In this document: in pieces, positions 1-64,000 of the stretch
How the letters are laid out: each line of letters starts with the position of its first letter
How positions within the stretch are numbered: position 1 is the first letter of the stretch
Assembly: GCA_014905635.1 (NCBI GenBank)
Contig: JABVCE010000021.1
Location: 620,001 to 684,000, forward strand
Source: Scenedesmus sp. PABB004
Taxonomy: Eukaryota
Direction of reading: 5' to 3'
DNA length: 64,000 nucleotides
Translations under genes and position numbers: made by a program
The notes under the pieces: generated by a model
What the model saw: the letters and a program-made list of their open reading frames with translations, nothing else
What the model was told of the DNA's origin: nothing
The model's database searches: none

Positions 1-1274
1 TCAGCCTGCTGCATGTCGACTCGAGCGCCGCGGCGGGCGACGCGGCCGCCGAGGCGGGCGCGGCGCTCGCGCGGCTGCGCGCCGCCGTCGCCGCGGCGGG
101 CTGCCGCGAGCCGCTGCTGGTGGTGCAGCTGCAGGACGCGTTTGCAAGCGACGCGGAGCTCGGCGACGCGCTCGCGGCGCAGGCGCTCGCGGCGCGGCTC
201 GCGGACGCGCGGCTGCAGGAGCAGGGGCAGCACGCGCAGGAGCAGGGCCAGGGCCCAGAGCAGCAGCAGCAGCCGCAGGCGCAGGGGCAGCCGCAGGGCC
301 AGCAGCAGCCAGGCGCCGCCACGGCGCAGCCAGCGGGCTCTGACCCCAGGCTCGCGCGGCTGCACGCTCTGCTGGCCGCGGTGGCCGACCCCACGGGCCG
401 CGAGGACGTCGCCGCGCACCTGCAGGACGCGCTGCTGCGCCGCGCGGCGGCCGCGGTCGGCGCGGGCCGGCTGCTGCGCGGCGACTGCGCGAGCCGCGTC
501 GCGGCGCGGGTCATCGCGGACGCCGCCAAGGGCCGGGGCTTCTCGCTGCCCGCCGACATCCAGGCGCTCGACGCGCGGCACAGCGGCGGGCCGGTCGTGG
601 CCTACCCGCTGCGCGACGTCACGCGCGGCGAGGCGGTCGCGCTGTGCGCGCACCGCGGCCTCGCCTGGGCGGAGCGCGACGGCGCGGCCGCGGCCGCGGC
701 GCCCGCGCGCGGCGCCGGCGGCCGGGGGAGCGGCGGCAGTGTCAACGCGCTCGCGGCGCGCTTCGTGGAGGACATGCAGCGCGGCCTGCCCGCGTCGGTG
801 TACACCGTCCTGCGCACCGCGGCGCACCTGCAGGCGTTTGACTTCAACCTCCCCGACGCCGTCCCCGCGGCCGCGGCGCACGCGGCGCGCGCGGCCGCGC
901 GGCGCGGCGGCGGCGGCGGCAGCGAGCAGCCGGAGCAGGCCGCGGCCGCGGCGGCGCCGCGGCGCCCGCGCGGCGGCGGCGCGTGGCGGCTCTGCGGCGT
1001 GTGCGCCGCGCCGCTGCCGGACGGCGAGCCCGCGCCGTGCGCGGCGGCCGACGCGCGCGCGCTCGCGCAGCGCCGCGCGCTGGCGGGCCTCGGCGGCGAG
1101 CACGCGGCCGCGCTGTGCTACAGCTGCAACCGCCAGGTGCTGCAGCGCCTCGCGCCGGGCGACGGTGGCGGCGGCGGGCTGGCTGCGCTGCGCGCGCTGC
1201 TGCCGCCGGGCACACTGCTGGACGACGACGACGAAGACGACAGCGGCGGCGGCGCAGATGACGGCGCGCGTTGA
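1..1274 (+). CDS. CTU2: Cytoplasmic tRNA 2-thiolation protein 2 (5'-truncated by window)
   Basis: Frame is open from the window start. Motifs GDCASRVAARVIADAAKGRGFSLP, YPLRD, SVNALAARFVEDMQRGLPASVYTVLRT and C-terminal CGVC...LCYSC match CTU2/Ncs2. Confidence 0.85.
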   Translation, partial: SLLHVDSSAAAGDAAAEAGAALARLRAAVAAAGCREPLLVVQLQDAFASDAELGDALAAQALAARLADARLQEQGQHAQEQGQGPEQQQQPQAQGQPQGQQQPGAATAQPAGSDPRLARLHALLAAVADPTGREDVAAHLQDALLRRAAAAVGAGRLLRGDCASRVAARVIADAAKGRGFSLPADIQALDARHSGGPVVAYPLRDVTRGEAVALCAHRGLAWAERDGAAAAAAPARGAGGRGSGGSVNALAARFVEDMQRGLPASVYTVLRTAAHLQAFDFNLPDAVPAAAAHAARAAARRGGGGGSEQPEQAAAAAAPRRPRGGGAWRLCGVCAAPLPDGEPAPCAAADARALAQRRALAGLGGEHAAALCYSCNRQVLQRLAPGDGGGGGLAALRALLPPGTLLDDDDEDDSGGGADDGAR

Positions 1275-1427
1275 AAAAAAACCTGTGCCGAGCTACCACG
1301 ACCACGCCTTTGGCGGCCACTCCCGGGACGCGGCTGGCACGCACCGCGCCCACGCAGCGGCGAACGCAGTGCCAGCAGCAGCGACGCCACCCAGCACGCC
1401 CGCTCGCTCCGCGGACGCGCTCGCAAC

Positions 1428-3996
1428 ATGCTGCTGGCGCGTCGTGTGGGCGTGCCGGCCCGGGCGCAGCCGTCGGCCGCGCGGAGCTGGTGCGTGGACG
1501 CACGTCGAATGCGTGCCATGGCGCGCCCCGCCCGGCGCTACAGGCGCCGCAACGCCGCAACGCCACGTCCGATCGACACATGCGCCCGCCACGCCCTCGC
1601 AGGACGCCGCCCGCGCGCCAGCTCGTCGTGCTGAGAGCGAAAGGCGCGATGCCCGCTGCCGCCGCTGCCGCTGCTGCGGGCCGCGGCCCACGCCGCGCCC
1701 CGCCGCCCTCCCCGCAGGCGCCAACGGCGGTCGCCGCCGCAGCGCCTCGGCGAGCCGCAGTCCCGACGCCGACGAGCCCCCGCCGCCGGCGGTGCAGCTC
1801 GCGAACGCGGCGGCGGACCGCGCGGGCGCGGCCGACGCCACGCCGCCGCCGCCGCCGCCGGCGGTGCAGCTCGCCGACGCGGCGGCCGAGCAGCAGGCGC
1901 CCGGCGGCGGCGCAGGCCCCCCGCGCGCGCCGGCGGCGACCGGGGGCGCCGGCGCCGCGTCCACACCGGCAGACGTGGTGATCGGCGGCATCGCCTCCGC
2001 GGCAGAGGGCGTGGAGGGCGCCATCGCGCAGGGCGCGGAGGCCGCGCAGATCGGCATCGCGGGCGCGGCCGACCTCGCGACGCAGGGCGTCGCCGCCGCC
2101 GAGGCGGCGGCCGGCGACGCCGCGGCCGCGCTCAGCGCCGCGGCCGACGGCGCGGCGGCGGCGGCGGCGGCCGCGCTCGGCGGCGTCGCGGGCGCCGCGG
2201 AGGGCGCGGCGGCCGACACCGCGGCGGGCAACGGCAACGGCGCGGGCGCCGGCCCCGCCGCGGCGAGCGGGTCGTTTGACTCGGTCAACGTCCGCGTGCC
2301 GGCGAGCATGGCGTGGGCCAACGCCACGCCCGCCAAGGGCCGCGTGCGGGACATGACGCTGACGCAGGACTTTGACGAGGAGGAGGTGGAGGGGCTCAAG
2401 GTCAAGGTGGGTTGAGGGGCTGTCCTAAAACCCGCGTGGGCGCAGGCGGGGCGGCGAGCTCGTCACGGCGGCGGGCTGTGGCCCCTCGCGCCGCGGCCGC
2501 GCCCTCACGCCGCCGCCGCCGCCGCCGCCGCTGTCAGATCCTGGCGGCCGTCGCCTCCCTCGACCGCGGGCTCGCCGCCAACGTGCGCAGAAGGGGGAGG
2601 GGGCGGGGCAGTAGGGCGCCGAGCGCGCCGAGCGCGCCGCGCGGCGCCCTGCCGAGGCCGCTGCCCGGCCGCTCCGCCGATCGCTCGGGCACGTGACGGC
2701 GCGCCGCGCCGCCGGCCGCAGGTGCGCGAGGCGGGCGACGTGGACGCGCTGTGCCGGCAGCTCGAGGACGCGGCCGGGCCTGTGACGTTGAAGTGGGCGA
2801 CCAGCCGCAGCAGCCCCGACGCGTCGACGATGGACAGGCTCGCGGGTGAGCCAGGGGCCCCGGCCGGGCGCCGCCCGCGCCGCCCGCCGCGCGCGCCCGC
2901 CGCGCGCGCCCCGCGCGCGCGCGCCGCCGCGCGCCCACCCCACCACCGCCGGCGCCTGCACGCCTGTACGCCGCGGGGGGCGCCAGGCACGTGGCGGCTC
3001 ATCTACTCGAGCGGCTTCAACGGCGGCAGCCTCGGCGGGCGCCGCCCCGGGCCGCCCGCGGGGCTGGTGCCGACGGTGCTGGGCCAGGTGTATCAGGTCA
3101 TCGACGCCGACAAGGTGGGCGCTGCCAGGGCTGTGATGGTGTTTTGTGTCTGCGTTTGTGTTGTGTGTTGCATCCAAGGGTGCCGCGCCGCCCGCGCCGC
3201 CGCCGCGCCAACTGCGCAGCCTGCCGACCGCGCCGACCGCCGCCCGCGCCGCCCGCCGCCACTGCGCGCCGCTGCGCGCCGCGGCGGACACACACGCGCG
3301 CGCGCAGATGCTGCTTGACAACGTGGTGGAGCTGCTCGCCGCGCTGGGCGCGCCGCGGCTGCCCTTCCTGCCGCCCCCCGAGCCGGCGCCGACGCCGGGG
3401 CTGCGGCTGTGTCTGCGCCACAGCTACGAGGTCGCGCAGCCCAACCGCGTGACGATCGTGTTCGAAAACACCAGCGCCCGCGCGATCGGCCCGGAGCTGC
3501 TGCAGGCGCGCTCGCGCGCACGGCGGGCCGCGCGCGGCAGGGGCGGCGGCGGGTCCCGGGTGGGGGGGGGGGGAGGGGGGGCGTCGGGCGGCGCGCGCCG
3601 GGTGCGCCGCGCTGCGCGCGCGCCGCCAAGGCCCCTCCGCTGCCGCCGCCGCCGCCGCAGGGCCTGCCGGAGTTTGCGGTGCCGGAGCTGCCAGACTTCC
3701 TCAAGCCGCCCAAGAGCTTCAGGCGCGGGCCGCTCCCACGCCGGCTGCCGCGGCGCGCACGCACGCTCGTACGCTGCAGCGCAGCTCAGCGCCGCCGCGC
3801 CGCCGCCGCCACTGCCGCCGCCGCCGCGCCGCCGCCGTCGCCGCCGCCGCGCCGATGCGCGTCCAGGTCGGCCTCGTTTGATGTGACCTTCCTGGACGCG
3901 TCGATGCGCGTCACGCGCGGCGACCGCGGCGAGCTGCGCCTCTACCTGCGCGACGCGCCGCTCGGTCCCGCGGCCGCGCCCGAGTACGTCGACTGA
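1428..3996 (+). CDS. Plastid lipid-associated protein / fibrillin (PAP_fibrillin), 9 exons
   Basis: Spliced model 1428-1489, 1603-1643, 1718-2406, 2538-2582, 2722-2845, 2987-3114, 3308-3505, 3661-3722, 3867-3996. Motifs LDRGLAAN, GTWRLIYSS, LGQVYQVID, FDVTFLDASMRVTRGDRGELR; transit-peptide-like N-terminus. Confidence 0.85.
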
Positions 3997-4138
3997 CGCG
4001 GCGGCGGGCGACTGGGGGCTGAGCGCGCGGCGCGGCAGTTCTTGGGGGAAGTTGGAGAGTTGGTCGTCGCGGCGGTCGTGCGCGCCAAACCGCGCGTAAC
4101 GCGCTGCTGGCGCGACAGGCCCCCCGCCGCCCATGCTG

Positions 4139-4143
4139 TGTAA
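4139..4143 (+). promoter_or_regulatory. TGTAA polyadenylation signal (fibrillin gene)
   Basis: Chlorophyte UGUAA signal about 140 nt after the stop at 3996. Confidence 0.55.
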
Positions 4144-4258
4144 CACGGAACGCCTCGATCATTGCCCAGACGCGGCAGACGCGGCAGCAGACGGCGCGGC
4201 CGGACCGGCGGCGCTCGCCGCCGAGCGGCTCGACGAGCGGCGGCTGGCACACGCAGCG

Positions 4259-7200
4259 ATGTCGCTGCGGGCCGCGTTGGTGTCGGGGCGGTGCCCGTCA
4301 GCCGCTCGCTCGCTCCGTGCGCCGCTGGGCGCGCCGGCGCGGCTGCGGCGGCGTGCATGCGCCGGCGTGCTGCGGCGCGATCGCTCTGCGCAGCGCTGCG
4401 CGCCGCCGGAAGCGGTCAGTCGCGATGCTGGTGATGCCGAACTGTCGTACGTGCGGGTGCTGGCTGCGCTGCTGGCCGTCGCGCTGAGCATCGAGTCGTT
4501 GACGCCAACGTGGCCGCTGCTGCCCGCGGCGGCGGCGGCGGCGGAGGAGCAGCAGGCGCAGCAGGTGCAGCAGGAGCAGCAGGCGCAGCAGCAGGCGCAG
4601 CAGCCGCCAGGATCGCCCCACGTCGAGCCGGGCGCGCAGGACCAGCGGCAGTGGTGGACGGCCGACGCGGGCGCGTGGCTGGAGCTGGCGTCGCCGGCCG
4701 AGCTGACGGCCTTCATGTCCGCCACCCAGCCGGCGCCGGCCTGGCCGGCGCTGCCGCACGCCCCGCCGCGGCTGCGGCTGCTGGAGTTTTACGCGGGGTG
4801 GTGCCCCGCGTGCAGGGCGGCCGCGCCGGGCATGGCGGCCGCGGCGGCCGACCCGGCGCTGCGCGGCGCGTGCGTGTTTGCGCGCGCCAACGTTGACCGC
4901 GTGCGCCCCGCGCTCAAGGCCCTCGGCATCACCCGCATCCCTACCGTCCTGCTGCTCGGGCCCGACGGCGGCCTGCTCGACACGCTGCGCGCCGACGGCG
5001 CCGTCGTGCGCGAGGCCGTCGCGGCGCACGCGGGCGCGCTCGCCGGCGGCGCCGGCGCGGAGCAGCCCGCGGCGCCCGTGCCCCGCGGCGCGCTGCCGGC
5101 GCCGCCGGCCGGCGAGGAGCCCGCGCCGTCAGAGGTGGACGGCGCCGGCCCGGGCGGCGCCGCGTGCGGCATGGCGCCGGAGCCCGCCTGCGCCGGCCCG
5201 CCGCCCGCCGCGGCGCCCGCCGCTGGCGCCCCGGCCGCGGCCGGCCCTGGCCGCGACGGCGGTGCGAACGTGGCGGCGCTCGCGGCGGCCAAGGCCGCCT
5301 TCCTTGCTGCGCACGGCGGGGAGTACGGCTACGCCGGCTGGCTGGAGTCTCACTGGCAGGAGGAGGTCGGGGACCGCCTGGGGCCCGGGCACCACTACCT
5401 GGACGCCACGGGTGCGGCCGCGCCCTGCGTGCTGCGCCGGCAGCGCGGGCACGCTGCCGCGCGGCGCCCCGGCCACGCGCGCCGACCGCCCGCCCCGCCC
5501 GCCCCGCCCCGCCCCGCCCGCCCCGCCCCGCCCCGCCCCGCCCCGCCCCGCCCCGCCCCGCCCCGCCCCGCCCCGCCCCGCCCCGCCCCGCCCCGCCCCG
5601 CCCCGCCCCGCCCCGCCCCGCCCGCCCCGCCCCGCCCCGCCCCGCCCCGCCCCGCCCGCCCCGCCCCGCCCCGCCCCGCCCCGCCCCGCCCCGCCCCGCC
5701 CCGCCCGCCCCGCCCCGCCCCGCCCGACCAGGCGCCGCGCTCGTCCCCGCGTCGCTGCTGCGCGAGGCTTTTGCCGACCTGCTGGCCACGAGCTACGGCA
5801 ACCCGCACTCCCTCGGCGCGCCGCCGGGCGCGGCCGGGCGGGCGGCGCCGCCGGCGGCGCGGCGCCGCGCGTGACGCCCGCGGCGGCGAGCGAGGCGGCG
5901 CTGGGCGAGGCGGCGCTGGCGGTGATGGCGCACATGCGGGCCGACCCGGCAGCCTACGCTGTTGTGTTCACACGGTCAGCGTGCGCCACACACGCCTGAG
6001 GGAGGCGGGGTGCGGCAGCCGGGCCGGCGCGCGGTGCCCGCGCGCCGCCCGACGAGCACCCGCGCGCGCGCGCCGCCGCCGCCGCCGCGCAGGTCGGCCA
6101 CGGAGGCGCTGAAGCTCGTCGCCGAGCTCTTCCCCTGGTCGGCGGCGCCGCGCGGCGGGGACGGGGACGGCGGCGCGCCGCTGGCGGGGCGCGGCGCGGG
6201 CGCCGGCGCGGCCGGCCTGGACGCGGGCGGCGCGGGCGGCGCAGCGGCGGCCGCGCCCGGCGGCGGCAGCAAGTTCATCTATCTGCGAAGCAACCACAAC
6301 AGCGTGCTCGGCGTGGGCGCCGTCGCGGCCGCCGCGGGGGCGCAGCTGCTGCCCGTCAGCGAGGCGCAGATGGAGGCCTGGCTGCCTGCCGCGGCGGCGC
6401 CGCCGCCGCCGCCGGCGCAGGCCCTGCCCCGGCAGCAGCAGCCGGGCGGCGGCTGGCCGCTGCCCTGGCGGCGCGACCAGCAACGTGAGCAGCAGGCGCA
6501 GCAGGCGCAGCAGGCGCAGCAGCCGGTGCTGCACCTCGTCGCGTGGCCGGCGCAGGACAACTTTGCGGGCGTGATCTACCCGGCCGGCTGGGTCGAGCGG
6601 GTGCGGTGGGCGCAACGCTCCGCGCGGCGCGCTCCGCATGACGCGCCCGCCGCCGTGCCAGGCCCACCCGCCTGGCACGGCTGGCCGCCGGCGAGTCGCA
6701 GGTGCACGCCGCGTCGAGCGACACGGACCGTTACCTGACGCTGCTGGATGCCGCGGCGTTTGTGCCGACGCACCCGCTCGACCTCACCGCCCACCCGGCA
6801 GACTTTGTGGTTGTGAGCTTCTACAAGCAGTTCGGGTGAGCAGGGGGAGCAGCAGGACCGGCGGCAGGAGGCCTCCCCCCCCCCAGCGCGTGCGCGCGTC
6901 GGCGTGCGTTGCCCGGCTGCGGCTCACGCCAGCGCCGCCCCGCCGCCCGCCCGCAGCTACCCCACGGGCGTGGGCGCGCTCGTGCTGCGCACAGAGCTGG
7001 TGCCACTGCTCAAAAAGGCGCGGCTGCGGCCGCGGCGGCGGCTGGGCCTGGCCAGCGCGCCGCGCCGCGCGCCGTGCTCCGCGCTCCGTGCGCCTCGCCG
7101 CCGCGGCGCACGCCGCCCGCCCCCGCGCCGCCGCCCTGCCGCTCGTTCAGACCTACTTTGGCGGCGGCAGCGTCGCGCTCGCGACGCCCGAGGGCTGCTG

Positions 7201-7932
7201 GTCGGTCGCCAAGTGCGAGCCGTCGGCGGCGCTGAGCGACGGCAGCCCCAACTGGGCGGGCGCGGCGGCGCTGCTGGCAGCGTATCGCGGCTGGGACGCG
7301 CGCGGCGGCGCGGAGGTGCGGCGGGCCCCTGCGGGCGGGCAGAGCACCGCCGACGCCGCGCTGCCGGCGCCGCGCCGCCGACGCCGCCCCGCTGACCCCC
7401 GCCCGGCCCGGTGCAGGCGGTCGAGGCGCACACGCAGGCGCTCGCGGGCTGGACCTACGCGCAGCTGGCCGCGCTGCGCCACGCCAACGGCGCGCCGGTG
7501 CTGCGCCTCTACGGCAAGCACGCCGCGCAGTGGCCGGCCGGCGGCGCCGCCGCGCCGTCGGCGCCGCCGGTGCAGGGCGCGGTGTTCACGTTCACCGTCC
7601 TCTCGCCCGACGGCGCGCCGCTGCCGCACAGCGCCGTGTCGCGCGCCGCCGCGGCCGCGGGGCTGGACGTGCGCGCGGGCTGCGTGTGCAACCCCGGCGC
7701 GTGCCAGGACGCGCTCGGGCTCGCGCCCGACGAGGTGCGCGGCCTCGCCGGCCTCACACAGGGCTGCGGCGACGAGCTTGACTTCGTGACGGTAAGGCGC
7801 GACGCACCCGGCGGCGGCCGCGCCGTCGAGGTCGCGCTGCCGACCGGCGCCGTGCGCGCGTCGCTCGGCTGGGCGAGCACGTTTGAGGACGCGGCGGCGC
7901 TCGTGGAGTGGGTGCGCGGGTACGTCCAGTGA
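4259..7932 (+). CDS. Thioredoxin-like domain fused to molybdenum-cofactor-sulfurase-like PLP (aminotransferase class V) domain; no MOSC domain; apparent 1-nt frameshift near 5836-5842
   Basis: Exon 1 encodes LEFYAGWCPAC...GITRIPTVLL, then HYLDATG. Later exons encode YGNPHS, VFTRSATEALKLVAELFPW, NHNSVLG, LLDAA, SFYKQFGYPTGVGAL, YFGGG, RAGCVCNPGAC, GAVRASLGWASTFED. Introns 5412-5731, 5975-6092, 6601-6701, 6836-6956, 7018-7150, 7316-7416. Confidence 0.8.
5490..5725. repeat. (CCCCG)n microsatellite in intron
   Basis: Long, nearly pure pentamer run inside intron 5412-5731. Confidence 0.95.
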
Positions 7933-8189
7933 ACGACGCGCGTCGCCCGCGTCGCACGGCGTGGGCGGCCCGGCGGGCGGCAGCGGCGCAAGGCTCAAGG
8001 CGCGGCGGCGGCGCAGGGCTCAGCCGCCTGCTCGGGCAGGGCCTGCCGCCCGACCAGTGCACCGGCCGCCCGCGTTTGCGCACACGGACTGCCAGCGGCA
8101 GGAGCGGCTCTAGCAGCGCAGCGCCAGCGCTTCGCGGCGGCAGCAGCGCCCGCCCTTCCCCGCGCCCCTGCTCCGCGCGCCGGGCAATC

Positions 8190-8799
8190 ATGATCACCAG
8201 GCGGGCCTTCAGCCCCGCTAGGGCTGCTCCAGGTGCGCCGCGCGTTCGCCGGGGCCGCGCCAGCGTGGACACCGGTGGTCCATCTCAGCACCCGCGCGGC
8301 AGGCGGCCAGCGCCCGCGCGCGCGCGCCCCCTGATGCGCCGCTGCGATCTCGCCCCTGGACCGCCCTGGACCGACGCCCCGCTGCCCGCCGCGCACCCCG
8401 CCCCCACTCGCGCCAGGGCGCGCGGCCTGTGCCGTCCGAGGGCCGCCCAGGCGCGCGCCCAGGGCGCCCGGAGCGCTGCCCCACGCGGTGCCGGTCGCCG
8501 CCGGCGCCGACGCGGCGGCCCCGGACGCGGCGCTTGCGCGCCTGCTGCTCGCCCGCCTGGCAACGGCGACGCCGGGGCCCGGGGCGGCCGGCCCCGGCCG
8601 CGCCGCCGCGCCCGGCGCGGGCGCCGGCAGCGCGCGGCGCGCGTTCGCGGTGCTCGAGTCGACCGACGACGAGCGCGAAGCCGGGCGCCTCGCCGCGGCG
8701 GGCGCGCTCTGCCTGGTGACGTACAGCGAGGACGACGCTGGCGGCGCCGGCGGCGGCGCGGCCGACACGCTCTGCATCTGCTCCTACGACGACGAGTGA
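8190..8799 (+). CDS. Small hypothetical protein, probably plastid-targeted, 2 exons
   Basis: ATG at 8190; GT-AG intron 8233-8416 joins in frame to the ORF ending ALCLVTYSEDD...TLCICSYDDE*. Confidence 0.55.
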
Positions 8800-9677
8800 C
8801 CGCGGCGGGCGCGGGCGACACACAATTGTGCGCCGCCGCCGCCCCCCAGATGCCCCAACGCGGGCGCGGGGCGGGGCCGGCGCCACGCCGCGGCGGCGTC
8901 AACCGCCGGCGGACGGGGAGCACTGCGCTTTGGAGGGCGGCGAGAGCGAGACGACAGTTTTGCGTTGGGGACGGGCGACCGGGCGCGCGCGCAGACTTCT
9001 GTGCGCGCGCCCGCGCGCCCGCGCCCCTCATGTGTGCGGTGCGGCGCCCCCGCGCGGGCCGCGACTGCGCGCGCACGTGCCGCCCGACGGCGCGGCCGCG
9101 GCCCCGGCGCGACGCGAGGCCGTGGCCGTCGCCGTCGGCGGCAGTTTTCCGTGCGCGGCCGCTGCGTGTACCTCGATCAGTGCTCGCGTGTGGTGCGTGC
9201 GAGGCCCTCGCCTCTCCTCGGGGCTGCCGCGCGGGCCGCTCGCCCCGCGGCAGCCCGGCGCTTGTCGTGTCGTGCGTGTGTGACTCGGGGCGACGGCGGC
9301 GGCGCTTTTTCACGCGCGCCGCCGCCGGGGGGTGGTGCTGTGAAACGCACGGGGAGGGGGTGCGCTCCACGGCGACGGCGTGCGACCCGCAGCGGGACTT
9401 TTACCGCGGCGCTGAGCCCTCCTCGCAGCCCGGTGCCGCTCGTGTCCTCCTCCGCGTCCTGCAGTCGCGTCCACCTCCCGTCGTGCCGCCGCCGCCGCCG
9501 TCGCGGCCCCCTGCGCTGCTCCGCCGCCACCGCCGCCGCCGCGTGCGCTGCTGCTCGGCCACCGCCGCCGCTCCTGAGGGGTACGCCACTGCCCGGCCGC
9601 CAGTCGCATTGCCTCCCTGCGTCGATCACCTCTCCCCTCGCGCGAGCGTGCGGGCTGCTTCGCCGGCAGCGCGCGGC

Positions 9678-10792
9678 ATGGCGCAGCAGCAGCCGTCGGG
9701 CGCGGCGCCGGGCGCCGCCGGGGTCACCATCCCCGTGTTCAAGCACAAGGAGGACATGCGCGCCTTCTCCCGCGCTCAGAAGCGCGCGGGCAAGACCGTG
9801 GCGCTCGTGCCGACGATGGTGCGGGCGGCGGCGTGCGCGCCGCAGCGGTTGCCGCGCCCGCCGGCCGCCAACCGCCGCGCGCACCGCCGCCGCGCAGGGC
9901 TACCTCCACGCGGGCCACATCTCGCTGGTGGAGGCGGCCAAGTGCGCCCGGCCGCGCGTCGCCGCCGCGCGGCTCGCGCCGCGCCGCGCGCCGGGGCCGC
10001 GCGTGACGCGCGTGACGCGCCGCCGCGCAGGCAGCGCGCGGACGTGGTGGTCGCGTCGATCTACATCAACCCCACGCAGTTCAGCGCCAACGAGGACTTT
10101 GACGTCTACCCGCGCGACCCGGTGCGACACGACCGCTCGCAGGACAGCGACGACCGCTCGCAGGACAGCGCCGCACACTCGCAGGACAGCGCCGCGCGCT
10201 CGCATGACAGCGCCGCGCGCTCGCAGGACAGCGCCGCAAGCTCGCAGAACAGCGTCGCGCGCTCGCAGGACAGCGCCGCGCGCTCGCAGGACAGCGCCGC
10301 GCGCTCGCAGGACAGCGCCGCCTCGCAGGCCTCTCCGCGCCGGGCGGCAGCGGCGGCGGCGGCGGCGACGGGGGTGCTCGCCGCGCCACGGCTGCGCCGC
10401 GCCGCGCCGCGCCGCCGCAGGTCAGCGACCGGCAGCAGCTGCAGGCGGCGGGCTGCGCCGCGGTGTTTGAGCCGGAGGGCAGCCTCTATCACCAAGGTGC
10501 GCCGGCCCGGCCGCCCGCCGCGCTCCGCCCCCGTGTGCCGCGCGCGGGCGCTCCGCCCCCACGTGCCGCGCGCGGGCGGCCGTGCAGCCGAGCGGCCGAG
10601 CCGCCCCGGCGCCGCCGCCCCGGCCGCGCGCGCGCGCGCGCAGCGGGCGCCGCGGGCGACGCTGGCAACGTAGTCGGGCGGGAGAGCGGGCACCCGGACG
10701 CGCACGAGACGTGGGTGACGGTCGAGCGCCTGCAGCGCGGCCTCTGCGGCGACTCGCGGCCCCACTTCTTCCGCGGCGTCGCCACGGTGCGC

Positions 10793-10830
<38 letters not shown>

Positions 10831-11762
10831 ACCCGCACCCGCACCCGCACCCGCACCCGCACCCGCGCCGGCGCGCCGCCGGCCCGCCCGCCCGCCGCCG
10901 CGCCGTCGCCGCGCCCCGCGCCCCACGCCCGCCGCGCGCCCTCCCCTCCCTGCCCTCCCTGCGTGCCCTCCCCCGCCCCTGCCCGCGCTGGGCAGGTGGT
11001 GAGCAAGCTCTTTCACATCGTGGAGCCGGACGTGGCGGTGTTTGGGCGCAAGGACTACCAGCAGTGGCGCGTCATAACGCGTATGGTCCGCGACCTCGAC
11101 TTCCCGGTGGCCATCGTCGGCATGCCCATCGCGCGCGAGGCCGACGGCCTCGCGATGAGCAGGCGCGGCGGGGCGGGCGGGCGCGGCGGGCGGGCGGCGG
11201 GCGGGCGTGTGTGATGGGTGGGAATGGTGGGCGCGCGCGCGCGGCGGCGGGTGTGCTGACCGCGGCCGCCCCGCCCCGACCCCGCCCCGGCCCCGCCCCG
11301 CGCGCAGCCGCAACGCGCGGCTGTCCCCCGAGTCGCGGGCCGCCGCGCTCAGCATCAGCGCCGCGCTGCGCTGGGCCGCGGGTGCGGCCGCGGCGGGCGG
11401 CGCGGGCGCGGCCGCGCCGGCCATCGCGGCCGAGGTGCGCGCCCGCATCGCCGCGGCGGGCGGGCAGGTGGACTATGTCGAGGTGCGGCGCGCGGCGCGG
11501 CACGCGGGAGGGCGAGGCAGGCCTCGGGGCGTGCCGGGCGTGCGCGGCGCGCGGCCCCAGGCGCTGAGCCCGGCCGCCGCCGCCGCCGCCGCCGCCGCTC
11601 GTGCGCGCGCAGCTGCGGGACGCCGACAACCTCGCGCCCGTGGCCGACGCGGGCGCGCAGCCGACGCTGCTCGCGGTCGCGGCGCACTTCCCCGCGCGCG
11701 ACCGCGGCACGGTGCGCCTGATCGACAACGCCGTGCTGGGCGGCGGCGACGAGGACGCGTGA
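9678..11762 (+). CDS. panC: Pantoate--beta-alanine ligase (pantothenate synthetase), 8 exons
   Basis: [67 protein letters not shown] assembled across 7 introns. Confidence 0.95.
10133..10329. repeat. 21-bp minisatellite (CGCTCGCAGGACAGCGCCGCG), about 9 copies, in panC intron
   Basis: Tandem copies visible inside intron 10122-10420. Confidence 0.95.
10797..10870. repeat. (GCRCCC)n hexamer repeat in panC intron
   Basis: Direct observation. Confidence 0.9.
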
Positions 11763-12080
11763 TGCAACAGGGGGGCGATCGCCCGCGAGCCGCGCTTCAG
11801 CGCGAGTGCCGCCGCCGCCGCCGCCGTGCCGCAGCGCCCGCCGATCATCGCGCGCGGCCGGCCATCGCGCTGCGACCGACTCGCACAGTCTTCAGCGCCC
11901 CCCGCGTGCGGACGCGGCGTCGCTCTCGCGACGCGCCAGCCGGGAGAGCACGCGGTACTCCGCGAGCCCGCCCCGCGGCCCTCGCTGCGCGAGCACCGTG
12001 GCGCAGCCCTCATTCAGCATCAGTGACTTCCCCTCGACCTCCCCGGGCCGCCCCGCGAGCTTGAAAACATGTCTCACTCA

Positions 12081-14101
12081 ATGCGCGCGGTGACTCTGCT
12101 GCTGCTCTGCGCCACGGCCCTGCACGCCGCCCAGGGCGCGCCGCCGCCGCCCCCGAAGAAACCGGCGGCAGCCCCTGCGCCCCCCGCGGCCAAGAGCTCC
12201 GGCGCGGCGGCGCCGCCAGCCGGCGCGGCGGCGGGCCCGTATGCTGCGGGGACCTCGCCCACGACGCTGACCAAGACGCTGCGCGTCAAGAGCAGCCACT
12301 CGCTGCCGCACGGCGTGCTCAAGGACGCGGCGGTCGGCCGCGCCGTGCACGTCGAGGGCAGCTCCGACGTGGTCGTGGGCGCGCCGAGCGTGGCGCTGTC
12401 GCTGACCGCGAAGCGCAACAAGCACATGGATCTCACTGATACCGACGCGCTCGACGTGAGCGACGACGAGGCGTTTGACCTTGTCGGAACGGTGAGCGAG
12501 CGACCCCGGGCGGGTGGAGCCGGGAGGCGCGGCGGGCGGCGGCAGCGGGATGCAGCCTGGCCGTGCGCCGCTCACCGCCCGCGCCGCGCCTGCACCGCGG
12601 CCGCGCCCGCGCCCGCGGCGGCGCCGGCACACAGGGCAACGCCAAGGTCGCGGCGGGCGAGATGGACGACCTCGCGTCAGTCTTCCCCGAGGGCTGCATC
12701 ACATGCTACACCGGCGACCGCAGCGCCACGCCCGCGCCCATCCCGCCGAGCGTGCTCAACACCGACATCACCGTCGCCGCCGCGTTCTCGGTGCCGTCGT
12801 CGGTCGGCAGCCGCGTCGCCGTGCGCGACGGCGCCGAGGTGCGCGGCTCGAGCGCCGTGCGCGTGGACGGCTCAAACGTGCGCGTCGCGAGCGACACGAG
12901 CGACAACGTGGCCATCCTCACCAACGACGCAGACCTCGGCGGTGCGCCCGCCGGCCGCCCGCGCCCCGCCGAGCACTGCGCTGCACCGCCGGCCGGCCGG
13001 CCGCCGCGCGCGCCGCGCTCGCCCATCGCGCCGCCCCGCCCCACGCCGCCACGGCCCGCGCCCGCAGACGTTGCCGACAACGGCGGCACGACCGGCATGG
13101 CGACGGGCAACGCCATCGTGGTCACGGGCGAGGTGGAGGAGCCGATGCGCGGCGACAACACCGCCCCCGCGGGCGCGGCCGCGGCGGCCGAGGAGGAGGA
13201 GGCCGAGCCCGCGGACGGCGCCGCGCCCGCGGCCAAGCCCGCGCCCGCGCCGAGGGCCGCGCCCGCGGCGCGGGTCGCGCCCGTCGCGCCGCACCTGCCC
13301 AACAGCAGCGGCCGCAACTCGCCCGCGCGCCGGGGCGTCCCTGCGAGGGGGCGCAAGCTGCTGCTCGCCGCGGCGGCGGCGCGCGGGGCGCGCGGCGGCG
13401 GCGGCGCCCCCGCGCCGGCCGGGGGCGGCGCGTCGTCGTCGCTGCGCGCCGAGAGCCGCACCACCGAGGGCGAGGCGGGCATGGACTTCACGATGACCAT
13501 GAACGTGACCAACCTGGTGCACGTGGACACGCGGCGCAGCGTCGACGGCGCGTCGGGCGTGTCGCTCGCCGGCCCGCGCGTGGACCTGCGCCTCGGCGCG
13601 CGCGGCAACAAGCAGCTCGCGGCCAACGGCAGCAGCCTGTTCAACGTCGACGTCGCGACCGGCTGCGCCGTGCACGCGGGCGCGCCGGGGCGCAGCCGCC
13701 GCGCGGGCCCGGGCGCGGTGCTGCGCGGCGCCGGCGCCGGCGGCAGCGGCGGCAGCAGCCGCACCGAGCTCTCCGCGCGCGGCGCGTTCCGCATCGTCCT
13801 CAACATCATCACCACCGTCAACGTCGACGCGCGCCAGGCGGTCAGCCGCTCGCGCAACGTGCGCCTCGGCGGCGCGAGCGTGCAGGTCGCCGTCGATGTG
13901 AGCAACAACACGCAGCTCAGCGCCGTCAACGCGAGCATCGCCAACGTCATCGCGCACGGCGGCTGCGGCGGCGGCGGGGCGTCGCCGCCCGCCCCCGACG
14001 CGCCGGCGGCGCTGCCGCTGCCGATGCTGCTGCCGCACAAGTTTGCGCTCGCGGCCGCGGCGGCGCTGCAGGCGCTCGCGCAGCAGCTGCGCCTGCACTG
14101 A
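12081..14101 (+). CDS. Secreted hypothetical protein (Pro-rich linker, Val/Asn/Ser-rich beta-like regions), 3 exons
   Basis: Signal peptide MRAVTLLLLCATALHAAQG; introns 12492-12634 and 12942-13067; internal RKLL motif. Start could alternatively be 12069. Confidence 0.7.
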
Positions 14102-14370
14102 ACAACACAACACATTGCTGAGCAAGACACTCGCTGACGTCAACTCCACATGGGATGTTCCATGCACACCTCAACTCCACACCCACGCACGTTCCGTTTC
14201 ATTCCATGCACGGCATGCACATCACGCCCCGGGAGGCTGGAGCGCGACCTCTTTGGCGCGCCGGCGGTGCCGCCTGCCCGCCGCGGGGAGCCCACGCGCC
14301 CCTGGTTTGGTTTTCGGCCGGACTGTCCCCACACACGTTTCCTTGCTCCAGCTGGAGGGTTGGGTGGTTG

Positions 14371-14450
14371 CTGCCAAGCGAGGCGGGGCTGGTCTGAGCT
14401 GCCAAGCGAGGCGGGGCTGGTCTGAGCTGCCAAGCGAGGCGGGGTTTGAG
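14371..14450. repeat. 28-bp tandem repeat x3 (CTGCCAAGCGAGGCGGGGCTGGTCTGAG)
   Basis: Two perfect copies and one degenerate copy, intergenic. Confidence 0.9.
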
Positions 14451-14962
14451 CTCAGCTGAGCTGGGCGGTCGCGCCTCGCATGAGAACGCCGGCGCGCGCG
14501 TTGCGCGCTTTGTGTGTGTGGCCTGCCTGGGACTGGTCTTGGCGGCACTGCCTTTTCTGCGCATCTGGAGCCACAGTGCGGCGCCGTGGCGCGACGCTGG
14601 GCGGTCGCTTCTGCACTGACCTGCGCGTGGGGCTCGAGACACGCCGGCGCCGCCCAGTTGCGCTGCCGCCGGCGTCGGGAGGCCGCGCGGGGTGTGCCCG
14701 CGTGGTCCTAACGGGGGGCAGCGCGCCCGAGAGAAGAAGCGGCGCGACCCGCCGCCGAGAGCGCCCAGAACCGCCCGCCGAGTGCGGCACCTGCCGCCGC
14801 CACCAGCAGCGCAGCCCCCCATTCCCGACCCCCCGCGGCCCGCCCCCTCACACCACGATGGCTCCACGCAGCTCCACCAGCTGATCGGCCGCGCGCTGCG
14901 CGAGCAGCGCGCCGACTCGGCGGCCCCCGCACGCGCCGCGCGGCCCCGCCGCGCCGCAGCCC

Positions 14963-15937
14963 ATGGGCCGCACCACCGCGCTTCGCCTGGCCGTCCTGGC
15001 GCTCGCAGCGGCGCTGGCGGCGGCGCGGGGGCTGCTGCAGGCGCCGCTCCCGCTCCCTCCGCCGCCGGGCGGCGCCGGTGGCCTCACCCTGCAGGAGCTG
15101 CTCGGTGCGGTGGGCGTTTCGGCCGACCGCGCCGGCAACGTGCGGGTGGCGGTGCCGATGCCGCCGCAGCCGGGCGGCGGCGCCAACGCGTCGGGCGGCG
15201 CGCGGGCGCCGCCGCCGCCCCTCGTCGTCGACGTCAAGCTCTCCGACCTCTTCCCCGGCGAGCGCCCTGGCCGCCGCCTGGCCCAGGCAACGGGGGCCGC
15301 GGCGGCAGCGCGCGACGCAGACCTTTCCGCCTACATGCGCGCCAACCCCGGCGCGGCGGGCGCGCTGCAGCAGCTCGGCGCCGCGCCCGGCGGCGCCGCG
15401 CCGGAGCCGCGCGCGCGCTTGACGCTCTGTGACCTGTTTGGCGCCGGGTCCGCCGACTGCGCCGGCGGGCGGCGGCGGGGGCTGCGCGCCCACGAGGGCA
15501 GCCCCGCCGCCAGCGACGCGGCGGGGCTGCAGGCCGAGGTCGCGGCGTGGGCGGCCGGCGCGCCTGAGAGCGACCGCGCGGCGGTGCGGCAGATCGCCGG
15601 CGGCGGCGGCAACGCCAGCGGCGCCGCGCCGCCGCCGCCGGCGCTGGCCCTGGGCGACGTGGTCGGCGCGCCGCCGCCGCCGCGCCGGTCGGGCGCCCGG
15701 CGCCGCGCCCTGCTGCAGGCGGGCGCTGCTTCGCAGCCCGCCGACGACGACCTGCAGCGCTGGGCGGCCAGCACGGCGAGCAGCCAGGAGCGCCAGGAGC
15801 TCAGCGCGCTCGGCGCCACGCGGCTGCGCCCGCGCGCCGGCGGCGTGCAGCTGAGCGACGTGCGGGGCGACCACGCCGGCCGCCGCCAGCTGCGCGCATT
15901 GGGCGCGGCGCGCCGCCTGCGCGGCGGCGGCGGCTGA
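14963..15937 (+). CDS. Intronless secreted protein with internal repeats and multiple RR-x-L motifs
   Basis: 324-aa ORF with signal peptide MGRTTALRLAVLALAAALAAA; TGTAA at 16240. Confidence 0.75.
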   Translation: MGRTTALRLAVLALAAALAAARGLLQAPLPLPPPPGGAGGLTLQELLGAVGVSADRAGNVRVAVPMPPQPGGGANASGGARAPPPPLVVDVKLSDLFPGERPGRRLAQATGAAAAARDADLSAYMRANPGAAGALQQLGAAPGGAAPEPRARLTLCDLFGAGSADCAGGRRRGLRAHEGSPAASDAAGLQAEVAAWAAGAPESDRAAVRQIAGGGGNASGAAPPPPALALGDVVGAPPPPRRSGARRRALLQAGAASQPADDDLQRWAASTASSQERQELSALGATRLRPRAGGVQLSDVRGDHAGRRQLRALGAARRLRGGGG

Positions 15938-15999
15938 GAGGGATGGATTGGGGAGGCCGCGGGGGGCGCGGACCAATCACGGCGCTGAGAGCCCGCCGC

Positions 16000-18001
16000 T
16001 CAGCTGGCGCGGGGGATCGTGTCCGCCGCGGCCGCCGGGGCGTCCCGCACACGTGCGTGCCAAGCCCCGAATAAGAGCGGCGCGCGGCGCAGCGCGGGGC
16101 TGTCGCATTTGATGGCCGGCGGCGGCGCTCGCGCCTGCAGTGCCCATCTATCTGCCTGACCTGCCCCCGCGCCGAGTCCTGCCTGCCTCGCCGTCACCAC
16201 GCGGCGCCGGCGCCGCCCCGGCCCGCGTGCGCGCGTGCGTGTAAGTTGCCAATTGTTGTCGCCGTCGCCGTCACGGCGCAGCCGCGGCTGTCCCCCCGCG
16301 CCCGCCGTCGCGGCCGCGCCGCCGCCGCCGCCAACTGGCTGCGGCGCGCCTCCGCCGCCGCCAGCCGCCGCGATCGCCGCCGCCGCCGCGGGCGACAGCT
16401 GCGCCGCCGGCGCGCCGGGGCCATGCAGCCGCACGCCGCCGCCGCTGCTGTCGGCCTCTGCCTCTGCCTCGTCGCCGTCGCTGTCGTCCTCGACGACCTT
16501 GAAAAAGGTGTAGGACAGCGTTATGTCATGAATGTTGCTGCGGCGGCGCGGCGGCGGCGCGGCGCGCCTGCTGGGTCGATGCGCGCGCGCGCGGGGCCGC
16601 CACGCGCACGGGGCCGCCCGCGCGCCGCGCGCCGCGTGCGGGCCGCGCCCCCGCCGCCCCGCAGCGCGCGCGCGCACCGGCAGTTGTGGTCCGTCACGAG
16701 CTCCGGGTCGATGTAGAAAAACACCGGCATGTCCACCACCTCGCCGCCGCGCAGGCGTTGCTCCTCAAAGCAGAAGCACTGCACCTGCACCGCGCACGCG
16801 CGCAGGCGCCGCCGCCGCCGCCGCCGCCGAGCGTGTCAGCCCGCCGGCGCGGCCCGCGGGCCGCCCAGCCGCCGCGGCCCGGCCCGAGCTGCCCAACGGT
16901 CAACTGCGCCGGTGGGGCCAGCAATGAAAAAACGTGGTGTGGCGCACCTTGTTGAAGTAGTACGCCGCCTTGTCGGGCACCACGTTGTACGTCGACACGC
17001 CAGTGATGGCGCGGTCGCTGCGCGGGGGCGCGGGCGCGGCGGCGCGGCGGCGCTCGCCCGGCGGCGCGCTCGCACGACGGCGCGCGGCGGCGCGCGAGGC
17101 GGCGCGTCGGGGCCGTGCGGCGGCGCGCGGGGGCCCACGGCGGCGCCGGGCGCCGCACCTCTTGTTCTGTGCGGTGAAGAACGCCAGCGTGCTCTCGCCG
17201 GGGTGCACCGTCACATACTCCTGCGCGCCCGGCGCCGCCTGATGCGCCCGCGCGTCGCCGCACGCGCGCGCGCTGCGCTGCGCGTGCGCCCCCCGCCGCG
17301 CCGCGCCGCGCCGCGCCTGCGTGGGCGTGAAGCGCCAGGGCATGTCGTCGGCGACGTCGGAGCTGAACCACACGCGTATCTCGCGCGCCGCACACTTGGC
17401 GTCGAGCTCCGCGTCGGGCGCCGCCTCGCGCGCGGCGAGCTTGGCCTCAATGTTGTGGCTGCGCCCCACCGCGCCGCCGTAGCCGGTCGCCTGGCAGAAC
17501 GCGCGATACAGGGGCACGCTGGCGTAGGAGAAGCCCACCATGCCCAGCACCACCGCGCCCTGGCGTGGGGCGCGGCGCCGGGGCGACGGCGCGCAGCGGC
17601 GGAACGGGCGGCGGGGTCGGCGACGCGCCCGGGCGTGGCGGGCGGCGGGGTGCTGGCTGCCCTGCTGCGCCTCGGGCGGGGTGCAGCGCAGCGCATCGCG
17701 CAGCAGCGCGCACCAGATAGAGGGCGTTGTCCTGGATGCGCTTCTCACGCTTCGCCCGCGCCTGCTGGTAGCCCGCGGACTGGGCGGCGCAGCGCGCCTG
17801 CTGCAGCGTCGCCGCCGCCCACGCGCCGGCGCCCCACGGGCCGCCCGGCGGCGCGCGCCGCGCGGCGGCGAGCACCTCTGCCCAGAGCGGCGCCTGCTGC
17901 AGCGGGTCGAGCGCGCGCGCCGCCGCCGACGGCGCGCCGGCGCCGGGCGCCGCCGCGGCGACCGCTGCCGCGCGCGCCGCGAGCGCGCCCAGGCGCAGCA
18001 T
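16000..18001 (-). CDS. COX11: Cytochrome c oxidase copper chaperone COX11, 6 exons; true stop may be 16271
   Basis: [69 protein letters not shown]. Confidence 0.95.
16240..16244 (+). promoter_or_regulatory. TGTAA polyadenylation signal
   Basis: Lies downstream of the stop at 15937. Confidence 0.5.
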
Positions 18002-18383
18002 GGCGCGGGGTGGGCGGTCGCCGCGCCTCCTCCTGGCGTGGCGACCGGTGCTTGTGTGTGCGGCGGCGCCGGCCGGCGGCGGCAGCGTGACCGGCAGCAG
18101 CGCGTGGTGCAGCTCGCGCGGTCGGCAGCGCGCGCGGCGGCAGCTGCGGCTGTGGCGCGTGTGCTGGCGTGTGGGCGTGCGCGCTCCTCTCAAGCCAGGC
18201 AGCCAGCGAGGCGCGGTGGTGGGCGGTGAGCCCTGGGCTGCTGCTCCCGCGTCTCCCTAGCGCAGGACTGCCCGTGAGGCCGGCGCGCCGCGACCATCTC
18301 GACCCCCGCACCTCCCTTCAAGCCCCCCGCGCGCCCGCGCCGCGCCCGCGCGCCCGCCCCAGCAGCGCCCGCCACCGGCCGCG

Positions 18384-21512
<3,129 letters not shown>

Positions 21513-21652
21513 CAGCCGACGCGCTGCCGTTGGGTTCGGGAGAGCGGGACGACGCCGGCGAAGCAGGCGCAGCCGCGCAGCCACACACAACAGGGAAGCC
21601 AGCAGAGAGCTCGGGCCGCTGCGGCTGCTCGGCCCGGGCAGCAAGCAGCGAG

Positions 21653-22414
21653 ATGCTGTCGGGCGGGTCTCGATCGTGTCGATGCGACCCCTCGGCCGCC
21701 TGGCCGGCCAGCGGGGCGACGGCAGCCGCGGCGGGGCTGGCGCGGCAGCGGCGCGCTGGCAGCAGCGCGCGGCCCGGGCCGCCCTCGCTCGCACGACGCA
21801 CGGCAGCCGCCGCGGCCGCGCCACCACCACCACCCAGAGGCGCTGACTGGCAGGCGGGAGCCCCAGCGGAACAGCCAGCGCCCCTGCCGGCGCCGGCGCC
21901 GCGGCACCAGCAGCAGCAGGTGCAGCAGGAGCCGCCGCGGCAGCAGCAGCAGCAGCAGCCGCGCGACGTGCGGCCCGGGCCGCCGGCGGAGGAGCCGCCG
22001 CGCGGCCGGCTCGCGGCGGTGCGGCGCCTGCTCGCGTCGCACGGGCCGGGGGCGTTCCTCATGTACATCACGCTGAGCAATGTGCTGTCGGTCGGCATGC
22101 TGGCCGCGGGCATGCTCGGCTTCACCGTGGCCACTGGCGCGACGCCACTGTCAGCGCCGCCGCTCTTCGCCGCCTTTTACGCCGCCGGCTGGGCGGCGCT
22201 CAACGCGGCGCGGCCGCTCAAGCTCGCGGCGGGCCTCGCGGCCGCGCCGCTCGGCGGCGCCGCGGTCGACGGCGCGGCGCGCGCGCTGCGCTGCTCCAAG
22301 CACGCGGCGCTCGTCGCGCTGCTGGTGGCCGAGGCGGCGGTGCTGCTCGCCTTCCTCGGCGCTGTGGCGCTGCACGCGCAGCGCATCGCGGCCGCGGCGG
22401 CGGCGGCCGGCTGA
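21653..22414 (+). CDS. Hypothetical organellar membrane protein (DUF1279/FAM210-like)
   Basis: Intronless. LLASHGPGAFLMYITLS...FYAAGWAALNAARPLKLAAGLAAAP pattern with three hydrophobic segments. Confidence 0.6.
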   Translation: MLSGGSRSCRCDPSAAWPASGATAAAAGLARQRRAGSSARPGPPSLARRTAAAAAAPPPPPRGADWQAGAPAEQPAPLPAPAPRHQQQQVQQEPPRQQQQQQPRDVRPGPPAEEPPRGRLAAVRRLLASHGPGAFLMYITLSNVLSVGMLAAGMLGFTVATGATPLSAPPLFAAFYAAGWAALNAARPLKLAAGLAAAPLGGAAVDGAARALRCSKHAALVALLVAEAAVLLAFLGAVALHAQRIAAAAAAAG

Positions 22415-23030
22415 CGGGCGGCGCCGCCATCCATTTACTCGGAGTTCAGGAGGGCGCGGGCGCGGCGCGCCTCATGCCGCCGCTGCTGCGTCGACCTCAG
22501 AGCATCGCGTCTGTGTCAAGAGGCGGGCGCGGGCGGGCGGGCGACGGCCCATGTGTGGCGACGACGCCCGCGCGCGCCCCCGCCCGCCTGGTCATGTATG
22601 TGTGTGTGCAACTCTTCTTCGCCCCTCCCGCTACCCTGCGCCGCAGCGCCAATCTACACCTACACGTGATCACGATCACGACCCGGCCGGTGCAAACACA
22701 GAAGACCAAACGCCGTTTCACGCCACAAAACTGCACAGGCGGCGGCGGCTCGCCGCCGCACGGGCGCGGCAGCACTGCACGGGCGCACAGGGGCCGCGCC
22801 GGCCGGTCACGTCGGGGTACGTAAGAGAAAGTAAGGAAGTCGCTGCCCTCGTCCTGTGCCTGGCAACCACCTCCTAGGTCAAGGAGCGAGTCGCGGCGGG
22901 CGGCCGCGCTGGCGGCTGCCCGCCGTCCGCAGACCCGCCCGTCAGCCCCCGCCCGCCAGCCCCCCGCCAGCCGAAGCTCGCCGCCCGCGCGGCCCGACCC
23001 GCAGCCCCCGAGCACCCCCGCACGGCGCCG

Positions 23031-25864
<2,834 letters not shown>

Positions 25865-27066
25865 GCTGCGCGGCGGCGGCGCGTCGGCGCGGGGCGGGCG
25901 CGGTGGGCGGTGCGGGCATGATCCGGGCCGCGCCCGCGCGCCGCGGCGCCGAGTCGGGCGGCCAGCTGGCGCGGCGCAACTCGCCAGCTGGCGCGCTCAG
26001 GGCGGCCGCTGGGGCCCGCGCGGCGCGCGAGATCGGTGGGGCGCGGCCTGACGGCCCGCCCCGGCCACCGCACGCGGCCGCGCGGCGCCCGTGCGCGCCG
26101 GGGCGCCGCCCAACGCTGCCGCGCAGAGCTGCGCGCCCGTCCCGCGCGCCGCGGGGCCCACCTGGCGCGGCAGCCCCGGACAGGCGCCTGCCGGTGGCCC
26201 TGGGGCCCCCGGAGGCGCGGCGGAGCTGGGCTGCCTGCGGCGGGCGCCCACCAGCGCGCAGGCAAAGTACCGCGAACTGCGCGTGCGCACGTCGGCGTGC
26301 GATGGAGCGCCGACGTCAAAACGACTGGCGGCTCACGCGGCGGGGGGGCGGCCAGGGCTCCGCGGGAAGTGCCGCGACTGTCGGTCATCGCGCGGAGCCA
26401 GGCCGTGTGAGGCGCTTAGTCCATCATGGACTGGCGATGACCGCGAGAGGGCCGGTCCGCTGCGCCCTTCCGACCGCGATCCTGACCTGCCGCACTGCAG
26501 CCCGCCGCCGCAACGCGCGTCGGCGGCCCGCCGCGCGCGCCCGGCGCCGGCCGCCCGCCGCAGCCCACTGCCACGGCTGGCCCCGTCGCGCGCGCAGGGC
26601 CCGCCCACAAGCTCCGCCCACGAGCTCACGCGATGCGCGGCGAGGCGCGCCGCCGCTTTCTCTGCACGCGCTGCCGGCGCGCGCAGCACGCCGCCGCGGG
26701 CTGGCGCCGCGCGCGATCGCGATGGTGCAGCTTGCGCCGGCGTGTGCTCCCGACCAGAGCTCTCACGGCCAGGCCGCGGACGGCGCCGCGTGCGGCGCCG
26801 CCGCCCGCGCGCGGCGGCACGCACGGCGGCTCGTCGTAGCGGTTCACCGGCCCGCCGGCAGCCTGAGCGCGCGTCACCGACCGCTCAGACCGGCGCCGGT
26901 CCAGCCCTGCGATTCACCCGCCGCGCCGGCCCGCGCCCGTAAAGACCCCAACCGCTGCTGAATCGATCAGACCGACCTCGCGTGGTGCCGTGCCCGCCGC
27001 GGCGAGGCCCGTGCGGCGCGCGTGTGCGTGCAGAGCGATCTCGGCGGGCTCTGGGCGGCGGGGGCC

Positions 27067-29597
27067 ATGGTGCAGGCCGCCGACGCGGGCGGGGCGGGCA
27101 AGAAGGATGCGGCCGCGCCTGGCGAGCCCGCCAAGGCCGCGGAGGAGGCGCCCAAGCCCTTCTCCGCGCGGGAGGGCATGGCCGGCATCGTGGCGCTGCT
27201 GGAGAAGAGCGTGAAGACCAAGGAGACGCGCCTGCTGATGGGGCGGCTCATGCGGCAGACGGCGCTGCTGCGCAAGCACGCGACCGCCGCCGACCTGGCC
27301 GCCTTCGTCGCCGCCTACCTGCCCGCGGGCAGCAGCTCGGGCGCCTTCCTGGCCGGCTTCGTGCAGGCGGTGCGGCGGCGGCGGCGGCGCGGCAGCGGCG
27401 GCAGCGCGCGGGCGGCGGGCGGCGCCAACCGCCACAGCGCCGCGCTCGACGCGGCGCGCTCGCCGCCGCCGCCGCCGCCGCCGCAGGACGCCGGCGTGGC
27501 GCCGATGGAGGACGACGGCGACGCGGCGGCGGCGGGGGCGGCGGCGGCGCGCTGCCCGCGCCGCCGGCGAGCCAGCTGCCCGAGGTCGAGCTGTACCTCT
27601 ACTTGCTGGTGCTCATGCACCTGCTGGACGCCAAGCAGTTCACGCAGGTGGGAAGGGGCCAGCGCCCGCAGCACCACAGCAGCGCCTGCGGCGCGCACGG
27701 GCGGGCCAGGGCGCGTGCGCGCCGGCGCGCGCCGGCGCGACGCGCTCGCGCGCCGCGCGGCCGCAGGCGCGCGAGGTCGCGGACGCGGGCGTGGCGCTGC
27801 TGGCGCAGCACAACCGGCGCACGCTGGATGTCATCGGCGCGCGGCTGTACTCGTACTACAGCTGGGCGTACGAGTGCACCGGCGCGCTCGCCGACGTGCG
27901 CAGGTGCGACGCCCCCGCGGCAGCCCGGCCGGCCGGCGCGCGGCAGCGGGCGCGCCGCCGGCCCCGCCGCCGCCGACCCCGCCGCCGCCGGCGCCGCGCA
28001 GCACGCTGATGGGTGCGCACTGCACCGCGGTGCTGCGCCACGACGCGGTGGGCGCTGAGACGCTCCTCAACCTGCTGCTGCGCAACTACCTGCACTACAG
28101 CCTCTACGACCAGGTGGGTGTGTGCTGTGCTGTGTGCTGTGGGTGTGTGTGCTGTGTGTGTGTGTGCGTGCTGTGTGGCTGCTGGTCGGTTGTTTTGGTT
28201 GTTCGTGGGCGGGGGAGGTGTGTCGTGAGGAGGCGGGCCAGGACGCGCGCTGGCGGCGGCGGGAGCTCGGGAGCGGTCGCCCACGCGCGCCGCCCACGCG
28301 CGCCGCCGCCCACGCGCGCCGCCGCCGCGGCCCGCCGCCGCGGCCCGCCGCCGCGGCCCGCCGCCGCGCAGGCGGAGAAGTTCCGGGCCAAGGCGCAGAA
28401 GGCGGACGTGTGGCGCGTGCCGGGGCAGTACGCGCGGTACCTCTTCTACCTGGGGCTCATCCGCGCGACGCAGCTCGAGTACAGCGAGGCAAAGGAGGTG
28501 CTCGGCCAGGCGGGGCGCAAGGCGCCCACGTCCGCGCACGGCTTCCGCGTCGCGTCCGCAAAGTGGCTCATCGTGGTGCGGCGGCCCGGCGCGGCGGCCG
28601 GGCCGGGGCAGCGCGGCGCGGCGGCGCGGCAGCGCCGGCGCCGGCGCGGCGCGGCGGCGCGCGGCGCCGCGGCCGCCCGCGCGCGCGGGCCCGCGCGCGC
28701 CCGCACCCGCGCCCGCACCCGCGCGCGCGCGCAGGTGCGGCTGCTGCTGGGCGAGGTGCCGGAGCGGGCCGAGTTTGACGCGCCCGGCATGCGCGCCGCG
28801 CTCGCGCCGTACTTTGCGCTCACGCGCGCGGTGCGCAGCGGCGACCTCGCGTCCTTCCGCGCCGCGCGCGAGGCGCACGGCGCGTCCTTCCGCGCGGACC
28901 GCACGTCCAACCTCATCACGCGGCTGCAGTACAACGTCATCCGCACCGGCCTGCGCCGCATCGTCACCGCGTACAGCCGCATCAGCCTTGCGGTGAGGCG
29001 GGGCGGCGGTGCCGCCCGGGTCGGGCAGCGGGCAGCGCGCCGCGGGCCGCGCCGCGCGCGGGGCGCGGCCGCCCGCGCGGCCGGCGCGCGGGCCGACACC
29101 GCCGCGCCGCCGCTGCCGCGGCGCAGGACGTCGCGGAGAAGCTGTCGCTGCCGAGCGCGGACGACGCCGAGTACATCGCGGCCAAGGCGATCCGCGACGG
29201 CGGCATCGACGCGACGCTCGACCGCGCGGGCGGCTTCCTCGCGTCGCGCGAGACCGGCGACCTCTACGCCACGCCAGAGCCGCAGGCGCGCCGCCGCGCG
29301 CGCGCGCGCCGCGCCCTGCCAGCCGCCACTGCCCCCTCCCCAAACACACACGCACACGCGCGCGCACACGCACACACGTTGAACGACGCCCTGCCCGCGC
29401 GCCGCCCCGGCGCGCAGTCGTCGTTCCACGCACGCATCGCGTTCTGCCTCGACCTCCACAACGAGGCGGTCAAGGCGATGCGCTTCGAGCCCGACGCGCA
29501 CAGGCGCGCCCTCGCCGCCGCGAGCGGGCGCAAGGAGGGGCTGAGCGCGGAGGAGATCGCGCGGGCGATCGAGGAGGAGGAGGACGACGACCTGTGA
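27067..29597 (+). CDS. RPN3: 26S proteasome lid subunit RPN3/PSMD3, 8 exons; apparent 1-nt frameshift near 27534-27538
   Basis: LPEVELY, NRRTLDVIGARLYSYYS, LLNLLLRNYLHYSLYDQA, QLEYSEA, IAAKAIRDGGIDA, FHARIAFCLDLHNEAVKAMRF. Confidence 0.95.
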
Positions 29598-29681
29598 GCG
29601 TCTGTCAGGGCGGGCGGGCGGCGCGCTGTGCGGGGCGCCGCGCGCGGGGCGGGCGGCGGCCGGCGGGCGGTGGGCGGGCCG

Positions 29682-29686
29682 TGTAA
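29682..29686 (+). promoter_or_regulatory. TGTAA polyadenylation signal (RPN3)
   Basis: About 85 nt after the stop at 29597. Confidence 0.6.
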
Positions 29687-29967
29687 AAGGCCGGCCGGGG
29701 CCCTCCTCGTGCGTGCGTCGCGGGGCAAGAGAACGATCGGCGATCCGGGCGCGCGCGCGCGCCGAGGTTTACCGCAGCCAGCAGCTGCGCGAAGCCGCGC
29801 CGCCGCGCCCTCTTATCTGCCGCGCTGCCCCCCTTCCTCGCACTGGGACCCACTCGCACTGCCTGAGCGTCCCCCTCAGCCCGCGTCGATCGGCGTCTCT
29901 CGCCCGCGCCCGCGCCCCGCGCCCGCAAGCTCTCGGCAGCCCCCCCCGCTCCCGCCCACGCCTCACG

Positions 29968-32026
29968 ATGCCGCCCCGGCACCGCCCGTGGGCCGCCCTG
30001 GCGCTCGCGCTCGCGCTCGCGGCGGCAGCGGCGCTGCCGCGCGGCGCTGCGCAGGACGCGCTCTCGCCGGCCAGCGCCGCGCAGTTCAGCCCCAGCGCCA
30101 GCCCCGTGCCCAGCCCCGTGCCCAGCCCCGTGCCCAGCCCCGCCGCGTCCCCGGAGCCGCCGGCGTCGCCCGCGCCCGCGCCGGCGTCGCCGCCGCCCGC
30201 GCCGACGCCGGCGGCGTCGGCGCCGCCGAGCAGTGCCGGCGCCTGGCGCCTGGCGCCCTTCACCACCGTCGTCGCGTGCGTGCCGTTCACGCTGCTCCTC
30301 GCGCCGGCCGGCGCCGGCAGCGGGCCCGCCGCGGCCGTGTCGGCGGAGCCGGGCGTCGCGGCGGCGCTCACGCTGCGCGTGGACGGTGGCGCGCTGTACG
30401 TCGGGTTCAACCGCTCCTTCACCACGCCTGCGGCCATCAGGCGAGGGGCGCGCGGCGGCCCAGCTCGCGCGCGCGCGCGCGTGCTGCGCGCGCACGGCTG
30501 CCCACGCCCCGCGCCGGCGCCTGCCGCGCAGGGTCAACGTCACGCTGCCCGCCGACCAGCTCGCGCGCGTCGTGCAGCGCGGCACCGGCGACCTGGTCGT
30601 CAACCCCGGTGGGGCGTCAGGGCATGCGGCCGGCCGCCGGCTGCTCGCTGGCTGGCAGCCGCCTGCGCTCGCCGCGACCGCGCCCCAGCCGGCCGAGCCG
30701 CTGCCCCCGCGCCCCCGCGCGCCCGCGCCCGCGCGCGCGCAGGCTTTGCCACCAACGCCACCGAGCTCGACGCGCGCGGCGGCGGCCGCCTGCTCGTGCG
30801 GGGGCTCAACACCACCGACCTGCGCGTCGTGTCGAGCGGGTGCGCTCGGCGCGGCGGCGCCGCCCGCCCGCGCGGCCCCGCGCGCAAGCCGGGCGACCGC
30901 CCGGTCGCCGCACCGCCAGCGCCGCCGCTCAACCACGCCCGCGCCGCGCGCGCGGCCCCCGCAGCTCCGACGTCTTCGCCAAGGGCGCCATCGGCGCGGC
31001 CAACGTGACCGCCGACGGCATCGGTCGCGTCACCCTCGGCGGCGTGGCCCGCACCATCACCGCAGAGCTCGGCGGCATCACCTCCCTCTTTGTCGCGCCC
31101 GCCGGCGGTGCGTGTGCCGAGCCTGCCACCGCCCGCGTCCCCGCTGCCCCTGCCGCCGCGCCCGCCGGCGCCGTGCACTGCGCGCTGCGCGCAGCGACGG
31201 CCCGCCTGCGCCGCGCAGACGGCGCGAGCATCCACGCGACCACGTCCGGCCTGGGGCGCGTGTTCTTCACGCGCGGCTCGTGCGACGCGGGCACGCAGGC
31301 GCGGCAGCCCGCGGCGCGCGCGCGGCGTGGCGCGGCGCCGCTCAGCGCTGCGCGGTGCGGCGTGCGACGCGCGTGGCCCCGCCGCGCGCGCAGGTGTCGG
31401 TGGCCGCCCCCTTCTTCGCGATGGACCTGGGTCTGCCTGGCTGCACCCAGGTCGCGCCGGGCGCGTTCCCGAGCTACCGCGCGGCGTGGAGCTGCGGCCT
31501 GCGCGTGCGCGGCGCGGCCGACTGCGCGCCAGGCGCCGCGGCGCCGCGCGCCGCCGCGGACGTCTCGGTCGAGGGCGGCGACGAGGCCACCACCGTCACC
31601 ACCGCCTCCAGCGACAACGGCAGCGGCGCGGCGACGCCCGGCGGCGCCGCCAACAGCTCCGCGGTGCAGGCGGCCGCAGGTGGGGCCGGGGCCGTCGGCG
31701 CCGCGCGGCCAGGCCGAGCCCGCGCGGCCGCGCACCTCACCGCCGCGCTCGCCGCAGGCGCCGCGGACGTGAGCGTCGGCACGGCAGGGCGCCGCCTCGC
31801 CGCCGGGACCGGCCGCCGCCCGGGCCGCGCGCTGCGCACCCTCTTCTGGCCGCCCCTCGCCCTCCCCTGGCACCTCGGCGGCGACGGCGACGACGATCTG
31901 CGCATGCACATGGCGCGCCGCGCCGCGCCGTCGAAGGAGGCGGGCGGGGACGGCGGCGGCGTGAGCTACGAGGCGGAGTCGGTGGAGTGCACCGCGCCGA
32001 TCGAGGAGCTGTTCATCCCGGCGTGA
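29968..32026 (+). CDS. Secreted SP-rich protein with head-GIN / DUF2807-like beta-helical domain, 6 exons
   Basis: Signal peptide and (SP)n linker, then PFTTVVACVPF, LTLRVDGGALYV, VNVTLPADQL and periodic GxGxV/L repeats (GTGDL, GGGRL, GSSDV, GIGRV, GLGRV). Confidence 0.7.
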
Positions 32027-32340
32027 GCGCTGCCCCGCCGCCTGCCTGTTGGTTCGTCACCTGCCTGACCTCTGTGTCTGCGCGCGTGCGTGCTCAGCGT
32101 TGCCGCCTGCGTGGCCACACGTGTTTGCGCCCCCCGCCCGCCGTTGACCGCCGGCGGGGCACGCGCGTTGAGGCAGTTGCAACAACAGGGACTTGCCCCA
32201 GCCGCGCCCGACGTCCGCGCCCGCGGCGCATGCGAGGAATGCAAATGAAATGGGAGGCCGGCCAGCCCCGTGGGGACGGACGCTGGCCGCAGCTGCGCTA
32301 CCCGCCTGCCCGCGCCGCCCCGCCCGCCGCGCCGCGCGCG

Positions 32341-35159
32341 CTACGCGACCGGCAGCGGCAGTCCGCCCGTCTTCCACGTGCCGTCGAGGGCGCTGATCGC
32401 CGCCATCTCGGCGTCGGTGAGCGAAAAGTCAAACAGCGCGAGGTTTTCCCGGATGTGCTCCGCCGACGCGCTGCGCGGGATGACGCCCTGGCCGCGCTGC
32501 AGCGCCCAGCGCAGCACCACCTGCGCGACCGACTTGCCGGGGTGCGCCGCCGCCACCTCCTGCGCGGCGTCGGGCGGGCGGCGTCGGCCGCGCTGCCACT
32601 GCGCGCGGGGCGGAGCGCACGCGGGGCGGCGCGGCCAGGCCCGCGCGCGCGCCGCCGCGCCGCGCGCCTTGAGCAGGGCGTTTGAGAACACCGGGTTGAT
32701 GGCGGCGGGGGAGTTGATCCACTGCGTGCCGAGGCTGCTGTAGGCCACAAACGTGACGTTGGCCTCGTGGCAGAGGTTGGCCAGGTGGTGGTTGACCGCA
32801 AACGGGTCGCTGCGCGACTGCAGCACCGCCGGCTTCACCTTGGCCAGGCGCAGCAGCTCCCGCATCTCGGACAGCCCAAAGTTGCTCACGCCTGGCGGCG
32901 GCGGCGGCGGCGTGCGCGGCGGCGCGTGGGCGTGGACGGCGGCGAGCGCGCGGCGGCGAGCGCGCGGCGAGCGCGCGGCGCGCACCGATGCTGCGCACGA
33001 GCTTGGCCGCGACGAGCTCCTCCAGCGCGCGCCAGCTCTCCTGCCAGCTCTGGTGCGGGCGCGGCACGCAGCCGGTGCCGGGGGAGCAGGCGGGGTAGTG
33101 GAGCAGGAGCAGGTCGAGGTAGCCAGTGCGCAGGTGCGACAGGCTGCGCTTGAGCGCCGCGAGCGTCGCGTTGCGCCCCAGGTCGCGCGGGTGGACCTTG
33201 CTGGTGAGGAACACCGACTCGCGCGGCACCTTGGCCGCCGCGAGGCCCGCGCCGACCTCGGGCTCCGAGTACCAGTCGGGCGACTGCCGCGGCGGCGGCG
33301 CGGCGGCGCGGCGGCGGGGAGCGGGGCGGTGGGGCGGGGCAGCGGCGGCCCCGCGGCTCCGCGCCGCGCGGCGCCCGCGCAGCGCCCGCGCCGGCCTCGC
33401 GCGCCGGGCTCGCGCGCCGGCCCCGCACCTCGGCCGAGTCGATGAGCCGATACCCGGCCGCGAGCGCGACCTGCACCGCCGCCGCGGTGCCGACGCCCAG
33501 GCCCGCCGTGCCGAGGCCGACCGCGGGCATCGCGTGGCCGCTGTTGAGCTGCAGCACGCGGAAGGGCCGCGGCACGGCGTACGACTTGCAGTTTGCGCAC
33601 GAGGCCTTGCACGAGATGGCCATGTAGTCGGCGTTGCGGTCGCACTCGCCGTCCGCCGCCCACGCGGCGCAGCGCGGCTGATAGTCGTGGCAGCCCGGCA
33701 CCGCCCACTCCTGCAGCGCCTGCGCCTCCGCGGGCCCGCCCGGCCAGGGGTCGTGGCTGCCGTACAGCCGGTGCGGGCTGGCCTTGGGCGCGCCCATCGC
33801 CGCCGCCGCCTCTGCCACGGTCGGGCCGCGCCCGGCGGCGCCCGCGGGCTGGCTGTCGCCGCTCGCGCCGCCGCTCACCAGCTGCTGCGTCAGCTCCACC
33901 GCGCCCGCGCCGCCGCCGCCGTCGCCGCCACCGCTGTCGCCGCCGCCTGCGCGGGCGGGCGGGCGGCCGGGCGGCAGCACGGTCGGCGCCCGGGCCCGGC
34001 GCCCGGCCCCGGCGCCCCCGCGGCGCCCGCGCCGGCGCCCGCGCCCGCGGCCGCGCCCGGACCTGCTGCGGCCGGCTCGCTCGGCGTGCACTTGCCGCAG
34101 CTGCGGGGGCACTGCGTGCCGACCCACACGCTGCCGCTCGCGCACATGCCCGTGGCGGCGAGGTAGGGGCACACGCTCACGTCGTCCTGGCACTCGTCCA
34201 GCAGCACCGCGGTGAACGAGTCGCCGTCGCCACCGCCGCCGCCGAGCCCCGCGCGCAGCGCCGCGAGCGCGCCGTGGCGCCGCCGACCCGGCGTGGTCAC
34301 GATGCCGGCGCCGCCGTGCGCGAGCTTGCTGATCGCCTGCTCCTGGCAGAACCCGCACGACGCCTGCGCGCAGCGCGGGTGCGAGGCGCGGCGGCGGCTG
34401 CGAGGCGGGCCCGCGGCGCCGGCACGGGCGGCCGGGCCGGCAGCGGCTGCGGCCCACTCCTGCCCGCGCCGCCGAGGCGGCAGCCGCCGCCGCAGCGGGC
34501 CCTGGCTGGCCCTCGCGCGCGCGCCCGTGCGCCCCGGCGGCGCGCCGCCTCACCTGGCACAGCTCCAGCATGCTCTTGGCCTCCCGGCTGCACTTGTCCT
34601 CCTTGACCCACGCGGCGCAGCTCGGGTGCAGGTCGGCGCACGCGCTCAGCTGCTGCACCACGCGCACCTGCAGCCCCGTCTCGGCCTGGATGCTCGCGCG
34701 CAGGTGGTCGCACGTGTTGCACGTGGCCTTGCACTCGCCATACTTCTCAGACACCTTGCTGCACGACCTGCGGGCGCGGCGGCGCCGCGCTCGCCGCCGG
34801 CCGCGCGCGCGCGCTCGCGCCGGCGCGCCGCCGGCGCGCCGCCGCCGCGCCGGCGCCCTGCGCGCCGGGCCCCCCACGCACTGCGAGCTGCAGCCGGGCC
34901 GCCGGTCGACGCAGAGCAGCTCCGCGTCGGCGCCGCCGGGCGCGACGTCCTTGAGCAGGTCGTGGTTGGGGCCGTGCTGCTCGATGATGGTCGCGCGGTC
35001 GCTGCCCACGCGCAGGCCGCGGCTGCCCTCGGCGGCGAGCGGCAGCGCGTGCCGCAGCGCGGGCCCCGCCGCGTACTGCAGCGTCGTGTTGACGACCAGC
35101 AGCACCACGATCGCGCCCAACACGACCGGGACCTTGCGCACCAGGCCGTCGCCGGCCAT
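32341..35159 (-). CDS. Membrane-anchored protein with 3-4 ShKT domains fused to an aldo-keto reductase, 7 exons
   Basis: N-terminal hydrophobic anchor. ShK-type modules CADLHPSC...CQASCGFC, CQDDVSVC...CPRSCGKC, CHDYQPRC...CKASCANC. AKR motifs MPAVGLGT, GYRLIDSAE, FLTSKV, YLDLLLLHYP, IGVSNF, AYSSLG, QVVLRWALQRG, IPRS. Confidence 0.9.
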
Positions 35160-35737
35160 CCAGCTGAGCCGGCTCAGCTGCTGCGCGCGGCGGGCGGCGG
35201 GCGGCAGCAGCGGCGGTTGCCGCCGGCGCAGGCGGCGCGCGGCGGCGCGCGGCAGCGCGGCGGCGCGCAGGCGGGACCCAGCCCATGCTGCCCATGCCGC
35301 CCGGCCCCAGCCGAGTGCCGCCCCCAGGCCGCCGCAGGCCACGCGCACCGCCGAGTGCGCGTACGCCGCCGCCGGCGCGCGCCCATTTTGGGTCGCCAGG
35401 CCGCCGCTGCCGCTGCCCGGCGAGCCGCCCTCGCCGCCACGGGACCAGGGCCGCCTGGGCGTCGCCAGGGCGCGCGTGGCGACGCCGGCGCGAGCGAGCT
35501 GACCGGGTGCGGCACGCGCAGGTCTGGCCCGGTGCTCTGTGAGCAAGCGTCCAGCGGCGTGAGGTCTCCCGGTGAGCGGCAGGGCGGGAGCACGACGAGG
35601 CAGAGCGGGAGGCGACCAGGCGCAGTGATGGCGCGGGCTCTGCGCGCGCGGCCAGGGCCACCACGCCGCTCCGACCAGTCCGTCCGTTCCAGTTCCCAGC
35701 CAGTTCCCAGCCACACGCGTCCAGCCCGCCACTCGCG

Positions 35738-37403
35738 ATGCTCTCCTGCAGCAGCAGCAGCGCGCTCCGCCTGCAGCGCTCCTCCGCCGCTGCAGCCCGC
35801 GGCGCGGTGCGCGCCATGGCCAGTGACGGCGGCGTCAAGGTGGGCGCGACGGCGCGCGCGGTGCGCGGCCCGCCGCGGGCGGCGGCGCGAGCCCGTGCGT
35901 GGCCAGCGCTGCTCGCCGCCATCGCCGGGGCCTGCGCGCGGGGCGGCGAGCAGCGCTGGCCACGCACGGGCTCGCCGCGCGCAGGCGCCGGCAGTGGCGG
36001 CGGAGCTGCGCAATGCGGGGCCCGAGCCCAAGCGCTTCACCGTCGCCGACGGCCAGCTCGGGACGGTGGCGAGCGCGGCGTTTGCGGCCCTCGCCCGCCT
36101 AGGCACGGGCGGGTTCGCAAGCGGATACTCGAGCTCCCTCGTCCCCGACGACGGCGCCTCGTCCTACGCGGTCACCTCGGTCGGCGGCCGCAAGGTCGCG
36201 GAGACGAGCAAGGTGCGGGCGGCCACCTGGCGCGCCGCCGCGCCGGGCGCGCTGAGCGCGTCCTGGCGCGCGCCCGCCCGCTCGTGCTCGTGCGTGCCGC
36301 GGCAGGTCGGCACGTTCAAGCGCCCCGTCAAGGCGATCGAGCTGTACGAGTTCCAGGGCTGCCCCTTCTGCCGCAAGGCGCGCGCCTCGCCCGCGCGCGC
36401 GCGCCCGGCGCCGCGCCGCCACGGCCCGGGCCGCGCCCCGCCGCGCCGCCGGGGCCGGCAGCTGGCCGGCGCGCGCCGCCGGCCCGGCCGCCGACCGCCT
36501 GCGCCGCCGCCTGGGCGTGTGCGCGCGCAGGTGCGCGAGGCTGTGAGCATCCTTGACCTCGACGTCACGGTCTACCCCTGCCCCAAGGGCGGCACCGTGT
36601 GGCGCCCCAAGGCCGTCGCGCTGGGCGGCAAGGCGCAGTTCCCCTTCCTCGTCGACCCCAACACCGGTGTGTGTGCGCGCGCGCACGCACGGCGCCCGCG
36701 CGTGGTTGATGCCGTGCTGCCGCGCCACGCGGCGCGCCGCCGCGCGTGAACCGCGCGCAGGCAAGCAGATGTATGAGAGCGACGCCATCATCTCATACCT
36801 CTTCAACGAGTACGGCGACGGCCAGGTGCGGCCGGGCAGGCGGCGGGCGGGCGGGCCCCGACGCCGGGCCGGGCGGCGGCCGCGACGCGGCCGCTCACGG
36901 GCCGCTGACGGAACGCGGCGCGCCGCGCCAGGTCCCGCTCGCACTGCGCCTCGGCGCCGCGACGACCATCACGTGCGGCCTCGCGCTCGCGCCGCGCGCG
37001 GGCGCTGGCAGCCGCGCCAAGCCGAGCAAGCAGCCGGCGCAGCCGCTGGTGCTGTGGGCCTACGAGCTCAGCCCCTTTGTGGTGCTGGTCAAGGAGAAGC
37101 TGAGCGAGCTGGAGCTGCCCTACGAGCAGGTCACCTGCTCGCGCGGCAGCCCCAAGCGCCAGCAGCTGCTGGACAAGCGCGGCCACTTCCAGGCGCGCGG
37201 GCGCGGGCGCGGCGCCCCGCACACGCGCCGCCGCCACGTGCCGCCGCCGCCACGTGCCGCCGCGGCCGCGTGCTCGGGCGCCCCCGCGACCTGGCCCCGC
37301 TGCCGCCGCGCAGGTGCCGTACCTGGAGGACCCCAACGAGGGCGTGTACCTGTTCGAAAGCACCGCGATCATTAAGTACCTGGAGGACACCTACGCGGCC
37401 TGA
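35738..37403 (+). CDS. Plastid thioredoxin-fold protein with two GST-N-like domains, 7 exons
   Basis: IELYEFQGCPFCRKVRE, GGKAQFPFLVDPNTG, MYESDAII, YELSPFVVLVKEKLSELELP, QVPYLEDPN. Confidence 0.88.
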
Positions 37404-37779
37404 GCGGCACGCAGCGCAGCGCGCGGCGGCGGGGGCCCCGCGGCGGGCACGTGGCCAGCTGCGCGCGGCGCGCGCGCGGGCAACCGCTGCTGCTGCAGGC
37501 CGCGCGGTCGGGGAGAGTCGTCGGTTGCCAGGGGCGCCGCCCCGCGCGCCGATCACACACGACGCCGATGGGGGCGAAAAAACGCGATAGTGCACACTGC
37601 GGCGCCGCGCCGGCGCCGCACAGGGACAAGATACACAGCAGGCACGTGGCCGCCCCGCCCTCCCCCCTCGACCTGCCCCCGCCCCGCCGCCCCTGGCCGC
37701 CGCCGCCGCGAAACGCCGCCCGCCGCCCCGCCCACCGGGCGCCTCCGCGCCCCCGCGCCCCGCCCGCGCCGCGCCCGGC

Positions 37780-39225
37780 TCAGGCCACCTTTGCGACGAG
37801 CTTGGGCTCGCCCAGCGCCGGCGCCGGCGCCGCCGACAGCGCGCCCGCCTTGGCGGGGCGCTTGGGCATGGCGGGCAGGAGGAAGTAGCAGTTGAGCGCG
37901 GAGGCGAGGCTGCCAAACAGGCCCACGGTGCGGGGGCGGAAGGGGTAGAGCTGCAGCAGGCCCAGCGCGGTCAGCGCCTGCAGCCCGCCGTGCAGGAAGA
38001 CGAGCAGGCGGCCGTTGATGTCGGCGCGCGCCGCGTCCTGCCGGCGCGCCCACTCCGCGTCGCTCTCGCCGGGCAGGCGGCGGCTGCTCAGCTGCGGGCG
38101 GCGGGCGCCGCGGCGGGCGCGACGGCGGGCGCGGCGGCGTCGGCCGTCGCGCGCGGGGTGTGCGCGGGGCGTGCGCCGCGGGGGCCCGGCGCCACCGCCG
38201 CCGAGAGGGGCGGAGGCCGCGCTGCGCAGCGGCGGCGGCGCACCGAGAGGATGGCGTTGGCCTCCATGATCATCGTCACCACGCTGCCGAGCGCCCACGA
38301 CCAGAGCGACACCTTCTGCGCGCGCTCGCCCGTCTGCTTGCTGCTGACCAGCCCGATCTGGAACGCCCAGACCACGTGGTCGGCGGCAAAGTAGGTCGCC
38401 ATCAGCGCGTCCTTCACCTGCGCGGCGGGGGGAAGGACGGGGCGGCACGCCGGCGGGTTGGCAGGCTGGGCAGCGCTGGCGGGGCGGCGGCAGCGGCGGT
38501 GGCGCTGCGGCGGCGCCGGCGGCGCCAGCGGCGGCGGCGGCGGACCTTCTGCAGCACCTCCTGGTGCACCGGCTGCTTGCCGGTCAGCCCCGGCTGCAGC
38601 AGCAGCGGCGTGATGCTCTCCAGGGGCTGCGTGGGGGCGCGCGCGCGGCGCGGGCGGCGTCGGCGGCGGGGCGCGCAGCGGGCCGCGCGGCCAGCGGCGC
38701 GCCGCGAGACGCCGCCGGCGCTCACCCGCATGATGCGGAAGACTTTGCGCGCCGCCGTGACGCTGGCCTGCACCTTCTTCAGGTTCCCGGGCTCCCCCGC
38801 GGAGAGGTAGAGGCACAGGTACTGCGCGGGCGGCGCGCGCCAGCCGGGCGGCGGCAGCGTGAGCATACGCGCCCGCGCCGGCGGTCCAGGGGCGCGCTGC
38901 CGGCCCCTGGGAGCGGCTGGTCCGCGAGCCCGGGGGCCGCTGCGGCCGGGGCCGCTGCGGGCGGGGCCGCACCTGCACCAGGGCGGTGAGCTTGTCCTTG
39001 CCATCTGCCTTGGCGCAGAAGCCCCGGATGACCTGGCCAACCGCAACCGGGAAAACGGCGCGCCTGAGCGCCCGGGCGCGCGACACGGTCCCGCGGACCC
39101 CCCGCCGCGCTGCGGAGGCCGCCCGCGGCCCCGGCAGGCCGCCGCGGGGGAGACTGTCGCGGCACCCCCCGGCGACGCGCGCGCACCGTCAGCGAGTCGG
39201 CGTAGGTCTGGTAGTCCAGCGACAT
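37780..39225 (-). CDS. PEX11: Peroxisomal membrane protein PEX11, 6 exons
   Basis: ADGKDKLTALVQY, ARKVFRIMR, YFAADHVVW, SLWSWALGS, VGLFGSLASALNCY. Confidence 0.88.
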
Positions 39226-39502
39226 CGCGGCCGAGGAGTGTGCGAGATCGCGAGGCGCGACGCGCGGCGAGCGCGGGGAGGCGTGCAGCAGTGCGGGCGC
39301 TCGCGGCGCGCTGCGGCCGGGCACGAAGGCGTGGGCCGTGCGCGGGCGCGGAAGCACAGGAGTGTGGCTGATCGGCGGCGCGGGTCAGGGAGGCGACTGC
39401 GGCGCGCTGGCGGCGGCCGCTCCGTCAAAAAGTCGTCGTCGCCGTAAACCTTTCACTCCTCGCGCACGCGGAGCTCACGGACCCCAGCCACTCTCTTCAC
39501 CG

Positions 39503-44603
<5,101 letters not shown>

Positions 44604-44645
44604 CGCGCACCGCCGCGCCGCGCGGCGCCGCGCCGCGCCCGCTAG

Positions 44646-45086
44646 CTAGGGCTGCTGCGCCTCCGGCTGCTGCGGCACCGGCTCCCCCTGCTGCTGCTGC
44701 TCCCCCTGCTGCTGCTGCGCCGCCGCGGCAGCACCGCTGCCATGCGCCGCCGGCGGCGCACGCGGCGCGTGCCACTCCGGCACGAGCGCCTGGAACTCTG
44801 GCCCAATCCGCGGCCGCCGCGGGTGGCCCACGCCCGTGCTGATGGAGGTGGCGAGCCGGACCTGCTTGGGCGCGTAGCGCAGCGGCACGTCGTCGTCGCT
44901 GAGGTCGTCGTCGCTGTCTGCGAACGCTGCTCCCGGTAGCGGCCGCGCTGCCGCCGCCGCCGCCGCCGCGGGGGCCCGCCGCGCGTGGTGCTCGGGCTGG
45001 TGGTCCTCTTCGTCCTCTGGCGCGCTACGCTTGGCGCGCTGGAAGCGAGCCTTGGGCGGGAGGGCGGCTGCAGCGGGCGCGCTCAT
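44646..45086 (-). CDS. Small acidic protein with ELM2-like PRIGPEFQA motif (146 aa)
   Basis: ATG at 45086, TAG at 44646; coding-like codon usage; RPRIGPEFQALVP motif. Confidence 0.65.
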   Translation of the reverse strand: MSAPAAAALPPKARFQRAKRSAPEDEEDHQPEHHARRAPAAAAAAAARPLPGAAFADSDDDLSDDDVPLRYAPKQVRLATSISTGVGHPRRPRIGPEFQALVPEWHAPRAPPAAHGSGAAAAAQQQQGEQQQQGEPVPQQPEAQQP

Positions 45087-45422
45087 GCCACTGCGCCGCC
45101 GCGCTGTCCCGGCGGGCGCGGGGAGCGGGGCGGTCCGGATGCGCGGCTGCGTGGGTGGCGGGCGGAGGGTGTGGCGCCGCGGCTGCGATGGGCGAGGCTG
45201 CGCGCGGCGCGCGGCGCGACGGCGCGTCAGTCGTCGTTTGCTGCGGCGCGCCGCGCAGTCGCCGCAGGCTTCACGACCACCTGATGTCTCCCCAGATCTC
45301 CCTGCACAGCGACCGCAGCAGCTTGCCCCCCCCCCCCCCTGCCGCGCATCGCCGCTGCCCGCGCCGCCGCCGCCGCTGCTGCTGTGAGCACACCCGCCGC
45401 AACCGCCCGCCTCGCGCCAGCG

Positions 45423-46710
45423 ATGGCCGCGGCGGCGGCCGCCCTGCTGCTGGCTGCACGGCGGCGGGCCAGCTGGGCCTGCGGCAGCAGCTCGCCGGCG
45501 CTGGCAGCGGGCCGGGCGGTCGCCAGCGGCAGCTCCCCGGCGCTGGCAGCGGGCCGCGAGCTCGCCAGCGCCAGCGGCGGCGCCGCAGCGCCGCCCAGCC
45601 TGGACGCGCTGGTGGACGCGCTGCGCGCGAGCGGCGTGCTGCGCAGCGAGCGCGTGGCCGACGCGATGCGCGCCGTGGACCGCGCTGAATTTGTGCAGAC
45701 GTTCGCGGGCGTGCCGGGTGGCGTGGCGTATCGGGACGTCCCCGCGCCGATCGCGTGCGGGCAGCACGCCGACAGCCCGAGCACCGTCGCCCGCTTCCTG
45801 GAGCTGCTGGTGGCCCACGTGCGCCCGGGCGCGCGCGTGCTGGACGTGGGCTCGGGTGCGGCGTCCGCCGGCAGCGCGCGGCGGCGGCGCCGCCGCCGCC
45901 CGCACCTCACCGCGCGCCGCGCCCCGGGCCTCTCACCGGCAGGCGTGGGCTACACGACCGCGTGCCTGGCGTGGCTGGCGTCGCCCGGCGGCGGAGTGCT
46001 GGCGCTGGAAAAGCAGGCCAAGCTGGTCGCGCGCTGCCGGGCGGCAATCAAGGCGAGCAACCGGGAGCTGCTCGAGAACGGGGCCCTTGACATCCGGGTC
46101 GTCAACGCCATGGCGGGTGCGCAGGCCGGGCCGCCGCCGTCGGGGCGCAGCGCGGTGGGGGGCGGCAGGGCGCAGCGCGGGCGGCGCGCGCCGAGCCGCG
46201 CCGCGCCGCCGCCCGCCGCGGCAGACCCGCCGGAGCTCGCGGGCGCCGAGCGCTTTGACGCGATCCACCTGGGCGCGAGCGTGGTGGACGTGCCGCCGCG
46301 CCTCGTCGAGTTGCTAAAGCAGGGCGGCCGCCTCGTGCTGCCGCTCGGCGCGATGCACGGCGCAGCACCGCAGGTGCGTGCGCGGGGCGGCGGCGCGCAC
46401 GCCGCTGCGTTACCCCGGCCCCGCTGGGCGAGGCGGTGCAGTGTTCCAGCACCGCCGCCAGCCGCTGCCGACAAAATGGCTGCTCTGTGCATGCACGCTG
46501 GGCTGCTGCTGCTCTCTGCAACAACAAGAAAAGGGAATAGATTGAGTTGGTTTCGCGCTGCTGCGCTGCGGCCGCGCTCACGCCCGCCGGCGCCCGCAGG
46601 TCCTGGTCGCAGTGGACAAGGCGCCCGACGGCCGTGTCGTCCGCAGCGAGCACGGGCCCATCGCCACGCGCATCGCGCCGCTCACCGCGGTCGCCGACGA
46701 CACGGTCTGA
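45423..46710 (+). CDS. PIMT: Protein-L-isoaspartate O-methyltransferase, 4 exons
   Basis: VADAMRAVDRAEFV, AYRDVPAPI, PGARVLDVGSGVGYTTAC, FDAIHLGA, LKQGGRLVLPLG. Confidence 0.9.
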
Positions 46711-46803
46711 GCGCCGCCGCCCGCGGCAGCAGCGGCAGCGGCGGCGGCCGCGCCGTCGCGGCCGCGCCGGTGCGCCGGCGGGCGCCGCGAGCGTGCCGGC
46801 GCC

Positions 46804-47106
46804 CTAGAACTCGACGCGGTACTTGGCCGCCTTGCGCCCCTTGGCGGGCAGCGTCTCCACCGTCCAGGTGCAGGCGTGGATGGCGTCCGGGTCGGCCCCG
46901 GCGCACATGCCGCGCAGCACCTCGCCGCCGGCGGCGACCTGGGGGCCGAACTCGAACGTGCTGGTGGGCCGGGGCAGGGCCGCGGCCCCCGCGTCGCCCT
47001 CGGGCGCCGGCGGGGCGCCCAGCGGGCCGCGAGGGGCGCCCTTGTCCGCGGGGAGGGGCTTGGCCGTGATGTCGCCCTGCCCCCCGCCAAACGGCCACCA
47101 CCCCAT
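46804..47106 (-). CDS. Small hypothetical protein (100 aa)
   Basis: MGWWPFG...STFEFG...GMC...ACTW...KYRVEF*; resembles a small green-lineage family as recalled. Confidence 0.65.
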   Translation of the reverse strand: MGWWPFGGGQGDITAKPLPADKGAPRGPLGAPPAPEGDAGAAALPRPTSTFEFGPQVAAGGEVLRGMCAGADPDAIHACTWTVETLPAKGRKAAKYRVEF

Positions 47107-47486
47107 CGTCTTGGGCGAGCCGGAGCGCTGCGCGAGCGACGGCGGCGCGCGGCGAGAGCAGCAGCGGGCGGCAGCGGCGGCAGCGGCGCGCGCGCTGTGG
47201 GCGGGCGTGGGGCGACTGCGGCTGTCGGGTGAGGGGGCTGGAATGGCCCTGGCGCACGGGAGCGCGGGCCAGGGCCTCTCAACCTCACCGCCGCCGAGCC
47301 CTGCGCCGCGGCGGCGCAAGCACAAACGCCGGCGTCGCCGATGCCCGCGCCGCCGCCGCCGCAGCCGCGCCACTCCCGCCACCGCCCGCTCGAGCGCCCT
47401 CTCCGCTGCAGCTTGCCGCGCGGACACCGCGATCGGGCAGCTGCAGGCACACCGACACGCGGCCATCGGTTGGCCCTGCTGCCGAG

Positions 47487-48735
47487 ATGCGGTGCCTGCG
47501 GGGCGCGCACGCGCCGCCCGCGACCGCCCAGCGGCCCTGGGCGCCGCGGCCGCTGGCTGGGGCGCGGCCCCGGCCCGCGGTGCGCTGCCGGTCGGCGCCC
47601 ACGCCCCACTTCCCGGCCTCGAGCGAGCCCGCCGTCGTGAAGGCGCCAGGCCCGGCCCCGCCCGCCGCGCCCGGCGTGACCGACTACATCGCTGGCCCCT
47701 ACGGCAGCGGCCGCCTGGCCGACAGCAGCACGGAGGGTGCGGGGGCGGCAACCCTAGCGGGCGCCGCGCCGTCCGCTGCGCCGCCGCGCGCGCCCGATCG
47801 CCTGATCGGCGATCGCCCGCCGGCCCGCGCCGCAGAGGACGAGGACGTGCTGGAGGTGCCCACGCTGCGCCACCTGCTGGAGCCCAGGCACGGCCGCGCC
47901 GCGCGGCGCGGCGCGAGCGCCGGCGCAGCCGGCAGGCGGCGCGGCCGCCGATCTCGCCGCCCCGCGCCCCTCCCGCAGGCCCAGCCCCTTTGCGCTGGAC
48001 AACAACTCGGGCGGCGGCTTTGTGGGCGACCGCGACAAGATCCGGCTGCACACTGTGGAGTTTGAGTCGACCGAGTCGTCGGGTGCGCCGGCGGCGCCGG
48101 CGGCGGCGGCGGCGGCGGCGCTCGCAGGAGGCGCTCCTCGCAGGAGGCGCCGCGCCGCGCCGCGCCGCGCCGCGCCGCACCGCCCGCCGTGCGCGGCCCA
48201 CGGCCTGCTCGCCGCGCGCCGCCGCGCGCAGGCGCGACGTGCGCGACGGGCGAGAACAACACGTTTGACGAGGACACCTGCCTCGTGCTGCCGGAGTGGT
48301 CCATCCGCTCGGGGCCGCGCAAGACGATCTACTTCAACCCAGAGACGGTGCGCCGCCGGCGGCGGGCGGGGCTTGCAGGGCCTGCACAGCCCCCACCACG
48401 CGCCGCGCCGGCGGCGCCGCGCCCAGCCCCGGCGGCGCCCGCGCCTCGCGCGCCCGCGCCTCACGTGCTGCGCGCCTCACGCGCCCACGCGCAGGTCACG
48501 GCGGCGATCGTGACGTGCGGCGGGCTGTGCCCGGGGCTGAACGACGTGGTGCAGAACATCGTGTTCACGCTCACCGACTATGGCGTCCCCGAGGACCAGA
48601 TCCTGGGGATCCGCTACGGCCTGCGCGGCTTCTACGAGCGCGAGGACAAGCCCGTCACGCTCACGCGCCGCTGCGTCGACGGCATCCACCTCAAGGGCGG
48701 CACCATGCTGGTGCGCGGCGGGGGGCGGGCGCGGC

Positions 48736-48771
<36 letters not shown>

Positions 48772-50482
48772 CGCGCGCCGCGGCGGCGCGGCGCTGAGCC
48801 GTTCCGTGTCGCAGGGCACGTCGCGCGGCGGCGCCAACATCAAGGAGATTGTGCGCCGCATCGACCTGTGGGGCCTGGACATGGTATTTGTGGTCGGCGG
48901 CAACGGCGGCAACGCGGCGGCCAACGCGATCCAGCAGGAGGTCGAGCGCCAGGGCGTGCGCTGCGTCGTGGCGGGCGTGCCAAAGTCGATCGACAACGAC
49001 ATCCTGCTGGTGCGCCGCCTGTTGGGCGGGCGCGGGGAGGGATGGCGGGCGCCCGCCAGGGCTGTGCGGGGCGGGGCGGGGCGGGCGGGGCGGGGCGGGC
49101 GGCGCCGCGCCTGCTGGGCGTGCCCGCTGCGCCCGCTGCGCCCGCCGGCGGCGGCGCGCGCCCCCGGCGCGGCCCGAGCGCCCGCTGCGCCGCGCGCCCC
49201 GCGCCGCGCGCGGCCAGGTGGACAAGTGCTTTGGCTTTGACACCGCGGTCGAGGAGGCGCAGCGCGCGCTGCTGGCGGCCAAGGTCGAGGCGAGCAGCGG
49301 CTACAAGGGCCTGGGCATTGTCAAGCTCATGGGCCGCAGCAGCGGCTTCATCGCGATGCAGGCGTCCATGGCCTCGGGTGCGCGGCGCGCCGCGCCGCGC
49401 GCGCGACCGCGCCCGTCGCCTGCGCACGGCCGCGGCGGGCAGGCCCGGGCAGGCCCCGGCGGCGCGCGCGTGCGGCGCGGCAGCCGGCGGCGCGCTTGAC
49501 CGCGCCCGCCCGTGCGCCGCCGGCGGCCAGGCGTGGTCGACGTGTGCCTCATCCCCGAGGTGCCCTTCAGCCTGGACAAGCTCAAGGAGCACGTGAAGAA
49601 CGTGCTCGACAAAAAGGGCCACGCCGTGCTCTGCGTCGCAGAAGGCGCCGGCCAGGTGCGCCCCCCGGCGCCTGGGGCCCCGCGCGCGAGCGCTGGCCAA
49701 GGGCGCCGCCCCGCGCGGGCGCCGGCCAGGGGCGCCGCGCGACGCCCGCGACCCGCCCGGGCCCGCCCGCCGCCGCCGCGCGCCGCGCGCCGCGCAGGAC
49801 ATCCTCGCCGCCGGCAGCTCCGCGACCGACGCGAGCGGCAACGCGATCCTCGCGGACGTGGGCACGTGGATGCGGGACGAGTTCAAGCGGCACTTCAAGG
49901 GCGAGGCGGACGTGAAGTACATCGACCCCTCCTACATCATCCGGTGAGCGGCGGCGGGGGGCGAGAGGCGGAGGCAGGGGAGAGGAGCGGTTTCGGGCGG
50001 ACGCGGGGCCGGCGGGGGCTGCTGCGCCCAGGGGCCCGCGCCGGGGCCCGCCTCTCCCGCGCCGCGCGCGCCGCGCCGCGCACTGCGCCCACCGCACGCA
50101 CGCACGCGCTCACGCGCGCGCGCGCACACACACGCCCGCCCAGGTCCATCCCCACGACCAGCAACGACCGCATCTACTGCAAGGTCCTGGGCCAGGGCGT
50201 GGTGCACGGCGCGTTTGCGGGCTACACCGGCTTCACCGTCGGCCTGGTCAACACGCACTACGTGTACCTGCCCATCCCGGTCATCATCCAGGCGCCGCGC
50301 AAGGTCAACCCCAAGGGCCGGCGGTGGAACAGGCGCGGCGCGCGCGCGCGCGGCGGCCGGCTGCGCGGCGGCAGAGGCGGCGGCAGAGGCGGCGACGGGG
50401 GCCTCGCCGCCCTCTGACACCACCACCCCCGCCCGCCCTCGCGCGCAGGCTCAAGACCGCCATCAACCAGCCCGACCTGTGA
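47487..50482 (+). CDS. PFK: ATP-dependent 6-phosphofructokinase, plastid type, 11 exons
   Basis: [68 protein letters not shown]. Confidence 0.96.
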
Positions 50483-51053
50483 GCCGGGGACGCGACCACG
50501 CTCACAGACGTCGCGGGGGGCGCGAGCGGCAGCAGCAGACGCTGCCGCGGGCGGCACTGGTGGCGCGCCAGCGCCGGCGCGCGCCAGCGACCGCGCCGCC
50601 TGCCGGGGCGCGCCTGCGGCCTGCGGCGGCGGGTGTGCGCGTGCGCGGGCGTTGTCTGTCGGTGCGTGTGTGCACACACTCGGTCTGACGCGCAGCGGTA
50701 TGCACTTTCATTGACGGCTGGCAGGGGGGCAACGGGAGGGAGGGCGGGGAGGGCTGCCGCGCCCGCGCCCGGCCCCGCCGAGAACGGTCGGGAGCGGTGC
50801 GGTGGGCGCCGGCGGCGCGCTGCCGCTCGGCGGGGAGCATGCTGCACGCCAAGCAATGTCGGTCGCGTCCCGCATTCATCGCAGTTACGGCGGCCGGCGC
50901 CTAACACACGACCGCCCACGCGCCCCGCCCGCCGCCTGCGTCAGTCCTCGCGCCGCCGCCGCTGCTCGCACGCGCACCGCGTCAGAGGGAGGCGCCGCCG
51001 CCGTGCTGCCCCGCTGCCCTGCTCCCCCGGCTGCCCCGGCTGCCCCGTCGGGC

Positions 51054-52726
51054 TCACTTCACGTCGACGAGCTCCACCTCAAAGTCGAGCACGGAGTTGG
51101 GGGGGATGGGCCCCGTGCGCTGGCCGCCGTACCCCATCTGGGGCGGCACGACCAGCCGCCGCACGTCGCCCACGCGCATGCCCTGAACGCCCGCGTCCCA
51201 GCCCTTGATCACCTGACCGACGCCTGCCAGGGCGCGCGCACACGGCGGGCGCGGCGGGTCGCAGGGCGGCTGGCTGGAGCGCGCGCGCGCCCGTCCCCCT
51301 CCCCGCGCAGCAGCGCGCGCGGCGCACCGAGCCTGAACGTGAAGGTCTTGCCGCCCTTGGTCTGGTCAAAGACCTTGCCGTTTTTGAGCTTGCCCACGTA
51401 GCGCACCTTGACCTGGCTGCCCGCGCGCGCGAGCTTGCCGTGCGGGTCGCCCATGCGCAGGTGGTGGACCTCAAAGCCGTTCTCGTAGCGCTTCACGTCC
51501 TTCTTGCGCCCCGGCACCTCCTGCGCCGCGGCGCCTGCGCGGCGCGGCGCGGCGCGGCGGGCGTGGGCGCGGCGCGAGGCGTGACACGCAAGGCGGGCGA
51601 GCGAGGCGCAGGCGCGACCCCGCCGCCCTGCTCCCCCCGGCGCCTGCGCCCCTGCCGCGCGCCGCACCCGCCGCGGGCTTGGCCTCGGCCGTCTTGGCCG
51701 CGGCCTGCTGCTTCGCCGCCGCCGCCTGCTGCTTCGGCGCCGCCGCCTGCTGCTTCGGCGCTGCCGCCGCCTGCTGCTTCGGTGCCTTGGCCGCCGCTGC
51801 CTGCTCCTTCTGCTTCTTGGCGCCCGCCGCCGCCGGCGCGTCCTCGGCCTGGCGCTTCTTGGCCGGCGCGGGCGCGGGCTGCGGGCGCGGCGCGCAAGGC
51901 GCGTCAGCCCGCCCGGCGCAGCGCGGAACAAACAAGCCACGGCCGCGCCGCAGCGCCAGCCCCCGCCCCGTTGCCCCGCCGCCGCCGCCCCGCTGCGCCC
52001 ACCTGGGCGTCCGTGATGTCTTCGATGATCACGCTCGGCTCGCGCCGCCCCGCGCCGCGCAGCCCCGCCGCCGCGGCGAGCAGCGCGTCGTCGTCGCTGC
52101 CGCCCTCGTCGTCGTCGTCGTCACTCTCGCCCTCCTCCTCGCCCTCCTCGCCCTCCTCGCTCTCCTCGTCGCTGCTGCCGCCCAGGCCGGCCAGGCCGTG
52201 CATGTCGTGCATCTGCGCCGCGCCGCGCCGCGGCGCGCGCGGCGCGCGCGGCGAGCGCGGTGAGCGCCCCCGGACGCCGCGCCGGCGGCTCGCGGGCGGG
52301 CCGGCCGCCACGCCAGCTGCCCGCGCGCCGGCGCGGCCGCCCTGCGTGCGGCCGCCCTGCCCGCCGCTCGCCCCGCACCCCGTGCAGGCCGTCCTCGTCC
52401 TCATCCTCCTCTTCCTCGTCCTCCTCCGCGCCGAGCGGCGGGCTGTAGTAGCCAGTGAGGTGCACCGGGACGGCGTCGCCGGCCACGCTGACCTCGGCGT
52501 ACTCGGCGAGGAACTGGTCCAGCAGCACCGTGTCCGTCACGCCCGCGCGCAGCGTCGCCAGCACGAGCGGCTCCTCCTCGCCGCAGCGCACGAGCAGCGA
52601 GACGCGCGCCCCCTCGGGCGCGCTCGCGTGGATCGCTGCCTGGCTCAGATGGAGCGCGTAGCCATCGGAGTGGGGGACCAGGGGGGTGGGCTTGCCCCCC
52701 GGCCTCACCACGGCGCCGAAGAACAT
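51054..52726 (-). CDS. Nucleoplasmin-like + FKBP-type PPIase (FKBP53-like histone chaperone)
   Basis: MFFGAVV...LHLSQA...VHLTGYY, acidic tracts, then VRYVGKLKNGKVFD, GQVIKGWDAGVQGMRVG, IPPNSVLDFEVEL. Confidence 0.92.
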
Positions 52727-53033
52727 GGCGGCGGCTCGCGCGGCGGCGGCTGAGCAGCGGCGGCTCGCCCGGCGGCTGCGCGGCGGCGCGGCTGGCGGGG
52801 GCGCTGGGCGCGTGCGCTGCGGGGCTGTGCGTCGCGGACAGCCGTTGCACCGACGGCGGCGGCACAGCGGGCGTTGAGCCGCCGTGACGGCCCCGCGCGG
52901 CTGCGGCCAAGCCGCTCGCCCACCCGCTCTCTGTGCCAGGAGTCGCCGCCGCCCGAAGCGAAACGGCCGTGCGCGGCGCGATGTGAAGCAGCGCCCGTGC
53001 GCGCGACGCCCGCCGCTGCGCTGCGCCGCCGCG

Positions 53034-54414
53034 ATGGCGGCCCCGCTGGACGCCGAGAAGGCGGAGCGCAAAGTCTGGATCGTGCGGGTGTGGCGCCGGC
53101 GCGGCGGCGGCGCCGATCGCGGCGCCGGCGGGCGCGCGCGAGCAGCAGCAGCGGCCCGCCGCGGCAACCGCCGCCCCCCCCGCCGGCGCCGCGCCCGCAC
53201 CCCCAGGTGCCGCCCTACGTGGCAAAGCAGTGGCACGCGGCCATCTCCCGCTCGGCGGCGGCGGCGGTGGACGAGGACGCGCACCCAGAGGTGCTGGGCC
53301 AGGTCGTGATCCAGCAGGTGCGCCGCTGCGCGCCGCTGCGCCGCCGCTGCGCGCCGCCCGGCGCTGACGCGCGGGCCGCGCGCCGCAGGGCGTGGCGACC
53401 ACGCTGCAGATCCCGGGTGCGCGCAGCGCACGCCTGGGCGGCGGCCGCCGCCGTCGCCAGCAGCCTGCGCGCGGCGGGGGCCCCGCGCCCGGCGGGCGCG
53501 CCGAGCCGCCGCCGCGCCGCGACCGTCGCAGGCGAGCCGGGCGCGGGCGGGCCGCAGGCGCTGCACATGAACCCCAACCGGGACACCGTCGACACCGCCG
53601 TCCTCTCGTTCGAGCCCGCCCCGCCGCCGCCGGCCGGCAAGGCGGGCGCGGCGGCGCCGCCGCCGGGCATCCTCTTGCCCAGTGCGCCGCGCGCGCGCCG
53701 GCGGCGGGGCGGCAGCAGGGGCGGCGGCCGCCGCCGCGGCCCGGCGACCGCGGCTGACGCAGCCCCGCGCCCGCCGCGCGCGCTGCCGCGCGGCGGCGCA
53801 GAGGTTGATGGGTCGGTCCACAAGCGCTATGACGCGGCGCCGGTGCAGATCGCCGACGCGCCGGCAGACGCGGTGCGCGCGCGGGGCGCGCACGGCGCCG
53901 CCGCCGCGTGGGCGCCCGCTGAGCCCCGGCGCGCGCGCGCTCGCAGGACGGCGGGCAGCCGGGCGTGCTGGACCCCGACCTGGTCAAGCGCGACGCGGAG
54001 CAGCGCCAGCGCCGGCAGGTGCGCGGGACGGCGCCGCCACGCGCGCCCACGCCCCTGGCGCCGCCGCCAGCCCCCGTCTTACGCTCCCCCTCCTCCCCCC
54101 CCCCCCACCCGCGCGCGCTCCCCCTCCCTCCCTCCCGCCCCCCGCCCCTCCCGGCCGCAGGCGCAGGTCGACGCCGCGTACCTGCACAGCTCGCGCGCGC
54201 GCCTCGCCGCCGCGGCGCGGCCCGCGGCGCGCAAGGTGGAGGTGATCGACGACGTCAAAGAGGTCAAGCGCCTCGCGGGCGGGACCGTGCCGCTCTACTC
54301 GCAGCAGCGCGCGGTGCGCGCGCCGCGCCGGCGCGCCGCCGCCGCCGCCGCGCCAGCCCCGGGCGCAGCCGCCGCGCCGCCGCCGCGGCAGCCTCGGGCG
54401 CCGGCCGAGAGACT

Positions 54415-54470
<56 letters not shown>

Positions 54471-54929
54471 GCCGCGCCGCAGGCGCGCACCAAGGTGCGC
54501 ACCGTCGCCGCGGCGGGCGGGCCCGCCAAGCGCATGCGCATGGGGCGCGACGAGCTCGAGGCGGAGCTGTTCAAGAAGTTTGGCGAGCAGCCGCACTGGC
54601 ACTTTGTACAGCTGCAGGTGCGCCGGCGCCGGCGCGGCCTGGCCGGCCCGGCCGCGCGCTGCCCGCGCCGCCACGCCCGCCCGGCGAGCGTCCTTACTGC
54701 GCCCGCGCCTGCTGACGGCCGCGCGGCCCCCGCGCTGCGCCTGTGCCCGTGCGCGCAGAAGGAGGTGGACCAGCCGGTCGCGTACCTGAAGGAGGTGCTC
54801 AACGACCTGGCGGTGCAGGTCAAGCGCGGGCCCCACAAGGACCTCTGGGAGCTCAAGAAGCACCTGCAGACCGGCGGCCGCGGCGGGGGCGGCGGCGGCG
54901 GCGCGCCGGCGGCGCCGGCGCCGGGCTGA
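53034..54929 (+). CDS. GTF2F2: Transcription initiation factor IIF beta subunit
   Basis: AERKVWIVRVPPYVAKQW; RMGRDELEAELFKKFGEQPHW...DQPVAYLKEVLNDLA...KRGPHKDLWELK. Confidence 0.88.
54415..54468. repeat. (GCC)n trinucleotide run (intronic)
   Basis: Direct observation; a similar run lies at 57861-57908. Confidence 0.9.
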
Positions 54930-55447
54930 GCGCGGCAGCGGTTCAACCTCTCGGCTCACCTGCGACGCTGCGCTGCCACAGCCGCCTCGGCCTCTGAACA
55001 GCGGGCCAGGACCGCCCGCCACGAACCGCCCGCCTGATCGGCCGCGCAGCGCAGCTGTGCAGCGCCCCGGCGCGGCTGCTGCAGCGCCCGCTCGACCGCG
55101 CTCGCCTGCGGGGCTCCTTTAGGCCCCGACGCGCCTTCGCGCGGCCGCTCGCGGACGCGCAGCCTCCCGTGGGCGTGTCGGCGCCGGCGTGCGGGTTTTC
55201 CCTCCAAAAAGCAGCAGCGGCCCGCCGCGCGGCGGGGGCCGCACCGGCCGCCGCCAGGGCTGCGCCATGCCTCCACGACGCCAGCGTGAGTGGCCCTCGC
55301 TCAGGGTGGAGCGAGGGAGGGGGGGGCAGCGTGGCGGTGGCCGGCCCCCGGGCCGGGGGCGACCCGCGCCGTGCTCGCAGCGGTCGCGCGACGCCGCCGC
55401 CTCTCTCGCTGCCGTGCCCGCGCCCTGCAGCGGGCGCCGACGACAGC

Positions 55448-56501
55448 ATGGCGCATGGGGGCGGAGAGGAGCCGCCGCCGCTGGACGCGCTCGCGGACGA
55501 GCTGCACGATGCGCTGGCGCCCGTGCTGCTCAGCCGACCCGCCAACCCCCTGCTCTTCCTCTGCGCGCAGTGCGTAGGGGAGAGAGCGCCCGCCGGCGCC
55601 GGCACAAGGCCGCAGAGCAGCCTGCCGGGGCGGCAAGCCAGCGCAGCTGGCGCGCGCCGACGCCCACCCCCTCGCCGGCTGCCGCCGCACGCCGCCCTGA
55701 CTCTCGCCCGCCCGCCGCAGCTTCCGTGACCGCGCCGGCGTGGGTGCCAGCTCCGTGAGCGCCGCGTATCGCACGCTGCGCCTCTGCGGCAGCGACGGGG
55801 CGCGCTGCGCGGCCAACGTGTGGGCGGCCTTCCAGGCGCTCGCTGAGCCGGACGGCAGCGTGCGGCCAGAGCCCTTCCTGCAGCTGCTGGGCATGCTGGC
55901 AGACGGCCTGCCGCCCGAGCTGCGCGCGAGCCTCATGCAGGCGCGGCGGGGGAGGGGGGGGGGCAACGCGGCGGGTGTGGGCCCGCCGCGTCGGCAGGCG
56001 CAGCCGGTCTGGTGCCGGCGCCGCCGGTCCGCACCGCGCCGCGCCGCGCTGGGCTGGCCAGCGCCGCGCGCCGCTGCCGAGGCGCAGGTGCTGGCGGACG
56101 TGGCACGCCTGCCGCCCAGCTGGCCGGTTTTTCACGACGCCGCCAAGGCGTGCCTGCTCCTGGGCGAGGTGGCGAGTACCGCTCCGGCGCGCGGCGGGCA
56201 CATGCTGCAGCTGCCGGAGGCCCGGCTGCTGCTGGAACTGCTGTTGCTGGAGCAGGAGTGGTGCGCTGATGCCCGGGGGCGTGGCGGCCCGCCAGCGCCT
56301 GGCCGCGCGCTGACGCTCGGCCCACGCCGCAGGCTGCTGGCGGCCGCGCAGCCGGTGCCGCCGGTGCAGCGCCTGCGCTCGGTGCAGCTGGCGCAGGGGG
56401 GCGGCGAGCAGGCGCCGCTGGACGTGAGGCTGCGCGCGGCGTGGGCGGCGCAGCGCGCGCAGCAGCTGGTCGAGGCGGCGGCGGCGCACTGCGCGGGCTG
56501 A
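55448..56501 (+). CDS. Tubulin polyglutamylase complex subunit 1-like protein
   Basis: LHDALAPVLLSRPANPLLFLCAHF (RIIa/Dpy30-like docking motif), AYRTLRL, NVWAAFQAL, VFHDAAKACLLLGE resemble TPGS1 as recalled. Introns 55570-55720, 55941-56087, 56261-56332. Confidence 0.6.
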
Positions 56502-56860
56502 GTGTCCGGGGAGGCAGGGGTGGACCGGTCGTCACGGGGGCGTCGCGGGGGCGCTCGCAAGCGGCGCACGCGGCCGCTGCGCCCGCGGGCTGGCTGGTGC
56601 GCGCAGCAGCGCGCCGCGGCGCCGGCGCAGCAGCGCAGCACCTCCGCGCCGCCGCCCTCGGGCTCCAGACGCTTGGTAAGAGCTCTGGCCGCGCCCGCTG
56701 GCCGCGGCGCGCGCTCGCCGCAGAGCAGGAGGCTGTAGCGCGTCATAAGCCGGCTGCCCAGCCCCTGGGGGCCACAGCCCCCACCCGGACTGCTACTCTC
56801 TTGCTCTCCTGCCCCCTTTGCGCCCTGCTCCCCCTCTGCTCTCAGGGCCCTCTGCTCGCC

Positions 56861-57858
56861 ATGGCCTCCCGCGCCCGTGCCTTCGCGCTGGCCGCGCTGG
56901 CCGCGCTCATTGTGCTCGCCTCCCTCGCCGTCGTCAGCGTGGACGTGCGCCTGGCCGCCACGCTCACGCGCGGCGCCGAGCTCGTCGCGCGCGCGCGCAT
57001 CCCCGCTGTCGCTTCCTTCGCCTGCAACGCCTACGCCTCCGCCGTGGCTGCCATGCCGAGCCTGACCACCCTGGCCGCCACGTCCACGCTGCCCCTCGCC
57101 ACCACGTCGCCCGTGGCGGTGCTGGCCCGCGGCGGCGCCGCGGCGACGCTGCTCATCGCCCTGCTCGCCCTGCTCGCCCTCATCCTCGCCCTGCTGGCGC
57201 AGCGCGCCCGCCTGGCCGCCGCCACCGCCCGCGCCGACGCCGCTGACCTGCGCGCCAACCTGGACGCCGCCGCGGCCGACGCCGCCCGCGCGGACGCCGC
57301 CGCGCTGCGCGCCGCGCTCGCCGCCGAGCGCACCGCCAGCTCGTGGGTGCGCCTCCTCGACGCCGAGTGCCTGACCGACGCCGAAAACAAGCGCGAGCGC
57401 GCCGCCGACGCGCCGTACGGCACGACCACCGTGGGGCGCGTCGTGCGGGCCGTCGAGGAGCTCCAGGCCGAGGTCGACGCCAACGCCGCCGAGCTCGCCG
57501 CCCTCAAGGCCGAGCTCGCGCGCCGCGACGCCACCGTGGAGCGCCAGGCCGCCGAGCTCGCCGCGCTCAACGCCAGCCTGGCGCGCTGCAACGCCGCGGG
57601 CGCGGAGCAGACCGCCGCGCTCGCGCGCGCGCGCACGCTGCTCGACATGCGCACCCACAAGGTGGAGCTGCTCGAGGGCATCCAGAAGACCATGGCCGAG
57701 GCCCTGCTCATGCGCGGCGAGGTCATCGCGGCCTACAAGGTGCGGCGCGCGCCGCGCGCGAACGCGCCGCGCGCCAGCGCCCGCTGCACGGCGCGCCAGG
57801 CTGGCGCGCCGGCCCGGCAGCGCCTCCGCCCGGCCGCGGCGCTGGGCGCCGCCTGACC

Positions 57859-57911
<53 letters not shown>

Positions 57912-58401
57912 TCAAACGTCGGCGCCCGCAGAAGCGCGCGCTCGTGCGCGACGCGGCGCCCGGGCACAGCGGCCCGGCCCAGCGCGGCGCCACGCCGCTG
58001 CCCATCCCGGCGGCGCCGCGCGCTCCCGCGCGCAAGCCGAGCGAGACGGCCGCACAGATGGCCGCGGCGAAGCTCAACAAGGTGCTGGACGACGCTGCCG
58101 CACAGGCCGACAGGCTGCGCGCCAACATCACCGCCACGCGCGTCGCCTACGAGGTGCGCGCCGTGCGGCCGGCGGCCGCTGCGCGTGGCCCGAGCCCCGC
58201 CCCGCTCCCCGGCCCGCGCTGCGCGGCCCTGACTGCCAGCGTCCGCCGCGCGCCGCCGCCGCCCCGCGCGCGTGCGCAGGGCGCGCGCAAGCCGGCCATC
58301 GCCAGGCCCGCCGCGCCCTGCGCCTCCACCGCCGCGCCCGACGCCCGCGACGCCGAGCCCGCCGCGGCCGCCGACAGCACGGCCTCGGCCTCGGACGGCG
58401 C

Positions 58402-58462
<61 letters not shown>

Positions 58463-58498
58463 TGCGCCCCCACCGCCGCGCCCGACGACATGGCGTAG
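56861..58498 (+). CDS. Hypothetical membrane-anchored coiled-coil protein, 3 exons
   Basis: Two hydrophobic segments and heptad-rich regions; phase-consistent introns 57740-57931 and 58154-58279. Confidence 0.65.
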
Positions 58499-58534
58499 GC
58501 GAGGCCTGTTTTTCAGTTCTGGCTCACTGCTGCT

Positions 58535-58795
58535 CCGCCTGCCGCGCCCTGCCTGCCATGTGTGCTTTGCCTCGTGCGCTCTGCCTGCTGCACTTTTGCT
58601 GCCGCGCTCTGCCTGCCATGCGTGTCGCGCCTGTTCTGCCGCGCCTTGCTGTGTGTTCTGCCTGCTGTGCTCTGCGTGCTGCGCGTGTCGTGCCTTTTTT
58701 GCCGCGCCCTGCCGCGCCCCGCCTTCCGCGCCCTGCCTGCCGCGCCCTGCCTGCCGCGCCCTGCCTGCCGCGCCCTACGTGCTTTGCCTGCTGCC
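58535..58795. repeat. Degenerate CTGCCGCGCCCTGC tandem repeat
   Basis: Multiple imperfect 14-mers, near-perfect at 58725-58776. Confidence 0.75.
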
Positions 58796-58796
58796 C

Positions 58797-59884
58797 ATGC
58801 TGAGCTCCTCAACACGAGCGCCCATGCCGCCAAGGGATGTGACGCGCGTCGGCGGCAAGAGACTCGGGCGGCGGGGGCCGCGCGCGCGCTGCGCGCGTGG
58901 CGCTGCGGCCGTCCCCTGGTTCACGCCCCCGCTGCCGCCGCCCCTGCCCGCAGGCTGCCTCTCGCCTCGCCGACCAACACCACGGCTGCTGCGCGTGCGA
59001 GCCCGCGTCCCGCCGCACGCAACGATTGGCGGCCGCTCTGCACCTGCACCTCCAACTGCTGACACCACCAAGGGGAGTGAGACGCGCGGGCGGCGGGGAC
59101 GCGGGCGGCGGCGCGCTGCGGAGGGGACGCGAGGCGCTGGCCACGCCAATGACCAACCTGAAGCGCGCACCGGGCTGGCGCGCGCGCTGCGCGCGCGGCG
59201 CTGCGGCCGTCCCCTGGTTCACGCCCCCGCTGCCGCCGCCCCTGCCCGCAGGCTGCCTTTCGCCTCGCCGACCAACACCACGACTGCTGCACGTGCGAGC
59301 CCGCGTCCCGCCGCACGCAACGATTGGCGGCTGATCTGCACCTCCAACTGCTGACACCGCCAAGGGTAGTGAGACGCGCGTGCGGCGGGCGACCGCCGCC
59401 GCCCTGCCGCCGCCCTGCCGCCGCCCTGCCGCCGCCCTGCTCACAGGCTGCCCCTCACCGGCATGACCAACCGCGACGGCGACCGCGACGGCGACCTCTG
59501 CCATCATCGGTCATCGCTCAACCATCAACCGCCACAATCATCGCTCAACCGGCAACCATCAACCGCCATCAATCATCGCTCAACCATCAACCGCCATCAA
59601 TCATCGCTCAACCGGCATCAGGCAACTGCCATCAGTCATCGCTCAACCGGCATCAGGCAACCGCCATCAGTCATCGCTCAACCGGCAACCGTCAACCGTC
59701 ATCGCTCGGGCATCTGTCAATGTTCAACAACTGCCAACCGTCAACCGTCAGCAGTCCCCCCCACCCCCGCCCCGCCCATTCCCACCCAACAACACTGCTC
59801 AGTCCCTTGCCCCCCCCCCCGCTCGCGCCGCTCTTCTCCGCCCTCGTTGGCAGCGTCCGCTGCCCAGAACGACGTGGACTTTGA
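58797..59884 (+). CDS. Putative orphan 4-exon gene with tandemly duplicated Cys/His exon (may be non-coding)
   Basis: Exons 58797-58838, 58954-59076, 59252-59368, 59447-59884 all join in phase 0 without stops. Confidence 0.35.
58880..59385. repeat. About 200-bp direct duplication (intron end + exon + donor units)
   Basis: 58882-59095 and 59180-59387 are near-identical. Confidence 0.9.
59503..59750. repeat. A/C-rich minisatellite, core TCATCGCTCAACC, about 7 copies
   Basis: Direct observation; composition differs sharply from the flanks. Confidence 0.9.
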
Positions 59885-60922
59885 TCCCCGGCGCCGGGGT
59901 ACGTCGGCGGGTGCCACGCAAGTGGTGCCCTCAAGTCCAAAGCCCGATCCGCCGCCCCCGAGTGGTCCGCGCGTGCTGCGTGCTGCATGTGGCGCGCGCG
60001 CTTCGCTGTCCGTGCATGTGATGCAACGGTCTGCTGCTGCATGGGCGTTGCACGTACGCTGTGTGTGCCGCGTGTGCTGCGTGTTGCACGCACGTGAATG
60101 AGCCCTGCCGCGCTCGACCCGCTCAACCGGCTGCCTGCACTACAACCACGGTGGGGTCGGGGCGCGCAGCGCGGGGCGCGGCTGCCCCCGCCGCCGCGCC
60201 TGCCTCTGCCCCGGCCGTGCAGGGCTGGCGTGCGTCTGGCGGGCGACGACGCGCGGACGACGCCACGCGGACTCCGCTTCGCGCACGACGCCACGCGGCC
60301 CACGCTGCTTGGACGACGCCAGCAATGCAGGAGCACGCGGCAGCAGGTGCGCGGGAGGGGCGGCTGCGCGCCCGGGCCGGCGGGGCCGCCATCGGTGCTG
60401 GCGGCGCCAGCGCTCGCCGCTTCATCACGCGCGCCTGCCTGACGCGCTGCCGGCCGCGCTGGTCGCAGGCTGCTGCCCTCTCTTGCGACGACGCCCCCAC
60501 ACCCGCCCACCGAGACGGCGTCGCCCCCTTGCGGCGGCCCGAGCGCACCCCACCGGTGAGCCGCGCATTGGCGAGCGCGCGGCGGCTGTGCCACAGCCCT
60601 GTCGAGCGCGCGGCCGTCGCGCCCCGCCCGCTGACACTCCGCGCGCCGCCGCTGCCGCACCCGTCGTGCCCTCGCTGCCCTGCAGGGTGTCGCCTGATGC
60701 TGATCAAACCCTCACCCTTTCCTTTCCCTCTTGCACTCGCACTTGCACTTGCACCTTCCACCCTTGCACCCCCCAAACCCCAAAAGTCTTGAATGCACCC
60801 CGGCGACAATGATGTCTAGGCCGCACAACAGCTCCCCAGCGCGCACACCCCTAAGACGCGCCACGGGGAGCACCGTGGTCATGGCCTGGTCGGCGTCCCG
60901 GGGAGGGCGTCAAGCACCCCCC

Positions 60923-60979
60923 GCTCCGGGGCCGGTCGCCGCCCCCTCTCGGGCCGAGGTTTGACCCCTCGCCGGAGCT
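60923..60979 (+). ncRNA. tRNA-like (mascRNA-architecture) mini-cloverleaf
   Basis: 7-bp acceptor GCTCCGG/CCGGAGC; 3-bp stem with 5-nt GG-containing loop; 4-bp stem-loop; 5-bp T-stem with 7-nt TTTGACC loop. Confidence 0.5.
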
Positions 60980-61140
60980 TGTTCATGCTTTGTTGGCTGC
61001 CGTGCGAGCGCGCGCGCTGCGTGCGCGTGCTGCCGGCGTGCTGTGCGCGCTGCGGTGTACGTGCGCGCTGGCCGGCCCTCGCACACGCGCGCCAGCAGCC
61101 AGCAGCGCTCTCGGCAGCAGCACCCCAGCAGCAGAGCCAG

Positions 61141-61145
61141 TTACA
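61141..61145 (-). promoter_or_regulatory. TGTAA polyadenylation signal (LON-N gene)
   Basis: About 50 nt after the minus-strand stop at 61194. Confidence 0.6.
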
Positions 61146-61193
61146 GTGGCCGCCGCAGCGGTGACAGACGGCGGGCTCGGGCCCCGCCGGCCC

Positions 61194-63694
61194 TCACGCC
61201 CGCCCGTCCCCCACATCTTTGACAGCCACCACGGCGGCGAGCACGCGCACGTGCTTGCGCAGCACCGCCGCGATAAAGCGCAGCCGCGACGCGACGCTGG
61301 CCGCCTCCAGCACCACCTGCCGCGCCTCGCCCTTGTCCTGCTGCTCGAGCGCCGCGACGACGACGGCGCCGGCCCAAGACAGCCGGGCGGCGCGCCGCAG
61401 CGGGGGCCAGAGCGGGTCGGCGTGCACGTCGAGCCCGTCTGACGCGGCAAAGGCATAGCTCGACCCCAAGCGCTGCGGCGGAGGCGGGCCGCCCGGCCGC
61501 GCGTCGGCGCTGCCCGCCGGCCGGCTGCCTGCGGCCTCGCTGCCGTCGCTGCTGCTGCTGCTGCTGCCGCCGCCGTCGCTGCTGCCGCCGCCGTCGCTGC
61601 TGCCGCTGCTCCTGCTGCTGCTGCTGCTCCCGCTGCTGCTGCCGCCGCTGTCCGCTCGATCGCGGTCGGCGGGGCCAGGCTGCTCCGCGTCGCTGCCGCT
61701 CGTGCCGACCGCGCTCAGCGGCGCCGCCGCGCCGCCGAGGCCCCAGCCGGCACCGCCGGCGCCGGCTGCGAGGCCTGGCTGCACCGGCGGCGGGCGCAGC
61801 TGCAGCAGTCCAAACGGCAGGGCGTGCCGCTGGCCCTTGACCCGGCTGGCCAGCGCGACCAGCGTGTCCAGCTGCGCCCACACCTCGGCCTCCAGCATGA
61901 GCACGTCTACCAGGCTGCTGCTGGCGGCGGTGCCGGCAGTCAGCTCCGCGAGCTCTGGCCCCTGCGCCCGCACGCGGTGGCGGCGGCGGCGGCGGCGGCG
62001 GTGCTCGCGCGGGCGGGCGTGGCGCGGCGCGGTGCGCCGCAGCGAAGGCGGCGCGCTGCCCGTCGAGCCCCCGCCCACGGCCGCAGCGCGCGCACCTGCA
62101 GCGCCACGCCACGCTCTGCTGCTGTGTTCAGGCTGACGATGCCATCATCATCCACCTCGCCCCAGCCGGCCAGCGCCGAGGGGGCGCCGCCGCCGCCGCC
62201 GCCCGGGCCCCCTGCAGCGCGCGCGCTGGCGCTGCCGCCGCCAGCGCGGCCGCCTCTGCCGCTTCCGCCGCCGCCGCGCCGTCGGACAGGCCCTGCCGCC
62301 CGGCGACGACGCCGTCTGGCAGCGGCAGCACCTGCGGGCGGCGCGGGCGGCGCGGGCGGCGCGGGCGGCGCGCGTCGGCCGCCGCCGTGGCGGCGCGCGG
62401 GGCGCCGGCGCCCCCGCGCGCGCACCTCCGACACGCCGTGGGCCGCGAGCTCCTGGACGAGCAGGTGGGTCTCCAGGTCACTCTCGCCCTCGCGCGGCCC
62501 CGGGCCCGGCCAGGCCTGCTGCTCCGCGACGCGCAGCTCAAAGCCGCGCAGCCACGCCCAGCTCGCGGCGGCGGCGGCCTCGCGCGCGGCCGCGCTGCCG
62601 GCGGCCATCAGGGCAGGGATGCCCGAGTCGCCCGGCGCCGCCTGCATGACCGCGGCCATCGCGCGCGGCTGCACCGCCTCCAGCGCCTCGACGTCTTGCA
62701 GCAGCTCCACGTCGGCCGCGCTCCACGGCAGCTCCTGCACGCAGCGCGTCACCTGCGGCGGCGCGGCGCGCGCTGGCTTAGTCGGCCGCGCCGCGCGGGC
62801 GCAGCGCCGCCCTGCGAGCGCGGGCGCGCTCGCCTTGAAGCGCGCCACGGCGGTCGCCAGCACGAGCAGCTTGCCGTCCCGCAGCCGCGCCGCGCGGGTG
62901 ACCTGCGCCAGCGGCGGCGGCAGCCGCGGCGGTCGCAGCCGCGCCGCGCTGCGCTCGCAGGGGCCGGCCGGCCGGGCGGCCGCCCCGCGCCGGGCGCCGC
63001 GGCGCCGCGGCACCGTCGCCCGCACCTGCACCAGCACGCCGATGAGGGGCGCGCGGGAGCCGCTGACGAGGCGGTGCTGCGGCGACCCCAGGCTCCTGCT
63101 GCCGCCCGGCAGGTACAGGTGCCCGAACAGCCACGGCCGGCCGGCGCTGAAGATGGTCTCAAACATGTGCACGTAGTGGGGCGCCATGACGTGAAGAAAC
63201 TCCTGCGCGTCCCCCCCGACGACGAGGTCGCGCCGCCGGCGCGCGCCGCGGGCCGCTGCGCGCGCCGGGGGCCGCTGCCGGCCGGCGGCCGTCCCACCGC
63301 TGCGCCGGCCCCGCACCTGCATGCACGGCAGCACCGCCCACTCGGTGCGCCAGAGCGGCAGGCGCTCGATGCGCGTGCCGCCCGGCGGCGCGCGAGTGCC
63401 GCTGCCACGCGTCGCGGCCGCCGGCTCGCCGCCAGCGTTCTTGAAGAAAAGCTGTGTTAGCCGCCTGGCTTGGTCCCGCAGCGCCTCCGCGCCGTTGTCG
63501 TGCTCGCCGGGCTCGCCGGCGGGCTCGCCGCGGGCCGCGGGCGCGCGCGAGCAGCGCCGCCGCGCCGCGGCGCGCCCCAGCGCGCCGGGCGCCCTGGCCG
63601 CCCTGGCGCGCCCGGGAGCCAGCAGCAGCGGAGCCGCTCGACCGCCGCTGGCGGGCGCCAGCGCGGCGCGCGGAACGGCCCCAGGGCCGCACAT
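61194..63694 (-). CDS. LON peptidase N-terminal (PUA-like) domain protein, likely plastid, multi-exon
   Basis: LPLWRTEWAVLP, LHVMAPHYVHMFE, IGVLVQV, DGKLLVLATAVARFKV, PWSAADVELLQD and C-terminal RQVVLEAASVASRLR. Start codon uncertain. Confidence 0.75.
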
Positions 63695-64000
63695 GGGCAC
63701 TGTGCTGCTGCCGCTGCTGCCGCTGGTTGCGGAGCGCAGGCGTGCCCTGCGCGCTGCAGGCGGGCGGCTCTGGCGCGCGGACGCCTCTCTGCACGCTCGC
63801 ACGCTCGCGGGGGTGTTACGACTCTCGGGCGCCCGCCGGGCGGCACACAACGCAGCACAGCAACGCTGCGCACAAAGAGAGGGTGCGCGTCTGGGCGCGT
63901 TTCGCCGCCGGCGCTCACGCAGCACGCGGTGCCGCCGCCGTGCCTTCTTGGTCTGATGATACAGCAGTGGTGTTGTGTGAAAAGAACACGCAAAAGCATC

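Follow-up and report, generated by a model that had tools for sequence, protein, structure and literature searches.

The DNA analysed here, a 64-kb stretch called the window below, belongs to the nuclear genome of a green alga from the Scenedesmus/Tetradesmus group. Its GC content lies between 77 and 81% across the window and is 80% overall; GC3 is 0.95-1.00 (95-100%) in the coding stretches, and the introns are 0.88-0.89 GC (88-89%), with C about ten-fold over T. A sequence-only reading had claimed that 19 introns in the window begin with GC, and we found that all 19 sites, each at the position and on the strand claimed, read (C/A)AG|GC(G/A)(C/A)G. The introns, their genes and the support for their junctions are listed below; at the 12 verified sites, the exon junction is exact to the residue or nearly so by homology.

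1644..1717, plus strand: fibrillin gene, 74 nt, after the second small exon; moderate support
3506..3660, plus strand: fibrillin (PAP) gene; verified, gapless against the Tetradesmus obliquus fibrillin P0124
3723..3866, plus strand: fibrillin gene; verified, gapless against P0124
7018..7150, plus strand: thioredoxin plus class V aminotransferase gene; verified
11163..11307, plus strand: pantoate-beta-alanine ligase gene; verified
17221..17316, minus strand: COX11 gene; verified
18919..19030, plus strand: diaminopimelate decarboxylase gene; moderate support
29286..29417, plus strand: proteasome subunit RPN3 gene; verified
30441..30531, plus strand: gene g07 of unknown family, 91 nt, frame changes; gene model only
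31299..31393, plus strand: gene g07, 95 nt, frame changes; gene model only
32560..32667, minus strand: ShK plus aldo-keto reductase gene; verified, but less firmly than the other eleven
36378..36530, plus strand: double GST_N_3/glutaredoxin-like gene; moderate support
37193..37313, plus strand: second domain of the double GST_N_3/glutaredoxin-like gene; verified
41668..41832, minus strand: FAN/BEACH-WD40 gene; verified
41981..42090, minus strand: FAN/BEACH-WD40 gene; verified
47888..47978, plus strand: phosphofructokinase (PFK) gene; verified, gapless against 12 green-algal PFKs
50333..50448, plus strand: PFK gene; verified, gapless
55941..56087, plus strand: part of gene g17, unknown family; gene model only
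62753..62833, minus strand: gene g18, intron-like composition; gene model only

Pfam profiles continued across five of the verified junctions: CtaG_Cox11 at 17316 (positions 55|57, one split codon), Pantoate_ligase at 11163 (180|182, one split codon between whole-exon matches), GST_N_3 at 37193 (position 43, then three residues, then position 47), and Beach at 42090 (194|197, two residues between) and 41832 (243|250, six residues between). The junction at 7018, LVPLLKK|TYFGGGS, was gapless against the Tetradesmus/Scenedesmus proteins P0144-P0146; the GT donor at 7000, tried in its place, would drop six aligned residues (VPLLKK). Read-through translation at 29286 placed a 44-residue insert, which is the intron, between residues 469|470 of 6epc_S, and removal of the 36 intron codons at 32667 left 19 query residues against 18 in chain 3o3r_A. 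In the PFK gene, the junction at 50333 lies in a 16-residue stretch that is invariant in 12 homologues, and the GT donor at 50324 would instead delete three residues, including a conserved W-N. The spliced PFK model was identical to the public protein P0158 through both GC junctions, and P0006, a transcript-derived ORF of Tetradesmus deserticola with 91% identity to the model in 432 aligned residues, was gapless across both.

Three sites have moderate support. Donor 1644 reads aag|GCGCGA; rebuilding the gene from an ATG at 1428, with a GT intron at 1490-1602 and an exon at 1603-1643, gave a 35-residue N-terminus ending in RAKG, the same length and ending as in Tetradesmus P0153, and the two flanking frames can be joined only by an intron of a length not divisible by 3. 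The exon downstream of 18919 begins at residue 27 of 6n2a_A and at position 22-25 of TIGR01048, the exon upstream being too short to be detected by homology; the GT alternative at 18970 would add 17 residues. The exon downstream of 36378 begins at GST_N_3 position 13 and scored 20.7 bits alone, compared with 33.3 bits in two stretches for the read-through, and a GT alternative would delete the CPFC motif.

An independent two-strand gene model, built with our own scripts from codon log-odds and site matrices, used 18 of the 19 claimed donors (the miss was 1644), whether the starting GC prior was 0.01, 0.1 or 0.5, and still 18 when GC donors were scored on the GT matrix with a fixed 1% prior. 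Deleting one claimed site from the model cost 1.6-10.7 nats, for example 9.3 nats at 3723 and 4.4 nats at 18919. Among the sites placed by the gene model only, the cost was 10.7 nats at 30441, where in-phase GT alternatives scored -3.0 and -7.2, 8.2 nats at 55941, where the intron is intron-like in composition and lacks codon periodicity, and 7.0 nats at 62833. At 31299 the cost was 2.3 nats and the model moved to a second GC donor, 15 nt downstream, which makes the precise donor of this intron the least certain of all. A homologue search with g07 found none, and a Pfam search with the exons flanking 55941 and 62833 gave no match.

The claim of genuine and frequent splicing at GC donors was borne out, 12 of 19 being fixed by homology and 18 of 19 being used by the gene model. 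Judging from the continuity of the encoded proteins, we infer that the GC introns are spliced. The GC-AG share was roughly 15-20% of introns in this one 64-kb window: of 26 junctions collected without bias, at each of which a Pfam profile continues exactly, 5 were GC and 21 GT (19%), and the 19 claimed introns stand among 126-128 model introns (a GT-only parse had 102). All 18 modelled GC introns end at an acceptor CAG, and GC and GT introns did not differ in length (p = 0.26), in use of the acceptor GCAG (p = 0.76) or in GC content. Introns of the U12 (minor) type are marked by the donor /(A or G)TATCCTT and a TCCTTAAC-like branch site; this identity could be ruled out, since all 19 donors read GC(G/A)(C/A)G.

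The sequence-only reading had also proposed that GC donors need a strong exon end whereas the exon ends of GT donors vary, and our data agree. Exonic AG at -2/-1 preceded 12 of 12 verified GC donors compared with 12 of 32 verified GT donors (Fisher test, p = 0.00013), and the flanking positions of 14 of the 19 GC donors scored above the 70th percentile of GT donors. Of the AG-ended donors, about a third to a half have GC (12 GC and 12 GT in the verified set, 5 GC and 9 GT in the unbiased one), and no other verified donor does. Ascertainment may account for part of the AG rule: CGG, not AG, precedes a possible GC intron of 53 nt at 5838, and 7 of the 12 extra GC calls of the gene model lack AG.

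One intron allowed a comparison with relatives. If T had changed to C in this lineage at 3506, GT would be expected in relatives, and 10 of 10 read-through ORFs from relatives have Q|V at the orthologous place, where V is encoded by GTN after the exon-final Q. A metagenome scan for orthologous donors returned 80 loci that, judged from the listing alone, were seemingly intronless and distant, at 61% identity or less.

The GC donors are real junctions that always follow AG; their introns otherwise resemble GT introns, and one of the donors is GT in relatives. We consider it probable, with good confidence, that they belong to ordinary U2-type introns in which extreme GC pressure has turned the donor +2 T into C and which have kept it only at strong donors, as had been suggested from the sequence; the state of 3506 in relatives supports this for one intron. 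Pressure towards G+C would repeatedly convert the T at +2, and the resulting C would survive only with exonic (C/A)AG upstream and G at +5, where the strong remainder of the donor could still pair well enough with U1 snRNA and later with U6; at weaker donors, selection would retain T. The same direction and cause of substitution would presumably hold genome-wide, and the standard spliceosome would presumably remove these introns.

A changed splicing machinery, in which a variant U1 snRNA 5' end, U1C, U6 or Prp8 accepts C at +2, as well as the C that is frequent at +4, and GC-AG is a second regular class, seems to us unlikely. The GT donor consensus of the window, G|GTGCG[C/G], is in its favour: C occupies +4 in 75% of the model donors and in 23 of the 32 verified GT ones, and at this position it forms no pair with the 5' end of standard U1. 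GC is also as common as GT among the verified AG-ended donors. However, the standard U1 pairing model predicts just such a strict dependence on exonic AG, and a fully accepted C at +2 would be expected at weak exon ends too, given the excess of C over T in introns. A search of the 64-kb window against Rfam gave no match and no snRNA. There is a similarly slim chance that 5' splice-site recognition in this lineage within the Scenedesmaceae has evolved in step with its 80% GC: GCGCG, and GTGCG with its C at +4, would be regular donors through an altered U1 5' end, U1C or U6 contact, and intron definition would act on introns of 89% GC whose tracts are C-rich, not U-rich. If so, the alga would be a natural experiment in the compositional limits of the spliceosome.

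It is very improbable that the GC donors are an annotation artefact, with chance GCGCG motifs in 80% GC DNA obscuring true GT donors nearby or retained coding sequence. Such a reading could draw on the 67 occurrences of MAG|GCRMG on both strands of the window, on the 7 of 18 modelled claimed introns that are multiples of 3, none of the seven with an in-frame stop, and on the behaviour of the gene model, which has known errors and is loose in DNA of this composition: in 11 of 18 cases it replaced a removed site with a different GC donor within a few codons, and a single decoy dinucleotide replacing GC led it to adopt 16-39 decoy donors. Against this, homologues contradict an artefact at 12 sites, to the residue or nearly so. 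When decoys competed with GC, the model called GC 30 times, GG 0 and GA 2, and in a larger competition GC 26 times versus 1-4 for every one of the eight decoys. Within 90 nt of the claimed donors, in-phase GT sites scored under -0.3, the 5th percentile of GT donors, with three exceptions, one at -0.3 beside 55941, one at 3506 +54 that is contradicted by homology, and one at 62833 +81 that is the start of the next exon. Furthermore, the modelled GC introns lack codon periodicity (mean codon log-odds of -0.25 to -0.63, compared with +0.2 to +0.9 in the flanking exons), equivalent sliding yielded no GT-AG or other canonical pair from any of the 18, and the motif occurs only 6 times inside model exons on the sense strand.

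Misread DNA (T-to-C assembly errors) or a change in the RNA, with C-to-U editing turning the pre-mRNA donor back into GU ahead of splicing, is scarcely credible. We found no point in its favour; 19 assembly errors would all have to hit donor +2 precisely, and only in donors preceded by exonic AG; the junctions are also implied by a public protein from this genome or one nearly identical to it; and 9 GC junctions of Emiliania were verified by RT-PCR and Sanger sequencing, according to the available text of PMC4028052.

The expectation that default gene finders mis-model these genes held in part. A GT-only parse deletes the W-N of PFK and the VPLLKK of the aminotransferase, and GT-only predictors would delete or insert residues in conserved enzymes such as PFK, pantothenate synthetase, COX11, RPN3 and the BEACH protein; gene prediction in this alga and its GC-rich relatives must consequently allow GC donors. 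However, P0158 matches the PFK model through both GC junctions, and at least one annotation pipeline has therefore handled them. Annotations with almost no GC-AG introns, such as that of Monoraphidium neglectum, need re-examination. The clean split by exonic AG also offers a condensed example in which mutation or gene-conversion bias opposes selection at one nucleotide, and it could be measured genome-wide.

Effects of GC pressure of this kind have already been published, and the window is a fairly extreme case rather than a new mechanism. The sequence-only reading took about 1% as the normal GC-AG share; this holds for plants (mean 1.2%; Pucker and Brockington 2018, BMC Genomics 19:980, PMC6310983), but by the figures in the available texts the share is far higher in GC-rich protists and raised in GC-rich green algae. 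The haptophyte Emiliania huxleyi, at 65% GC, has 56-60% GC donors, which the available text attributes to genomic GC content (Feldmesser et al. 2014, BMC Genomics 15:148, PMC4028052). As far as that text describes it, Emiliania resembles our alga in being GC-rich with many GC donors, an acceptor that is still AG and canonical-only models that mispredict; a strict dependence on exonic AG, as seen here, is not stated in the part of PMC4028052 available to us. Whereas some Emiliania junctions were verified by RT-PCR, ours belong to a green alga of 80% GC, at roughly 15-20% in one window, and are known from sequence.

The pelagophytes Aureococcus anophagefferens and Pelagomonas calceolata, with about 14-17% predicted GC-AG introns attributed to high GC, and intron sizes of 103-177 bp, are also similar in the available text, which ties the share to GC richness as we do here and gives 0.32% for the lower-GC Aureoumbra (bioRxiv 10.1101/2024.10.30.620910). 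However, pelagophytes are stramenopiles and those figures, as given there, are annotation-predicted, whereas the junctions reported here were checked against homologues. With this window, the link between GC richness and GC-AG introns, known from haptophytes and pelagophytes, now also takes in chlorophycean green algae.

Within the green algae, the consulted parts of PMC6310983 count major non-canonical introns (GC-AG plus AT-AC) at 173/2044 in Ostreococcus tauri, 8057/114347 in Micractinium conductrix, 7090/124435 in Chlorella sorokiniana and 496/8831 in Micromonas pusilla, or 5-8.5% in GC-rich green algae. The kingdom and the trend are the same, and the share in our window is two to three times their highest and, by those parts of the survey, above any of its 121 plant species. 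The sphaeroplealean Monoraphidium neglectum, at 64.7% GC, is given there with 19/67746 annotated, a low count that may reflect GT-only prediction.

Animals and plants also have ordinary U2-type GC-AG introns, at about 1%; those of the window share with them the GC...AG ends and a stronger-than-average donor consensus, here MAG|GC..G. Compensation of GC donors by a stronger consensus elsewhere in the donor was reportedly described by Burset and colleagues in 2000 and by Thanaraj and Clark in 2001. Unlike animal and plant GC-AG introns, those of the window are 15-20 times more frequent, and their consensus on the intron side is GCGCG, following the GTGCG of the genome, rather than GCAAGT.

The G+C content is 77-81% over the entire 64-kb window, and three-base periodicity is very strong, with one codon position at 0.95-1.00 GC across long stretches. 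Exon-wise Pfam matches identified ordinary eukaryotic nuclear genes, namely those for pantoate-beta-alanine ligase, COX11, diaminopimelate decarboxylase, a protein kinase, proteasome subunit RPN3, a ShK and aldo-keto reductase protein, a double GST_N_3/glutaredoxin-like protein, PEX11, a FAN/BEACH-WD40 protein, PCMT, phosphofructokinase (PFK), an NPL-FKBP protein, TFIIF-beta, CTU2, fibrillin, and a thioredoxin and class V aminotransferase protein. The closest named proteins were from the Sphaeropleales (Monoraphidium, Chromochloris, Tetradesmus, and Scenedesmus), and the public PFK5 of Scenedesmus sp. PABB004 was identical to our spliced PFK model over the whole PFK part. Four orthologues in Tetradesmus obliquus carry locus tags that lie near one another, in the range OEZ85_009783 to 009815; this indicates synteny. 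Judged from its composition, Pfam-identified genes, nearest proteins, PFK5 identity, and clustered locus tags, the window belongs to the nuclear genome of a scenedesmacean green alga with very high GC content.

Over all model introns, G+C was higher (0.88-0.89) than in exons, and the tract before the acceptor was C-rich (C 0.57, T 0.05), a reversal of the usual pattern of AT-rich introns with a U tract. The longest gap between gene models was 58500-61190; the GC skew was strongly negative there (-0.13 in 56001-60000), and a 35/63-nt tandem repeat at 59511-59703 was unusually A/T-containing for the window. A 21-nt tandem repeat at 10134-10321 (9 copies, 90% match) lies in frame in a predicted exon of the pantothenate synthetase gene between Pfam-matched parts and encodes ...DSAARSQ... 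repeats; the repeat is a coding insertion or else an intron that went unrecognised.

The sequence-only reading had named 19 GC donors, and (C/A)AG|GC(G/A)(C/A)G was found at all 19 positions on the expected strand. They are listed by first intron base:

11163 and 37193, plus strand; 17316, 41832, and 42090, minus strand: Pfam-continuous GC junctions
47888 and 50333, plus strand: PFK gene
3506 and 3723, plus strand: fibrillin gene
7018, plus strand: class V aminotransferase gene
29286, plus strand: RPN3 gene
32667, minus strand: aldo-keto reductase gene
1644, plus strand: rebuilt 5' end of the fibrillin gene
18919, plus strand: LysA gene
36378, plus strand: gene with a GST_N_3 exon
30441 and 31299, plus strand: g07, a predicted gene of unknown family
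55941, plus strand, and 62833, minus strand: predicted GC introns

Our gene model was obtained by two-strand dynamic programming that combined codon log-odds with window-trained matrices for donors and acceptors; a prior x for GC donors was set explicitly and re-estimated iteratively. Flat splice-site scores overcalled GC (62 of 113 introns), as expected in 80% GC DNA, and were replaced by the trained matrices and prior, which converged at 29-33 GC donors among 128-132 introns with the prior initially set to 0.01, 0.1, or 0.5. The model used 18 of the 19 claimed donors, even when GC donors were scored by the GT matrix and their prior was kept at 1%, and deleting one claimed site cost 1.6-10.7 nats. 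In competition with decoy dinucleotides, GC was used 30 times, GG 0 times, and GA twice; with eight decoys, GC was used 26 times versus 1-4 times per decoy. A lone decoy offered in place of GC was adopted 16-39 times. Because of this adoption and of model errors found later, the gene model alone is a guide and no proof of junctions, and the junctions were therefore tested by homology. The 12 extra GC donors of the model were rejected: seven lacked an exon-end AG, several introns were 365-888 nt long or at gene borders, and the one at 5838 (intron to 6092) skipped a real exon. The CTU2-like gene at 1-1272 stops at a TGA near 1270, after which there is an A-run; the model's joining of this gene to the fibrillin gene via two tiny exons was wrong.

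Exons were submitted as separate window segments, and the Pfam search took in 132 exons. Because all exons were treated alike, the resulting junction set is not selected for GC. The same Pfam family was matched on both sides of 32 junctions, and the residue and profile positions agreed within 2 at 26 of them, comprising 21 GT and 5 GC donors (19% GC). Against full-length homologues fetched with one PFK exon, the PFK model had no gaps over all ten PFK junctions, including those at 47888 and 50333; with a GT donor 9 nt before 50333 instead, three residues would be lost, including the invariant W-N. The fibrillin model was gapless against the Tetradesmus obliquus fibrillin over 3506 and 3723, as was the aminotransferase gene at 7018 against Tetradesmus and Scenedesmus proteins, where a GT alternative at 7000 would remove VPLLKK. 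Read-through translations of two introns without stops, whose length is a multiple of 3, were compared with PDB chains. The RPN3 read-through contained a 44-residue insert, corresponding to intron 29286-29417, between chain residues 469 and 470; in the aldo-keto reductase, taking out intron 32560-32667 left 19 query versus 18 chain residues. By these Pfam, PFK, fibrillin, aminotransferase, and PDB tests, the observation is correct for this one 64-kb window: protein homology verifies 12 of the 19 GC donors as real, exact or near-exact junctions, and three more have moderate support.

These three sites are 36378, 18919, and 1644. The exon downstream of 36378 begins at GST_N_3 position 13, and the read-through scored 33.3 bits in two stretches versus 20.7 bits for the downstream exon alone; against PDB, the read-through gave chance matches only. 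In the chain of the Arabidopsis enzyme, the exon downstream of 18919 begins at residue 27; the upstream exon, which is too short, was not detected in PDB, NCBIfam, or Pfam. At 1644, the rebuilt fibrillin 5' end (ATG 1428, GT intron 1490-1602, exon 1603-1643, GC intron 1644-1717) would encode 35 N-terminal residues ending in RAKG, with the length and ending of the Tetradesmus protein. Sites 30441, 31299, 55941, and 62833 are GC introns predicted by the gene model; Pfam searches with the exons of their genes found no family, and a protein search gave no g07 homologue among longer proteins.

The 4420-8799 region appears to hold thioredoxin and class V aminotransferase (MOCOS-like NifS part) as one gene, and the 968-residue Tetradesmus obliquus protein P0145 carries both Pfam domains. 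A (CCCGC)n microsatellite of 48 copies (5489-5725) makes up most of one of its introns. At 6601-6695, homologue alignment indicated a GT intron of 95 nt that ends in a GAG acceptor; the model had a 56-nt intron there, 6606-6661, which added about 13 residues. At 45423-50482, the public protein P0158 (836 aa) fuses PCMT and PFK and retains an extra 36 PCMT residues. It is probably an annotation merge, since our model has two genes there, separated by a small minus-strand ORF (46807-47106).

All but three in-phase GT sites lying within 90 nt of a claimed donor scored lower than the 5th percentile of real GT donors (-0.3). Of the three, the site beside 55941 scored at that value, the one at 3506 +54 was contradicted by homology, and the one at 62833 +81 was merely the start of the next exon. 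The putative introns showed no codon periodicity (all three positions 0.75-1.00 GC), and their mean codon log-odds were -0.25 to -0.63 versus +0.2 to +0.9 in flanking exons. Equivalent sliding of the intron borders never yielded GT-AG. U12-type introns were ruled out, the donor sequences being unlike U12-type donors.

In the gene model, the GT donor consensus was G|GTGCG[C/G], and GC donors were the same apart from C at +2; no difference in length, GC content, or acceptor was seen between GC and GT introns. As had been claimed, GC donors follow exonic AG whereas GT donors follow varied exon ends: AG preceded 12 of 12 verified GC donors versus 12 of 32 verified GT donors (p = 0.00013; A at -2 alone, p = 0.0005). 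When flanking positions were scored, 14 of the 19 GC donors exceeded the 70th percentile of the GT donors. MAG|GCRMG occurs 67 times on both strands, with only 6 sense-strand occurrences inside model exons and 6 inside model introns; therefore, within genes the motif is mostly a donor. The AG rule could be partly ascertainment, because a candidate 53-nt GC intron at 5838-5890 follows CGG. Within 5838-6092, a small exon that the gene model leaves out (about 5891-5980, ...EAALGEAALAVMAHMRADPAAYAVVFTRSA) is real and aligns with P0145; reaching it requires this GC-AG intron (non-AG exon end, GAG acceptor) or an assembly frameshift. The next intron, 5981-6092, starts GTGCGC.

A search with the exon ending at 3506 found ten short ORFs of relatives that run into the intron and were evidently called on genomic contigs. 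After the exon-final Q, all ten have V, a GTN codon, where the window has CAG|GCG; residues such as N, F, Y, and C beyond V indicate less GC-rich introns in the relatives. Intron 3506 thus offers one direct piece of evidence, from a single case, that a GT donor turned into GC in the lineage of the window, as the proposed T-to-C change at +2 would have it. A metagenome scan with the PFK alignment gave 80 loci at 61% identity or less, whose match spans and identities suggested that they are intronless, distant, and useless for orthologous introns. The best reading is a pressure toward C at +2, from mutation or gene conversion, that is offset by selection for pairing with U1. C exceeded T about ten to one (0.57 versus 0.05) in the last 20 intron bases before AG. 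Despite this excess, every verified donor with a weak exon end retains T, as do half to two thirds of those after exonic AG, which suggests that selection for T is strong where the site is weak and no more than moderate where it is strong. Rfam gave no match to any part of the window, snRNAs included, whether the gathering threshold was applied or E values up to 1 were allowed.

GC-AG introns average 1.2% in plants (PMC6310983). Supplementary table 6 of that study gives raised values of 5.6-8.5% major non-canonical introns for the GC-rich green algae Ostreococcus tauri, Micractinium, Chlorella sorokiniana, and Micromonas pusilla, and 19 of 67746 for Monoraphidium neglectum. Our full-text literature search found no paper on GC-AG use in Scenedesmaceae or Sphaeropleales. 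Pelagophytes are reported to use about 14-17% GC-AG (bioRxiv 10.1101/2024.10.30.620910), and Emiliania huxleyi 56-60%, with RT-PCR verification; its authors explicitly named GC content as the cause and reported that canonical-only predictors were misled (PMC4028052). From these plant, green-algal, pelagophyte, and Emiliania precedents, the effect is therefore of a known kind, in a host that is new and rather extreme.

Follow-up and report, generated by a model that had tools for sequence, protein, structure and literature searches.

In vertebrates, cleavage at the 3′ ends of MALAT1 and MEN-β/NEAT1 releases tRNA-like RNAs, mascRNA and menRNA (Rfam family RF01684). The mascRNA fold is divided into the regions AS (1–7/51–57), DSL (8–18), AC (19–33) and TSL (34–50), and it dispenses with the eight linker residues of tRNA (PMC11693755). 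Its T-loop, U39–A43, is docked onto a conserved pair of guanines in the D-loop, G14 and G15, the second of which pairs with C41, and folding was affected only mildly in a C41U mutant (PMC11693755). Beside the cloverleaf, the MALAT1 module possesses accessory features, namely an ENE/A-rich tract protecting the new 3′ end and pairing between leader and trailer, as described in the available part of PMC8457004.

In plants and algae the nuclear RNase P is a protein-only enzyme (PRORP), as stated in the available parts of PMC10941002 and PMC4919922, and Chlamydomonas is credited in the former with a single PRORP. The same partial text describes AtPRORP1 as binding the elbow via G18–Ψ55 and G19–C56, with G18 and C56 called essential for cleavage, and reports that PRORPs cut tRNA-like structures (t-elements) at plant mitochondrial mRNA ends as well as a nuclear tRNA-snoRNA precursor (PMC10941002). 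A tRNA-shaped cutting signal inside a longer transcript is what a mascRNA-type element of an alga would share with the non-tRNA substrates of plant PRORP and RNase Z, within the same green lineage (PMC10941002, in its available part). Those substrates are, however, organellar or true tRNAs, and none is reported in the available text to be a mini-cloverleaf devoid of linkers within an intergenic spacer of the nuclear genome. No description of a mascRNA-type element in an alga was found in our literature search. One RNase P review mentions both mascRNA and algae, in its available part as separate topics.

Here we analyze a candidate for such an element in a green alga. It lies at 60923–60979 on the plus strand of a 64-kb stretch of DNA, which is referred to as the window throughout and was analyzed as a whole.

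Results

A linker-free cloverleaf with the arm lengths of mascRNA

An initial annotation had read 60923–60979 as a tRNA mimic with the layout of mascRNA. Reading of the sequence and evaluation of the structure confirmed its letters and pairing exactly, with 19 Watson-Crick pairs, 0 linker bases between the helices and all parts as it had written them. The whole cloverleaf comprises 57 nt, consisting of a 56-nt paired unit and a discriminator-like T at 60979. The acceptor-like stem is formed by the 5′ strand GCTCCGG (60923–60929) and the 3′ strand CCGGAGC (60972–60978), which enclose three hairpins in direct succession. The first is a D-like hairpin (60930–60940, GGC/CGGTC/GCC) with a 3-bp stem and the 5-nt loop CGGTC, in which GG occupies loop positions 2–3. 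The second is a shrunken anticodon-like hairpin (60941–60954, GCCC/CCTCTC/GGGC) with a 4-bp stem and the 6-nt loop CCTCTC in place of a 7-nt anticodon loop, and the third is a T-arm-like hairpin (60955–60971, CGAGG/TTTGACC/CCTCG) with a 5-bp stem and the 7-nt loop TTTGACC. Because every pair is Watson-Crick, both strands offer the same pairing. The acceptor is followed by the one unpaired T at 60979 and not by CCA. A CCA following the acceptor blocks RNase Z, so RNase Z would not be blocked at this site.

Comparison of the candidate with mascRNA revealed a near base-for-base agreement in region lengths, with AS at 1–7/50–56, DSL at 8–18, AC at 19–32 and TSL at 33–49, and the same total length of 56–57 nt for the compact cloverleaf. 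Common to both are the 7-bp acceptor, the 11-nt D stem-loop with two G, the non-decoding AC arm and the 5-bp/7-nt T-arm. The assignment to the mascRNA layout is thus upheld, both by the arm lengths given in PMC11693755 and by a full-length alignment to RF01684 (see below). Several details nonetheless differ. The AC arm of the candidate has 4 bp and a 6-nt loop, compared with ~6 bp and a 3-nt loop in mascRNA, and the D-loop GG is found at 12–13 rather than 14–15, a shift of 2 nt toward the 5′ side. The T loop reads U-U-U-G-A instead of U-U-C-A/G-A, placing a T at the position of C56 in tRNA and of C41 in mascRNA; this T is the equivalent of the mascRNA C41U mutant, and the exchange of U for C leaves only a G-U pair possible. 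All pairs of the candidate are Watson-Crick, whereas the acceptor/T stack of mascRNA includes four G-U pairs. The candidate is also devoid of the ENE, A-rich tract and conserved complementary trailer of mascRNA and menRNA, and its host is a green alga rather than a vertebrate. As for the A-rich tract, the 25-nt leader has 4 A and the longest A run in the 300 nt upstream is 4; the longest T run in the same 300 nt is 3, giving no ENE-like U-rich element, and an extension of the acceptor stem by leader and trailer would pair at no more than 3 of 8 positions.

The candidate was likewise compared with nuclear tRNA (RF00005). Shared features are the 7-bp acceptor abutting a 5-bp T-stem, the 7-nt loop of the U-U-Y-R-A type, the G-C pair closing the T-loop, the GG in the D-like loop and the one unpaired base past the acceptor. 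Unlike tRNA, the candidate has no bases at 8, 9 and 26, no variable loop and a D stem of only 3 bp, and its 4-bp, 6-nt-loop arm stands in place of an anticodon arm with 5 bp and a 7-nt loop. Measured against the consensus sequences, the T-arm (60955–60971) agrees with the B box at 9 of 11 positions, and the best A-box match reaches 7 of 11 and is misplaced. The 300 nt downstream contain no run of at least 4 T that could serve as an oligo-T terminator. The lack of an oligo-T and of an A box makes an independent pol III gene unlikely.

Background frequency of the fold in GC-rich DNA

The G+C content of the window is 77–82% in almost every 2-kb bin and ~80% overall. The window was scanned for a 7-bp Watson-Crick acceptor around three perfect hairpins that abut one another without linkers, and 60 block-wise dinucleotide shuffles served as the control. 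Nine distinct linker-free cloverleaves were found in the 64 kb, three of which possess at least 19 bp (at 20947, 29035 and 60923). The shuffles contained 1.53 linker-free cloverleaves on average, and 0.40 when only those of 19 bp or more were counted; 21 of the 60 held at least one of the latter kind.

The T-loop motif is considerably rarer. A 5-bp Watson-Crick stem with a 7-nt TTYRA loop occurs twice in the window compared with a mean of 0.20 over 1000 shuffles, and a TTYRA T-arm abutting a 7-bp Watson-Crick acceptor occurs once compared with a mean of 0.007 (7 of 1000 shuffles). A second T-arm-like hairpin, on the minus strand near 1514, was rejected as noise, with an imperfect acceptor and no cloverleaf fold (z = −0.10). 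In random 25-mers of window composition, two abutting perfect hairpins were formed at a frequency of 0.0085 (shuffled) to 0.015 (real), rising to 0.065–0.09 when up to 2 linker bases were permitted and to 0.14–0.17 with up to 4. The strict joint expectation for acceptor, TTYRA T-arm and two packed inner hairpins is ~1e-4, a figure that holds per window and has to be read against the very many windows covered by the wider scan. Since such folds are about six times as frequent in the real sequence as in its shuffles, a rough upper estimate of ~4e-4 per window was also derived. A relaxed version allowing G-U pairs and one acceptor mismatch was present in 329 of 1000 shuffles.

The initial annotation had called this exact geometry restrictive and had named shuffled sequence as the control. 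The control half-refutes that view: the bare geometry is common in DNA of this composition, as the 21 of 60 shuffles indicate, whereas the geometry together with the T-loop motif is rare, as the 7 of 1000 indicate.

Covariance-model and tRNA searches

In a 91-nt search, which employs the laxest filters, RF01684 aligned to 60923–60978 over all 56 model positions with a score of 19.8 bits and E = 0.034, an E-value that spans 91 nt × 4227 families. It was the best-scoring Rfam family for the cloverleaf stretch in this search, and two of the six model AC pairs are non-standard at the cloverleaf. The gathering threshold of RF01684 is 42.5 bits, so that the score falls below it by more than half. 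The match was absent from the 501-nt and 2851-nt searches (E ≤ 10, tighter filters), the former of which returned just two unrelated weak matches, and no Rfam family was recovered at gathering thresholds across the 64-kb window. Other weak Rfam matches in the surrounding spacer (mir-3347, Pseudomonas P5, archaeal sR1/sR32 and WT1-AS) score far below threshold and were set aside as chance.

Calculated from the E-value, RF01684 alone would be matched at this score ~0.006 times in each 64-kb window, corresponding to about one match per 11 Mb, a rate that agrees with the shuffle estimate for acceptor plus T-arm. At this rate, any algal genome is expected to hold several ~20-bit matches. Equally small searches at 20947 and 29035, where the remaining cloverleaves of 19 bp or more are located, gave no RF01684 match; the resemblance is therefore specific to the site at 60923 and not generic to GC-rich cloverleaves.

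tRNA detectors gave a uniform outcome. ARAGORN predicted 0 tRNA genes in the 64-kb window, and at 100, 95, 90, 85 and 80% of its default thresholds it reported 0, 4, 30, 111 and 288 pseudo-genes, respectively; the cloverleaf site was first called at 80%, and with other ends (60895–60979). RF00005 had no match at E ≤ 10 in either the 91-nt or the 501-nt search. The Rfam tRNA model to which the initial annotation had pointed thus fails to detect the cloverleaf at E ≤ 10, as does ARAGORN at its default.

The spacer and its convergent genes

The cloverleaf is located near the right end of a non-coding spacer of ~2.7 kb (58499–61193) between two convergent genes, the largest non-coding spacer in the window. 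The spacer displays no codon periodicity, has a reduced G+C content of 0.56–0.78, is mostly C-rich on the plus strand and holds several tandem and dispersed repeats, including a 218-bp duplication. Codon-position G+C indicates that the plus strand is coding up to ~58.4–58.5 kb and the minus strand from ~61.1–61.2 kb. The upstream gene, on the plus strand, encodes a protein of coiled-coil appearance whose tail is an Ala-Pro repeat, and ends with the stop codon TAG at 58496–58498, 2.4 kb before the cloverleaf. The downstream gene, on the minus strand, encodes a LON substrate-binding-domain protein. Its sole homologue found is a Tetradesmus obliquus protein with PF02190 (OEZ86_001925; 44% identity), Tetradesmus belonging to the Chlorophyceae, Sphaeropleales, which supports an algal source of the DNA; alignments to this homologue define the introns and reveal a complete C-terminus with the stop codon at 61194–61196. 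Pfam searches of the raw ORF translations of the neighboring genes gave 0 families, because introns interrupt the domains. A scan of 60500–61300 for promoters and terminators, which is of the bacterial type and not designed for eukaryotes, gave 0 and 0.

TGTAA is the poly(A) signal of chlorophycean algae. Seven copies are present in the window, and on a rough reading at least four of them lie within ~250 nt after the end of a coding run on the same strand. The one at 61141–61145 on the minus strand is the only TGTAA in 55–64 kb; it is situated 49–53 nt past the stop codon of the LON-domain gene and is likely the poly(A) signal of that gene, which would place the probable end of the minus-strand mRNA ~140 nt short of the cloverleaf. 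On the plus strand, no TGTAA occurs from the stop codon of the upstream gene to the end of the window. GC skew averages −0.07 in 46 intron-like segments of plus-strand genes and +0.07 in 28 of minus-strand genes (sd 0.12–0.16). Introns are thus weakly C-rich on the sense strand, and the C-rich plus strand of the spacer gives a faint hint of the strand that may be transcribed.

No second copy of the cloverleaf exists in the 64-kb window, and exact searches with a cloverleaf 27-mer in metagenome contigs and a 21-mer in viral contigs each gave 0 matches. A search with the LON-gene exon at 62423–62752 (minus strand) identified 0 relatives among 470 pattern matches in metagenome contigs. In prokaryote contigs the same exon gave 1 weak match among 330 pattern matches (Thermoleophilia MAG, 38% identity over 49 residues), which was dismissed as an Ala-rich chance hit. 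Around the cloverleaf, the search for target-site duplications and terminal inverted repeats yielded only short GC repeats at chance level. The sole flanking direct repeat is the 11-mer GCGAGCGCGCG at 60571 and 61004, and ~3 pairs of 11-mer repeats are expected by chance in 900 nt of the local composition by our estimate.

Folding alone and in context

The energy of the cloverleaf was calculated as −30.2 kcal/mol on the plus strand and −33.3 kcal/mol on the minus strand. Folded alone, the plus strand prefers a different structure (MFE −30.6 kcal/mol; z = −1.49; equalled by 15 of 200 shuffles), and the cloverleaf has an ensemble probability of 0.19. On the minus strand alone the cloverleaf is itself the MFE structure (z = −1.82; equalled by 9 of 200 shuffles), with an ensemble probability of 0.84. 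In context, the z values become −0.25 for the plus strand (121 nt, 60880–61000) and −0.29 for the minus strand (257 nt). There is accordingly no thermodynamic signal above chance.

Predictions with flanking sequence, which are weak evidence by nature, gave different pictures for the two strands. With 20–200 nt flanks on the plus strand, pair probabilities drop to ~0 in all four helices, and one long imperfect hairpin (~60898–60975) replaces the cloverleaf in the predicted MFE structure. The cloverleaf appears to be lost because the plus-strand segment 60898–60915, complementary to the T-loop, the T-stem's 3′ strand and that of the acceptor, competes for the T-arm side. On the minus strand, the cloverleaf is retained with 100–200 nt flanks (mean pair probabilities 0.75–0.92) and lost with 50-nt flanks. 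Weak as they are, the context predictions do not favor the plus strand, the one that gives the T-loop motif in its correct sense.

Discussion

The reading that we prefer, and in which we place roughly even confidence, is that the cloverleaf at 60923–60979 is a chance fold without a dedicated function. Perfect stems of 3–7 bp are abundant in DNA of ~80% G+C, and among the many cloverleaves without linkers this one happens to carry the T-loop-like TTTGA. The locus itself consists of short inverted repeats rich in GC, nested and clustered and largely of CCCCTC/GAGGGG-type words, in a convergent-gene spacer of a chlorophycean alga. From the observed structure, its background frequency, the weak scores and the absence of accessory signals we infer that the fold is non-functional.

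Some of the evidence runs against chance. With an expectation of ~1e-4 to 4e-4 per window, the strict combination would seldom arise by accident. RF01684 is the top family and aligns over its full length, the other cloverleaves with at least 19 bp are unmatched, the arm lengths are almost those of mascRNA, and the D-like loop carries GG. The position argues in the same direction, as the cloverleaf lies at the far end of the largest spacer, downstream of a plus-strand gene followed by no TGTAA, with a C-rich skew that weakly matches sense introns. A chance origin is preferred despite the figure of ~1e-4 because many windows were read, because resemblance at the level of the covariance model is expected several times per genome, and because the accessory features are absent. 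The functional half of the initial annotation, in which the element would mature the 3′ end of a transcript from the 58.5–60.9 kb region or form the head or tail of a SINE or retroelement, gained no independent support.

A genuine mascRNA-type tRNA mimic on the plus strand, serving PRORP and RNase Z as the signal for a non-polyadenylated 3′ end, is the alternative that survives best, and we judge it rather unlikely. A pol II transcript across 58.5–60.9 kb, whether an independent ncRNA or a long 3′ extension of the upstream gene, would fold the cloverleaf; the acceptor and T-arm would stack as a 12-bp helix, and the D-like GG would dock on the T-loop to form the elbow. PRORP would then cut at 60922/60923 and leave a non-polyadenylated 3′ end, while RNase Z would cut after T 60979 and CCA would be added, giving a small RNA of ~60 nt. 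The cut would also stop plus-strand read-through into the convergent gene.

Such a pathway is suggested by the mascRNA geometry (no linkers, the 7-bp acceptor, 11-nt D and 17-nt T stem-loops and the D-loop GG), by RF01684 as the best family with a full-length alignment, and by the strict chance expectation of ~1e-4 for this window. The lack of a plus-strand TGTAA after the upstream gene and of a CCA after the acceptor is consistent with it as well. By analogy with the plant mitochondrial tRNA-like structures and the nuclear tRNA-snoRNA precursor processed by PRORPs (PMC10941002, in its available part), a tRNA mimic could be workable in principle in the green lineage, although this candidate carries a T at the C56 equivalent. 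The mascRNA counterpart of that T, C41U, had a minor effect on folding (PMC11693755), but G18 and C56 are called essential for AtPRORP1 cleavage in the available text of PMC10941002. Other points weigh against a mimic as well. The RF01684 score is under half of the threshold, and the GG is 2 nt off the mascRNA register. Neither an ENE or A-rich tract that would protect the 3′ end nor a leader-trailer pairing accompanies the cloverleaf, features whose role is described in the available part of PMC8457004. The plus-strand fold is out-competed by its flanks in the predictions, and our literature search found no algal element of the mascRNA type with which it could be grouped.

A decayed tRNA-derived remnant, for instance a tRNA pseudogene or the tRNA-related end of a retroelement such as a SINE, which kept its T-arm/B-box and acceptor and is now non-functional, seems to us distinctly improbable. 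tRNA-derived SINEs contain a tRNA-related module with a B-box-like T-arm and are recognized by many dispersed copies, a tail and target-site duplications. The candidate likewise has a B-box-like T-arm, abutted by a 7-bp acceptor as in tRNA, and lies in non-coding, repeat-rich DNA with local duplications. It differs from a SINE, however, in being single-copy in the 64 kb, in having no A box and no tail, whether A-rich or of simple repeats, and in showing no convincing target-site duplication, the only flanking direct repeat being the chance-level 11-mer described above. The missing tRNA-model match and oligo-T terminator argue against a tRNA-derived remnant too. Moreover, the 25 inner nt fall 16 nt short of tRNA positions 8–48 and are nonetheless perfectly paired and linker-free, which would be unexpected from decay by deletion.

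A role on the minus strand or at the DNA level, as a fold in read-through RNA of the LON-domain gene ~140–200 nt past the poly(A) site or as cruciform-like DNA that would aid pausing or termination, is the least probable reading and in our view a very unlikely one, for although the Watson-Crick pairs are strand-symmetric, the site lies just past the likely poly(A) signal of the minus-strand gene and the cloverleaf is the MFE structure there (−33.3 kcal/mol, probability 0.84) and survives 100–200 nt flanks (0.75–0.92), its z values are unremarkable (−1.82 alone, −0.29 in context), the fold is lost with 50-nt flanks, no known mechanism using such a fold could be named, and the T-loop-like motif, the sole feature above background, reads correctly only on the plus strand.

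If the cloverleaf were a tRNA mimic after all, it would represent the first module of this type beyond the vertebrates, relying on a protein-only RNase P and needing no ENE triple helix. 3′-end formation by a tRNA mimic would then be an older or convergently evolved device rather than a specialty of vertebrate lncRNAs, and the locus would offer a simple experimental handle on non-canonical 3′-end formation in algae. If it is a chance fold, as we prefer, its value is one of calibration: DNA of ~80% G+C gives perfect linker-free cloverleaves several times per 64 kb and, with them being so common and a ~20-bit RF01684 match expected per ~11 Mb, shape alone should not count as evidence of a tRNA mimic in such genomes.

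Gene ends and poly(A) signals around the spacer

The non-coding spacer that contains the mascRNA-like cloverleaf (60923-60979, + strand) is bordered by two convergent genes. The + strand gene carries a (GCGCCC)x11 run at 58403-58469, shortly 5′ of its stop codon, which encodes the Ala-Pro repeat tail of its coiled-coil-looking protein. On the − strand, the gene at 61194-63700 encodes a protein with a LON substrate-binding domain and is interrupted by introns; gaps in the homologue alignment delimit at least three of these, which are GC-rich. Tetradesmus obliquus OEZ86_001925 (PF02190, 44% identity) was the sole homologue of the protein among 8000 scored candidates.

TGTAA, which we take to be the chlorophycean poly(A) signal, occurs only seven times in the 64 kb, five times on the + strand (4139, 16240, 21508, 29682 and 42486) and twice on the − strand (21174 and 61141). 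Many genes of the window are without any TGTAA; at least four of the seven copies lie shortly 3′ of the end of a coding run on the same strand, a placement consistent with a role of TGTAA in signalling polyadenylation and with 3′ UTRs that are short.

Repeats and hairpins within the spacer

The spacer contains a 218-bp direct duplication (58880-59097 and 59178-59389, 93% identical) and, at 59511-59703, tandem repeats with units of 35 and 63 nt that are CAACC/ATCA-rich on the + strand. On the − strand these repeats weakly match archaeal C/D-box snoRNA models whose thresholds are 40-45: sR1 twice, with 16.2 and 13.3 bits, and sR32 once, with 12.2 bits. These matches are probably noise of GATGA/CTGA-like words, and a snoRNA-like cluster is a conceivable alternative.

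The cloverleaf is flanked, at about −76 and +63 nt, by GC-rich inverted repeats of 14 nt (60834-60847 with 61042-61055, 93% complementary) and 11 nt (60836-60846 with 61061-61071, 100% complementary), which the − strand MFE prediction places as closing helices of a larger multi-branch domain. A long GC-rich hairpin at 61027-61123 (+) and the probable 3′ end of the LON-domain gene overlap. The hairpin's weak match to mir-3347, which scores 18.2 bits where the threshold is 124 (E = 0.4-2.3), was judged to be chance.

Other cloverleaf-like folds

A second T-arm-like hairpin with a TTCGA loop and an imperfect acceptor was located at 1498-1580 (−); it forms no cloverleaf (z = −0.10) and was rejected as noise. 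Two further perfect linker-free cloverleaves, each with at least 19 Watson-Crick pairs, lie at 20947-21009 and 29035-29089. Both are composed of GCC/GCG-type low-complexity sequence and neither was matched by RF01684, the Rfam mascRNA-menRNA model. The two illustrate the ease with which such shapes arise in the window.
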